Of a stretch of 64,000 bases of DNA, positions 1-64,000 are shown piece by piece; position 1 is the stretch's first letter; each line of letters begins with the position of its first letter. The notes under the pieces are model-generated. The model did no database searches. It was given only the letters and a program-made list of their open reading frames with translations, and had not been told where the DNA came from. A program made the translations under genes and the position numbers. The stretch comes from Malacoraja senta (lineage: Eukaryota): assembly GCA_038087875.1 (NCBI GenBank), contig CM075995.1, positions 10,356,001 to 10,420,000 on the forward strand, given 5' to 3'.

Positions 1-370
1 AATTTAAAAAATAAATAGATAAAGAAATGGTATCAGGACCTGGTAATGGGAGGTAAAGCAATAAAAACAGACTTGGTTGGTGGTTCCCTTTCAGCGATTG
101 TTCCTACTCTCTTTTTCTTTCTTTTCTAGGATCTACTTTCTTACTTTACTTCCTTCTCTAACTTCTTTTCTAAGGGGCTTTCTTTTCACAACACTCTCTT
201 GCACTTCACGACTCTTGCGCACTTTCTTTACTTTTCTTACTTCTATCTTTCTCTTAAAGCTCAAAAAAATGAAGCGGTATAAAAAATGTATTAAGATATA
301 AGTGTTGTGCATTACTGTAATTTACCGTACTTCTAATAAAAATAATTAAAAAAATAAAAATAAAAAAAAA
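1..370 (+). mobile_element. Probable 3' end of a poly(A) retroelement (L1-like)
   Basis: T-rich tract, AATAAA at 335-340, then an A-rich tail; not found upstream of other B exons. Confidence 0.5.
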
Positions 371-386
371 TCCTCATCTTTTTCAG

Positions 387-547
387 TTGTGGAATCGTTG
401 ATTCGGTTTTCGGGACGACATTGACCTTCAATTGCGGTGGATTTGTCGGTCGATATGTGAACATCATTATCCCAGGCCCGGATAAAACATTAACCCTGTG
501 CGAAGTTGAAATATTTGGTTCAGAACTCCCGTACTTACATGGAAAAG
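387..547 (+). CDS. FTLD exon B0 (C-terminal part of a domain whose A exon is upstream)
   Basis: tttcag|TTGTGGAATC...GGAAAAG|gtagg; [53 protein letters not shown]. Confidence 0.9.
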
Positions 548-3500
548 GTAGGCTGAGCTTCCCGCCGAGCCTCTGGTTGTACACTGCCGCACAGCTTAGT
601 TGAAAGTTTCTCGCACTGATGATGTCTGAGGATACCTTCCTTATTGAAGCGCAGTACCGTCTCTCCCAACCCTCTGCTCTTTGGCTTTCGTAGTTTACTC
701 GTCAGATTTGGACCCTCGCTGTGTCCGAAAATGAAATTCCTGAGTCACTCGATGTATACGCCGTCATCCATTTCGTCTGCAGACCTTATGCTGATAAACA
801 CCATCCTGGCATCAAAAAATCACACACCGATTGAAGCACGCGTGGAGAGTATCTCCCCGTTACATGACTACAGAACGGCCCTCCCTTGAGTTGTAGTGCA
901 ATCTCGATATTTTAACCTGCCTCAGCGCGGTTCTCAGACTAAAGTTCTCCAGCCCTATTACCACAACACCATACACCATATTATGCAATCTATTGCTTTA
1001 TTTCTACTTTACCAGTTGCTCTTGTGTGCGGCTCATTGCACTGATGTACAGAACGTACAGTACAAAGAAGTGTTTGCACTGCATCTCGCTTCCCTTGGCC
1101 ACACAAAAGCAAGACGAATATGAATGAAATATACTGATAACCCAACCCCTGATAGAAGAAATACCTCCATCGGTATCAGTAAAGTGTTTCCCACCTAACA
1201 GAAAACGTGGCGTTGGGAGCAAGTCCGACCCAGTCCAGCACGGATGAAGGGGCAGGTGCTGAGCGAGCCAATGATGGGAACATCGACAGCGACTTCAGGC
1301 ATGGTTCATGCGCACGCACCAGGAAATCCAAGGACCCCTGGTGGAGAGTAGATCTAAAGGAAAGCTACAACGTGTCAGATGTAAGAATCACCAACAGAGC
1401 AGACTGCTGCTCGGACCAGCTCCAAGGAGCAGAGATCCGCATCGGGGACTCGCTGGAGTACGATGGCAATTCCAACAGACTGTAAGTATTCATAAGCAAT
1501 CGCCGAATCTATTCACTGACGGCGTCGTCTTCTACAAATCCCACTGTTACTGGAGCAATGATAACATGAGTGGGTAAAAAAGAGAGATGCTGCAGGTTAC
1601 GAATTGTTTCATTGCAGACAAAATTGAAATTGTGCTCCTCTGCTCCAGATGCGGTACACAATGACACAGAGCCGTAGTTTACTTATGCAATGGCACGAGC
1701 TGCTTTCGTATCGCTTTTACGGTGGGGGTTAATAAAACAAGGTGCATAAGTCTATAATCCACGTTATGTAATTTGAACAATCGGATTGCATTGGCAATGT
1801 TCAAGTAATCATTGCCTATTGTATGAGTGAGAGATCATGCAGTCGCAATCCAGTCAATGTTACGTACTGCGGATCCTGGTTTAAACCGAAGATAGCCACA
1901 AAAATCCGGAATAACTCCGCGGGTCAGACACCTTTGCTGGAGAAAATAAATAGTTCACGTTTCTGCTCGCGACCTTCCTTCAAATTGTAGGAAGAAGGGT
2001 CACGACCCGAAACGTCACATATTCCTTTTCCGCAGAGATGCTGTCGGAGCCGCAAGGCTGCCTACGTATCCGGATCGTCTTCTGTTCCATCTGTTCGGAA
2101 CACGAGCAAGTGGATACGATGCAGGAGGTAACGTGGGACCCCCACATATCCCCGGGAACTGTCACCAGTTCACCCGCACATGACTGCGATAACCTTTAGC
2201 AGGCTTCCTGATCCGCATGATCGACAGATTGCGTCTCACCTTTAAATGCTCATTATTTCAGCTGTGGAATCGTTGATTTAGTTTCGGAGACGACATTCAT
2301 CTTCAATTGTGGAGGATATGTCGGTCGATATGTAAACATCATCATCCCAGGCCCGGATAAAATTTTGACCCTGTGCGAGGTTGAGATTTTTGGTTCAGAA
2401 CTCCTGCACTTTCATGGAAAAGGTAGGTTGAAGTTCCCACTGGGACTCTGGTGATACACTGCTCCACAGCGTATTGAGCGATTCTCTTGCTGATGAAGTC
2501 TGTGTATAATTACCTTACTGAAACCCCCTACCGTCTCTGACAACGATCTGCTATTTGACATTGTTAGTTTACTAGCCAGTCTTAGACCTTCGCCTTTTCC
2601 GAACATGAGACTGTCTGAAGGGGAGATGCCAGAGAGTAATGGTGGATGGTTGTTTGTCAGGTTGGAGGCCAGTGACTAGTGGGGTGCCACAGGGACCTGT
2701 GTTGGGTCCACTGTTGTTTGTCATGTACATCAATGATCTGGATGATGGTGTGGTAAATTGGATTAGTCAGTATGCAGATGATACTAAGATAGGTGGGGCT
2801 GTGGATAATGAAATAGATTTTCAAAGTCTACGGAGAGATTTATGCCGGTTGGAAGAGTGGGCTGAAAGATGGCAGATGGAGTTTAATGCTGATAAGTATG
2901 AGGTGCTACATCTTGGCAGGACAAATCAAAATAGGACGTACATGGTAAATGGTAGGGAATTGAAGAATGCAGGCGAACAGAGGGATCTTGCAATAACTGT
3001 GCACAGTTCCCTGAAAGTGGAATCTCATGTAGATAGGGTGGTAAAGAAAGCTTTTGGTGTGCTGGCTTTTATAAATCAGAGCATTGAGTATAGAAGTTGG
3101 GATGTAATGTTAAAATTGTACAAGGCATTGGTGAGGCCAATTCTGGAGTATGGTGTACAATTTTGGTCGCCTAATTATAGGAAGGATGTCAACAAAATAG
3201 AGAGAGTACAGAGGAGATTTACTAGAATGTTGCCTGGGTTTCAGCAACTAAGTTACAGAGAAAGGTTGAACAAGTTAGGGCTTTATTCTTTGGAGCGCAG
3301 AAGATTAAGGGGGGACTTGATAGAGGTCTTTAAAATGATGAGAGGGATAGACAGAGTTGACGTGGATAAGCTTTTCCCACTGAGAGTAGGGAAGATTCAA
3401 ACAAGGGGACATGACTTGAGAATTAAGGGACAGAAGTTTAGGGGTAACATGAGGGGGAACTTCTTTACTCAGAGAGTGGTGGCTGTGTGGAATGAGCTTC

Positions 3501-6500
3501 CAGTGAAGGTGGTGGAGGCAGGTTCGTTTTTATAATTTAAAAATAAATTGGATAGTTATATGCACGGGAAAGGAATGGAGGGTTATGGTCTGAGCGCAGG
3601 TATATGGGGCTAGGGGAGAATACGTGTTCGGCACGGACTAGAAGGGTCGAGATGGCCTGTTTCCGTGCTGTAATTGTTATATGGTTATATGGTTATATGG
3701 TCTGTTTTATAAAAACTGTGACTCTCGGTGCACACACCGTCCTCCATTTCGTCCGGAGACCTTATGCTGATAAACCGTACCCCGTTCCTGCCTTTTCCCC
3801 AAATCCCCTGACTCCGCTATCATTAAGAACCTTATCTAGTTCTCATTTGAAAGTATCCAGAAAACACCGCCCTCTGAGGCAGAGAGTTCCCCAGACCCAC
3901 AACTCTCTGTGAGGAAAAAGTGTTCCCTCGTCTCCGTTCTGAATGGCTTCCCCCTTTTCTTAAACTATGGCTCCTGGTACTGGACTCGCCCAACATCGGG
4001 AACATCTTTCCTGCCTCTAGCGTGTCCAAACCCTTAAAAATCTTCAATAAGATATCCTCTCATCCTTTAAAACTCCAGAGTATACAAGCCCAGCCGATCC
4101 ATTCTCTCAGCATATCACAGTCCCGCCATCCCGGGAATTAACCTTGTAAACTTACGTTGCACTCTCTCAATAGCATGGATGTCCTTCCTCAAATTAGGGG
4201 ACCAAAACTGCACACAATACTCCAGGTGTGGTCTAACTAGGGCCCCATACAACTACAGAAGGACCTCTTTGCTCCTATACTCAACTCCTCTTATTATAAA
4301 GGCCAGCATGCCATTCGCTTTCTTCACTGCCTGCTATTTCTGCGGTGCTTACTTTCATTGACTGGTGAACGAGGACCCCCAGATCCTATTGTACGTCCCC
4401 TTTTCCCAACTTGATACCATTTAGATGGTAATCTGCCTTCTTGTTTTTGCTACCAAAGTGCTTAACCTCACATGTATCCACATTATGCTGCATCAGCCAT
4501 GCATCTGCTCAGTGAACCAACCTGTTCAAGTCACCTTGTATTCTCATAGCCTCCCCCTCACAGTTCACACTGCCACCCAACCTTGTGTCATCTGCAAATT
4601 TGCTAATGTTACTTTGAATCCCTTCATCTAGATCATTGATGTATATTGTAAATAGCCGCGGTTCGACCACCGAGGCTTGCGGCGCCCCACTAGTCACTGC
4701 CTGCCATTCTGACTGAGACCCGAAAATCCCTACTCTTTGTTTCCTGTCTGCCAACCAAATTTATATCCATGTCAGCACTCTACCCCCAAGACCATGTGCC
4801 CTAATTTTGCCCACTAATCTCCTATGTGGGACTTTATCAAATGCTTTCTGAAAGTCCTGGGACACTACATCCACCGGCTCACCCATATCCATGTTCCCAG
4901 TTACATCCTCAAAAAAATCCAGAAGATTAGTCAAGCATAATTGCCCCTTAGTAAAGCTGTAGTGCAATCGCGATATTTTAACCTGCCTCAGCGCGGTATT
5001 TGGACATTTTCTATAGGTCTGTAGACATAATGCTATAACACCATATTATGCAATCTGTTGTTATAATTCCATTATACCTGTTGCTATTGCGTGTGGCTCC
5101 ATTGCACTGATGTACTGTATGATTTGATTGTATATTACTAAGCATAGTTTTTGATGTACCTCGCTTCACTTCACCATACAAAAGCAGTACGAATATCAAT
5201 GCTATACACTGCTGATCCAAACCTTGATAGGAGACCTACATTCGTCGGCATAAAATAGAAATGTAGAAAATAGGCGAAGGAATAGGCCATTCCCCCATTC
5301 AAGCCAGCACCACCATTCAATATGATCATGGCTGATCATCCAAAATGAGTATCCCTTTCATGCTTTCTCCTATATCCATTGAATCCGTTATCCCTGAGAG
5401 CTATATCTAACTCTCTCTTAAATACATCTTGCCTGTCGGCTCAGTGATACGTTTTCATCCCCACAGAAAACGTGGCGTTGGGAGCAACGCCGACCCAGTC
5501 CAGCACGTATCAAGGGGCAGCTGCTGAGCGAGCCAATGACGGGAACAGCGACAGCGACTTCAGGCATGGTTCATGCGCGCGCACCAGGAAATCCAAGAAC
5601 CCTTGGTGGAGAGTCGATCTAAAGGAAAGCTACAACGTGTCAGATGTAAGAATCACCAACAGAGCAGACTGCTGTTCGGACCAGCTCCAAGGAGCCGAGA
5701 TCCGCATCGGGGACTCGCTGGAGTACAATGGCAATTTCAACAGATTGTAAGTATTCATACGAAATTGCCAAATCTATTCATCTGCGATGTCTTCAACTAT
5801 AAATGACACTGTTGCTGAAGCATTGATAACATAAGTGGGTAAAAAAGAGAGATTCTGCAGGTTACGAATAGTTTCACTGCAGATAAAATTAAAATACTGC
5901 GCCTCTGCTGCAGATGCGGAAGACAATGACACAGAGGCAACGTTCACTTCGCCAATGGCACGAGCTGCTGCCGTGTCGCTTTAACAATGGGGGTTAATAA
6001 AATATGCTGCATAAATCGGCAGTTGAATTTAATACAGGTTAGGTAATATTGGACAATCGGATTGCAGTGGCAATGTTCAAGTAACCAATGCCTACTGTAT
6101 AAGTGAGAGAGATTGCAGTCTCTATCCAATCAATGCTACCTCCGTGTCGTAAGCAACTGCAGATCCTGGTTTAAACCGAAGATAGACAAAAAATCTGGAG
6201 TAATTCTGCGGGTCAGACAGCATTGCTGGAGAAACGAAATAAGTGATATTCTTTCAGATTGTTTTGAATCTCACGACCAATTGAAGGCTCACGACCCGAA
6301 ACGTCACATATTACATTTCCCCAGAGATGCTGTCGGAGCCGCAAGGCTACCAACGTATCCGGATCGCCTGCTGCTCCAAGGCATCTGTTCGGAACAAGTG
6401 GATAAGATGCCGGTGGCAACGTGGGAGTCCCACATATCCCCGGGACCAGTCACCAGTTCACCCGCATAGGACTGCGATAATTTTAGCACGCTTCCTGATT

Positions 6501-9500
6501 CGCATGATCGACAAATTGGCGTCTCACCTTTAAATCCTCATTATTTCAGGTGTGGAATCGTTGATACGGTTTCTGGGACGACATTAACCTTCAATTGTGG
6601 TGGATCTGTCGGTCGATATGTGAACATCATCATCCCAGGCACGGAAAATGTTTTGACCCTGTGCGAGGTTGAGATATTTGGTTCAGAACTCCCATACTTA
6701 CATGGAAAAGGTAGGCTGAAGTTCCCGCCGAGGCTCTGGTGGTTCACTGCCCCACAGCTTAGTTGAGCGATTCTGCTGCTGGTGAATATGTTACTTACTG
6801 AAACCCCGTACCGTCTCTGACAACGATCTGCTATTTGCCATTGTTAGGTTACTCGCCTGTCTTGGACCTTCGCCTTGACTGAACATGAGCCTGTCTGTTA
6901 ACGAAAACCCTGTGACACTCGGTGCACACGCCGTCATCCATTTCATCCGGAGACCTTATACTGAGCCAGGCACCAACAAAATACACACCTATTAAAACAC
7001 GCTTGAAGCGTATCTCCCCGTTACCAGACCACTGCATGATCCTCCTTTGACTTGTAGTGCAATGGCGATATTCTAACCTGCGTCAGCGCGGTACTTGGAC
7101 TTATTTTCTATAGGTCTGCAGATGTAATACTATAACACCACATAATACAATCTGTTGTTTTAATTCTACTTTACCTGTTGCACTTGCGTGTGGCTCCATT
7201 GCACTGATGTACAGTATGATTTGATTGTATATTACTAAGTAGAATTTTCGATGCATCTCACTTCACTTCACCACACGAATGCAGTACGAATATCAATGAA
7301 ATACACTGCTGATCCAAACCTTGAGAGCAGGCCTACATTCGTCGGTATTAAATAAAACGTTGAAAATAAGTGCAGAAGCAGACCATCCCGCCCTTCGAGC
7401 CAGCACCGCTATTCAAGGTGATCATGGCGGATCATCCCCAAAAAACGTTTTTTTCTGGAGGATTTCAAGAAAGATTTAAATAGACCTCTTAATTATAGCG
7501 GAGTCAAGGGATACGGTGAGAAGGCAGGAACTTGGTACTGATTGTGGATGATCAGCCATGATCACATTGAATGGCGGTGCTGGCTCGAAGGGCCAAATGG
7601 CCTACTTCTGCACATATTGTCTATTATACATTGTATTTCTACCCCATTCCTCCTTTCTCTCCATATCCCTTGAAGCCGTTATCCCTCAGAGCTATATCTA
7701 AAAATACATCTTGCCGTTCGGATCAGCTAGTCGTTTCCGTCCCCACAGAAAACGTGGCGTTGGGAGCAAGGCCAACCCAGTCCAGCACGAAGGAAGGGGC
7801 AGCTGCTGCACGAGCCAATGATGGTAACAGCGACAGCGACTTCAGGCATGGTTCATGCGCGCGCACCATGAAATCCAAGAACCCTTGGTGGAGAGTCGAT
7901 CTAAAGGAAAGCTACAACGTGTCAGATGTAAGAATCACCAACAGAGCAGACTGCTGCTCGGACCAGCTCCAAGGTGCCGAGATTCGCATCGGAGATTCGC
8001 TGGAGTACGATGGCAATTTCAACAGACTGTAAGTATTCAAAAGCGATCGCCGAATCTATTCACCTGCGATGTCTTCTGCAAATTCCACTGTTACTGGAGC
8101 AATGATCACCTGAGTGGGTACAAAAGAGTGATGATGCAGGTTACGAATAGTTTCACTGCAAATAAAATTAAAATGCGACCCGCTGCTCCAGATGCAGAAG
8201 AGCCGTAGTCCACTTATCCAATGGCACGAGCTTCTGCCGTATCGCTTTAGCGATGAGGGTTAATAAAAGGAGGTGCATAAATCTGTGATTGAAGTTAATT
8301 CAAGTTATGTAATATTGAACAATCGGATTGTAGTGGCAATGTTCAAGTAACCAATGCCGATGAGTGAGATATCATGCAGTCTCTATCCAGTCAATGCTAC
8401 CGACGCAGTGGAAGCACCTGCGGATCCTGGTTTATACAGAAGATATACACAAAAAATTGGAGTTCTTCTGCGGGTCAGACACCATTGCCGGATAATCGAA
8501 ATAGGTGATGTTTCGGGACGAGACCTTCCTTCAGATTGTATTGAGACTGAATAAGGGTCACGACCCGAAACGTCACATATTCCTTTTCCACAGAGGGTCG
8601 GTTTCGGAAGGGTACGTGCGTATCCGGAATGTCTTCTGCTCTAAGCCATCTGTTCGGAATACGAGCAAGTGGGTACAATGCCGGAGATAACGTGGGAGCC
8701 ACACACATTCCCGGGACCTGTTACCAGTTCACCCGCACAGGCCTGTGATAACCTTTAGCACGCTTCCTGATCCGCCTCATCGACAGATTGGCGTCTCATC
8801 TTTAATTCCTCATTATTTCAGCTGTGGAATCGTTGATTCAGTTTTTGGGACGTCATTCATCTTCAATTGTGGAGGGTCTGTCGGTCGATATGTGAACATC
8901 GTCATCCCAGGCCCGGATAAAATGTTGACCCTATGCGAGGTTGAGATATTTGGTTCAGAACTCCCGTACTTACATGGAAAAGGTAGGCTTAGTTTTCAGC
9001 TGAGGCTCTGGTGGTTCACTGCCCCACACCTTAGTTGAGCGATTCCCCTGGAATTGACGTCGTGATACAACTATATTTGGGAAACCTCGTACCGTCTCTG
9101 CCAACGATCTGCTAGTTGCCATTCTTAATTTAGTCGCCAGTCTTGGACCTTCACCTTGTCCGAACATGAGCCTATCTGTTAATGAAAACCCTGTGACACT
9201 CTATAGGTCTGTAGATATAATAATATAACACCATATTATGCAAACTATTCGTTTAATTCCACTTTACCTGTTGCTCCTGCGTGTGACTCCCTTGCACTGA
9301 GGTGCAGTACGATTTGATTGTATATTACTAAGTAGAATTTTCGATGCATCTCACTTCACTTCACCACACGAATGCAGTACGAATATCAATGAAATACACT
9401 GCTGATCCAAACCTTGAGAGCAGGCCTACATTCGTCGGTATTAAATAAAACGTTGAAAATAAGTGCAAAAGTAGACCATCCCGCACTTCGAGCCAGCACC

Positions 9501-12500
9501 GCTATTCAATGTGATCATGGCGGATCATCCCCAAAAAACGTTTTTCTGGAGGATTTCAAGAAAGATTTAAATAGAGCTCTTAATTATAGCGGAGTCAAGG
9601 GATATGGTGAGAAGGCAGGAACTTGGTACTGATTGTGGATGATCAGCCATGATCACATTGAATGGCGGTGCTGGCTCGAAGGGCCAAAATGGCCTACTTC
9701 TGCACCTATTGTCTATTATACATTGTATTTCTACCCCATTCCTCCTTTCTCTCCATATCCCTTGAAGCCTTTATCCCTCAGAGCTATATCTAAAAATACA
9801 TCTTGCCGTTCGGATCAGCTAGTTGTTTCCGTCCCCACAGAAAACGTGGCGTTGGGAGCAAGGCCAACCCAGTCCAGCACGAAGGAAGGGGCAGCTGCTG
9901 CACGAGCCAATGATGGTAACAGCGACAGCGACTTCAGGCATGGTTCATGCGCGCGCACCATGAAATCCAAGAACCCTTGGTGGAGAGTCGATCTAAAGGA
10001 AAGCTACAACGTGTCAGATGTAAGAATCACCAACAGAGCAGACTGCTGCTCGGACCAGCTCCAAGGTGCCGAGATTCGCATCGGGGATTCGCTGGAGTAC
10101 GATGGCAATTTCAACAGACTGTAAGTATTCAAAAGCGATCGCCGAATCTATTCACCTGCGATGTCTTCTGCAAATTCCACTGTTACTGGAGCAATGATCA
10201 CCTGAGTGGGTACAAAAGAGTGATGATGCAGGCTACGAATAGTTTCACTGCAAATAAAATTAAAATGCGACCCGCTGCTCCAGATGCAGAAGAACCGTAG
10301 TCCACTTATCCAATGGCACGAGCTTCTGCCGTATCGCTTTAGCGATGGGGGTTAATAAAAGGAGGTGCATAAATCTGTGATTGAAGTTAATTCAAGTTAT
10401 GTAATATTGAACAATCGGATTGTAGTGGCAATGTTCAAGTAACCAATGCCGATGAGTGAGATATCATGCAGTCTCTATCCAGTCAATGCTACCGACGCAG
10501 TGGAAGCACCTGCGGATCCTGGTTTATACAGAAGATATACACAAAAAATTGGAGTTCTTCTGCGGGTCAGACACCATTGCCGGATAATCGAAATAGGTGA
10601 TGTTTCGGGACGAGACCTTCCTTCAGATTGTATTGAGACTGAATAAGGGTCACGACCCGAAACGTCACATATTCCTTTTCCACAGAGGGTCGGTTTCGGA
10701 AGGGTACGTGCGTATCCGGAATGTCTTCTGCTCTAAGCCATCTGTTCGGAATACGAGCAAGTGGGTACAATGCCGGAGATAACGTGGGAGCCACACACAT
10801 TCCCGGGACCTGTTACCAGTTCACCCGCACAGGCCTGTGATAACCTTTAGCACGCTTCCTGATCCGCCTCATCGACAGATTGGCGTCTCATCTTTAATTC
10901 ATTATTTCAGCTGTGGAATCGTTGATTCAGTTTTTGGGACGTCATTCCTCTTCAATTGTGGAGGGTCTGTCGGTCGATATGTGAACATCGTCATCCCAGG
11001 CCCGGATAAAATGTTGACCCTATGCGAGGTTGAGATATTTGGTTCAGAACTCCCGTACTTACATGGAAAAGGTAGGCTTAGTTTTCAGCTGAGGCTCTGG
11101 TGGTTCACTGCCCCACACCTTAGTTGAGCGATTCCCCTGCAATTAACGTCGTGATACAACTATATTTGGGAAACCTCGTACCGTCTCTGCCAACGATCTG
11201 CTAGTTACCATTCTTAATTTAGTCGCCAGTCTTGGACCTTCACCTTGTCCAAACATGAGCCTATCTGTTAATGAAAACCCTGTGACACTCTATAGGTCTG
11301 TAGATATAATAATATAACACCATATTATGCAAACTATTCGTTTAATTCCACTTTACCTGTTGCTCCTGCGTGTGACTCCCTTGCACTGAGGTGCAGTACG
11401 ATTTGATTGTATATTACTAAGTAGAATTTTCGATGCATCTCACTTCACTTCACCACACGAATGCAGTACGAATATCAATGAAATACACTGCTGATCCAAA
11501 CCTTGAGAGAAGGCCTACATTCGTCGGTATTAAATAAAACGTTGAAAATAAGTGCAGAAGTAGACCATCCCGCCCTTCGAGCCAGCACCGCTATTCAATG
11601 TGATCATGGCGGATCATCCCCAAAAAACGTTTTTCTGGAGGATTTCAAGAAAGATTTAAATAGAGCTCTTAATTATAGCGGAGTCAAGGGATATGGTGAG
11701 AAGGCAGGAACTTGGTACTGATTGTGGATGATCAGCCATGATCACATTCAATGGCGGCGCTGGCTCGAAGGGCCAAATGGCCTACTTCTGCACCTATTGT
11801 CTATTATACATTGTATTTCTACCCCATTCCTCCTTTCTCTCCATATCCCTTGAAGCCGTTATCCCTCAGAGCTATATCTAAAAATACATCTTGCCGTTCG
11901 GATCTGCTAGTTGTTTGCGTCCCCACAGAAAACGTGGCGTTGGGAGCAAGGCCAACCCAGTCCAGCACGAAGCAAGGGGCAGCTGCTGCACGAGCCAATG
12001 ATGGTAACAGCGACAGCGACTTCAGGCATGGTTCATGCGCGCGCACCATGAAATCCAAGAACCCTTGGTGGAGAGTCGATCTAAAGGAAAGCTACAACGT
12101 GTCAGATGTAAGAATCACCAACAGAGCAGACTGCTGCTCGGACCAGCTCCAAGGTGCCGAGATTCGCATCGGGGATTCGCTGGAGTACGATGGCAATTTC
12201 AACAGACTGTAAGTATTCAAAAGCGATCGCCGAATCTATTCACCTGCGATGTCTTCTGCAAATTCCACTGTTACTGGAGCAATGATCACCTGAGTGGGTA
12301 CAAAAGAGTGATGATGCAGGTTACGAATAGTTTCACTGCAAATAAAATTAAAATGCGACCCGCTGCTCCAGATGCAGAAGAGCCGTAGTCCACTTATCCA
12401 ATGGTACGAGCTTCTGCCGTATCGCTTTAGCGATGGGGGTTAATAAAAGGAGGTGCATAAATCTGTGATTAATTCAAGTTATGTAATATTGAACAATCGG

Positions 12501-15500
12501 ATTGTAGTGGCAATGTTCAAGTAACCAATGCCGATGAGTGAGATATCATGCAGTCTCTATCCAGTCAATGCTACCGACGCAGTGGAAGCACCTGTGGGTC
12601 CTGGTATATACAGAAGATATACACAAAAAATTGGAGTTCTTCTGCGGGTCAGACACCATTGCCGGATGATCGAAATAGGTGATGTTTCGGGACGAGACCT
12701 TCCTTCAGATTGTATTGAGATTGAATAAGGGTCACGACCCGAAACGTCACATATTCCTTTTCCACAGAGGGTCGGTTTCGGAAGGGTACGTGCGTATCCG
12801 GAATGTCTTCTGCTCTAAGCCATCTGTTCGGAATACGAGCAAGTGGGTACAATGACGGAGATAACGTGGGAGCCACACACATTCCCGGGACCTGTTACCA
12901 GTTCACCCGCACAGGCCTGTGATAACCTATAGCACGCTTCCTGATCCGCCTCATCGACAGATTGGCGTCTCATCTTTAATTCCTCATTATTTCAGCTGTG
13001 GAATCGTTGATTCAGTTTTTGGGACGTCATTCATCTTCAATTGTGGAGGGTCTGTCGGTCGATATGTGAACATCGTCATCCCAGGCCCGGATAAAATGTT
13101 GACCCTATGCGAGGTTGAGATATTTGGTTCAGAACTCCCGTACTTACATGGAAAAGGTAGGCTTAGTTTTCAGCTGAGGCTCTGGTGGTTCACTGCCCCA
13201 CACCTTAGTTGAGCGATTCCCCTGCAATTGACGTCGTGATACAACTATATTTGGGATACCTCGTACGGTCTCTGCCAACGATCTGCTAGTTACCATTCTT
13301 AATTTAGTCGCCAGTCTTGGACCTTCACCTTGTCCGAACATGAGCCTATCTGTTAATGAAAACCCTGTGACACTCTATAGGTCTGTAGATATAATAATAT
13401 AACACCATATTATGCAAACTATTCGTTTAATTCCACTTTACCTGTTGCTCCTGCGTGTGACTCCCTTGCACTGAGGTGCAGTACGATTTGATTGTATATT
13501 ACTTAGAAGAGTTTTCCATGCATCTCACATCACTTCACCACACGAAAGCAGTCCGAATATCAATAGTATATACTGCTGATCCAAACCATGATAGAAGGCC
13601 GATATTAGTCGGAATTAACTAGAAACGTAGAAACTAGCCACAGGAGTAGGTCATTGCGCCCTTACAGCCTGCACCGCCATTCAATATGATCATGGCTGAT
13701 AATCCAAATGAGTACCACGTCCCTGCTTTCTCCCCATATCCGTCTAACCCGTTATCCCTGAGAGCTATATATAACTTTCTCTTAAATACATTTTGCCTGT
13801 CGGCTCAGTGAGATATTTCCATCCCGACAGAAAACGTGGCGTTGGGAGCAACGCCGACCCAGTCCAGCACGGATGAAGGGGCAGCTGCTGAGCGAGCCAA
13901 TGACGGGAATAGCGACAGCGACTTTAGGCATGGTTCATGCGCGAGCACCAGGAAATCCAAGAACCCTTGGTGGAGAGTCGATCTAAAGGAAAGCTACAAT
14001 GTGTCTGATGTAAGAATCACCAACAGAGCGGACTGCTGCTCGGACCAGCTCCAAGGAGCCGAAATCCGCATCGGGGACTCGCTGGAGTACAATGGCAATT
14101 TCAACAGACTGTAAGTATTCATAAGCAATCGCCGCTTGTATTCACCTGCGATGTCTTCTTCTACAAATTCCACTGTTACTGGAGCAATGATAATATGAGT
14201 AGGTAAAAAAGAGAGATGCTGCGAGTTACGTATAGTTTGACTGTAGATAAAATAAAAATTGTGCTCCTCTGATCCAGTTGAGGAACACAATGACACAACG
14301 CCGTAGTCTACTTATCCAATGGCACGAGGCGCTGCCGTATAGCTTTAGCGATGAGGGTTAATAACATGATGTGCAAAAAGCTGTAATTGAAGTTAATTCA
14401 TGTAATATTGAGCAACCGGATTGCAGTGGCAATGTTCAAGTAACCAACGCCCTCTGTATGAGCGAGAGATCATGCAGTCTCTATCCAGTCAGAGCTACCT
14501 TCGTGTCGGAAGGAACTGGAGATCCTGGTTTTAGCCGAAGATGGACACAAAAATCTGGAATTACTCCGCGGGTCAGACACCATTGCTGGAAAAACGAAAT
14601 ATGTGACGTTTCGTGTCGAGACAATCCTTCAGATTTTATTGAGTCACAGAAAATAGGTGAAGGAGGAGCCCATTCGGCCCTTCGAGCCAGCACCGCCATT
14701 CATTTTGATCACGGCTGACCGACCCCAATCAATAACCCGTGCCTGCCTTCTCCCCATATCCCTTGATTCCATCAGCCCCAAGAGCTCTATCTAACTCTCT
14801 CTTAAATCCTTCAAGTGATTTGGCCTCCACTGCCCTCTGTGGCAGGGAATTCCACAAATTCACAACTCTCTGGGTGAAAACGTGTTTCTCACCTCAGTCC
14901 TAATTGGCCTCCCCTTTATTCTAAGACTGTGGCCCCTGGTTCTGGATTCGCCCAACATTGGGAACATTTTTCCTGCATTTAGCCTGTGCAGTCCTTTTGT
15001 GATTTTATATGTTTCTATAAGATTCCCCCTCATCCTTCTAAACTCCAGTGAATACAAGCATAGTCTTTTCAATCTTTCCTCATATGACAGTCCCGCCATC
15101 CCAGGGATCAATCTCGTGAACCTACGCTGCACTGCCTCAATCACAAGGATGTCCTACATCAAATTAGGAGACCAAAACTGTACACAATACTCCAGATGTG
15201 GGCTTACCAGAGCCCCATACAACTGCAGAGGAACCTCTCTACTCCTCTCCTGAAATCCTCATGTTATGAAGGCCAACATTTCATTACGTTTCTTCACTGC
15301 CTGCTGTACGTGCATTTCAACTTTTAGTACAAGGACATCCAGGTTTCGATGAACCTCCCCCTTACCCATTCAAACCCATTTAGATACTAATCTGCCCCCC
15401 TTGTTATTGCCACCGAAGTGGATAACCTAACATTTATCTATATTATACTGCATCTGCCACGCATCTTCCCCCTCACTCAACCTGTCCAGGTCACCCTGCA

Positions 15501-18500
15501 AACTCCTAACATCCTCTTCACAGTTCACACTGCCACCCAGCATTGTGTCAACCGCAAACTTGCTAGTTGCTCCTAATTCCCTCTTCCAAATCATTAATAT
15601 TTATGTTAAACAGTTGCGGCCCCAACACCGAGCATTGCCCCATTCCATTCGCCACTGCCTGCCATTCTGAAAAGGTCACTTTCACTCCTACTGTTTGCTT
15701 CCTGTCTGCCAACCAATTTTCTACCCATGTCAACACCCTACCTCCAATAACATGAGCTCAAATTTTAGTCAACAGTCTCCCGTGCGGGACCTTATCAAAG
15801 GCTTTCTGAAAGTCCAGATATACTACATCCACTGGCTCCCCTTCATCCATTTTATTTGTCACATCCACAAAAAATTCCAGTAGAATAGTCAAGCATGATA
15901 TTCCTTTCATAAATCCATGCTGACTTGGACTAGTCCTTTTACTGCTATCCAAATGCCCCATTATTACTTCTTTAATAATTGACTCCAGCATCTTTCCCAC
16001 CAGCGAAGTCAGGCTAACTGGTCTGTAATTCCTCGTTTTCTCTCTCGCTCCTTTCATGAAAAGTGGAATAACATTACCTATCCAATCCACAGGAACTGAT
16101 CCTAAATCTATTGAACATTGGAAAATGATCACCAATGCGTCCACTATTTCTAGAGCCACCTCCCAGAGGATTCTGGGATGCAGACCATCAGGCCCAGGGG
16201 ATTTATCATCCTTCAGTCCCATTAGCCTACCAAATACTATTTCTCGCCTTATGAAAATTTATTTCAGTTCTTCTACCCCCTTAGATCCTCTATCATCCAG
16301 TACTTCTGGGAGATTGTTTGTGTCTTCCTCAGTGAAGACGGATCCGAAGTACCTGTTCAACTCTTCTACCATTCACTTGTTCCCCATAATAACGTCACCC
16401 GTGTCTGCCTTCAAGGGACACAGATTTGACTTTGCTATTCTTCTTCCCTTAACATTACTAAAGACGCTTTTACTATCCTTCTTTATATTCGTGGTCAGCT
16501 TCCACTCTTACTTAATCTTTTCAGGCCGTTTTGCCCGTTTTGTTTCCTTCTGTTGTCCTATCAAATGTTCCCAATCCTCTGGCTTCTGGCTACTCTTTGC
16601 TGTGTTATACATCTTTTCTTTTAGTTTTATTCTATCCCTAACTTCTATTGTCAGCGACAGTTGCCTCCTACTGCCCTTAGAATCTGTCTTCCTTTTTGGA
16701 ATGAAATGATCCTGCGTCTTCCGGATTATGCCCAGAAATTCCTGCCATTGCTGTTCCACCATCATTCCTGCTAGGATCCCTTTCGAATCTACCTTGACCA
16801 GCTCCTCCCTCATGCCTTCATAGTCCCCTTTGTTCAACTGCATCACTGACACCTCCGATTTAACCTTCTCCTTCTCAAATTGCAGAATAAAACTAATCAG
16901 ATTATGATCACTGCTTTCAAGCGGTTCCTTTACCTCGAGTTCTCTCATCAAATCTAGTTCATTGGACACCACTAAATCCAGAATTGCGTTTTCTCTGGTC
17001 GGCTCCATTACAAGCTGCTCTAAGAATTAATCTCGGAGGCACTCAACAAACTCTATTTCTTGGGGTCCAGAACCAACCTGATTTTCCCAGTCTACTTGCA
17101 TATTGAAATCACCCATCACCACTGTGGCATTATCTTGGTTACATGCCAGTTTTACCTCCTGCTGCAACTTACACCCTACATCCGGGCTACTATTTGGGGG
17201 TCTGTAGATAACACCAATTAGTGTCTTCTTGCCTTTACAATTCCACAACTCAATCCACTGTGACTCTACCTCGTCAGTCCATATGTCTTCCCTCGCAAGG
17301 GACTGAATTCCATCCCTCACCAGCAGAGCTGCCCCCAGCCCTCTCTGCCCACCTGCCTGTCCTTTCTATAGGATGTATAACCCTGAATATTAAGTTCCCA
17401 GGCGCGATCCTCCTGCAGCCACGTCTCGGTAATACCCACAATGTCATATCTACCAACATCTAACTGAGCCTCAAGCTCATCTACTTTACTTCTTATACTT
17501 CGCGCATTCAAATACAATACCGTAAATTCCTATCGCATCTTACCTTTCACTCGATCCCTATTAAACTTGGCCATACTCTCCTATCCCTTTGTGAGCATTA
17601 TTTCCCGTTAATTCTCGGGTCATTAACTATCCCTTTACTCCCTTTCCCTTTAACTCCATCCTTGACTATCACATTTGACACCCCCCCCCTTATTTAGTTA
17701 AAAAACACCCGTGTCGCATTTGCAAACCGGCCTGCCAGAATGCCGGTCCCCCACCTGTTAAGGTGCAATCCGTCCCTTTTGTACAGTTTCCATTTACTCC
17801 AAAACAGATCCCAGTGGTCTAAGAATTTAAATCCCTGCCCGAAGAAGGGTCAGGACCCGAAGCGTCACATATTCCTTTTCCCCAGAGATGCTGTCGGAAC
17901 CGCAAGGCTACCTACGTATCCGGGTCGCCTTCTGTTCCAAGCCATCTATTCGCATAACGAGCAAGTGGATACGATTTGGTGGTAACGTGGGAGCCCCACA
18001 TATCCCCGGGACCGGTCACCAGTTCACCCGCACAGGCCTGCGATAACGTTTAGCACGCTTCCTGATCCACAGGATCGACAGGTTGTCGTCTCACCTTTAA
18101 ATCTTCATAATTTCAGCTGTGGAATCGTTGATTCAGTTTCCAGGACGACATTCACCTTCAATTGCGGTGGAATTGTCGGTCGATATGTGAACATCATCAT
18201 CCCAGGCCCGGATAAAATTTTAACCCTGTGTGAGGTTGAGATATTTGTTTCAGAACTCCCGTTCCTACATGGAAAAGGTAGGATGAAGTTCCCGCCGAGG
18301 CTCTGGTGGTACGCTGACCCACAGCTTAGTTGATCGATTCTCCTGCTGAGGAAGTCGTAGAATATCTAACTTAGTGAAACCCCGTACCGTCTCTGACAAC
18401 GATCTGCTATTTGCCATTGTTAGTTTACTCGCCAATCTTGGACGTTCGCCTTGTCTGAACATGAGCCTGTCTGTTAACGAAAACCCTGTGACACTCGGTG

Positions 18501-21500
18501 CACACGCCGTCATCCATTTCGTCCGGAGACCTTGTACTGATAAACACTTGCCAGGCACCAACACAATACTATTGAAACACGCTTGAAGCGTATCTTCCCG
18601 TTACCAGACCCGCATGATCCTCCCTTGACTTGTAATGCAATGGCGATGTCTAACCTGCCTCAGCGCGGTACTTCGGCTTATAACCATATAACCATATAAC
18701 CATATAACCATAACAGCACGGAAACAGGCCAGCTCGGCCCTTCAAGTCCGTGCCGAACATTTGTTTTTAATTATTTTTGTTTTTTAATTAAAAATAAATA
18801 CTTCCCCCTAGTCCCATCTACCTGCACTCAGACCATTACCCTCCATTCCTTCCCCGTCCATATACCCATCCAATCTATTTTTAAAGGATAACATCGAACC
18901 TGCCTCCACCACTTCCACTGGAAGCTCATTCCACACAGCTACCACTCTCTGAGTAAAGAAGTTCCCCCTAATGTTCCCCCTAACCTTCTGTCCCTTAATT
19001 CTCAAGTCATGTCCCCTTGTTTGAATCTTCCCTACTCTCAATGGGAAAAGCTTATCCACGTCCACTCTGTCTAACCCGCTCATAATTTTAAAGACCTCTA
19101 TCAAGTCCCCTCTTAACCTTCTGCGCTCCAAAGAATAAAGACCTAACTTGTTCAACCTTTCTCTGTAACTTAGTTGCTGAAACCCAGGCAACATTCTAGT
19201 AAATCTCCTCTGTACTCTCTCTATTTTGTTGACATCTTCCTATAATTAGGCGACCAAAATTGTACTCCATACTCCAGAATTGGCCTCACCAATGCCTTGT
19301 ACAATTTTAACATTACATCCCAACTTCTATATTCAATGCTCTGATTTATAAAGGCCAGCACACCAAAAGCTTTCTCTACCACCCTATCTACATGAGATTC
19401 CACCTTCAGGGAACTATGCACAGTTATTCCTAGATCCCTCTGTTCAACTGCATTCCTGAATTCGCTACCATTTACCGTGTACGTCCTATTTTGATTTGTC
19501 CTGCCGAGATGTAGCACCTCACATTTGTCAGCATTAAACTCCATCTGCCATCTTTCAGCCCACTCTTCCAAGTGGCCTAAATCTCTCTGTAGACTTTGAA
19601 AATCTACTTCATTATCCACAACACCACCTATCTTAGTATCATCTGCATACTTACTAATCCAATTTTCCACACCATCATCCAGATCATTGATGTGCATGAC
19701 AAACAACAGTGGACCCAACACAGACCCCTGAGGCACCCCACTACTCACCGGCCTCCAACCTGACAAACAGCCATCCACCATTACTCTCTGGCATCTCCCA
19801 TTCAGCCACTGTTGAATCCATCTTGCTACTCCACCATTAATACCCAACAATTGAATCTTCTTAACCAACCTTCCATGAGGAACCTTGTCAAAGGCCTTAC
19901 TGAAGTCCATATAGACAACATCCACTGCTTTACCCTCATCAATTTCCCTAGTAACCTCTTCGAAAAATTCAAGAAGATTAGTCAAGCATGACCTTCCAGG
20001 CACAAATCCATGTTGACTGTTCCTAATCAGACCCTGCTTATCCAGATGCTTATATATATTATCTTTAAGTATCCTTTCCATTAATTTGCCCACCACTGAC
20101 GTCAAACTAACAGGTCTATAATTGTTAGGTTTACTCTTCGAACCCTTTTTAAACAACGGAACAACATGCGCAGTACGCCAATCCTCCGGCACTATTCCCG
20201 TTTCTAATGACATTTGAAATATTTCTGTCATAGCCCCTGCTATTTCTACACTAACTTCCCTCAATGTCCTAGGGAATATCATGTGAGGACCTGGAGACTT
20301 ATCCGTTTTCATATTTTTCAAAAGTGTCCGCACCTCCTCTTCTTTGAATCTCACAGTTTCCATTCCTACTCTGCTTGTTTCCCTTACCTCACATAATTCC
20401 ATATCCTTCTCCTTCGTGAATACCGAAGAAAGGAAATTGTTCAATATCTCCCCCATCTCTTTTGGCTCTGCAGATAGCTGTCCACTCTGACTCTCTAATG
20501 GACCAATTTTATTCCTTGTTATCCTTTTGCTATTAATATAGCTGTAGAAACCCTTTGGATTTACTTTCACCTTACTTGCCAAAGCAACCTCATATCTTCT
20601 TTTAGCTTTTCTAATTTCTTTCTTAATATTCTTTTTACATTCTTTATACTCCTCAAGCACCTCATTTACTCCATGCTGCCTACAATTATTGTAGATCTCT
20701 CTCTTTCTCCGAACCAAGTGTCCAATTTCCCTTGAAAACCATGGCTCTTTCCATTTTTTACTATTTCCTTTCAACCGAACAGGGACATAAAGATTCTGTA
20801 CTCTTAAAATTTCACCCTTAAATGTCCTCCATTTTTCTTCTACATCCTTCCCATAAAACAACATGTCCCAATTCACTCCTTTTAAATCCTTTCGCATCTC
20901 CTCAAAGTTAGCCTTTCTCCAAACAAAAATCTCAACCCTAGGTCCAGTTCTGATCCTCTCCATAATTATATTGAAACTAATGGTATTGTGATCACTGGAC
21001 CCGAAGTGCTCCCCGACGCATACCTCCGCTACCTGCCCTGTCTCATTTCCTAACAGGAGGTCCAACACTGCCCCTTCTCTAGTAGGTACCTCTATGTATT
21101 GCTGCAAAAAACTATCTTGCACACATTTTACAAACTCCAAACCATCCAGCCCTTTTACAGAATGTGTTTCCCAGTCTATGTGTGGAAAATTGAAATCTCC
21201 CACAATCACTACCTTGTGCTTACTACTAATATCTGCTATATCCTTACATATTTGCTCTTCCAATTCTCGCTCCCCATTTGGCGGTCTATCATGCACCCCT
21301 ATAAGTGTTGCTACACCTTTCCCATTTCTCAGTTCCACCCAAATAGCCTCCCTAGACGAGCCCTCTAATCTATCCTGCCAAAGCACTGCTGTAATATCTT
21401 CCTTGACAAGCAATGCATCACCCCCACCTCTTGCCCCTCCAATTCTATCACCCCTGAAGCAACGAAATCCTGGAATATTTATTTGCCAATCACAGCCCTC

Positions 21501-24500
21501 CTGCAACCATGTTTCACCGATCGCCACAACATCATACTTCCAGGTGTCAATCCAGGCTCTAAGCTCATCCACCTTTCTTACAATGCTCCTAGCATTAAAA
21601 TATACACATTTAAGAAACCCACCACCACTTATTCTCTGTTTATTACCTTTTTCTTCTTTTTCCCCTACATTTTGGGTCCGAGTGCTTCCCTTCTCTGCCT
21701 CCTGCCTCCCACATTTTCCACTGGCTTTCTCTATTTGAGTCCCTCCCCCCAACCGTTCTAGCTTATTTTAAATAGCTTATTTTAGCTTATTTTAAATAGG
21801 TCTGTAGATGTAATACTATAACACCACATAATACAATCTGTTGTTTTAATTCTACTTTACCTGTTGCACTTGCGTGTGGCTCCATTGCACTGATGTACAG
21901 TATGATTTGATTGTATATTACTAAGTAGAATTTTCGATGCATCTCACTTCACTTCACCACACGAATGCAGTACGAATATCAATGAAATACACTGCTGATC
22001 CAAACCTTGATAGAAGGCCTACATTCGTCGGTATTAAATAAAAACGTAGAAAATAAGTGCAGAAGTAGCCCATCCCGCTCTTCGAGCCAGCACCGCTATT
22101 CAATGTGATCATGGCGGATCATCCAAAAAAGAACGGTTTTCAGGAGGATTTCAAGAACGATTTAAATAGAGCTCTTAAATATAGCGGAGTCAAGGGATAT
22201 GGTGAGAAGGCAGGAACTTGGTTCTGATTGTGGATAATCAGCCATGATCACATTGAATGGCGGTGCTGGCTCGAAGGGCCAAATGGCCTACTTCTGCACC
22301 TATTGTCTATTATAAATTGTCTTTCTACCCCATTCCTCCTTTCTCCCCATATCCCTTGAAGCCGTTATCCCTGAGAGCAATATCTAACTCTTTCTTAAAT
22401 GCATCTTGCCGTTCGGATCAGCGAGTCGTTTCCTTCCCCACAGAAAACGTGGCGTTGGGAGCAAGGCCAACCCAGTCCAGCACGAAGGAAGGGGCAGCTG
22501 CTGCACGTGCCAATGATGGTAACAGCGACAGCGACTTCAGGCATGGTTCATGCGCGCGCACCATGAAATCCAAGAACCCTTGGTGGAGAGTCGATCTAAA
22601 GGAAAGCTACAACGTGTCAGATGTAAGAATCACCAACAGAGCAGACTGCTGCTCGGACCAGCTCCAAGGTGCCGAGATTCGCATCGGGGATTCGCTGGAG
22701 TACGATGGCAATTTCAACAGACTGTAAGTATTCATAAGCGATCGCCGAATCTATTCACCTGCGATGTCTTCTGCAAATTCCACTGTTACTGGAGCAATGA
22801 TCACCTGAGTGGGTACAAAAGACTGATGCTGCAGGTTACGAATGGTTTCACTGCAGATAAAATTAAAATGCGATCCGCTGCTCCAGAAGCAGAAGAGCCG
22901 TAGTCCACTTATCCAATGGCACGAGCTTCTGCCGTATCGCTTTAGCGATGGGGGTTAATAAAAGGAGGTGCATAAATCTGTGATTGAAGTTAATTCAAGT
23001 TATGTAATATTGAACAATCGGATTGTAATGGCAATGTTCAAGTAACCAATGCCGATGAGTGAGATATCATGCAGTCTCTATCCAGTCAATGCTACCTACA
23101 CAGTGGAAGCACCTGCGGGTCCTGGTTTATACAGAAGATATACATTAAAAATTGGGGTTATTCTGCGGGTCAGACACCATTGCTGGATAATCGAAATAGG
23201 TGATGTTTCGGGACGAGACCTTCCTTCAGATTGTATTGAGACTGAATAAGGGTCACGACCCGAAACGTCACATATTCCTTTTCCACAGAAGGTCGGTTTC
23301 GGAAGGGTACGTGCGTATCCGGAATGTCTTCTGCTCTAAGCCATCTGTTCAGAATACGAGCAAGTGGATACAATGCCGGAGATAACGTGGGAGCCACACA
23401 TATTCCCGGGACCTGTTACCAGTTCACCCGCACAGGCCTGCGATAACCATTAGCACGATTCCTGATCCGCCTCGTCGACAGATTGGAGTCTCATCTTTAA
23501 TTCCTCATAATTTCAGCTGTGGAATCGTTGATTCCGTTTCTGGGACGTCATTCACCTTCAATTGTGGAGGGTCTGTCGGTCGATATGTGAACATCTTCAT
23601 CCCAGGCCCGGATAAAATGTTGACCCTATGCGAGGTTGAGATATTTGGTTCAGAACTCCCGTACTTACATGGAAAAGGTAGGCTGAGCTTTCAGCTGAGG
23701 CTCTGGTGGTTCACTGCCCCACACCTTAGTTGAGCGATTCCCCTGCAATTGACGTCGTGATACAACTATATTAGGGAAACTCCGTACCGTCTCTGCCAAC
23801 GATCCGCTAGTTGCCATTGTTAGTTTAGTAGCCAGACTTGGACCTTCGCCTTGTCCGAACATGAGCCTGTCTGTTAATGAAAATCCCGTGACATTCTATA
23901 GGTCTGTAGATATAATAATATAACACCATATTATGCAAATTATTCGTTTAATTCCACTTTACCTGTTGCACTTGCGTGTAACACCCTTGCACTGAGGTGC
24001 AGTACGATTTGATTGTATGTTACTTAGAAGAGTTTTCCATGCATCTCACATCACTTCACCACACGAAAGCAGTACGAAAATCAATAGTATACACTACTGA
24101 TCCAAACCTTGATAGAAGGCCGATATTAGTCGGAATTAAGTAAAAACGTAGAAACTAGCTACAGGAGTAGGTCATTGAGCCCTTCAAGCATGCACCGCCA
24201 TTCAATATGATCATGGCTGATCATCCAAATGAGTACCACGTTCCTGCTTTCTTCCAATATCCGTCTAATCCGTTATCCCTGAGAGCTATATATAACTCTC
24301 TCTTAAATACATTTAGCCTTTCGGCTCAGTGGGACGTTTCCTTCCCCACAGAAAGCGTGGCGTTGGGAGCAACGCCGACCCAGTCCAGCACGTATGAAGG
24401 GGCAGCTGCTGCGCGAGCCAATGACGGGGATAGCGACAGCGACTTCAGGCATGGTTCATGCGCGCGCACAAGGAAATCCAAGAACCCTTGGTGGAGAGTC

Positions 24501-27500
24501 GATCTAAAGGAAAGCTACAACGTGTCTGATGTAAGAATCACCAACAGGGCAGACTGCTGCTCGGACCAGCTCCAAGGAGCCGAAATCCGTATCGGGGACT
24601 CGCTGGAGTACAATGGCAATTTCAACAGACTGTAAGTATTCAAAAGCAATCGCTGCATATATTCACCTGCGACGTCTTCTTCTACAAATTCCACTGTTAC
24701 TGGAGCAATGATAATATGAGTGGGTAAAAAAGAGAGATGCTGCGAGTTACGTATAATTTGACTGGAGATGAAATTAAAATTGTGCTCCTCTGCTCCAGTT
24801 GAGTAAAACAATGACACAAAGCCGTAGTCTACTTGTCCAATAGCACGAGGCGCTGCCGTGTCGCTTTAGCGATTGGGGTTAATAAACTGAGGAGCAAAAA
24901 TCTGTAATTGAAGTTAATTCATGTAATATTGAGCAATCGGATTCCAGTGGCAATGTTCAAGTAACCAACGCCCTCTGTATGAGCGAGAGATCATGCAGTC
25001 TCTATCCAGTCAATGCTACCTACGTGTCGGAAGGAACTGGAGATCCTGGTTTTAGCCGAAGATGGACACAAAAATCTGGAATTACTCCGCGGGTCAGACA
25101 CCATTGATGGAAAATCGAAATAGGTGACGTTTCTTGTCGAGACAATCCTTCAGATATTATTGAGTCATAGAAAATAGGTGCAGAAGGAGGCCATTAGGCC
25201 CTTCGAGCCAGCACCGCCATTGATTGTGATCATGGCTGATCGTCCCCAATCTATAACCCGTGCCTGCCTTCTCCCCATATCCCTTGATTCCATCAGCCCC
25301 TAGAGTTCTATCTAACTCTCTCTTAAATCCTTCCAGTGATTTGGCCTCCACTGCCCTCTGTGGCAGGGAATTCCACAAATTCACTACTCTCTGGGTGAAA
25401 ACGTTTTTTCTCACCTCAGTCCTAAATGGCCAACCCTTTATTCTAAGACTGTGGCCCATGGTTCTGGACTCGCCTCACATTGGGAACATTTTTCCTGCAT
25501 TTAGCCTGTCCAGTCCTTTTATAATTATATATGTTTCTACAAGATTCCCCCTCCTCCTTCTAAGCTCCTGTGACTACAAGCCTAGTCTTTTCAATCTTGC
25601 ATCGTATGACAGTCCCGCCATCACAGGGATCAATCTTGTGAACCTACGCTGCACTGCCTCAATCACAAGGATGTCCTTTCTTAAATTAGGAGACCAAAAC
25701 TGTACACAATACTCCATATGTGGTCTTACCAGAGCCCCATACAACTGCAGAGGAACCTCACTACTCCTCTCCTAAAATCCTCTTGTTATGAAGGCCAACA
25801 TTTCATTAGGTTTCTTCACTGCCTGATGTACCTGCCTGTCAACTTTCAGTGACCGGTGTACAAGGACACCCAGGTCTCGCTGTACCTCCCCCTTACCCAA
25901 CCAAACCCATTTAGATATTAATCTGCCCCCCTTGTTTTTCCCACCAAAGTGGATAACTTAACATTTATCTATATTATACTGCATCTGCCACGCATCTGCC
26001 CACTCACTCAACCGGTCCAGGTCACCCTGCAACCTCCTAACATCCTCTTCACAGTTCACACTGCCACTCATCTTTGTGTCAACCGCAAACTTGCTAATGT
26101 TGCTCGTAATCCCTCTTCCATATCATTAGTATTTATGGTAAACAGTTGCGGCCCCAGCACCGAGACTTGCGGCACTCCACTCGCCACTGCCTGCCATTCC
26201 GAAAAGGTCTCTGTCACTCCTACTCTTTGCTTCCTGTCTGCCAACCAATTTTCTATCCATGTCAACACCCTACCCCCAATACCATGTGCTCTAAATTTAG
26301 TCAACAGTTTCCCGTGCGGGACCTTATCAAAGACTTTCTGAAAGTCTAGATACACTACATCCACTGGCTCCCCCTCATCTATTTTACTTGTCACATCCTC
26401 AAAAAATTACAGATGATTAGTCAAGCATGATTTTCCTTTCATAAGTCCATGCTGACTTGGACTAGTCCTTTTTAATGCTGTCCAAATGCCCCATTATTAC
26501 TCTTTAATAATTGACTCCAGCATCTTTCCCACCAGCGAAGTCAGGCTAACTGGTCTGTAATTCCTCGTTTTCTCTCTCGCTTCTTTCTTGAAAAGTGGGA
26601 TAACATTAGCTATCCTCCAATCCACAGGAACTGATCCTGAATCTATTGAACATTGGAACATGACTACCAATACGTCCACTATTCCTAGAGACACCTCCCT
26701 GAGGATTCTGGGATGCAGACCATCAGGCCCAGGGGATTTATCATCTTTCAGTCGCATTAGCCTACCAAATACTATTTCTCGCCTTATGAAAATGTATTTC
26801 AGTTCCTCTACCCCCATAGATCCTCTATCGTCCACTTCTTCTGGGAGATTGTGTGTGTCTTCCTTAGTGAAGACAGATCCGAAGTACCTGTTCAACTCTT
26901 CTATCATTTCCTTGTTCCCCATAATAACTTCACCCGCGTCTGCCTTCAAGGGACCCAGATTTGACTTTGCTATTCTTTTTCCCTTAACATTACTAAACAC
27001 GCGTTTACTGTCCTTCTTTATATTCCTGGTCAGCTTCCCCTCTTACTTAATCTTTTCAGGCCGTTTTGCCCGTTTTGTTCCTTCTGTTGTCCTATGAAAG
27101 TTTCCCAATCCTCTGGCTTCTGGCTACACTTTGCAGTGTTATACATCTTTTCTTTTAGGTTTATTCTATCCCTAACTTCTATTGTCAGCCACAGTTGCCT
27201 CCTACTCCCCTTAAAATCTGTCTTCCTTTTTGGAATGAAATGATCCTGCGTCTTCCGGATTATGCCCAGAAATTCCTGACATTGCTGTTCCACCGTCATT
27301 CCTGCTAGGATCCCTTTCCAGTCTACCTTGGCCAGCTCCTCCCTTATGCCTTCATAGTCCCCTTTGTTCAACTGCATCACTGACACCTCCGATTAGACCT
27401 TCTCCTTCTCAAATTGCAGAATAAAACTAATCATATTATGGTCACTACCTCCAAGCGGTTCATTTACCTCGAGTTCTCTTATCAAATCTAATTCATTGGA

Positions 27501-30500
27501 CAACACTAAATCCAGAATTGCCTTTTCTCTGGTCGGCTCCACTGCAAGCTGCTCTAAGAATCCATCTCTGAGGCACTCAACAAACTCTATTTCTTCGGGT
27601 CCTGAACCAACCTGATTCTCGCAGTCTACTTGCATATTGGAATCACCCATCACCACAGTGGCATTACCTTTGTTACATGCCAGTTTTAACTCCTGCTGCA
27701 ACTTACACCCAACATCCGGGCTACTATTTTGGGGTCTGTAGATAACACCAATTAGTGTCTTCTTGCCTTTACAATTCCTCAACTCAATCCACTGTGACTC
27801 TACCTCGTCAGTCCTTATGTCTTCCCTCGCAAGGGACTGAATCCCTCTAACTCTATCATTGACTATCCCATTTGACACCCCCCCCCCCTTATTTAGTTTT
27901 AAATCACCTGCGTCGCAGTGGCAAACCTGCCTGCCAGAATGCCGGTCCCCCACCTGTTAAGGTGCAATCCGTCCCTTTTGTACAGTTCCCATTTACTCCA
28001 AAACAGATCCCAGTGGTCTAAGAATCTTAATCCCTGCCCGAAGAAGGGTCACGTTCCGAAGCGTCACATATTCCTTTTCCCCAGAGATGCTGTCTGAACC
28101 GCAAGGCTACCAACGTATCCGGGTCGCCTTCTGTTCCAAGCCTTCTGTTCGCAAAACGAGCAAGTGGCTACGATGCGGTGGTAACGTGGGAGCCCCACAT
28201 ATCCCCGGGACCAGTCAACAGTTCACCCGCACAGGCCTGCGATAACCTTTAGCACGCTTCCTGATCCGCAGGATCGACAGATTGGCGTCTCACCTTTAAA
28301 TCTTCATAATTTCAGCTGTGGAATCGTTGATTCAGTTTCCGGGACGACATTCACCTTCAATTGCGGTGGAATTGTCGGTCGATATGTGAACATCATCATC
28401 CCAGGCCCGGATAAAATTTTGACCCTGTGCGAGGTTGAGATATTTGGTTCAGAACTCCCGTACTTACATGGAAAAGGTAGGATGAAGTTCCCGCCGAGTC
28501 TCTGGTGGTACGCTGACCCACAGCTTAGTTGAGCGATTCTCCTGCTGATAAAGTCGTAGAATATCTAACTTACTGAAACCCCGTACCGTCTCTGACAACG
28601 ATCTGCTATTTGCCATTGTTAGTTTACTTGCCAGTCTTGGACCTTCGCCTTGTCTGAACATGATTCTGTCTGTTAACGAAAACCCTGTGACACTCGGTGC
28701 ACACGCCGTCATCCATTTCGTCCGGAGACCTTATACTGATAAACACTTGCCAGGCACCAATAAAATACACATCTATTGAAACACGCTTGAAGCGTATCTC
28801 CCCGTTACCAGACCACTGCATGATCCTCCCTTGACTTGTAATGCAATGGCAATATCTAACCTGCCTCAGCGCGGTACTTGGGCTTATTTTCTATAGGTCT
28901 GTAGATATAATACTATAACACCACATAATACAATCTGTTGTTTTAATTCGACATTACCTGTTGCTCTTGCGTGTGGCTCCATTGCACTGATGTACAGTAT
29001 GATTTGATTGTATATTACTAAGTAGAATTTTCGATGCATCTCACTTCACTTCAGCACACGAATGCAGTACGAATATCAATGAAATACACTGCTGATCCAA
29101 ACCTTGATAGAAGGCCTACATTCGTCGGTATTAAATAGAAACGTAGAAAATAAGTGCAGAAGTAGGCCATCCCGCCCTTAGAGCCTATTCAATGTGATCA
29201 TGGCGGAGCATTAAAAAAACGTTTTCTGGAGGATTTCAAGAAAGATTTAAATAGAGCTCTTAAACATAGCAGAGTCAAGGGATATGGTGAGAAGGCAGGA
29301 ACTTGGTACTGAATGTGGATGATCAGCCATGATCACATTGAATGGCGGTGCAGGCTCGAAGGGCCAAATGGCCTACTTCTGCACCTATTGTCTATTATAA
29401 ATTGTCTTACAACCCCATTCCTCCTTTCCCCCCATATCCCTTGGAACCGTTATCCCTGAGAGCTATATCTAACACTTTCTTAAATACATCTTGCCGTTCG
29501 GATCAGCGAGTCGTTTCCGTCCCCACAGAAAACGTGGCGTTGGGAGCAAGGCCAACTCAGTCCAGCACGAAGGAAGGTGCAGCTGCTGCACGAGCCAATG
29601 ATGGTAACAGCGACAGCGACTTCAGGCATGGTTCATGCGCGCGCACCATGAAATCCAAGAACCCGTGGTGGAGAGTCGATCTAAAGGAAAGCTACAACGT
29701 GTCAGATGTAAGAATCACCAACAGAGCAGACTGTTGCTCGGACCAGCTCCAAGGTGCCGAGATTCGCATCGGGGATTCGCTGGAGTACGATGGCAATTTC
29801 AACAGACTGTAAGTATTCAAAAGCGATCGCCAAAACTATTCACCAAAACTATACGAATGGTTTCACTGCAGATAAAATTAAAATGCGATCTGCTGCTCCA
29901 GATGCAGAAGAGCAGTAGTCCACTTATCCAATGGCTCGAGCTTCTGCCGTATCGCTTTAGCGATGGCGGTTAATAAAAGGAGGTGCATAAATCTGTGATG
30001 GAAGTGAATTCAAGTTATCTAATATTGAACAATCGGATTGTAGTGGCAATGTTCAAGTAACCAATGCCGAGTGAAATATCATGCAGTCTCTATCCTGTCA
30101 ATGCTACCTACGCAGTGGAAGCACCTGCGGATCCTGGTTTATACAGAAGATATACACAAAAATTTGGAGTTAATCTGCGGGTCAGTCACCATTGCTGGAT
30201 AATCGCAATAGGTGATGTTTCGGGACGAGAGCTTCTTTCAGATTGTATTGAGACTGAATAAGGGTCACGACCCGAAACGTCACATATTCCTTTTCCACAG
30301 AGGGTCGGTTTCGCAAGCGTACGTGCGTATCTGGAATGTCTTCTGCTCCAAGCCATCTGTTCGGAACACGAGCAAGTGGATACAATGCCGGACATAACGT
30401 GGGAGCCACACATATCCCCTGGACCTGTTACCAGTTCACCCGCACAGGCCTGCGATAACCATTAGCACGCTTCCTAATCCGCCTCATCGACAGATTGGCG

Positions 30501-33500
30501 TCTCATCTTTAATTCCTCATAATTTCAGCTGCGGATTCGTTGATTCAGTTTCTGGGACGTCATTCACCTTCAATTGTGGAGGGTCTGTCGGTCGATATGT
30601 GAACGTCGTCATCCCAGGCACGGATAAAATGTTGACCCTATGCGAGGTTGAGATATTTGGTTCAGAACTCCCGTACTTACATGGAAAAGGTAGGCTGAGC
30701 TTTCAGCTGAGGCTCTGGTGGTTCATTGCCGCACACCTTAGTTGAGCGATTCCCCTGCTGATGACGTCGTGATACAACAATATTAGGGAAACCCCGTACC
30801 GTCTCTGCCAACGATCTGCTAGTTGCCAATGTTAGTTTAGTCGCCAGTCTTGGACCTTCGCCTTGTCCGAACATGAGCCTATCTGTTAATGAAAACCCTG
30901 TGACACTCTTTAGGTCTGTGGATATAATAATATAACACCATATTATGCAAACTATTCGTTTAATTCCACTTTACCTGTTGCACATGCGTGTGACACCCTT
31001 GCACTGGCGTGCAGTACGATTTGATTGTATATTACTTAGAAGAGCTTTCCATGCATCTCACATCACTTCACCACACGAAATCAGTACGAATATCGATAGT
31101 ATATACTGCTGATCCAAACCTTGATAGAAGGCCGATATTAGTCGGAATTAAGTAGAAACGTAGAAACTAGCAACAGGAGTAGGTCATTGCGCCCTTCGAG
31201 CCTGCACCGCCATTCAATATGATCATGGCTGATCATCCAAATGAGTACCACGTTCCTGCTTTCTCCCCATATCCGTGTAATCCGTTATCCCTGAGAGCTA
31301 TATCTAACTCTCTCTTCAATACATTTTGCCTTTCGGCTCAGTGGAACGTTTCAATCCCCACAGAAAGCGTGGCGTTGGGAGCAAGTCCGACCCAGTCCAG
31401 CACGGATGAAGGGGCAGCTGCTCAGCGAGCCAATGACGGGAATAGCGACAGCGACTTCAGGCATGGTTCATGCGCGCGCACCAGGAAATCCAAGAACCCT
31501 TGGTGGAGAGTCGATCTAAAGGAAAGCTACAACGTGTCTGATGTAAGAATCACCAACAGAGCAGACTGCTGCTCCGACCAGCTCCAAGGAGCCGAAATCC
31601 GCATCGGGGACTCGCTGGAGTACAACGGAAATGTCAACAGACTGTAAGTATTCATAAGCAATCGTCGCATGTTTTCACCTGCGATGTCTTCTTCTACAAA
31701 TTCCACTGTTACTGGAGCAATGATAATATGAGTGGGTAAAAAAGAGAGATGCTGCGAGTTACGTATAGTTTGACTGCAGATAAAATTAAAATTGTGCTCC
31801 TCCGCTCCAGTTGAGCAACACAATGACACAAAGCCGTAGTCTACTTATACAATGGCACGAAGCGCTGCCGTATCGCTTTAGTGATGGGGGTTAATAAACT
31901 GAGGAGCATACATCTGTAATTGAAGTTAATTCATGTAATATTGAGCAATCGGATTGCAGTGGCAATGTTCAAATAACCAACGCCCTCTGTATGAGCGAGA
32001 GATCATGCAGTCTCTATCCAGTCAATGCTATCTATGTGTCGGAAGGAACTGGAGATCGTGGTTTCAGCCGAAGATGGACACAAAAATCTGGAATTACTCC
32101 GCGGGTCAGACACCATTGCTGGAAAAACGAAATAGGTGACTTTTCATGTCGAGACAATCCTTCAGAGTCATAGAAAATAGGTGCAGGAGGAGGCCATTCG
32201 GCCCTTCGAGCCAGCACCGCCATTCATTGTGATCATGGCTGATCGTCCCCAATCAATAACCCGTGCCTGCCTTCTCCCCATATCCCTTGATTCCATCAGC
32301 CCCTAGAGCTTTATTTAACTCTCTCTTAAATCCTTCCAGTGATTTGGCCTCCAGTCTGGCAGGGAATTCCACAAATTCACAGCTCTCTGGGTGAAAAAGT
32401 TTTTTCTCACCTCAATCCTAAATGGCCTCCCCTTTATTCTAAGACTGTGGCCCCTGGTTCTGGACTCCCCCAACATTGGGAACATTTTTCCTGCATTTAG
32501 CCTGTCCAGTCCTCTATAATTTTATATGTTTCTATAAGGTACACTCTCATCCTTCTAACCTCCAGTGAATATAAGCCTAGTCTTTTCAATCTTTCCTCAT
32601 ATGACAGTCCCGCCATCCCAGGGATCAATCTCGTGAACCTACGCCGCACTGCCTCAATCACATAGATGTCCTTCCTCAAATTAGGAGACCAAAACTGTGC
32701 ACAATACTCCAGATGTGGTCTTACCAGAGCCCCATACACCTGCAGAGGAACCTCTCTACTCCTCTCCTGAAATCCTCTTGTAATGAAGGCCAACATTTCA
32801 TTAGGTTTCTTCACTGCCTGCTGTACCTGCATGTCAACTGTCAGTGACCGGTGTACAAGGACACCCACGTCTCGCTGTACCTCCCCCTTACCCAAACAAA
32901 CCCATTTAGATACTAATTTGACCCCCTTGCTTTTGCCAACAAAGTGGATAACCTAACATGTATCTATATTATACTGCATCTGCCACGCATCAGCCCACTC
33001 ACTCAACCTATCCAGGTCACCCTGCAACCTCCTAACATCCTCTTCACAGTTCACACTGCCACCCAGCTTTGTGTCAACCGCAAACTTGCTAATGTTGCTT
33101 CTAATTCGCTCTTCCAAATCATTAATATTTATGGTAAACTGTTGCGGCCCCAACACCGAGCCTTGCGCCACTCCACTCGCCACTGCCTGCCATTCCGAAA
33201 AGGTTCCTTTCACTCCTACTCTTTGCTTCCTGTCTGCCAACCAATTTTCTATCCATGTCAATACCCTGCCTCCAATACCATGTGCTCTAATTTTAGTCAA
33301 CAGTCTCCCGTGCGGGACCTTATCAAAGGCTTTCTGAAAGTCCAGATACACTACAACCACTGGCACCCCTTCATCCATTTTACTTGTCACATCCTCAAAA
33401 AATTTCAGAAGATTAGTCAAGCATGATTTTCCTTTCATAAATCCATGCTGACGGACTAGTCTTTTTACTGCTATCCAAATGCCCCATTATTACTTCTTTA

Positions 33501-36500
33501 ATAATTGACTCCAGCATCTTTCCCACCAGCGAAGTCAGGCTAACTGGCCTGTAATTCCTCGTTTTCTCTCTCGCTCCTTTCTTGAAAAGTGGGATAACAT
33601 TAACTATCCTCCAATCCACAGGAACTGATCCTCAATCTATTGAACATTGGAAAATGATCCCCAATACGTCCACTATTTCTAGAGCCATCTCTCTGAGGAT
33701 TCTGCGATGCACACCATCAGGCCCAGGGGATTTATCATCCTTCTGTCCCATTAGCCTACAAAATACTATTTCTCGCCCTATGAAAATTTATTTCAGTTCC
33801 TCTACCCCCTTAGATCCTCTATCGTCCAGTACTTGTGGGAGATTGTTTGTGTTTTCCTTAGTGAAGATAGATCCGAAGTACCTGTTCAACTCTTCTACCA
33901 TTTCCTTGCTCCCCATAATAACTTCACCCGTGTCTGCCTTCAAGGGACCCAGAATTGACTTTGCTATTCTTCTTCCCTTAAAATTACTAAAGAAGCTTTG
34001 ACTGTCCTTCTTTATATTCCTGGTCAGCTTCCCCTCGTACTGAATCTTTTCAGACAGTTTTGCCCGTTTTGTTGCCTTCTGTTGTCCTATGAAATGGTCC
34101 CAATCAGCTGGCTTCTGCCTACTCTTTGCTGTGTTATACTTCTTTTCTTTTAGTTTTATTCTATCCCTAACTTCTATTGTCAGCCACAGTTGCCTCCTAC
34201 TACCCTTAGAATCCTACTCCTTTTTGGAATGAAATGATTCTGCGTCTTCCGGATTATGCCCAGAAATTCCTGCCATTGCTGTTCCCACGTCATTCCTGCT
34301 AGGATCCCTTTCCAGTCTACCTTGGCCAGCTCCTCATGCCATCATAGTCCCCTTTGTTCAACTGCATCACTGACACCTCCGATTTAACCTTCTCCTTCTC
34401 AAATTGCAGAATATAACTAATCATATTATGACCACTTGCCTCCAAGCGGTTCCTTTACCTCGAGTTCTCTTATCAAATCTAGTTCATTGGACAACAATAA
34501 ATCCAGAATTGCCTTTTCTCTGGTCGGCTCCACTGCAAGCTGCTCTAAGAATTCATCTCGGAAGCACTCAACAAACTCTATTTCTTGGGGTCCTGAACCA
34601 ACCTGATTCTCCCAGTCTACTTCCATATTGAAATCACCCATCACCACAGTGGCATTATCTTTGTTACATGCCAGTTTTAACTCCTGCTGCAACTTACACT
34701 CTACATCCGGGCTACTATTTGGGGTATGTAGATAACACCAATTAGTGTCTTCTTGCCTTTGCAATTCCTCAACTAAATCCACTGTGACTCTACCTCCTCA
34801 GTCCCTACGTCTTCCCTCGCAAGAGACTGAATTCCATCCCTCACCAGCAGAGCTGCCCCCCCCTCTCTGCTCACCTGCCTGTCCTTTCTATAGGATGTAT
34901 AACCCTGAATATTAAGTTACCAGGCCCGATCCTCCTGCAGCCACCTCTCGGTAATCCCCGCTATGTCATATCTACCAACCTCTAACTGAGCCTCAATCTC
35001 ATCTACTTTACTTCTTATACTTCGCGAATTCAAATACAATAATTTAAATTCCTGTCGCATCTCACCTTTCACATCGATCCCCATTAAACTTGGCCATACT
35101 CTCCTATCCCTTTGTGAGCTTTCTTTCCCGTTAATTCTGGGGTCATTAACTATCGCTTTACTCCCTTTCCCTTTAACTCCATCCTTGACTATCCCATTTG
35201 ACAGCCCCCCCCCTTATTTAGTATAAAACCACCTGTGTCGCAGTGGCAAGCCTGCCTGTCAGAATGACGGTCCCCCACCTGTTAAGGTGCAATCCATCCC
35301 TTTTGTACAGTTCCCATTTACTCCAAAACAGATCCCAGTGGTCTAACAATCTAAATCACTGTCCGAAGACGGGTCACGACCCGAAGCGTCACATATTCAT
35401 TTTCCCCAGATATGCTGTCGGAACCGCAAGGCTACCCACGTATCCGGGTCGCCTTCTGTTCCAAACCATCTGTTCGCAAAATGAGCTATTGGATACGATG
35501 CGGTGATAACGTGGGAGCCACACATATCCCCGGGACCGGTCACCAGGCCACCCGCACAGGCCTGCGATAACCTTTAGCACGCTTCCTGATCCGCAGGATC
35601 GACAGATTGGCGTCTCACCTTTAAATCTTTATAATTTCAGCTGTGGAATCGTTGATTCAGTTTCCGGGACGACATTCACCTTCAATTGCGGTGGAATTGT
35701 CGGTCGATATGTGAACATCATCATCCCAGGCCCGGAGAAAATTTTGACCTTGTGCGAGGTTGAGATATTTGCTTCAGAACTCCCGTACTTACATGGAAAA
35801 GGTAGGATGAAGTTCCCGCCGAGGCTCTGGTGGTGCGCTGACCCACAGCTTAGTTGAGCGATTCTCCTGCTGATGAAGTCGTAGAATATCTAAAACCCCG
35901 TACCGTCTCTGACAACGATCTGCTATTTGGAATTGTTAGTTTAGTCGCCAGGCTTGGACCTTCGCCTTGTCCGAACATGAGCCTGTCTGTTAATGAAAAC
36001 ACTGTGACACTCTATAGGTCTGTAGATATAATAATATAACACCATATTATGCAAACTATTCGGTTAATTCCACTTTACCTGTTGCACTTGCGTGTGACTC
36101 CCTTGCACGGAGGTGCAGTACGAATCGTAGAAACTAGCTACAGGAGTAGGTCATTGCGCCCTTCGAGCCTGCACCGCCAGTCAATATGATCATGGCTGAT
36201 CATCCAAATGAGCGCTTTCTCCCCATATCCGTCTAATCCGTTATCCCTGAGAGCTATATCTAACTCTCTCTTAAATACATTTTGCCTTTCGGCTCAGTGG
36301 GACGTTTCCATCCCCACAGAAAACGTGGCGTTGGGAGCAAGTCCGACCCAGTCCAGCACGGATGAAGGGGCAGCTGCTGAGCGAGCCAATGACGGGAATA
36401 AAGACAGCGACTTCAGGCATGGTTCATGCTCGAGCACCAGGAAATCCAAGAACCCTTGGTGGAGAGTCGATCTAAAGGAAAGCTACAACGTGTCTGATGT

Positions 36501-39500
36501 AAGAATCACCAACCGAGCAGACTGCTGCTCGGACCAGCTCCAAGGAGCCGAAATCCGCATCGGGGTCTCGCTGGAGTACAATGGCAATTTCAACAGTCTG
36601 TAAGTATTCATGAGCAATCCCCGCAAGTATTCACCTGCGATGTCATCTTCTACAAATTCCACTGTTACTGGAGCAATGATAATATAAGTGGGTATAAAAG
36701 AGAGATGCGTATAGTTTGACTGCAGAAAAATTTCAAATTGTGCTCCTCTGCTCCAGTCTACTTATTTAATGGCACGAGGCGCTGCCGTATCGCTTCAGCG
36801 ATGGGGTTTAATAAAAGGAGGAGCATAAATCAGTAATTCATGTAATATTGAGCAATCGGATTGCAGTGGCAATGTTCAAGTAACGACGCCCTCTGTATGA
36901 GCGAGAGATCGTGCAGTCTCTATCCAGTCAATGCTACCTACGTGTCGGAAGGAACTGGAGATCCTGGTTTTAGCCGAATATGGACACAAAAATCTGGAAT
37001 TACTCCGCGGGTCAGACACCATTGCTGGAAAATCGAAATAGGTGACGTTTCGTGTCGAGGCAATCCTTCAGATTTTAGTGAGTCACAGAAAATAGGTGCA
37101 GGAGGAGGCCATTTGGCTCTTCGAGCCAGCTCCGCCATTCATTGTGATCATGGCTGATCATCCGCAATCAATAACCCGTGCCTGCCTTCTCCCCATATCC
37201 CTTGATTCCATCAGCCCCTAGAGCTCTATCTAACTCTCTCTTAAATCCTTCCAGTGATTTGGCCTCCACTGCCCTCTGTGGCAGGGAATTCCACAAATTC
37301 ACAACTCTCTGGGCGAAAAAGTTTTTTCTCACCTCAGCCCAAAATGGCCTCCCCTATATTCTAAGACTGTGGCCCCTGGTTCTGGACTCGCCCAACATTG
37401 GGAACATTTTTCCTGCCTTTAGCCGGTCCAGTCCTTTTTATAATTTTATGTTTGACTAATCTTCTTGAATTTTTTGAAGAGGTTACTCGGGAAATTGATG
37501 AGGGTAAAGCCGTGGATGTTGTATATATGGACTTCAGTAAGGCCTTTGACAAGGTTCCTCACGGAAGGTTGGTTAAGAAGGTTCAATGGTTGGGTATTAA
37601 TGGTGGAGTAGCAGTGGCTGAACGGGAGATGCCAGAGAGTAATGGTGGATGGTTGTTTGTCAGGTTGGAGGCCAGTGACTAGTGGGGTGCCACAGGGATC
37701 TGTGTTGGGTCCACTGTTGTTTGTCATGTACATCAATGATCTGGATGATGGTGTGGTAAATTGGATTAGTAAGTATGCAGATGATACTAAGATAGGTGGG
37801 GCTGTGGATAATGAAGTAGATTTTCAAAGTGTACAGAGAGATTTATGCCGGTTGGAAGAGTGGGCTGAAAGATGGCAGATGGAGTTTAATGCTGATAAGT
37901 GTGAGGTGCTACATCTTGGCAGGACAAATCAAAATAGGACGTACATGGTAAATGTTAGGGAATTGATGAATGCAGGTGAACAGAGGGAGCTTGGAATAAC
38001 TGTGCACAGTTCCCTGAAAGTGGAATCTCATGTAGATAGGGTTGTAAAGAAAGCTTTTGGTGTCCTGGCTTTTATAAATCAGAGGATTGAGTATAGAAAT
38101 TGGGATGTAATGTTAAAATTGTACAAGGCATTGGTGAGGCCAATTCTGGAGTATGGTGTACAATTTTGGTCGCCTAATCATAGGAAGGATGTCAACAAAA
38201 TAGAGAGAGTACAGAGGAGATTTACTAGAATGTTGCCTGGGTTTCAGCAACTAAGTTACAGAGAAAGGTTGAACAAGTTAGGGCTTTATTCTTTGGAGCG
38301 CACAAGGTTAAGGGGGGACTTGATAGAAGTCTTTAAAATGATGAGAGGGATAGATAGAGTTGACGTGGATAAGCTTTTCCCACTGAGAGTAGGGAAGATT
38401 CAAACAAGGGGACATGACTTGAGAATTAAGGGACAGAAGTTTAAGGGTAACATGAGGGGAAACTTCTTTACTCAGAGAGTGGTGGCTGTGTGGAATGAGC
38501 TTCCAGTGAAGGTGGTGGAGGCATGTTCGTTTTTATCATTTAAAAATAAATTGGATAGTTATATGGACGGGAAAGGAATGGAGGGTTATGGTCTGAGCGC
38601 AGGTATATGGGACTAGGGGAGAATACGTGTTCGGCACGGACTAGAAGGGTCGAGATGGCCTGTTTCCGTGCTGTAATTGTTATATTGTTATATTGTTATT
38701 GTTATATGTTTCTATAAGATTCCCCCTCATCCTTCTAAACTCCAGTGAATACAAGCCTAGTCTTTTCAATCTTTCCTCATGTGACAGTCCCGCCATCCCA
38801 GGGATCAATCTCGTGAACCTGCGCAGCACTGCCTCAATCACAAGGACGTCCTTCCTCAAATTGGGAGACCAAAACTGTACAGAATACTCCAGATGTGGTC
38901 TCACACGAGCCCCATAAAACTGCAGAAGAGCCTCTCTAGTCCTCTCCTGAAATCCTCTTGTTATGAAGGCCAACATTTCATTGGGTTTCGTCACTGCCTG
39001 CTGTACCTGCATGTCAACTTTTAGTGACCGGTGTACAAGGACACCCAGGTCTCGCTGTACCTTCCCCTTACCCAACCAAACCCATTTAGATACTATGTGT
39101 TAAAGAAGGAACTGCAGATGCTGGAAAATCGAAGGTACACAAAAATGGTGGAGAAACTCAGCGGGTGCAGCAGCATCTATTGAGCGAAGGAAATAGGCAA
39201 CGTTTCGTGCCGAAACCCTTCTTCAGACCCATTTAGATTCTAATCTCCCCCCCTTGTTTTTGCCACCAAAGTGGATAACCTAACATTTATCTATATTATA
39301 CTGCATCTGCCACGCATCTGCCCACTCACTCAACCTGTCCAGGTCACCCTGCAACTTCCAACCTCCTATCATCCTCTTCGCAGTTCACACTGCCACCCAG
39401 CTTTGTGTCAACCGCAAACTTGCTAATGTTGCTCCTAATTCCCTCTTCCAAATCATTAGTATTTATGGTAAACAGTTGGCGCCCCAACACCGAGCCTTGC

Positions 39501-42500
39501 GCCACTGCCTGACATTCCGAAAAGGTCCCTTTCACATCTACTCTTTGCTTCCTGTCTGCCAACCAATTTTCTATCCATGTCAACACCATAGCTCCAATAC
39601 CATGTGCTCTAATTTTAGTCACAGTCTCCCGAGCGGGACCTTATCAAAGGCTTTCTGAAAGTCTAGATACACTACATCCCCTGGCTCCCCTTCATCCGTT
39701 TTACTTGTCATATCCTCAAAAAATTCCAGAAGATTAGTCAAGCATGATTTTCCTTTCATAAATCCATGCCGACTTGGACTAGTCCTTTTACTGCTATCTA
39801 AATGCCCCGTTATTACTTCTTTAATAATTGACTCCAGCATGTTTCCCACCAGCCAAATCAGGCTAACTGGTCTGTAATTCCTCGTTTTCTCTGTCGCTCC
39901 TTTCTTGAAAAGTGGGATAACATTAGCTATTCTCCAATCCACAGGAACTGATCCTGAATCTATTGAACATTGGAACATGACTACCAATACGTCCACTATT
40001 CCTAGAGCCACCTCCCTGAGGATTCTGGGATGCAGACCATCAGGCCCAGGGGATTTATCATCTTTCAGTCGCATTAGCCTACCAAATACTATTTCTCGCC
40101 TTGTGAAAATGTATTTCAGTTCCTCTACCCCCATAGATCCTCTATCGTCCACTTCTTCTGGGAGATTGTGTGTGTCTCCCTTAGGGAAGACAGATCCGAA
40201 GTACCTGTTCAACTCTTCTACCATTTCCTTGTTCCCCATAATAACTTCACCCGTGTCTGCCTTCAAGGGACCCAGATTTGACTTTGCTATTCTTCTTCCC
40301 TTAACATTACTAAAGACGCTTTTACTGTCCTTCTTTATATTCATGGTCAGCTTCCCCTCGTAGTTAATCTTTGCACCAATTTGTATTGTATCCCGAGTAA
40401 GGCTTTGTATTGTATCCAGGGTAAGGCTTTGTATTGTATCCAGGGTAAGGGGGGAGAATGAGGGGAAGGGCAGTTTACTGTTCTGGATGTCAGATGTGGG
40501 AAGTCATGGAGTCTGATACCACTCCAGACGTCCACAACTGTGCCAGGTGCGTCGAGATGGGGTTCCTTAGAGAACGTGTTAGGATCCTGGAACAGCAGCT
40601 CGATGACCTCTGTCTGATCAGGGAGAGTGAGGAGTTCATAGAAAGGAGTTATAAGGAGGTGGCCACTCCAAGACCACGGGAGGCAGACAAGTGGTCACGG
40701 TTAGGAAGGGCAAGGGGCAGAGGCAGGGACTAGTGAGTATCCCGGTGGCTGTACACCTTGACAATAAGTACTCCTGTTTGAGTACTGTTGGGGGGGATAG
40801 CCTACCCGGGGGTAGCAACAGCGGCCGGGCCTCCGGTACAGAGACCGTCCATAATGCTCAGAAGGGTAGAGAAAAGAAGAGGAGGGCAATAGTAGTAGGG
40901 GACTCTATAGTTAGGGGGTCAGATAGGCGATTCTGTGGACGCAGTCAGGAGACCCGGATGATAGTTTGCCTACCTGGTGCCAGGGTCAGGGATGTGTCTG
41001 AACGCGTCCAAGATATCCTGAAATCGGAGGGAGAGGAGCCTGAGGTTGTGGTACATGTAGGTACCAATGACATAGGCAGAAAAAGAGAAGAGGTCCTGAA
41101 AGGAGAATTTAGGGAGTTGGGAGGAGACTTAAGGAGAAGGACCGCAAAGTTAACAATCTCAGGATTACTACCTGTGCCACGCGACAGTGAGACTAGGAAT
41201 GGCATGAGGTGGAGGATAAATGCGTGGCTGAGGAACTGGTGCAGCGGGCAGGGATTCAAATTGCTGGATCATTGGCACCTCTTTTGTGGAATGTCTGACC
41301 TGTACAGAAAGGACGGGTTGCACTTGAACCTGAGGGGGACCAATATCCTGGCGGGGAGATTTGCAAAGTCTACTTGGGAGTCTTTAAACTAGAACGTTTG
41401 GGGGGAGGGACTCAAATAGAGAAAGCTAGTAGAAAATGTAGGAGACAGGAGGCAGAGAAAGGAAGCACTCGGACCCAAAATATAGGGGAGAAAGAAGAAA
41501 AAGATAATAAACAGAGAATATGTGGTGGTGGGTTTCTTAAATGTGTATATTTTAATGCTAGGGCATTGTAAAAGAAAGGTGGATGAGTTCAGAGCCTGGA
41601 TTGACACCTGGAAGTCTGATGTTGTGGCGATCAGTGAAACATGGTTGCAGGAGGGCTGTGATTGGAAACTAATTATTCCAGGATTTCGTTGCTTCAGGGG
41701 TGATAGAATTGGAGGGGCAAGAGGTGGCGTGTTGCATTTCTTGTAAAGGAAGATATTACAGCAGTGCTTTGGCAGGATAGATTAGAGGGCTCGTCTAGGG
41801 GGGCTATTTGGGTGGAACTGAGAAATGGGAAAGGTGTAGCAACACTTATAGGGGTGTATTATAGACCGCCAAATGGGGAGAGAGAATTGGAAGAGCAAAT
41901 ATGTAAGGAGACAGCAGATATTAGTAGTAAGCACAAGGTGGTGATTGTGGGAGATTTCAATTTTCCACACTGCGAACCACATTCTGGCTGGATGGTTTGG
42001 AGTTTGTAAAATGTGTGCAGGACAGTTTTTTGCAGCAATACATAGAGGTACCTACTAGAGAAGGGGCAGTGCTGGACCTCCTGTTAGGAAATGAGACAGG
42101 GCAGGTGGCGGAGGTATGCGTTGGGGAGCACTTCGGGTCCAGTGATCACAATACCATTAGTTTCAATATAATTATGGAGAGGGTCAGAGCTGGACCTAGC
42201 GTTGAGATTTTTGATTGAAGAAAGGCTAACTTTGAGGAGATGCGAACGGATTTTAAAGGAGTGAATTGGGACATGTTGTTTTATGGGAAGGATGTAGAAG
42301 AGAAATGGAGGACATTTAAAGGTGAAATTTGAAGAGTACAGAATCTTTATGTCCCTGTTCGGTTGAAAGGAAATAGTAAAAATTGGAAAGAGCCATGGTT
42401 TTCAAGGGAAATTGGACACTTGTTTCGGAAAAAACAGAGAGATCTACAATAATTATAGGCGGCATGGAGTAAATGAGGTGCTTGAGGAGTATAAAGAATG

Positions 42501-45500
42501 TAAAAAGAATATTAAGAAAGAAATTTGAAAAGCTAAAAGAAGATATGAGGTTGCTTTGGCAAGTAAGGTGAAAGTAAATCCAAAGGGTTTCTTCAGCTAT
42601 ATTAATAGCAAAAGGTTAACAAGGAATAAAATTGGTCCATTAGAGAGTCAGAGTGGACAGCTATCTGCAGAGCCAAAAGAGATGGGGGAGATATTGAACA
42701 ATTTCTTTTCTTCGGTATTCACCAAGGAGAAGGATATGGAATTATGTGAGGTAAGGGAAACAAGCAGAGTAGCTATGGAAACTATGAGATTCAAAGAAGA
42801 GGAAGTACTAACACTTTTGAAAAATATGGAAACGGATAAGTCTCCAGGTCCTGACAGTGTATTCCTTGGGACATTGAGGGAAGTTAGTGTAGAAATAGCA
42901 GGGGCTATGACAGAAATATTTCAAATGTCATTAGAAACGGGAATAGTGCCGGAGGATTGGCGTACTGCGCATGTTGTTCCGTTGTTTAAAAAGGGTTCTA
43001 AGAGTAAACCTAGCAATTATAGACCTGTTAGTTTGACGTCAGTGGTGGGCAAATTAATGGAAAGTATACTTAGAGATAATATATATAAGCATCTGGATAA
43101 GCAGGGTCTGATTAGGAACAGTCAACATGGATTTATGCCTGCAAGGTCAAGTTTGACTAATCTTCTTGAATTTTTCGAAGAGGTTACTAGGGAAATTGAT
43201 GAGGGTAAATCAGTGGATGTTTTCTATATGGACTTCAGTAAGGCCTTTGACAAGGTTCCTCGTGGAAGGTTGGTTAAGAAGATTCAATTGTTGGGTATTA
43301 ATGGTGGAGTAGCAAGATGGATTCAACAGTGGCTGAATGGGAGATGCCAGAGAGTAATGGTGCATGGCTGTTTGTCAGGTTGGAGGCCGGTGACTACTGG
43401 GGTGCCTCAGGGGTCTGTGTTGGGACCACTGTTGTTTGTCATGCACATCAATGAACTGGATGATGGTGTGGAAAATTGGATTAGTAAGTATGCAGATGAT
43501 ACTAAGACAGGTGGTGTTGTGGATAATGAAGTAGATTTTCAAAGTCTACAGAGAGATTTAGGCCATTTGGAAGAGTGGGCTGAAAGATGGGAGATGGAGT
43601 TTAATGCTGATAGATGTGAGGTGCTACATCTGGGCAGGACAAATCAAAATAGGACGTAGATGGTAAATGGTAGCGAATTAAGGAATGCAGTTGAACCGAG
43701 GGATCTAGGAATAACTGTGCATAGTTCCCTGAAGGTTGAATCTCATGTAGATAGGGTGGTAAAGAAAGCTTTTGGTGTGCTGGCCTTTATAAATCAGAGC
43801 ATTGTATATAGAATTTGGGATGTAATGTTCAAATTGTACAAGGCATTGGTGAGGCCAATTCTGGAGTATGGAGTACAATTTTGGTCGCCTAATTATAGGA
43901 AGGATGTCAACAAAATAGAGAGAGTACAGAGGAGATTTACTAGAATGTTGCCTGGGTTTCAGCAACTAAGTTATAGACAAAGGTTGAACAAGTTAGGTCT
44001 TTCTTTGGAGCGCAGAAGATTAAGGGGGGACTTGATCGAAGTCTTTAAAATGATCAGCGGGTTAGACAGAGTTGACGTGGATAAGCTTTTCCCATTGAGA
44101 ATAGGGAAGTTTCAAACAAGGGGACGTGACTTGAGAATAAGGGAAAGAAGTTTAGGGGTAACATTAGGGGTAACTTCTTTACTCAGAGAGAGGTAGCTGG
44201 GTGGAATGAGCTTCTAGTGGAAGTGGTGGAGGCAAGTTCGATTTTATCCTTTAAAAATAGATTGGATGGGTATCTGGACGGGAAAGGAATGGAGGGATAT
44301 GGTCTGAGTGCAGGTAGATGGGACTAGGGGGACGGAAGAAGGAAACAAAATGTTCGGCATGGACTTGAAGGGCCTAGATGGCCTGTTTCCGTGCTGTAAT
44401 CGTTATATGGTTATATAGTTATATGGTTTTCAGGCCGTTTTGCCCGTTTTGTTTCCTTCTGTTGTCCTATGAAAGTTTCCCAATCCTCTGGCTTCTGGCT
44501 ACTCTTTGCTGTGTTATACATCTTTTCTTTTAGTTTTATTCTATCCCTAACTTCTATTGTCAGCCACAGTTGCCTTCTACTCCCCTTAGAATCTGTCTTC
44601 CTTTTTGGAATGAAATGATCTTGCGTCTTCCGGATTATGCCCAGAAATCCCTGCCATTGCTGTTCCACCGTCATTCCTGCTAGGATCCCTTTCCAGTCTA
44701 CCTTGGCCAGCTCATGCCTTCATAGTCCCCTTTCTTCTACTGCACCACTGACACCTCCGATTTAACCTTCTCCTTCTCAAATTGCAGAATAAAACTAATC
44801 ATATTATGATCACTACCTCCAAGCGGTTCCTTTACCTCGAGTTCTCTTATCAAATCTAGTTCATTGGACAACACTAAATCCAGAATTGCCTTTTCTCTGG
44901 TCGGCTCCACTGCAAGCTGCTCTAAGAATCCATCTCGGAGGCACTCAACAAACTCTATTTCTTGGGGTCCTGTACCAACCTGATTTTCCCAGTCTACTTG
45001 CATATTGAAATCACCCATCACCACAGTGGCATTATCTTTGTTACATGCCAGTTTTAACTCCTGCTGCAACTTACACCCTACATCCGGGCTACTATTTGGG
45101 GGTTTGTAGATAACACCAATTAGTGACTTCTTGCCTTTGCAATTCCTCAACTCAATCCACTGTGACTCTAGTCAGTCCCTATGTCTTCCCTCGCAAGGGA
45201 CTAAATTCCATCGCTCACCAGCAGAGCTGCCCCCCCCCCTCTCTGCCCACCTGCCTATCCTTTCTATAGGATGTATAACCCTAAATATTAAGTTCCCAGG
45301 CCCGCTCCTCCTGCAGCCACGTCTCGGTAATCCCCACAATGTCATATCTACCAACCTCCAACTGAGCATCAAGCACATCTACTTTACTTCTTATACTTCG
45401 CGCATTCAAATACAATACTTTAAATTCCTATCGCATCTCACCATTCATATCGATCCCTATTAAACTTGGCCATACTCTCCTGTCCCTTTGTCATCTTTCT

Positions 45501-48500
45501 TTCCCGTTAATTCTGGGGGTCATTAACTATCCCTTTACTCCCTTTCCCTTTAACTCCATCCTTGACTATCCCATTTGACACCCCCCCCCTTATTTAGTTT
45601 AAAACCCCAGTGTCGCAGTGGCAAACCTGTCTGCCAGAATGCCGGTCCCCCACTTGTTAAGGTGCAATTCGTCCCTTTTGTACAGTTCCCATTTACTCCA
45701 AAACAGATCCCAGTGGTCTAAGAATCTAAATCCCTGCCCGAAGAAGGGTCACGCCCCGAAGCGCCGCATATTCCTTTTCCGCAGAGATGCTGTCGGAACG
45801 GCAAGGCTACCTCCGTATCCGGGTCGCCTTCTGTTCCAAGCCATCTGTTCGCAAAACGAGCAAGTGGATACGATGCGGTGGTAACGTGGGAGCCCCACAT
45901 ATCCCCGGGACCGGTCACCAGTTCACCCGCACAGGCCTGCGATAACCTTTAGCACGCTTCCTAATCCGCAGGATTGACAGGTTGGCGTCTCACCTTTAAA
46001 TCTTCATAATTTCAGCTGTGGAATCGTTGATTCAGTTTCCGGGACGACATTCACCTTCAATTGCGGTGGAATTGTCGGTCGATATGTGAACATCATCATC
46101 CCAGGCCCGGATAAAATTTTGACCCTGTGCGAGGTTGAGATATTTGTTTCAGAACTCCTGTACTTACCTGGAAAAGGTAATAATAATAATAATAAATTTT
46201 ATTTATATAGTGCTTGACCGACAGATTAGTTGATCGATTCTCCTGCTGATGAAGTCGTAGAATATCTAACTTACTGAAACTTCGTACCGTCTCTGACAAC
46301 GATCTGCTATTTGCCATTGTTAGTTTAGTCTCCAGTCTTGGACCCTCGCCTTGTCCGAACATGAGCCTGTCTGTTACTGAAAACACTGTGACACTCTATC
46401 GGTCTGTAGATATAATAATATAACACCATATTATGCAAACTATTCGTTTAATTCCACTTTACCTGTTGCACGTGCGTGTGATTCCCTTGCACTGAGGTGC
46501 AGTACGATTTGATTGTATATTACTTAGAAGAGTTTTCCATGCATATCACATCACTTCACCACACGAAAACAGTACGAATATCAATAGTATATACTGCTGA
46601 CCCAAACCTTAATAGAAGGCCGATATTAGTCGGAATTAAGTAGAAACGTAGAAACTAGCGACAGGAGTAGGTCATTGCGCCCTTCGAGCCTGCACCGCCA
46701 TTCAATATGATCATGGCTGATCATTCAAATGAGTGCCACGTTCGTGCTTTCTCCCCATATCCGTCTAATCCGTTAACCACCAGGGCTACTTATATCTAAC
46801 TCTCTCTTAAATACATTTTGCCTTTCAGCTCAGTGGGACGTTTCCATCCCCACAGAAAGCGTGGCGTTGCGTGGAAGTCCGGTCCAGTCCAGCACGGACG
46901 AAGAGGCAGCCGCTGAGCGAGCCAATGACGGGGATAGCGACAGCGACTTCAGGCATGGTTCATGCTCGAGCACCAGGAAATCCAAGAACCCTTGGTGGAG
47001 AGTCGATCTAAAGGAAAGCTACAACGTGTCTGATGTAAGAATCACCAACAGAGCAGACTGCTGCTCGGACCAGCTCCAAGGAGCCGAAATCCGCATCGGG
47101 GACTCGCTGGAGTACAATGGCAATTTCAACAGTCTGTAAGTATCCATAAGCAATCGCCGCAAATATTCACCTGCGATGTCTTCTTCTCCAAATTCCACTG
47201 TTACTGGAGCAATGATAATATGTGGATAAAAAAGAGATACGCTGCGTGTTACGTATAGTTTGACGGCAGATAAAATTAAAATTGTGCTCCTCTGCTCCAG
47301 TTGAGGAACACAATGACACAAAGCCGTAGTCTACTTATCCAATGGCACGAGGCGCTGCCGTTTCGCTTTAGCGATGGGGGTTAATAAACTGAGGTGCAAA
47401 AATCTGTAATTGAAGTTAATTCATGTAATATTGAGCAATCGGATTGCAGTGGCAATGTTCAAGTAACCAACACCCTCTGTATGAGCGAGAGATCATGCAG
47501 TCTCTATCCAGTCAATGCTACCTACGTGTCGGGAGGAACTGGAGATCCTGGTTTTAGCAGAAGCTGAACACAAAAATCTGGAATTACTCCGCGTCAGACA
47601 CCATTGCTGGAAAAACGAAATAGGTGACGTTTCGTGTCGAGACAATCCTTCAGATTTTATTGAGTCACAGAAAATAGGTGCAGGAGGAGGCCATTCGGCC
47701 CTTCGAGCCAGCATCGCCATTCATTGTGATCATGGCTGATCGTTCCCAATCAATAACCCGTGCCTACCTTCTCCCCATAACCCTTGATTCCATCAGCCCC
47801 TAGAGCTCTATTTAACTCTCTCTTAATTCCTTCCAGTGATTTGGCCTCCACTGCCCTTTGTGGCAGGGAATTCCACAAATTCACAACTCTCTGGGTGAAA
47901 ATGTTCTTTCTCACCTCAGTCCTAAATGGCCTCCCCTTTATTCTAAGACTGTGGCCCCTGGTTCTGGATTCGCCCAACATTGGGAACATTTTTCCTGCAT
48001 GTAGCCTGTCCAGTCCTTTTATAATTTTATATGTTTCTATAAGATTCCCCCTCATCTTTCTAAACTCCAGTGAATACAAGCCTAGTCTTTTCAATCTTTC
48101 CTCATATGACAGTCCCGCCATCCCAGGGATCAATCTCATGAACCTACGCTGGACTGCCTCAATCACAAGGATGTCCTTCCTGAAATTAGGAGATCAAAAC
48201 TGTACACAATACTCCAGATGTGGTCTTACCAGAGCCCCATACAACTGCAGTGGAACCTCTCTACTCCTAAAATCCTATTGGTATGAAGGCCAACATTTCA
48301 TTAGGTTTCTTCACTGCCTGCTGTACCTGCATGTCAACTTTTAGTGACCGGTGTACAAGGACATCCAGGTCTTGCTGTACCTCCACCTTACCCAACCAAA
48401 CCCATTAAGATACTAATCTGTACCCCTTGTTTTTGCCACCAAAGTGGATAACCTAACATTTATCTATATTATACTGCATCTGCCACGCATCTTGTTCATT

Positions 48501-51500
48501 CACTCAACATGTCCAGGTCACCCTGCAACGTCCTAATATCCTCTTCCCAGTTCACACTGCCACCCAGCTTTGTGTCAACCGCAAACTTGCTAATGTTGCT
48601 CCTAATTCCCTCTTCCAAATCATTAATATTTAAGGTAAACAGTTGCGGCCCCAACACCGAGCCTTGCGGCACTCCACTCGCCACAGCCTGCCATTCCGAA
48701 AATGTCCTTTTCACTCCTACTCTTTGCTTCCTGTCTGCCAACCAATTTTATATCCATGTCAACACCCTACCTCCAATACCATGTGCTCTAATTTTAGTAA
48801 CAGTCTCCCGTGCGGGACCTTATCAAGGGCTTTCTGAAAGTCTAGATACACTACATCCACTGGCTCCCGTTCATCCATTTTACTTGTCACATCCTCAAAA
48901 AATTCCAGAAGATTGGTCAAGCATGATTTCCCTTTCATAAATCCATGTCGACTTGGACTAATCCTTTTACTGCTGTCCAAATGCCCCATTACTACTTCTT
49001 TAATAATTGAGTCCAGCAACTTTCCCAACAGCGAAGTCAGGCTTACTGGTCTGTAATTCCTCGTTTTCTCTCTCGCTCCTTTCTTGAAAAGTGGGACAAG
49101 ATTTGCTATTCTCCAATCCACAGGAACTGATCCTGAATCTATTGAACATTGGAAAATGATCACCAATACGAGGATTCTCGGACGCAGACCATCAGGCCCA
49201 GGGGATTTATCATCCTTCAGTCCCATTAGCTTACCAAATACTATTTCTCGCCTTATGAAAATTTATTTCAGTTCCTCTACCCCCTTAGATCCTCTGTCCT
49301 CCAGTACTTCTAGGAGATTGTGTGTGTCTTCCTTAGTGAAGACCGATCCGAAGTACCTGTTCAACTCTTCTACCATTTCCTTGTTCCCCATAATAACTTC
49401 TCCCATGTCTGCTTTGAAGGGACACAGATTTGACTTCTTCCCTTAACATTACTAAAGACGCTTTTACTGTCCTTCATTATATTCATGGTCATCTTCCCCT
49501 CGTACTTAATCTTTTCAGGCCGTTTTTCCCGTTATGTTTCCTTCTGTTGTCCTATGAAAGTTTTCCAATCCTCTGGCTTCTGGCTACTCTTTGCTGTGTT
49601 ATACATCTTTTCTTTTAGTTTTATTCTATCCCTAACTTCTATTGTCAGCCACAGTTTCCTCCTACTCCCTCTAGAATCTGTCTTCCTTTTTGGAATGAAA
49701 TGATCCTGCGTCTTCCGGATTATGCCCAGAAATTCCTGCTGTTGCTGTTCCACCCGTAATCCCTCATGCCTTCATAATACCCTTTGTTCAACTGTATCAC
49801 TGACACCTCCGATTTAACCTTCTCCTTCTCAAATTGCAGAATAAAACTAATCATATTACGAACACTACCTCCAAGCGGTTCCTTTACCTCGAGTTCTCTT
49901 ATCAAATCTAGTTCATTGGACAACATTAAATCCATAATTGCCTTTTCTCTGGTCGGCTCCACTGCAAGCTGCTCCAAGAATTCATCTCGGAGGCACTCAA
50001 CAAACTCTATTTCTTGGGGTCCTGAACCAACCTGATTTTGCACATATTGCATATTGAAATCACGCATCACCACAGTGGCATTATCTTTGTTACATGCCAG
50101 TTTTAACTCCTGCTGCAACTACACCCTACATCCGGGCTACTATTTGGGGGTCTGTAGATAACACCAATTAGTGTCTTCTTGCCTTTGCAATTCCTCAACT
50201 CAATCCATTGTGACTGTACCTCGTCAGTCCCTATGTCTTCCCTCGCAAGGGACTGAATTCCATCCCTCACCAGCAGAGCTGCCCCTCAAGGTCATCTACT
50301 TTGCTTCTTTTAATTCGCGCATTCAAATACAATACTTTAAATTCCTTACGCATCTCACCTTTCACATCGATCCCTATTAAACTTCTCCATACTCTCCTGT
50401 CCCTTTGTGAGCTTTCGTTCCCGTTAATCCTGGGGTCGTTAACTAACCCTTTACTCCCTTTGCCTTTAACTCCATCCTTGACTATCCCATTTGACACCCC
50501 CCACCCTTATTTAGTTTAAAACCACCTGTGTCGCAGTGGCAAACCTGCCCGCCAGAATGCCGGTCCCCCACCTGTTAAGGTGCAATCCGTCCCTTTTGTA
50601 CATTTCCCATTTACTCCAAAACAGATCCCAGTGGTCCAAGAATATAAATCCCTGCCCGAAGAAGGGTCAGGACCCGAAGCGTCACATATTCCTTTTCCCC
50701 AGAGATGCTGTCGGAACCGCACGGCTTCCTCCGTATATGGGCCGCCTTCTGTTCCAACCATCTATTCGCAAAACGAGCAAGTGGATACGATACGGTGGTA
50801 ACGTGGGAGCCCCACATAACCCCGGGACCGGTCACCAGTTCACCCGCACAGGCCTGCGATAACCTTTAGCACGCTTCCTGATCCGCAGGATCGACAGATT
50901 GGCGTCTCACCTTTAAATCTTCATAATTTCAGCTGTGGAATCGTTGATTCCGTTTCCGGGACGACATTCACCTTCAATTGCGGTGGAATTGTCGGTCGAT
51001 ATGTGAACATCATCATCCCAGGCCCGGATAAAATTTTGACCCTGTGCGAGGTTGAGATATTTGCTTCCGAACTCCCGTACTTACATGGAAAAGGTAGGAT
51101 GAAGTTCCCGCCGAGTCTCTGGTGGTACGCTGACCCACAGCATAGTTGAGCGATTCTCCTGCTGATGAAGTCGTAGAATATCTAACTTACTGAAACCCCG
51201 TACCGTCTCTGACAACGATCTGCTATTTGCCATTGTTGGTTTACTCGCCAATCTTGGACCTTCGCGTTGTCTGAACATGAGTCTGTCTGTTAACGAAAAC
51301 CCTGTGACACTCGGTGCACACGCCGTCATCCATTTCGTACGGAGACCTTATACTGATAAACACTTGCCAGGCACCAACAAATACACACCAATTGAAGCAC
51401 GCCTGAAGCGTATCTCCCGGTTACCAGACCACTGCATGATCCTCCCTTGACTTGTAATGCAATGGCGATATCTAACCTGCTTCAGCGCGGAACTTGGGCT

Positions 51501-54500
51501 TATTTTCTTTAGGTCTGTAGATATAATACTACAACACCACATAATACAATCTGTTGTTTAATTCTACTTTACCTGTTGCTCTTGCGTGTGGCTTGATTGC
51601 ACTGATGTACAGTATGATTTGATTGTATATTACTAAGTAGAATTTTCGATGCATCTCACTTCACTTCACCACACGAATGCAGTACGAATATCAATGAAAG
51701 ACACTGCTCATCCAAACGATAGAAGGCCAACATTCGTCGGTATTGAATAGAAAAGTAGAAAATAAGTGCAGAAGTAGGCCAGCACCGCTATTCAACGCGA
51801 TCATCGCGGATCATCCAAAAAAAGGTTTTCTGGAGTATTTCAAGAAAGATTTAAATAGAGCTCTTAAATATAGCGGAGTCAAGGGATATGGTGAGAAGGC
51901 AGGAACTTGGTACTGATTGTGGATGATCAGCCATGATCACATTGAAAGGCGGTGCTGGCTCGAAGGGCCAAATGGCCTAATTCCGCACCTATTGTCTATT
52001 ATAAATTGTTATTCTACCCCATTCCTCCTTTCTCCCCATATCCCTTGAAACCGTTATCCCTGAGAGCTATATCTAACTCTTTCTTAAATACATCTTACCG
52101 TTCGGATCAGCGAGTCGTTTCCGTCCCCACAGAAAACGTGGCGTTGGGAGCAAGGCCAACCCAGTCCAGCACGAAGGAAGGGGCAGCTGCTGCACGAGCC
52201 AATGATGGTAACAGCGACAGCGACTTCAGGCATGGTTCATGCGCGCGCACCATGAAATCCAAGAATCCTTGGTGGAGAGTCCATCTAAAGGAAAGCTACA
52301 ACGTGTCAGATGTAAGAATCACCAACAGAGCAGACTGTTGCTCGGACCAGCTCCAAGGTGCCGAGATTCGCATCGGGGATTCGCTGGAGTACGATGGCAA
52401 TTTCAACAGACTGTAAGTATTCATAAGCGATCGCCGAATCTATTCACCTGCGATGTCTTCCGCAAATTCTACTGTTACTGGAGCAATGATCACATGAGTG
52501 GGTACAAAAGAGTGATGATGCAGGTTACGAATGGTTTCACTGCAGATAAAATTTAAATGCGATCCGCTGCTCCAGATGCAGAAGAGCCGTAGTCCACTTA
52601 TCCAATGGCCCGAGCTTCTGCCGTATCGCTTTAGCGATGGGGGTTAATAAAAGGAGGTGTATAAATGCGTTAATTCAAGTTATGTAATATTGAACAATCG
52701 GATTGTAGTGGCAACGTTCAAGTAACCAATGCCGATGAGTGAGATATCATGCAGTCTCTATCCAATCAATGCTACCGACGCAGTGGAAGCACCTGCGGAT
52801 CCTGGTTTATACAGAAGATATACATACAAATTTGGAGTTATTCTGCGGGTCAGACACCATTGCTGGATAATCGAAATAGGTGATGTTTCGGGACGAGACC
52901 TTCCTTTAGATTGTATTCAGACTGAATAAGGGTCACGACCCGAAACGTCACATATTCCTTTTCCACGGAGGGTCGGTTTCAAGATTCAAGATATTTTATT
53001 AGTCACATTCACATACACCCGGGTGTAGTGAAGTGAAATGTTTTTTGCCATTATGCAGCACACTAAAAAGAGAATATGAGAATACAGACACAACACCAAG
53101 ATAGTCTTAACACTGAACATCCCCCCACAATGGCTCCCACCATGAGGGATGGCACAAAGTCCAGTCCCCAACCCCAGTTCACCCATAGTCGGGCCCATTG
53201 AGGCCCCCACAGTTGTCTCTACGGAGGCCCGATGTTCCAGGCCGTTCTCGCCGGGTGATGTTGCTCCGGCGTCGGGAGAGTCCTCCCAGCGGCCTGGGAA
53301 CCCTGGAACGGCCGCTTCCGCACTGGGGGCCGCGGCTTCCGAAGCCAACAAGGCCGCGCCGGTTGGAGCTCCACAACTGGCGCTCTCATCTAGAGATCCC
53401 AGGCTCCCGGTGTAAAGTTCAGCGCCGCCGCCCGCAGCTGGTCGCTCCACAGTCCCGCAGCACCGCGATGTTTTCATCAGCGATCCTCAGCTCACCGGAG
53501 CTCCAGCGCGGCGACCCGGGCAAGGCATCGCCCGCTCCGCGATAGCGCTCCAGCGCTGTGCCGCCGACGAAGCCGAGGTTCTGGGCGGTCCCCGACAGGA
53601 AACTGCGCTCCAGGCCCGCTGGTAGGCCGCGAGGACGGGTCGAAGCTGCAGCCCGGAGAAAAGCTGCCTCTCCGGCCAGGTAGGGACCCTGAAAGGTAGT
53701 TTCCCCCTCCCCCCCCCCAACACAAAAAAGTCTAGACCTCCAAAACAAAACACGTTACTGACTAAAATAAAAAATAAAGGTGAAAGGATAGACAGCTGCT
53801 GGCTGGGCAGCCGCACACAAGTCAGCGCCCCCTGGGTTTCGCAAGGGTACGTGCGTATCCGGAATGTCTTCTGCTCCAAGCCATCTGTTCGGAATACGAG
53901 CAAGTGGATACAATGCCGGAGATAACGTGGGAGCCACACATATCCCCGGGACCTGTTATCAGTTCATCCGCACAAGCCTGTGATAACCTTTAGCACGCTT
54001 CCTGATCCGCCTCATCGACAGATTGGCGTCTCATCTTTAATTCATAATTTCAGCTGTGGAATCGTTGATTCAGTTTCTGGGACGTCATTCACCTTCAATT
54101 GTGGAGGATCTGTCGGTCGATATGTCAACATCGTCATCCCAGGCCCGGATAAAATGTTGACCCTATGCGAGGTTGAGATATTTGGTTCAGAACTCCCGTA
54201 CTTATATGGAAAAGGTAGGCTGAGCTTTCAGCTGAGGCTCTGGTGGTTCACTGCCCCACACCTTAGTTGAGCGATTCCCCTGCAATTGACGTCGTGATAC
54301 AACTATATTTGGGAAACCCCGTACCGTCTCTGCCAACGATCTGCTAGTTGCCATTGTTAGTTTAGTCGCCCGTCTTGGACCTTCGCCTTGTCCGAACATG
54401 AGCCTGTCTGTTAATGAAAACCTTGTGACACTCTATAGGTCTGTAGATATAATAATATAACACCATATTATGCAAACTATTCGTTTAATTCCACTTTAGC

Positions 54501-57500
54501 TGTTGCACTTGCGTGTGACACCCTTGCACTGAGGTGCTGTACGATTTGATTGTATATTACTTAGAAGAGTTTCCCATGCATCTCACATCACTTCACCGCA
54601 CGAAAGCAGTACGAATATCAATAGTATACACTGCTGATCCAAACCTTGATAGAAGGCCGATATTAGTCGGAATTAAGTAGAAACGTAGAAACTAGCCACA
54701 GGAGTAGGTCATTGCGCCCTTCCAGCCTGCACCGCCATTCAACATGATCATGGCTGAACATCCAAATGAGTACAGTTAAAGAAGGAACTGCAGATGCTGG
54801 AAAATCGAAGGTACACAAAAATGCTGGAGAAACTCAGCGGGTGCAGCAGCATCTATGGAGCGAAGGAAACAGGCAACGTTTCGGGCCGAAACCCTTCTGC
54901 AGACTGATAGGGGGTGGGGAGCCACCGAAACGTTGCCTGTTTACTTCGCTCCATAGATGCTGCTGCACCCGCTGAGTTTCTCCAGCATTTTTGTGTACAT
55001 CCAAATGAGTACCACGTTCCTGCTTTCTCCCCATATCCATCTAATCCGTTACCCTGAGACCTATATCTAACTCTCTCTTAAATACATTTTGCCTGTCGGC
55101 TCAGTGAGACGTTTCCATCCCCACAGAAAACGTGGCGTTGGGAGCAACTCCGATCCAGTCCAGCACGGATGAAGCGGCAGCTGCTGAGCGAGCCAATGAC
55201 GGGGATAGCGACGGCGACTTCAGGCATGGTTCATGCGCGCGCACCAGGAAATCCAAGAACCCTTGGTGGAGAGTCGATCTAAAGGAAAGCTACAACGTGT
55301 CTGATGTAAGAATCACCAACAGAGCAGACTGCTGCTCGGACCAGCTCCAAGGAGCCGAAATCCGCATCGGGGACTCGCTGGAGTTCAATGGCAATTTCAA
55401 CAGACTGTAAGTATTCAAAAGCAATCGCCGCATATATTCACCTGCGATGTCTTCTTCTACAAATTCCACTGTTACTGGAGCAATGATAATATGAGTAGGT
55501 AAAAAAGAGGGGTGCTGCGAGTTACGTATAGTTTGACTGCAGATAAAATTAAAATTGTGCTCCTCTGCTCCAGTTGAGGAACACAATGACACAACGCCGT
55601 AGTCTACTTATCCAATGGCACGGGGCGCTGCCGTATCGCTTTAGCGATGGGGGGTAATAAAAGGAGGTGCATAAATCTGTAATTGAAGTTAATTCATGTA
55701 ATATTGTGCAATCGGATTGCAGTGGCAATGTTCAAGTAATGTGTGAGCGAGAGATCATGCAGTCTCTATCCAGTCAATGTGTCGGAAAGGAATTGGAGAT
55801 TCTGGTTTAAGCCGAAGATGGACACAAAAATCTGGAATGATTCCGCGGGTCAAACACCATTGCTGGAAAAACGAAATAGGTGACGTTTCGTGTCGAGACA
55901 ATCCTTCAGATTTTATTGAGCCATAGAAAATAGTTGCATGAGGAGGCCATTCTTCCATTCGAGCCAGCACCGCCATTGATTGTGATCATGGCTGATCGTC
56001 CCCAATCAATAACCCGTGTCTGCCTTCTCCCCATATCCCTTGATTCCATCAGCCCCTAGAGCTCTATCTAACTCTCTCTTAAATCCTTCCAGTGATTTGG
56101 CCTGCACTGCCCTCTGTGGCAGGGAATTCCACAAATTCACAACTTTCTGGGTGAAAACGTTTTTTCTCACCTCAGTCCTAAATGGCCTCCCCTTTATTCT
56201 AGGATTCAGACCCTGGTTCTGGACTCGCCCAAAATTGGGAACATTTTTCCTGCATTTAGCCTGTCCAGTCCTTTTATGATTTTATATGTTTTTATAAGAT
56301 GCCCCCTCATCCTTCTGAACTCCAGTGAATACAAGACTAGTCTCTTCAATCTTTCCTCATATGACAGTCCCGCCATCCCAGGGATCAAACTCGTGAACCT
56401 ACGCTGCACTGCCATAATCACAAGGACGTCCTTCCACAATACTCCAGATGTGGTCTTAACAGAGCCCCCTACAACTGCAGAGGAACCGCTCTACTCCTCT
56501 CCTGAAATCCTCTTGTTATGAAGGCCAACATTTCAATAGGTTTCTTCACTGCCTGCTGTACCTGCATGTCAACTTTCAGTGACCGGTGTACAAGGACACA
56601 CACGTCTCGCTGTACCTCCCCCTTTCTTAACGAAACCCATTTAGATACTAATCTCCCCCCCTTGTTTTTGCCACCAAAGTGGATAACTTAACATTTATCT
56701 ATATTATACTGCATCTGCCACGCATCTGCCCACTCACTCAACCTGTCCAGTTCACCCTGCAACCTACTAACATCCTCTTCACAGTTCACACTGCCACCAG
56801 CTTTGTGTCAACCGCAAACTTGCTAATGTTGCTCCTAATTCCCTCTTCCAAATCATTAATATTTAAGTTAAACAGTTGCGGCCCAAACACCGAGCCTTGC
56901 GGCACTCCACTCGCCAGTGCCTGCCATTACGAAAACGTCCCTTTCACTCCTACACTTTGCTTCCTGTCTGCCAACCAATTTTCTATCCATGTCAACCCTA
57001 CCTCCAATACTATGTGCTCTAATTTCAGTCAACAGTCTCCCCCTTTGCGGGACCTTATCAAAGGCTTTCTGAAAGTCTAGATACACTATATCCACTGGCA
57101 CCCCTTCATCCATTTTACTTGTCACATCCTCCAAAAATTCCAGAAGATCAGTCAAGCACGATGTTCCTATCATAAATCCATGCTGACTTGGACTAGTCTT
57201 TTTACTGCTATCCAAATGCCCCATTATTATTTCTTTAATAATTGACTCCAGCATCTTTCCCACCAGCGAGGTCAGGCTAACTGGACTGTAATTCCTCGTT
57301 TTCTCTCTCGCTCCTTTCTTGAAAAGTGCGATAACATTAGCTATCCTCCATTCCACAGGAACTGATCCTGAATCTATTGAACATTGGAAAATGATCACCA
57401 ATACTTCCAATATATCTAGAGCCACCTACCTGAGGATTATGCGTTGCAGACCATCAGGGTCAGGGGATTTATCATCCTTCAGTCCCATTACCGTACCAAA

Positions 57501-60500
57501 TACTATTTCTCGCCTTATGAAAATTTATTTCAGTTCCTCTGTCCCCTTAGATCATCTGTCGTCCAGTACTTCTGGGAGATTGTTTGTGTCTTCCTCAGTG
57601 AAGACAGATCCGAAGTACCTGTTCAATTCTTCTACCATTTCCTTGTTCCCCATAATAACTTCACCCATGTATGCCTTCAAGGGACCCAGATTTGACTTTG
57701 CTATTCTTCTTCCCTTAACATTACTAAAGACGCTTTTACTGTCCTTCTTTATATTCCCGGTCAGCTTCCACTCGTACTTAATCTTTTCAGGCCGTTTTGC
57801 CCGTTTTGTTTCCTTCTGTTGTCCGATGTAAGTTTCCCAATCCTCTGGCTCTTGGCTACTCGTTGCCGCGTTATACATCTTTTCTTTTAGTTTTATTCTA
57901 TCCCTAACTTCTATTGTCAGCCACAGTTGCCTCCTACTCCCCTTAGAATCTGTCTTCCTTTTTGGAATGAAATGAACCCGCGTCTTCAGGATTATGCCCA
58001 GAAATCCCTGCCATTGTTGTTCCCCCGTCATTCCTGCTAGGATCCCTTTCCAGTCTACCTTGGCCAGCTCATGCCTTCATAGTCCCCTTTGTTCTACTGC
58101 ATCACGGACACCTCCGATTTATCCTTCTCCGTCTCAAATTGCAGAATAAAACTAATCATATTCTGATCACGACCTCCAAGCGGTTCCTTTACCTCGAGTT
58201 CACTTATCAAATTGAATTCATTGAACAACACTAAATCCAGAATTGCCTTATCTCTGGGCAATTCAACTGCAAGCTGCTTTAAGAATTCATCTCGGAGGCA
58301 CTCAACGAAATCTATATCTTGGGGTCCTGAACCAACCTGATTTTCCCAGTCTACATGCATATTGATATCACCCATCACCACAGTGGCATTATCTTTGTTG
58401 CATGCCAGTTTTAACTCCGGCTGCAACTTACACCCTACATCCGGGCTACTATTTGAAGGTCTGTAGATAACACCAATTAGTGTCTTCTTGCCTTTACAAT
58501 TCCTCAACTCAATCCACTGTGACTCAACCTCGTCAGTCCCTTTGTCTTCCCTCGCAAGGGACTCACCAACAGAGCTGCCCCCCCCCTCTCTGCCCACATG
58601 CCTATCCTTTCTATAGGATGTATAACCCTGAATATTAAGTTCCCAGGCCCGATCCTGCTGCAGCCACGTCTCGGTAATCTCCACAATGTCATATCTACCA
58701 ACCTCTAACTGAGCCTCAAGCTCATCTACTTTACTTCTTATACTTCGCACATTCAAATACAATACTTTAAATTACTATTGCATCTCAACTTTCACATCGA
58801 TCCCTATTAAACTTGGCCATGCTCTCCTATCACTTTGTGAGCTTTCGTTCCCGTTAATTCTGGCGTCATTAACTATCCCTTTACTCCCTTTCCCTTTAAC
58901 TCCATCCTTGACTATCCCATTTGACGTCCCCCCCCTTATTTAGTTTAAAACTACCTGTGTCACAGTGGCAAACTTGCCTGCCAGTATGCCGGTCCCCCAC
59001 CTGTTAAGGTGGAATCCGTCCCTTTTGTACAGTTCGCATTTACTCCAAAACAGATCCCAGTGGTCTAAGAAGGGTCACGACCCGAAGCGTCATATATCCA
59101 TTTTCTCCATAGATGCTATCGGAACCGCAAGGCTACCAACGTATCCGGGTCGCCTCCAGTTCCAAGCCATCTGTTCGTACAACGAGCAAGTGGATACGAT
59201 GCGGAGTTAACGTGGGAGCCCCACATATCCCCGGGACCATTCACCAGTTCACCCGCACAGGCCTGCGATAACGTTTAGCACGCTTCCTGATCCGAAGGAT
59301 CGACAGATTGGGGTCTCACATTTAAATCTTCATAATTTCAGCTGTGGAATCGTTGATTCAGTTTCCGGGACGAGATTCACCTTCAATTGCGGTGGAATTG
59401 TCGGTCGATATGTGAACATCATCATCCCAGGCCCGGATAAAATGTTGACCCTGTGCGAGGTTGAGATATTTGGTTCAGAACTCCCGTACTTACATGGAAA
59501 AGGTAGGCTGAACTTCCCGCTAAGGCTCTCGTGGTACACTGCCCCACAGCTTAGTGAGCGATTCACCTGCTGATGAAGTCGTAGTATATCGAACTTACTG
59601 AGTCCCTGCACCGTCTCTGCTAACAAACTGTTATTTGCCATTGTTAGTTTACTCGCCAGTCTTGGACATTCGCCTTGAACGGACATCAGTCTGTCTGTTA
59701 TTGGAAACCCTGTGAGTCTCGGTGCACATCCCTCCTCCATATCCCCTTATACTGATAAACACTAGCCCGGCAACAACAAAACACTTTCCCCGCTACTGCA
59801 CGATCCTCGCTTGACTTGTACAATCGTGATATTTTAACCACCCTCAGCGCAGAAATCTGACTTATTTTCAATAGTCTGTAGATATAATACTATAACACTA
59901 TATTATGCAATCTGTTATTTTAATTCTACTTTACCTGTTGCTCTTACGTGTGGCTCCATTGCACTGATGTACAGTATGGTTTGATTGTATATTACTAACA
60001 ATGGTTTTTGATGCATCTCGCTTCACCACACCAAAGTAGTACGAATATCAATGAAATGCACTGCTAATCCATACCTTGAGAGAAAGCCTACATTCGTCAG
60101 TATTAACTAGAAACGTAGAAAATAGGTGCAGGAGTTAAAATGTGGATTGTCGAAATGTCGGAGACCCTACATCTAGAAAGAATAAGACTTGTCTTAATGG
60201 ACAAACAATAACTTTTTGTTAAAATATGGGCCCCATTCATTGCCTATTTGAAGGGATAGATTGGCCCAGCACGAAAACCCAACTGAAGCTTGAACTCAGG
60301 ATTAGATGTAAAATTATATTTCATAACCTACGAACTTATATCCAATGACGTATTATAAGTAATTCATTCCACCTCTTTTTTTGATATTTGTAATTCTTTT
60401 TTCTTTATATCTCTCTTTTTCTATCTATATTAAAAAGAAAACACTAGAAGCAGAATTAATCGACAATTAACAATTTTAATAATGTATGATTGATGTATAT

Positions 60501-63500
60501 GAAAAGTTTTTTTCTATTATAATATGTTACTATACTTTATAATATGTTTGTTTCTAATAAAAACATTGTAAAAAAAAAATAGGTGCAGGAGTAGGTCATT
60601 CCACCCTAGGATCTAGCCGTCATTCAATATGATTATGGCTGATCATCCAAAATAAGTACCTCGTTGCTGCTTTCGCCCCATATCCCTTGAATCCGTTATC
60701 CATGAGAGCTATATCTAACTCTCTCTTAGCTACTTCTTCCCTTTCGGCTCAGTGAAACGTTTCCATCCCCACAGAAAATTTGGCGTTGGGAGCAAGTCCG
60801 ACCCAGTCCAGCACGGATGAAGGGGCGGCTGCAGAGCGAGCCAATGACGGTAACAGCGACAGCGACTTCAGGCATGGTTCATGCGCGCGCACTAGGAAAT
60901 CCAAGAACCCTTGGTGGAGAGTCGATCTAAAGGAAAGCTACAACGTGTCAGATGTAAGAATCACCAACAGAGCAGACTGCTGCTCGGACCAGCTCCAAGG
61001 AGCCGAGATCCGCATCGGGGACTCGCTGCAGATGGATGGCAATTTCAACAGACTGTAAGTATTCATAAGCGATCGCCGAATCTATTCACCTACGGTGACT
61101 TCTTCTACAAATTCCACTGTTACTGGAGCAATGATAACGTGAGAGGGTAAAAAAGAGAGATGCTGCAGGTTACAAATGGTTTCACTGCAGATCAAATTAA
61201 AATTGTGCTCATCTGCTCCAGATGCGGTAGACAATGATACAGAGCAGTAGTCCACCTATCCAATTGCACGAGCAGCTGCCTATCACTTTAGCGATAGAGA
61301 TTAATAAAAGGAGGTGAATAAATCTGTAATTGAAGTAAATTCAAGTAATGTAATATTGAACAATAGGATTGCAGTGGCAATGTTCAAGTAACCAATGCCT
61401 ATGAATGAGAGATCATGCAGTATATATCGAGTCAATGCTACCTACGTGTCAGAAGGAATTGCAGATACTGTTTTAGAAAATATACACCAAAATATGGAGT
61501 AACTCCGCGGGTCAGACACCATCGCTGGACAAGAGGAATAGGTGACGTTTCGGTTCGATTTCATCCTGCAGATTGTATTCAGTCTGAAGAAGGATCTTGA
61601 CTTGAAACGTCACATATTCCTATGCCCCGGAGATGCCTCCGCTCATAGCCATCTGTTCGGAACACGAGCAAGTGGATAAGATGCCGGAGGTAACGGGGAG
61701 CCCCGCATATCCCCGGGACCTGTCACCAGTTCACCCGCACACGACTGCGATAAGTTATCGCACGCTTCCTGATGTGCATGATCAACAGAGTGGAGTCTAA
61801 CATTTATATCCTCATAATTTCAGCTGCGGAATCGTTGATTCAGATTCTGGGACGTCATTCACCTTCTATTGTGGAGGATCTGTCGGTCGATTTGTGAACA
61901 TCATCATCCCAGGCACGGATAAGATTTTGACCCTGTGCGAGGTTGAGATATTTGGTTCAGAACTCCCGTATTTACATGGAAAAGGTAGGCTGAAGTTCCC
62001 GTTCAGGCTCTGGTGGTTCACTGCCCCACAGCTTAGTTGAGCGATTCCCCTGCTGATGAAGTCGTAATAAATCTAACTTACTCAAACCCCGTACGGTCTC
62101 TGACAACGATCCGCTATTTGACATTGTTTGTTACATCACCAGTCTTGGATCTTCGCCTTGACCGAACATGAACCTGTCTGTAAATGAAACCCCAGTGATT
62201 CTGGGTGCACACCCCGTCCTCCATTTCATCCGGAGAACTTATGTTGATAAACACTAGCCAGGCACCAACAAAATACACACTTATTGTAACACGCTTGAAG
62301 CGTATCTCTCTGTTACCAGACTAATACACGACCCTCCCTTGACTTGTAGTGCAATGGCGATATCTTAACCTGCCTCATTCCGGTACTTGGGCTTATTTTC
62401 TATCGATCTGTAGATATAATACTTTAACACCATATTATGCAATCTGTTGTTTTAATTCTACTTTACCCGTTGCTCTTGCGTGTGGCTCCAATGCACTGGT
62501 GTACATTATGATTTGATTGTATATTACTAAGTTGAATTTTCGATGCCTCTCGCCTCACTTCACCACACGAAATCAGAACGAATCTCAATCAAATATACTG
62601 CTGATCCAAACCTTGATAGAAGGCCTACATTCGTCGGAATTAAATAGAAACGTAGAAAATAGGTGCAGGAGTAGGCCATTCCGTCCTTCGAGCCAGCACC
62701 ACTATTCAATGTGATTATGTCTGATCATCCAAAATGAGTACCCCTTTCCTGCTTTCTCCCTAAATCCCTTGAATCCGTTATCCCCGAGAGTTATATTTAA
62801 CTCTCTCTTAAATGCATCTTGCCTTTCGCCACAGTGAGACATTTCCATCCCCACAGAAAACTTGGCATTGGGAGCAAGTCCGACCCAGTCCAGCACGGAT
62901 GAAGGGGCAGTTGCTGAGCGAGCTAAGGACGGGAACAGCGACAGCGACTTCAGGCATGGTTCATGCGCGCGCACCAGGAAATCCAAGAACCCTTGGTGGA
63001 GAGTCGATCTAAGGGAAAGCTACAACGTTTCAGATGTAAGAATCACCAACAGAGCAGACTGCTGCTCGGATCAGCTCCAAGGAGCCGAGATCCGCATCGG
63101 GGACTCGCTGGAAAATGATGGCAATTTCAACAGACTGTAAGTATTCATAAGCAATCGCCGATTCTATTCACCTGCGGTGTCTTCTTCTACAAATTCCACT
63201 GTTACTGGAGCAATGATAACGCGAGAGGGTTAAAAAGAGAGATGCTGCAGGTTACAAATGGTTTCACTGCAGATACAATTAAAATTGTGCTCATATGCTC
63301 CAGATGCTGAAGACACTGATACAGGGCAGTAGTCCACCTATCCAATTGCACGAGCAGCTACCCTATCACTTTAGCGATAGAGATTAATAAAAGGAGGTGA
63401 ATAAATATGTAATTGAAGTAAATTCAAATAATGTAATATTGAACATTAGGATTGCAGTGGCAATGTTCAATTAACCAATGCCTATGAATGAGAGATCATG

Positions 63501-64000
63501 CAGTCTATATCCAGTCAATGCTACCTACGTGTCAGAAGGAATTGCAGATACTGTTTTAAACAGAAGATATACACCTAAATATGGAGTAACCCCGCGGGTC
63601 AGACACCATTGCTGGACAAAAGGAATAGGTGACGTTTCGGTTCGAGATCATCCTGCAGATTGTATTCAGTCTGAAGAAGGATCTTGACTTGAAACGTCAC
63701 ATATTCCTATGCCCCGTAAATGTTGTCGGAGCCTCAGGGCTCCGCTGATAGACATCTGTTCGGAACACGAGCAAGTGGATACGATGCCGGAGGTAACGGA
63801 AGCCCCACATATCCCCGGGACCTGTCACCAGTTCACCCGCACAGGACTGCGATAAGTTCTCGCACGCTTCCTGATGCGCACGATCAACAGAGTGGAGTCT
63901 AACATTTATATCCTCATAATTTCAGCTGCGGAATCGTTGATTCAGATTCTGGGACGTCATTCACCTTCTATTGTGGAGGATCTGTCGGTCGATATGTGAA
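387..64000 (+). CDS. Multi-exon gene (internal part) for a tandem F-type lectin (fucolectin-like) protein with at least 17 domains
   Basis: Alternating 280-nt A and 161-nt B exons with cag/gt boundaries. Junctions G|AA (Glu, phase 1) and CT|N (Leu, phase 2) are in frame. FTLD motifs NVALG..TQSS, ANDGN, C..T....PWWRVDL, ITNR.DCC, GRYVNI and [10 protein letters not shown] are present. Confidence 0.9.
1202..1481 (+). CDS. FTLD exon A1
   Basis: ctaacag|AAAACGTG...AGACT|gtaagt; ORF 1207-1485. Confidence 0.9.
2262..2422 (+). CDS. FTLD exon B1
   Basis: ttcag|CTGTGG...AAAG|gtagg; 161 nt, open frame. Confidence 0.9.
2618..3700 (+). mobile_element. CR1 LINE, family b, 5'-truncated (RT C-terminus and 3' UTR)
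   Basis: ORF 2639-3535 with GVPQG and YADD; (GGTTATAT)n tail; short tctg duplication. Confidence 0.9.
3779..4957 (-). mobile_element. Degenerate CR1 LINE fragment (related to family a)
   Basis: Minus-strand RT fragments [11 protein letters not shown] and SKFADDT. Confidence 0.85.
5254..5421 (-). mobile_element. Short CR1 3'-end fragment (representative copy; present upstream of A2-A16)
   Basis: Matches the 3' terminus of CR1 family a (tagaaaataggtgcaggagtaggccatt...ctctctcttaaat). Confidence 0.75.
5467..5746 (+). CDS. FTLD exon A2
   Basis: ccacag|AAAAC...AGATT|gtaagt; ORF 5472-5750. Confidence 0.9.
6550..6710 (+). CDS. FTLD exon B2
   Basis: ttcag|GTGTGG...AAAG|gtagg; open frame. Confidence 0.9.
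7749..8028 (+). CDS. FTLD exon A3 (K-type)
   Basis: Splice consensus; [17 protein letters not shown]...CARTMK. Confidence 0.9.
8447..8600. mobile_element. Decayed Penelope-like inverted repeat (representative copy; one in every A-B intron)
   Basis: gtttcgggacgagaccttccttcag ... ctgaataagggtcacgacccgaaac arms; similar to 54774-54996. Confidence 0.55.
8822..8982 (+). CDS. FTLD exon B3
   Basis: Splice consensus; within ORF 8745-9038. Confidence 0.9.
9841..10120 (+). CDS. FTLD exon A4 (K-type)
   Basis: Splice consensus; near-identical to A3. Confidence 0.9.
10911..11071 (+). CDS. FTLD exon B4
   Basis: Splice consensus; within ORF 10837-11127. Confidence 0.9.
11929..12208 (+). CDS. FTLD exon A5 (K-type)
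   Basis: Splice consensus; TQSSTKQG. Confidence 0.9.
12996..13156 (+). CDS. FTLD exon B5
   Basis: Splice consensus; within ORF 12919-13212. Confidence 0.9.
13831..14110 (+). CDS. FTLD exon A6 (D-type)
   Basis: Splice consensus; TQSSTDEG...CASTRK. Confidence 0.9.
14646..17840 (-). mobile_element. CR1 LINE family a, copy 1 (end of ORF1 plus decayed APE/RT ORF2)
   Basis: Fragments [27 protein letters not shown]; frameshifts. Confidence 0.9.
18117..18277 (+). CDS. FTLD exon B6
   Basis: Splice consensus; [20 protein letters not shown]...[11 protein letters not shown]. Confidence 0.9.
18679..21760 (-). mobile_element. CR1 LINE family b, nearly intact ORF2 (APE endonuclease plus RT)
   Basis: 843-aa ORF 21752-19221 continued by ORF 19194-18808 after a 1-bp deletion; (ATATAACC)n tail on + strand. 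Confidence 0.93.
22444..22723 (+). CDS. FTLD exon A7 (K-type)
   Basis: Splice consensus; ORF ends 22727. Confidence 0.9.
23517..23677 (+). CDS. FTLD exon B7
   Basis: Splice consensus; open frame. Confidence 0.9.
24352..24631 (+). CDS. FTLD exon A8 (D-type)
   Basis: Splice consensus; [17 protein letters not shown]. Confidence 0.9.
25167..28039 (-). mobile_element. CR1 LINE family a, copy 2
   Basis: Same junctions as copy 1; internal deletion near 27840. Confidence 0.9.
28316..28476 (+). CDS. FTLD exon B8
   Basis: Splice consensus; open frame. Confidence 0.9.
29529..29808 (+). CDS. FTLD exon A9 (K-type)
   Basis: Splice consensus; ORF ends 29812. Confidence 0.9.
30529..30689 (+). CDS. FTLD exon B9
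   Basis: Splice consensus; CGFVDSVSG... Confidence 0.9.
31364..31643 (+). CDS. FTLD exon A10 (D-type)
   Basis: Splice consensus; ORF ends 31647. Confidence 0.9.
32170..35364 (-). mobile_element. CR1 LINE family a, copy 3
   Basis: Same junctions; RT and APE fragments. Confidence 0.9.
35641..35801 (+). CDS. FTLD exon B10
   Basis: Splice consensus; open frame. Confidence 0.9.
36320..36599 (+). CDS. FTLD exon A11 (D-type)
   Basis: Splice consensus; CSSTRK...FNSL. Confidence 0.9.
37451..38702 (+). mobile_element. CR1 LINE family b, 5'-truncated, nested
   Basis: ORF 37642-38616 RT; TTATATTG-type tail; host tatgttt duplicated. Confidence 0.9.
39096..39227 (-). mobile_element. Short Penelope-like (pLTR-type) insertion, nested
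   Basis: Flanked by duplicated acccatttagat; minus strand reads CTGAAGAAGGGTTTCGGCACGAAACGTT; same family as 54774-54996. Confidence 0.6.
40373..44426 (+). mobile_element. Near full-length CR1 LINE family b (ORF1 zinc finger/SGNH esterase plus broken ORF2), nested
   Basis: ORF1 CxxC...CxxC and GDS/GTND/DGLH motifs (40458-41392); ORF2 APE/RT with stops; GGTTATAT tail. Confidence 0.92.
40380..40450 (+). repeat. Three 24-bp tandem repeats in the CR1 5' UTR
   Basis: tttgtattgtatcc(c/a)g(a/g)gtaaggc x3. Confidence 0.85.
46016..46176 (+). CDS. FTLD exon B11
   Basis: Acceptor consensus; donor altered to AAG|gtaata; open frame. Confidence 0.85.
46178..46214. repeat. (TAA)n tract plus AT-rich insert at the B11 donor
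   Basis: taataataataataataaattttatttatatagtgct replaces the usual intron start. Confidence 0.75.
46856..47135 (+). CDS. FTLD exon A12 (D-type)
   Basis: Splice consensus; [13 protein letters not shown]...CSSTRK. Confidence 0.9.
47667..50657 (-). mobile_element. CR1 LINE family a, copy 5
   Basis: Same junctions; internal deletions. Confidence 0.9.
50933..51093 (+). CDS. FTLD exon B12
   Basis: Splice consensus; open frame. Confidence 0.9.
52133..52412 (+). CDS. FTLD exon A13 (K-type)
   Basis: Splice consensus; ORF ends 52416. Confidence 0.9.
52981..53833 (-). mobile_element. GC/CpG-rich non-autonomous retroelement-like insertion
   Basis: Absent from sister K-type introns; ggtttc duplicated on both sides; short CTTGAAT-like tail on minus strand. 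Confidence 0.65.
54054..54214 (+). CDS. FTLD exon B13
   Basis: Splice consensus; within ORF 53980-54270. Confidence 0.9.
54774..54996. mobile_element. Penelope-like inverted-repeat insertion
   Basis: About 74-bp near-perfect inverted arms; duplication of acatccaaatgagtac. Confidence 0.65.
55127..55406 (+). CDS. FTLD exon A14 (D-type)
   Basis: Splice consensus; ORF 55132-55410. Confidence 0.9.
55923..59066 (-). mobile_element. CR1 LINE family a, copy 6
   Basis: Same insertion site; APE ORF 58762-58094 and RT fragments. Confidence 0.9.
59342..59502 (+). CDS. FTLD exon B14
   Basis: Splice consensus; open frame. Confidence 0.9.
60136..60575 (+). mobile_element. 5'-truncated L1/Tx1-like LINE 3' end
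   Basis: ORF2 C-terminal-like [15 protein letters not shown]...[18 protein letters not shown] and poly(A); 17-bp TSD aaaataggtgcaggagt. Confidence 0.8.
60775..61054 (+). CDS. FTLD exon A15
   Basis: Splice consensus; [13 protein letters not shown]. Confidence 0.9.
61824..61984 (+). CDS. FTLD exon B15
   Basis: Splice consensus; [18 protein letters not shown]. Confidence 0.9.
62857..63136 (+). CDS. FTLD exon A16
   Basis: Splice consensus; ORF 62862-63140. Confidence 0.9.
63926..64000 (+). CDS. FTLD exon B16 (cut by window end)
   Basis: ttcag|CTGCGGAATC...; matches B15. Confidence 0.85.

Follow-up and report, generated by a model that had tools for sequence, protein, structure and literature searches.

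A 54-domain array of F-type lectin exons with an altered fucose pocket in the skate Malacoraja senta

A stretch of 64,000 nt of the Malacoraja senta genome (the window) is occupied by paired exons encoding F-type lectin domains (FTLDs), and the question raised by this locus is whether so many repeats belong to one polypeptide or to several, and what kind of ligand such a product would bind. The reading favoured here, which we hold to have about an even chance of being correct, takes the window as the middle of an array that is likely one gene for a secreted 54-domain chain, which, in mucus or another gel, would act as a cross-linker of acidic and probably sulfated glycans and not as a binder of plain fucose.

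Exon structure, gene start and flanks

Between 387 and 64000 the window holds 33 exons on the + strand in strict B-A alternation (Table 1), namely 16 A exons of 280 nt and 17 B exons of 161 nt each, the final B exon being truncated by the window end and complete (161 nt) in the genome copy. All acceptors are AG, 32/32 donors are GT, and the phases are uniform, with every A exon 1-2 and every B exon 2-1. Joined, the exons give 2,376 aa in one frame with 0 stops, versus 101 and 74 stops in the alternative frames; 17 domains are touched by the window, 15 of them complete, one cut and one represented by an orphan B. The strict alternation, exact lengths and stop-free frame had been described in the first-pass annotation together with indel-rich introns next to exons of constant length and a short B10-A11 intron, and all of this was borne out, the intron flanks carrying 16-59 indels per aligned kb and the intron at 35802-36319 measuring 518 nt. 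Its figures of 17 FTLDs and more than 2,300 aa stand as the content of the window and fall short as a total: the array overruns the window at both ends and covers 269 kb (C19:10,250,058-10,519,441, + strand), with 109 exons, 26,227 nt, 8,741 aa and 54 F-type lectin domains plus an orphan first B exon.

Joined on paper at AG/GT sites, the 109 exons form a frame without internal stops, whose sole stop lies in the terminal B exon at the far 3' end, about a dozen residues beyond the last domain. The earlier description as one open spliced frame holds in this sense, with the proviso that such a frame requires the skipping of one damaged B+A pair; the two damaged exons lie side by side and together make up one in-frame module. 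Altogether 13 exon-like matches are passed over, consisting of these two, two A fragments, two broken B copies and seven B-prime exons, the last being 428 nt long with an intact AG and an in-phase donor, and usable only in place of the preceding B exon. Eleven B donors and three A acceptors were set by hand among in-phase candidates. Nine Pro/Thr-rich linkers are present, all in B exons outside the window; donor-less B exons had been considered as terminal exons (which would give a 23-domain gene) and were rejected as such, being long-linker exons with in-phase donors. Degeneration is seen in domains 51, 52 and 54, which sit on long branches and lack the calcium motif. Near-identical units are found at domains 12-16, at 33-34, and at 41-44 compared with 45-48, many units being 0-7 nt apart.

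Table 1. Exons of the window (positions within the window) and landmarks of the array (contig C19)
Feature	Position	Strand
B exon, C-terminal half of domain 17 (of 54)	387..547	+
A exon, domain 18	1202..1481	+
B exon, domain 18	2262..2422	+
A exon, domain 19	5467..5746	+
B exon, domain 19	6550..6710	+
A exon, domain 20; first among three near-identical units; 3x read depth	7749..8028	+
B exon, domain 20	8822..8982	+
A exon, domain 21	9841..10120	+
B exon, domain 21	10911..11071	+
A exon, domain 22	11929..12208	+
B exon, domain 22	12996..13156	+
A exon, domain 23	13831..14110	+
B exon, domain 23	18117..18277	+
A exon, domain 24	22444..22723	+
B exon, domain 24	23517..23677	+
A exon, domain 25	24352..24631	+
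B exon, domain 25	28316..28476	+
A exon, domain 26	29529..29808	+
B exon, domain 26	30529..30689	+
A exon, domain 27	31364..31643	+
B exon, domain 27; 518-nt intron next	35641..35801	+
A exon, domain 28	36320..36599	+
B exon, domain 28	46016..46176	+
A exon, domain 29	46856..47135	+
B exon, domain 29	50933..51093	+
A exon, domain 30	52133..52412	+
B exon, domain 30	54054..54214	+
A exon, domain 31	55127..55406	+
B exon, domain 31	59342..59502	+
A exon, domain 32	60775..61054	+
B exon, domain 32	61824..61984	+
A exon, domain 33	62857..63136	+
B exon, domain 33; window end cuts 161-nt exon	63926..64000	+
Damaged B+A pair, outside window	C19:10,273,707-10,279,124	
Long-linker B exons, five	C19:10,315,302-10,337,170	
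Long-linker B exons, four	C19:10,441,301, 10,445,393, 10,467,173, 10,491,991	
Terminal B exon, only stop; AATAAA 147 nt further	C19:10,519,267-10,519,441	+

The gene start is absent from the assembly and adjoins a gap (C19:10,248,340-10,248,539) located 1.5 kb ahead of the first array exon; within the array no assembly gap was found. With this part of the gene missing, secretion of the product is something that we infer. Neither the assembled array nor the 94 kb upstream yielded a signal-peptide exon, a search of the upstream part with the leaders of three relatives giving best scores of 33-39 of about 110. A hydrophobic ATG exon at C19:10,215,411, with a FAM83 exon downstream of it, was set aside as leader, and so was a signal-peptide-like, T-rich intron segment (window position 983 onward, plus 46 homologues), in which indels shift the frame; its 47 copies are homologous, with an ATG in about half of them and an inconsistent in-phase donor. 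The 54 B-to-A introns contain neither a conserved leader exon nor a conserved poly(A) site, in agreement with what had first been seen between the units. Rhinoraja P0224, a signal peptide followed by an A half on the contig of the Rhinoraja array, is a candidate head of the array gene and has no orthologue in the genome studied here. The first-pass annotation had proposed a look at the flanks for signal-peptide, transmembrane or pentraxin exons. 0/61 PF00354 matches of the genome lie on C19, the array frame is free of transmembrane segments (its highest 19-residue hydropathy, 1.8, falls in the last strand of a domain), and the only extra Pfam domains in 120 of 549 flanking ORFs were FAM83/SACK1, mobile-element domains and two ALKBH8_N matches.

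Selection and copy number

Exon codons are under purifying selection, as had been proposed, and so are all four kinds of splice site. Among the 16 A+B pairs of the window, single-step variant codons comprise 64 synonymous, 62 non-synonymous and 0 stop changes (p 6e-9; 15 multi-step codons are left out of the count). Under neutrality 9.8 stop variants would be expected in the window, 17.6 in all A and 9.3 in all B exons, and 0 were observed in each case. Pairwise dN/dS amounts to 0.24 for A and 0.43 for B exons of the window, and to 0.43 and 0.38 for all standard A and B exons. These values are only moderately low. Divergence within the window is 6.5-7.8% in exons and 13-18% in intron flanks; the few exon 'gaps' in the alignment are aligner artefacts, the exons being of equal length. 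Chaining of units is the sole use for B donors and A acceptors; these sites are intact in 48/48 core exons used (both damaged exons excluded), and of the intron columns beside them 2/82 and 0/70 are invariant. Because the phases are uniform and any A exon can join any later B exon, selection on individual exons does not prove their joint use.

Contig depth in two DNA runs, both from one study and possibly from the source sample, is 4.3-4.9 and 32-40 over single-copy intron stretches and 14-16 and 87-97 over three-copy stretches, which supports the three near-identical copies tested. Exon-exon junctions numbered 0 among 15 joints shown of 960 in two DNA-like runs with covered introns; 0/12 matches to short skate proteins from assembled runs spanned a junction, and 0 did in the best 120 of 413.

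Fold and fucose pocket of the array domains

The AlphaFold2 model of the Leucoraja orthologue P0066, with 134 residues at pLDDT 90 or more, best matches 3cqo (E 8e-17, rmsd 1.6 Å, 45% identity) and 1k12 (E 6e-15, 1.8 Å, 40%), and the sequence match to FBP32 reaches E 6e-74. Both results uphold the initial identification as F-type lectin, and the array domains are predicted from this orthologue to have the F-type jellyroll fold. In common with MsaFBP32 of striped bass (3cqo) and the eel agglutinin AAA (1k12), the array retains Arg79, Asp81, Cys82, Cys83 and Ser49, all invariant (51/51), as well as Phe45 (kept in 48), so that most of the pocket is preserved; the vicinal Cys-Cys is present in all 51 standard A exons, and 52/54 domains have at least six Cys, in keeping with the other two disulfides of the family. 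The MsaFBP32 gene, as described in PMC5712786, also has each domain split across two exons.

The canonical His-Arg-Arg triad (HX24RXDX4(R/K)) occurs in 0/54 array domains, three of which were parsed only in part; one parsed domain has the His, but Leu at the triad end. In the array models of other skates it is found in 0/35 parsed domains, in 206 other proteins in 252/481. Arg-Arg-Gln occupies the triad positions in 35/54 array domains versus 0/481 elsewhere, two of the three triad residues being replaced. Compared with MsaFBP32 and AAA, which have two domains and one against 54, His52 is mostly Arg (43/51, with Ser in three window units), Arg86 mostly Gln and Tyr46 mostly Arg, Lys16 is lost, CDR1 is shorter, and a basic loop at the rim of the pocket extends past position 52: the seven residues from the His52 position include on average 3.2 basic ones versus 0.47 elsewhere, one position being Lys or Arg in 51/51. 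The net charge of the array domains is acidic overall (mean -2.9). Judged from the sequences, this pocket change is specific to skates in the set examined. The calcium motif h2DGx keeps its DG[N/D/S] core in 50/54 domains, with the two small hydrophobic residues preceding it in only 6/54 (mostly ANDGN). For a homotrimer like those of AAA and MsaFBP32, the prediction for one Leucoraja domain (score 0.00) is evidence neither way.

With the His-Arg-Arg triad missing, fucose binding is doubtful, and the 'multivalent lectin' first proposed, read as one for fucose, is unsupported in that form; acidic or sulfated glycans would be the likelier ligand. The skin mucus of the little skate is reported to contain Fuc-(SO3)Gal O-glycans, 41.7% sulfated (PMC10532229), and that of the catshark an FTP-domain protein (PMC10707392). 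In furrowed and in some oyster bindins, loss of the triad has been read as likely loss of fucose binding (PMC12221842, PMC5712786), and deviant F-type lectins that bind other sugars are described, such as bryohealin and ranaspumin-4 (PMC12221842).

One chain or several: relatives and rival readings

Amblyraja radiata, Leucoraja erinacea and Rhinoraja longicauda carry the array with matching domain order, and orthologous array domains are present in two skate families. Core copy numbers of the skate arrays appear to be lineage-specific. The RefSeq models in three skates (197-1,478 aa, 1-10 domains) are annotated as separate uncharacterised genes, for example LOC116984049, LOC116984036, LOC116984017, LOC116983989, LOC144607509 and LOC144607515. 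These fragments tile the array in order as position-specific orthologues, 75-96% identical and with the altered pocket in common, and several of their ends map onto intron sequence of the present array; an evident signal peptide at the start was seen in 0/12 array models inspected. On the favoured reading, the locus also illustrates how a single long gene made of repeats comes out of annotation pipelines as a series of 'uncharacterised' loci, here in the genomes of three skates.

It is possible, if on the unlikely side, that the one gene serves as a library of cassettes, from which alternative splicing would make shorter isoforms of variable domain number and choice, the full 54-domain chain being rare or never made. 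Any whole-pair skip stays in frame owing to the uniform phases, one pair must be skipped already, the B-prime exons can only replace the preceding B, and there are precedents in oyster bindin, for which 1-5 domains by alternative splicing are reported (PMC5712786), and in the six annotated isoforms of the sawshark gene discussed below. The strict A-B-A-B layout, on the other hand, would fit an all-inclusive chain and not mutually exclusive clusters, and the many units so close in sequence extend length with little diversity. Distinctly improbable is a long chain devoid of sugar binding, a structural or membrane-binding polymer whose basic loop would engage anionic lipids or proteins like the C domains of coagulation factors; the fold is common to factor V C1/C2 (PMC12221842), and the replaced triad residues are of the kind that reviews associate with lost fucose binding, but the invariant pocket residues and the precedent of bryohealin and ranaspumin-4 speak against it.

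That the locus is instead a group of small, independent fucolectin genes with 1-10 domains each, as RefSeq has it in related skates, is very unlikely. Besides the RefSeq models, such genes would find support in the stop that soon follows read-through of any B donor, in AATAAA within 500 nt in 16/54 introns and in a hydrophobic ATG exon candidate in 10/54; these candidates, however, are the one homologous T-rich intron segment with its frame-shifting indels, both splice sites of the B-to-A joints show conservation, and the array models inspected lack an evident signal peptide. Least credible of all is an array over-expanded in assembly, or one of pseudogenes duplicated recently: the identical or near-identical units listed above would speak for it, but the depth ratio fits three copies where it was taken, the array is gap-free, purifying selection acts on it, and orthologous domains exist in two skate families.

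The favoured single gene would be transcribed into one RNA near 26 kb in length, from which the damaged pair is skipped, and would encode a bead-on-a-string polypeptide of about 0.95 MDa, its signal peptide presumably lying within the assembly gap. From 81 Å per two domains in MsaFBP32, the chain may be some 200 nm long, the nine linkers, likely O-glycosylated, acting as its hinges, and the array would have grown as A+B units of compatible phase underwent unequal crossing-over. The ligand (acidic or sulfated glycans) and the tissue (mucus or other gel) are both ones that we infer, the tissue being a guess. A bolder version is tentative and rather unlikely: a secreted skate lectin of megadalton size, longer than any other of the family at about 55 F-type domains, whose pocket would have been remodelled a single time, in the ancestor of skates, by His-to-Arg and Arg-to-Gln changes and a basic rim so as to read sulfated fucosyl glycans, and which would act as a mucin-scale cross-linker of mucus or egg jelly, its copy number still shifting by unequal crossing-over. 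If the single chain is real, it extends tandem multivalency about four-fold over the 11-14-domain models and takes F-type lectins from the size of opsonins to that of mucin-like scaffolds. The altered pocket is directly testable with a single 16-kDa domain, and could yield a reagent for sulfated fucosyl glycans.

Reviews give one to five domains for fish and amphibian F-type lectins (PMC5712786, PMC12221842), and the like range in the first-pass annotation is right for characterised proteins and too narrow for public models, the largest vertebrate counts found in databases being 13-14 in the tandem-FTLD fucolectin LOC100491211 of Xenopus tropicalis, roughly one quarter of the skate count, and 11 in the sawshark Pristiophorus japonicus. 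The Xenopus pentraxin fusion protein has tandem FTLDs too, the skate array being without its pentraxin domain. The sawshark model P0002 (uncharacterised; signal peptide, 11 domains, stop) displays in full the layout proposed for the skate gene; it resembles the array as an elasmobranch protein of homogenised units with tandem FTLDs only, and differs from it in domain number, in the canonical His-Arg-Arg of all domains but the first and in having no long linkers; its expansion is separate, forming a clade of its own (SH-aLRT 98) in a quick tree of 92 columns with many open forks. Oyster bindin is likewise a single gene of repeated, intron-split FTLD units, some without the triad, and its copy number is described as altered by recombination and splicing (PMC5712786); it has 1-5 domains and is under positive selection, in contrast to the 54 domains and purifying selection of the skate array.

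Extent and reading frame of the array

The exon anatomy proposed in the first-pass annotation was recovered exactly, with 33 exons in strict B-A alternation, namely 16 A exons of 280 nt and 17 B exons of 161 nt (the last one truncated where the window stops), which encode the N- and C-terminal halves of one F-type lectin domain (FTLD). Every exon carries an AG acceptor and all 32 that end inside the window a GT donor, the spliced frame of 2,376 aa has no stop, as had been stated, and the A exon matches both Pfam F5_F8_type_C_2 and F5_F8_type_C above cut-off. With 200 kb of upstream and 380 kb of downstream flank taken in, and A and B exons located by translated searches, the single long FTLD frame stood, but the extent first assigned to it did not, since the array far exceeds the window. 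Joining 109 exons yields 26,227 nt and 8,741 aa, comprising 54 domains and an orphan first B exon, with the sole stop at the extreme end and AATAAA 147 nt on; the predicted product of ≈ 950 kDa carries 81 sequons for N-glycosylation and lacks a transmembrane segment.

For this model the donors of 11 B exons and the acceptors of 3 A exons were chosen by hand from in-phase candidates, and 13 exon-like matches were omitted: a damaged pair (neighbouring B and A, both donors lost, together exactly one in-frame module), two A fragments, seven B-prime copies, and two broken B copies, both with an intact B directly behind. In the Amblyraja and Leucoraja proteins P0015 and P0077 the damaged module is part of the coding sequence. 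Nine B exons without the usual donor were rejected as terminal exons, each continuing through an 83-99-aa Pro/Thr/Ser/Gly-rich stretch to one in-phase GTAGGC donor; one such long linker is internal to Amblyraja protein P0003. Domains 51, 52, and 54 keep an open frame, but are degenerate and have lost the calcium motif.

Upstream of the first B exon, neither an A exon nor a leader (signal-peptide) exon was found in 94 kb; a 200-N assembly gap lies 1.5 kb before that exon, and at 31 kb upstream a FAM83 exon marks the limit of the region. Rhinoraja protein P0224 (XP_078282511.1), encoded on the same contig as the Rhinoraja array, comprises just a signal peptide and a single A half whose loop is basic. 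It is a candidate for the missing head and has no orthologue in the M. senta assembly (best 54%).

Features on contig CM075995.1 (C19) of the M. senta assembly (G000) and on other contigs as named; L numbers are assembly loci
Feature	Position	Strand	Remarks
Window	C19:10,356,001-10,420,000	+	
FTLD array	C19:10,250,058-10,519,441		no assembly gaps within
Last four domains	C19:10,498,036-10,519,441		much more divergent than the others; no clear orthologue among proteins on the tree
B-prime exons	C19:10,442,166-10,450,437 and 10,467,988 (L023, L024, L025)		seven, 428 nt each
FAM83-family exon	L007:2603-3091 (C19:10,218,603)	+	Pfam SACK1, E 5e-35; adjoins another assembly gap
Long introns	window 14111-22443 and 36600-46015		full of high-copy repeats, strong GC skew; flanking splice sites intact
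High read depth	window 14458-22868		high-copy repeats; summed depth mostly >70,000
T-rich intron segment	window 983-1060		46 homologous segments; signal-peptide-like in some units, frame-shifted or without ATG in others
Second FTL locus	C19:10,706,099-10,759,975 (L049-L054)	as array	≈ six domains, more divergent
Small FTL genes	C4015, C4537, C4391, C854, C19:9.52-9.59 Mb (L059-L078)		some with canonical His and Arg

Selection, chaining, and copy number

Purifying selection, as earlier suggested, is borne out by pairwise dN/dS values of 0.24 (A) and 0.43 (B) in the window, and of 0.43 (51 A) and 0.38 (40 B) for all standard-length exons. Among distinct single-step variant codons in the 16 window A+B pairs (15 multi-step codons left unclassed), 64 were synonymous, 62 non-synonymous, and none a stop (p 6e-9), against 9.8 stops expected under neutrality. 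The described contrast between indel-rich introns and fixed-length exons also held: intron flanks diverge by 13-18%, with 16-59 indels per aligned kb, whereas exons of the window units diverge by 6.5-7.8% with length kept exactly.

B donors and A acceptors would serve no purpose without chaining of the units. They are intact in all 48 core exons used (two damaged exons excluded), whereas the adjacent intron columns are invariant in only 2 of 82 and 0 of 70 cases, respectively. Separate genes, to which an AATAAA no more than 500 nt from the read-through stop in 16 of 54 B-to-A introns and hydrophobic ATG-exon candidates in 10 of 54 might point, are very improbable. The ATG candidates were rejected as leader exons because they represent one homologous T-rich segment, in which indels shift the frame and about half of the 47 copies have an ATG; this segment is possibly a trap for gene predictors. 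An assembly artefact is hardly credible. Depth was compared on 8 contig pieces with two DNA-like read runs of one study, possibly from the source sample, and amounted (runs X1 and X2, respectively) to 4.3-4.9 and 32-40 at single-copy stretches of the assembly and to 14-16 and 87-97 at approximately three-copy stretches. It supports the copy number of domains 20-22 only, so that the precise number of domains, 54 here, may vary from one individual to another. Cassette splicing, by which one gene would give shorter isoforms, is unlikely, if by no means negligible, and the B-prime exons bear on it: five of the seven lie within a 932-bp tandem repeat, and each is open, with an AG acceptor and an in-phase donor but without the first Cys of B, and usable only as replacement of the preceding B exon. 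They may serve as mutually exclusive cassettes or else be dead copies of recent origin.

Binding pocket and proposed product

In the F-type motif HX24RXDX4(R/K), His52, Arg79, and Arg86 hold the fucose 4-OH, according to passages of PMC5712786 and PMC12221842. The designation as a multivalent lectin proved apt for the F-type fold but not for this motif, found in none of the 54 domains. With a parsing pattern that misses some domains, it occurred in 0 of 35 domains from other skates' array models and in 252 of 481 from 206 other proteins. Arg-Arg-Gln occupies the triad in 35 of 54 domains here vs 0 of 481 elsewhere, the Tyr46 position is mostly Arg (alignment to 1k12), and the loop after position 52 averages 3.2 Lys/Arg in 7 residues across the 52 of 54 domains that were parsed, compared with 0.47 in 485 other domains. 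Arg79, Asp81, Cys82, Cys83, and Ser49 are invariant in all 51 standard A exons. As judged from the model of Leucoraja orthologue P0066, which has an F-type fold (rmsd 1.6 Å to MsaFBP32), and from the missing motif, the array domain is F-type by fold, yet fails the family's fucose motif.

Phase-compatible A+B units would have multiplied via unequal crossing-over into one long gene, whose product may be secreted as a chain roughly 200 nm long, taking the 81 Å per two domains given for MsaFBP32 in part of PMC5712786. The linkers would act as flexible hinges, probably O-glycosylated, and the preserved half-pocket, its rim being more basic, is likely to bind acidic glycans at high avidity. To the demonstrated architecture, selection, fold, and altered pocket is joined a reading as one long secreted FTLD chain cross-linking acidic glycans, to which we assign about an even chance; a non-lectin chain appears distinctly unlikely. 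Cross-linking of mucus by the chain is plausible, because sections of PMC10532229 describe previously undescribed Fuc-(SO3)Gal O-glycans in little-skate skin mucus (41.7% sulfated) and of PMC10707392 an FTP-domain protein in catshark skin mucus.

Relatives and related loci

The closest proteins are from skates (identity to the query exon up to 91%), and twelve RefSeq models from Amblyraja and Leucoraja (both Rajidae) and Rhinoraja (Arhynchobatidae) tile the array in order. Since no signal peptide is evident at the start of the twelve and several model ends map onto intron sequence in M. senta, they are read as fragments of one locus. The array is real, conserved across skates, and under selection, with a rebuilt pocket. 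A quick tree (129 A halves, 92 columns, many forks open) pairs domains 1-5, 7-10, 12-16, 42-44, and 46-49 with orthologues in other skates and places recent within-genome groups at domains 12-16, most of 19-31, and 33-35; domains 41-44 were duplicated as 45-48.

The one to about five domains first cited for vertebrate F-type lectins agree with the reviews, as far as the portions of PMC5712786 and PMC12221842 on fish and amphibians go (that of PMC11186620 adds no larger count), but not with database models of 11-14 domains. The largest complete counts among 400 proteins were 13-14 (Xenopus tropicalis LOC100491211), 13 (amphioxus), and 11 (sawshark); the set comprised one representative per 50% cluster and word searches covered ≤2,000 residues, so that longer models may have escaped notice. 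In a Gigantopelta model 15 A and 8 B matches were counted, and a Nucella model carries 37 A halves but no B half. With 54 domains the skate array has about four times the length of the largest vertebrate model encountered, and no published description of the locus was found in the open-access literature searched. The sawshark protein arose by a separate expansion; it begins with a signal peptide, and its sites are canonical.

The second FTL locus on C19 is orthologous to Rhinoraja LOC144607535, with one A half split by ≈ 660 nt. The same two-domain gene occurs on C4015 and C4537, and a frameshifted A exon is common to C4015 and C19:9,522,812, which suggests haplotype duplicates. Pentraxin (PF00354) matches number 61 across the assembly (C1, C2, C4, C5, C9, C263, unplaced contigs), of which many span the full length in a single frame and many others contain stops, representing either a large dispersed family or a pseudogene burst.

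What the first reader, a model, noticed from the sequence alone, without database searches (positions are those of the whole stretch)
1202..63136. Fucose-binding triad rewritten in every domain (H to R/S, second R to Q)
Known: the F-type fucose motif is H-X26-R-X-D-X4-R/K. Seen: the X26 spacing is exact here, but His is replaced by Arg in 13 domains (CART) and by Ser in A6, A11 and A12 (CAST/CSST). The final Arg is Gln in all 16 (RADCCSDQ). The vicinal CC and the Ca-site-like ANDG motif are kept (AKDG in A16). Inference: the fold is intact but the ligand has shifted, perhaps to anionic or sulfated glycans given the basic R-T-R/M-K-S-K loop, or to a non-glycan partner.
Basis: partly seen in the sequence, partly recalled or inferred. 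Interest (0 to 1): 0.75.

Follow-up and report, generated by a model that had tools for sequence, protein, structure and literature searches.

The report
Skate lectin array, fucose site rewired
This skate DNA holds 17 near-identical copies of a fucose-lectin domain, likely one giant protein, and all 16 readable binding sites lack two of the three fucose-gripping residues; the change likely arose once and was then copied, and the protein likely binds another, possibly sulfated, sugar.

Summary
Observation confirmed. The window is an array of alternating 280-nt and 161-nt exons that splice into an open 7,056-nt frame of 147-aa F-type lectin domains. Eel His52 is Arg in 13 copies and Ser in 3; Arg86 is Gln in all 16. 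The RHGS His is eel His47, not a ligand residue.

It is not 16 rewrites. The repeats are 85-99% identical and the same R-R-Q site occurs in three skate genera in one clade, so it is likely one ancestral change spread by duplication. The loop is under purifying selection (7 synonymous, 0 amino-acid changes). A skate orthologue's model matches eel agglutinin (TM 0.87).

The surprise is smaller than first rated. 259 of 584 non-chondrichthyan domains are also non-canonical, and zander and wallaby have 18-domain arrays with no canonical site; wallaby also has R-R-Q. What stands out is skates: 1 of 44 domains canonical, with a basic loop (+1.6 versus -0.8). An acidic-glycan ligand is plausible but untested (about 40%). 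New variant of a known kind; interest 0.35.

The parts
387..547 (+). exon B0: C-terminal third of a domain whose exon A lies upstream of the window
1202..1481 (+). exon A1 (R-R-Q; His-position codon at 1315)
2262..2422 (+). exon B1
5467..5746 (+). exon A2 (R-R-Q)
6550..6710 (+). exon B2
7749..8028 (+). exon A3 (R-R-Q, K-type: K15/M41)
8822..8982 (+). exon B3
9841..10120 (+). exon A4 (R-R-Q, K-type)
10911..11071 (+). exon B4
11929..12208 (+). exon A5 (R-R-Q, K-type)
12996..13156 (+). exon B5
13831..14110 (+). exon A6 (S-R-Q)
18117..18277 (+). exon B6
22444..22723 (+). exon A7 (R-R-Q, K-type)
23517..23677 (+). exon B7
24352..24631 (+). exon A8 (R-R-Q)
28316..28476 (+). exon B8
29529..29808 (+). 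exon A9 (R-R-Q, K-type)
30529..30689 (+). exon B9
31364..31643 (+). exon A10 (R-R-Q)
35641..35801 (+). exon B10
36320..36599 (+). exon A11 (S-R-Q)
46016..46176 (+). exon B11
46856..47135 (+). exon A12 (S-R-Q)
50933..51093 (+). exon B12
52133..52412 (+). exon A13 (R-R-Q, K-type)
54054..54214 (+). exon B13
55127..55406 (+). exon A14 (R-R-Q)
59342..59502 (+). exon B14
60775..61054 (+). exon A15 (R-R-Q)
61824..61984 (+). exon B15
62857..63136 (+). exon A16 (R-R-Q, AKDG)
63926..64000 (+). exon B16, cut by the window end
14111..18116 (.). one of six long A-to-B introns (after A6, A8, A10, A11, A12, A14) that share a LINE-derived insertion at about 85-94% identity; marks a duplicated sub-family of repeats

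Best explanation
This is likely one skate gene for a giant chain of at least 17 F-type lectin domains whose fucose site lacks His52 and Arg86, and which likely binds acidic (sulfated or sialylated) glycans weakly per domain but strongly in total. Shown: exon structure, open frame, the substitutions, purifying selection, and the same site in three other skate genera. Inferred history: His to Arg came first (R-R-R domains survive in skates), then Arg to Gln; each needs only one base change (CAC to CGC; CGG to CAG, assuming those ancestral codons). Duplication of the two-exon unit then spread the new site. Inferred mechanism: Arg79-Asp81, the vicinal Cys pair and Phe45 still shape a pocket; Arg at 52, Arg at 46 and the R/M-K-S-K loop add local positive charge suited to one sulfate or carboxylate. 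K-type and D-type repeats vary the rim, and the long chain would cross-link glycoconjugates such as mucins or microbial surfaces. Secretion is inferred from the sawshark relative's hydrophobic N-terminus; neither end of the gene is in the window.
For: 32 exons, all AG/GT, splice in frame with 0 stops over 7,056 nt. The Rhinoraja RefSeq model joins 9 such units. Omega is about 0.25 for exon A (p=1e-11) and 0.48 for exon B (p=0.002); loop R66-Q73 has 7 synonymous and 0 amino-acid changes (p=7e-6). CpG transitions are seen at 9 of 22 synonymous versus 2 of 30 non-synonymous sites (p=0.005). R-R-Q is in 18 of 44 database skate domains, and Arg sits at the His position in 30 of 44. Quick trees give a skate R-R-Q clade at SH-aLRT 95, with R-R-R skate domains outside it (support 80 inside 91). 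The loop after the His position has mean net charge +1.6 in skates versus -0.8 elsewhere, and Arg replaces Tyr46 in 24 of 45. Little-skate skin mucus: sulfate 41.7%, NeuAc 26.1%, and a Fuc-(SO3)Gal epitope the authors call undescribed (PMC10532229 section 2.2.3). F-type lectins that bind other sugars are known: bryohealin, ranaspumin-4.
Against: Summed loop charge is only -3 to +3 and domains are net acidic (K+R 14-16, D+E 18-23), which does not fit strong binding of a polyanion. Gln86 is not fixed in other skates (R, W, L, K, H, E, N also occur), so that position may simply have been released. Three copies have Ser rather than Arg at 52, so Arg52 is not needed in every copy. The loop 37-45 shows no significant constraint by itself (p=0.10). 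The loop 66-73 may be conserved for structure (salt bridge, disulfide). Skate domains are related, so the charge contrast is roughly one evolutionary event. Nothing links this gene to skin. Ranaspumin-4 switched to galactose while keeping His and both Arg (its sequence as printed), so the triad does not predict the ligand.
Confidence: 0.4

Rival explanations
1. Arginine swap: the site still binds fucose or galactose. The long Arg at position 52 supplies the guanidinium lost from position 86, Gln86 supplies a hydrogen bond, and avidity makes up for weaker binding.
For: Arg79, Asp81, Cys82-Cys83 and Phe45 are kept in all 16. Arg52 with a non-basic 86 recurs apart from skates: R-R-M in teleosts, R-R-Q in wallaby. 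Skate mucus is 91.5% fucosylated.
Against: The coupling of Arg52 with loss of Arg86 is significant at 90% clustering but not against other non-His domains at 70% (p=0.08) or 60% (p=1.0). The three Ser copies would have only one basic triad residue. Of the methyl pocket, Leu23 is D/K/Y, Tyr46 is Arg and His27 falls in a deletion.
Confidence: 0.25
2. Sugar binding is lost and the repeats act as a structural or protein-binding scaffold (a matrix, mucus or egg-case polymer), as proposed for Drosophila furrowed and the coagulation-factor C domains.
For: Two of three triad residues are gone; reviews read such loss as possible loss of sugar binding. The strongest constraint covers the core strands 46-82 (2 amino-acid versus 19 synonymous changes). 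Wholly non-canonical homogenised arrays recur in zander and Lineus.
Against: Exposed site residues (R33, T40, K42, S43, K44, S71, D72, Q73) are invariant in 16 copies, while variation falls in CDR1, the loop reviews name as the specificity loop. Other skate genera keep the same basic loop.
Confidence: 0.25
3. The site is a decayed relic that was copied passively, with no current role.
For: Both changes can be single transitions and CGG to CAG is a CpG decay. Position 86 is variable across skates.
Against: No stop or frameshift in 32 exons while introns are about 87% identical. Omega is 0.25-0.48.
Confidence: 0.07
4. The units are separate small genes, or an assembly artefact, rather than one long protein.
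For: RefSeq splits the Amblyraja and Leucoraja loci into several models. No transcript of this species was seen.
Against: Every exon B ends at a GT donor in phase with the next exon A. The B-to-A introns (mostly 517-1,271 nt) are homologous, and tblastn with 10 relatives found no other lectin-gene exon in them. Copies differ and carry distinct insertions, which a collapse or duplication artefact would not give.
Confidence: 0.05

Closest known systems
Eel agglutinin AAA (1K12) and striped bass MsaFBP32 (3CQO), F-type fucolectins
   Same: Fold (TM 0.87 and 0.92, 43-46% identity), Arg79-Asp81, vicinal Cys pair, Phe45, DG and Ser49 calcium residues; two exons per domain as in the bass gene.
   Different: His52 is Arg/Ser, Arg86 is Gln, Tyr46 is Arg; short CDR1; basic CDR3; at least 17 domains rather than 1 or 2.
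Uncharacterised skate models LOC144607515 (Rhinoraja, P0001), LOC116984017/116983989/116984036 (Amblyraja), Leucoraja 'fucolectin-1-like' (P0047, P0122)
   Same: 84-91% best identity to exon A1 for the models, same R-R-Q site, same repeat length; probable orthologous locus.
   Different: Annotated only automatically and in pieces of up to 9 scored domains; position 86 is more variable there.
Giant tandem F-type arrays in databases: sawshark (11), mackerel (20), tailed frog (29), zander (18), wallaby (18)
   Same: Long, mostly homogenised chains of the domain. Zander (V/I-R-R) and wallaby have 0 canonical sites; wallaby has 2 R-R-Q domains and lacks the last Arg in all 18.
   Different: Sawshark, frog and most mackerel domains keep H-R-R. 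Zander loses only the His. Wallaby repeats are 58% alike and form a separate clade, so its R-R-Q is convergent.
F-type lectins with other ligands or none: ranaspumin-4 (galactose), bryohealin (GlcNAc/GalNAc), some oyster bindins, Drosophila furrowed
   Same: F-type domain that departs from fucose binding or from the motif.
   Different: None is reported with R-R-Q or an acidic-glycan ligand in the passages read; ranaspumin-4 keeps the triad residues.

Membership tests
F-type lectin domain (fold-level, extended family) | F-type jellyroll fold | tested here: met
   AlphaFold2 model of a Rhinoraja R-R-Q repeat (stand-in for the spliced window domain), pLDDT 94.7; Foldseek top hits 3CQO TM 0.92, rmsd 1.3 and 1K12 TM 0.87, rmsd 1.6. 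Window exon A1 hits the same entries by sequence and Pfam PF22633/PF00754.
F-type lectin domain (fold-level, extended family) | Calcium motif h2DGx and Ser49 | tested here: inconclusive
   A-N-D-G-N/D (A-K-D-G in A16): Asp, Gly and the Ser49 equivalent are invariant, but the second hydrophobic position is Asn/Lys. LCEVE is invariant; that its Cys and Glu bind calcium is recalled, not from a call.
F-type lectin domain (fold-level, extended family) | Vicinal Cys82-Cys83 and Arg79-Asp81 pair | tested here: met
   Present in 16 of 16.
F-type lectin domain (fold-level, extended family) | Each domain encoded by two exons | tested here: met
   280 + 161 nt per domain; the review gives two exons per domain for the bass gene. 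Exact intron positions were not compared.
Canonical fucolectin (L-fucose-binding FTL) | His-X(24-26)-Arg-X-Asp-X4-Arg/Lys | tested here: not met
   0 of 16. The reviews print X24; eel numbering His52 to Arg79 gives 26.
Canonical fucolectin (L-fucose-binding FTL) | [quoted passage not shown] | tested here: not met
   Only Phe45 is kept; Leu23 is D/K/Y, Tyr46 is Arg, His27 is in a deletion. CDR1 register is less certain because of that gap.
Canonical fucolectin (L-fucose-binding FTL) | L-fucose-inhibitable binding | not testable with these tools
   Needs recombinant protein.
Pentraxin-fusion FTL (Xenopus PXN1 type) | Pentraxin domain after the FTL repeats | tested here: inconclusive
   None in the window or in the Pfam lists of the skate relatives; the gene's 3' end lies outside the window.

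The most novel reading that the evidence does not exclude
Skates have turned almost their whole F-type lectin locus (43 of 44 sampled domains non-canonical) into one giant secreted polymer, perhaps 25 or more domains if the split RefSeq models are one gene. Its R-R-Q site would read sulfated fucosyl-galactose or a related acidic glycan and cross-link mucus, making it the first F-type lectin specific for a sulfated glycan.
Probability: 0.15. Interest if true: 0.7.

Novelty: new variant of a known kind. Interest (0 to 1): 0.35.

Why it matters
It gives a clean natural test of what the fucose triad can be changed into. One lineage shows H-R-R, R-R-R, R-R-Q and S-R-Q states in closely related domains, and the derived site is held by selection. 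If it binds sulfated glycans it would be a new specificity for the family and a possible probe for sulfated mucin glycans. If it binds nothing, it shows lectin repeats reused as a scaffold. It is not a new kind of system: atypical motifs and giant arrays both recur in vertebrates.

Tried and rejected
No whole genome is held, so the gene's ends, signal exon and total domain number are unknown.

RNA search: no RNA holder listed; this says nothing about expression. The two listed runs (one study) laid on 6500-9050 cover the introns and show no joint at exon borders, so they behave as DNA. They show variant copies, for example 7869 T>G, the Met/Arg41 difference, but may be the assembly's own sample.

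RHGS His as a substitute ligand residue: rejected, it is eel His47. Sixteen independent rewrites: rejected. R-R-Q as unique to skates: it held in the first census (0 of 608 non-skate domains) but failed in the long-protein search (wallaby). An unusually long array: rejected, 18-29-domain arrays exist. Coupling of Arg52 with loss of Arg86: not robust to clustering. No reversion to His at the CpG codon: true in 16 copies but weak, since only 9 of 22 synonymous and 14 of 26 intronic CpG positions show the change. Positive selection on CDR1: not detected (12 amino-acid versus 8 synonymous changes). A role in ampullae-of-Lorenzini keratan sulfate gel: no supporting passage found; dropped. A CBM47 sulfated-fucan precedent: one review listed, not read.

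Khairnar 2019 and Mahajan 2018, the mutational studies, are not held. Earlier scan notes: nothing. The careful tree did not finish; both trees are quick SH-aLRT trees on 93 columns, and no one-clade test was run.
Full report
Observation. A six-frame scan finds the RADCC motif 16 times, all on the + strand. Each lies in a 280-nt exon (A) followed by a 161-nt exon (B). All 32 whole exons have AG/GT ends and splice into 7,056 nt with no stop, giving 147-aa repeats that are 85-99% identical (one search was a first attempt with the exon A start off by one base). The window opens with an orphan exon B and closes in a cut exon B at 63926, so 17 domains are touched. The alignment to eel agglutinin has no gaps from the DG motif to past the CC, so RHGS is eel YHGS (His47) and cannot stand in for His52 by register.

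What it is. Exon A1 matches F5/F8 type C families and solved F-type lectins. The closest database proteins are automatic models from the skates Rhinoraja (91%), Amblyraja and Leucoraja, so the window is from a skate. I modelled an unchanged Rhinoraja repeat with the same R-R-Q site as a stand-in for the spliced window domain, using a 74-row alignment. It gave pLDDT 94.7 and TM 0.92 to 3CQO and 0.87 to 1K12. One gene is inferred from splice phase, from homologous B-to-A introns in which tblastn found no other lectin-gene exon, and from the 9-domain Rhinoraja and 11-domain sawshark models. No transcript was seen.

One change, many copies. Introns are homologous (about 87% over 400 nt). Six units share a LINE-derived insertion, and six K-type exons form a tight clade. 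In a census of 238 proteins (the best 120 of 509 hits and the best 120 of 298), 704 domains were found and 52 with gaps at the motif were dropped. The canonical H-R-R/K triad was in 325 of 584 non-chondrichthyan, 12 of 18 shark, 2 of 6 ray and 1 of 44 skate domains. R-R-Q was in 18 of 44 skate domains and 0 of 608 others. Quick trees put the window repeats with R-R-Q domains of the three genera (SH-aLRT 95, on 51 chosen rows; 80), inside a weaker skate group that also holds R-R-R, S-R-R and Q-R-R domains. This suggests His was lost first and Arg86 second. The trees have only 93 columns and no bootstrap.

Selection. Parsimony counts on the repeat trees give omega of about 0.25 for exon A and 0.48 for exon B. 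The R66-Q73 loop has 7 synonymous and 0 amino-acid changes, and residues 46-82 have 19 and 2. CpG transitions appear at 9 of 22 synonymous and 2 of 30 non-synonymous positions. Gene conversion may distort these counts, but the protein is clearly not decaying. Variation falls in CDR1 (positions 15, 16, 21), at 41 and in CDR5, without a signal of positive selection. K-type repeats pair Lys15 with Met41, and the others pair Asp or Tyr15 with Arg41.

How unusual. Less than first rated. 44% of sampled non-chondrichthyan domains are non-canonical. Six of 72 non-skate proteins with four or more scorable domains have no canonical site, though none of the 72 lacks both residues in every domain; 2 of 105 with three or more do. 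Among 24 of the 47 long proteins that I examined, arrays of 18-29 domains occur in mackerel, tailed frog, zander and wallaby. Zander has 18 of 18 without His. Wallaby has 18 of 18 without the last Arg, 16 without either residue, and two R-R-Q domains in a separate clade. The reviews already note departures from the motif in furrowed and oyster bindins and other ligands for bryohealin and ranaspumin-4. From recall only (paper not held), Khairnar et al. 2019 reported that about a third of F-type domains are atypical and that His-to-Ser was tolerated in a bacterial domain. What remains distinctive is the near-total loss across the sampled skate repertoire and the maintained, homogenised double change.

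Mechanism. The scaffold of the site stays (Arg79, Asp81, Cys82-83, Phe45, calcium Asp and Ser), while two hydrogen-bond donors and most of the methyl pocket change, so ordinary fucose binding is likely weakened or lost. The loop after position 52 averages +1.6 in skates against -0.8 elsewhere, and little-skate mucus carries sulfated, sialylated and Fuc-(SO3)Gal glycans. I therefore favour low-affinity, high-avidity binding of an acidic glycan (0.40). Against this, the loops together are near neutral, the domains are net acidic, three copies have Ser at 52, Gln86 varies in other skates, and no tissue is known. Retained fucose or galactose binding by an arginine swap (0.25) and a non-glycan scaffold role (0.25) remain open.

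Literature seen. PMC12221842: passages and section 8. PMC5712786: passages and sections 7 and 8; it mentions a skate F-type sequence once, with no detail. PMC10532229: abstract and sections 2.2.3 and 3.3; supplements not opened, and they hold the glycan tables. PMC10707392, PMC10987296, PMC13594953 and PMC2674504: passages only; the first reports an F-type protein fragment in catshark skin mucus. Searches listed no paper on this skate array or an R-R-Q site; one search listed only 20 of 426 loose matches, and subscription papers are not covered.

Verdict. A real feature and a new variant of a known kind: an F-type-fold array that fails the canonical fucolectin motif, with an untested ligand. 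Interest 0.35.

Noticed in passing
window 19221-21767 (-) and 41385-44428: Long LINE copy with endonuclease and reverse transcriptase in one open 848-aa frame inside the B6-A7 intron; a 94% identical copy in the opposite orientation lies in the 9.4-kb intron after A11, near an ORF1-like GDSL-esterase frame (40655-41392).
   Followed up: partly
window introns after A6, A8, A10, A11, A12, A14: A shared ~3-kb LINE-derived insertion marks one sub-family of repeats; these often alternate with short-intron K-type units (A6/A7, A8/A9, A12/A13), suggesting a two-domain unit of duplication.
   Followed up: partly
window 7749-13830: A3-A5 are nearly identical at a ~2.09-kb period (introns 98-99% alike): the most recent expansion, and a likely site of copy-number variation.
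   Followed up: no
P0020, P0028, P0078, P0001, P0003, P0076 (skate RefSeq models): Domains pair up across genera in overlapping order (H-R-L, R-R-Q, Q-R-R, S/R-R-R, R-R-W ...), suggesting the split models are pieces of one giant gene with diverse front domains and a homogenised R-R-Q tail.
   Followed up: partly
P0239-P0242: Uncharacterised giant F-type arrays in mackerel (20 domains), tailed frog (29), zander (18, all without His) and wallaby (18, all without the last Arg); the reviews read describe mostly 1-5 domains.
   Followed up: partly
P0172, P0174, P0175, P0204, P0208: A single-domain shark 'fucolectin-like' clade has Ala at the His position in four genera.
   Followed up: no
domain position 57, all complete repeats: An invariant N-glycosylation sequon (N-V-S) in all 15 complete domains.
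   Followed up: no
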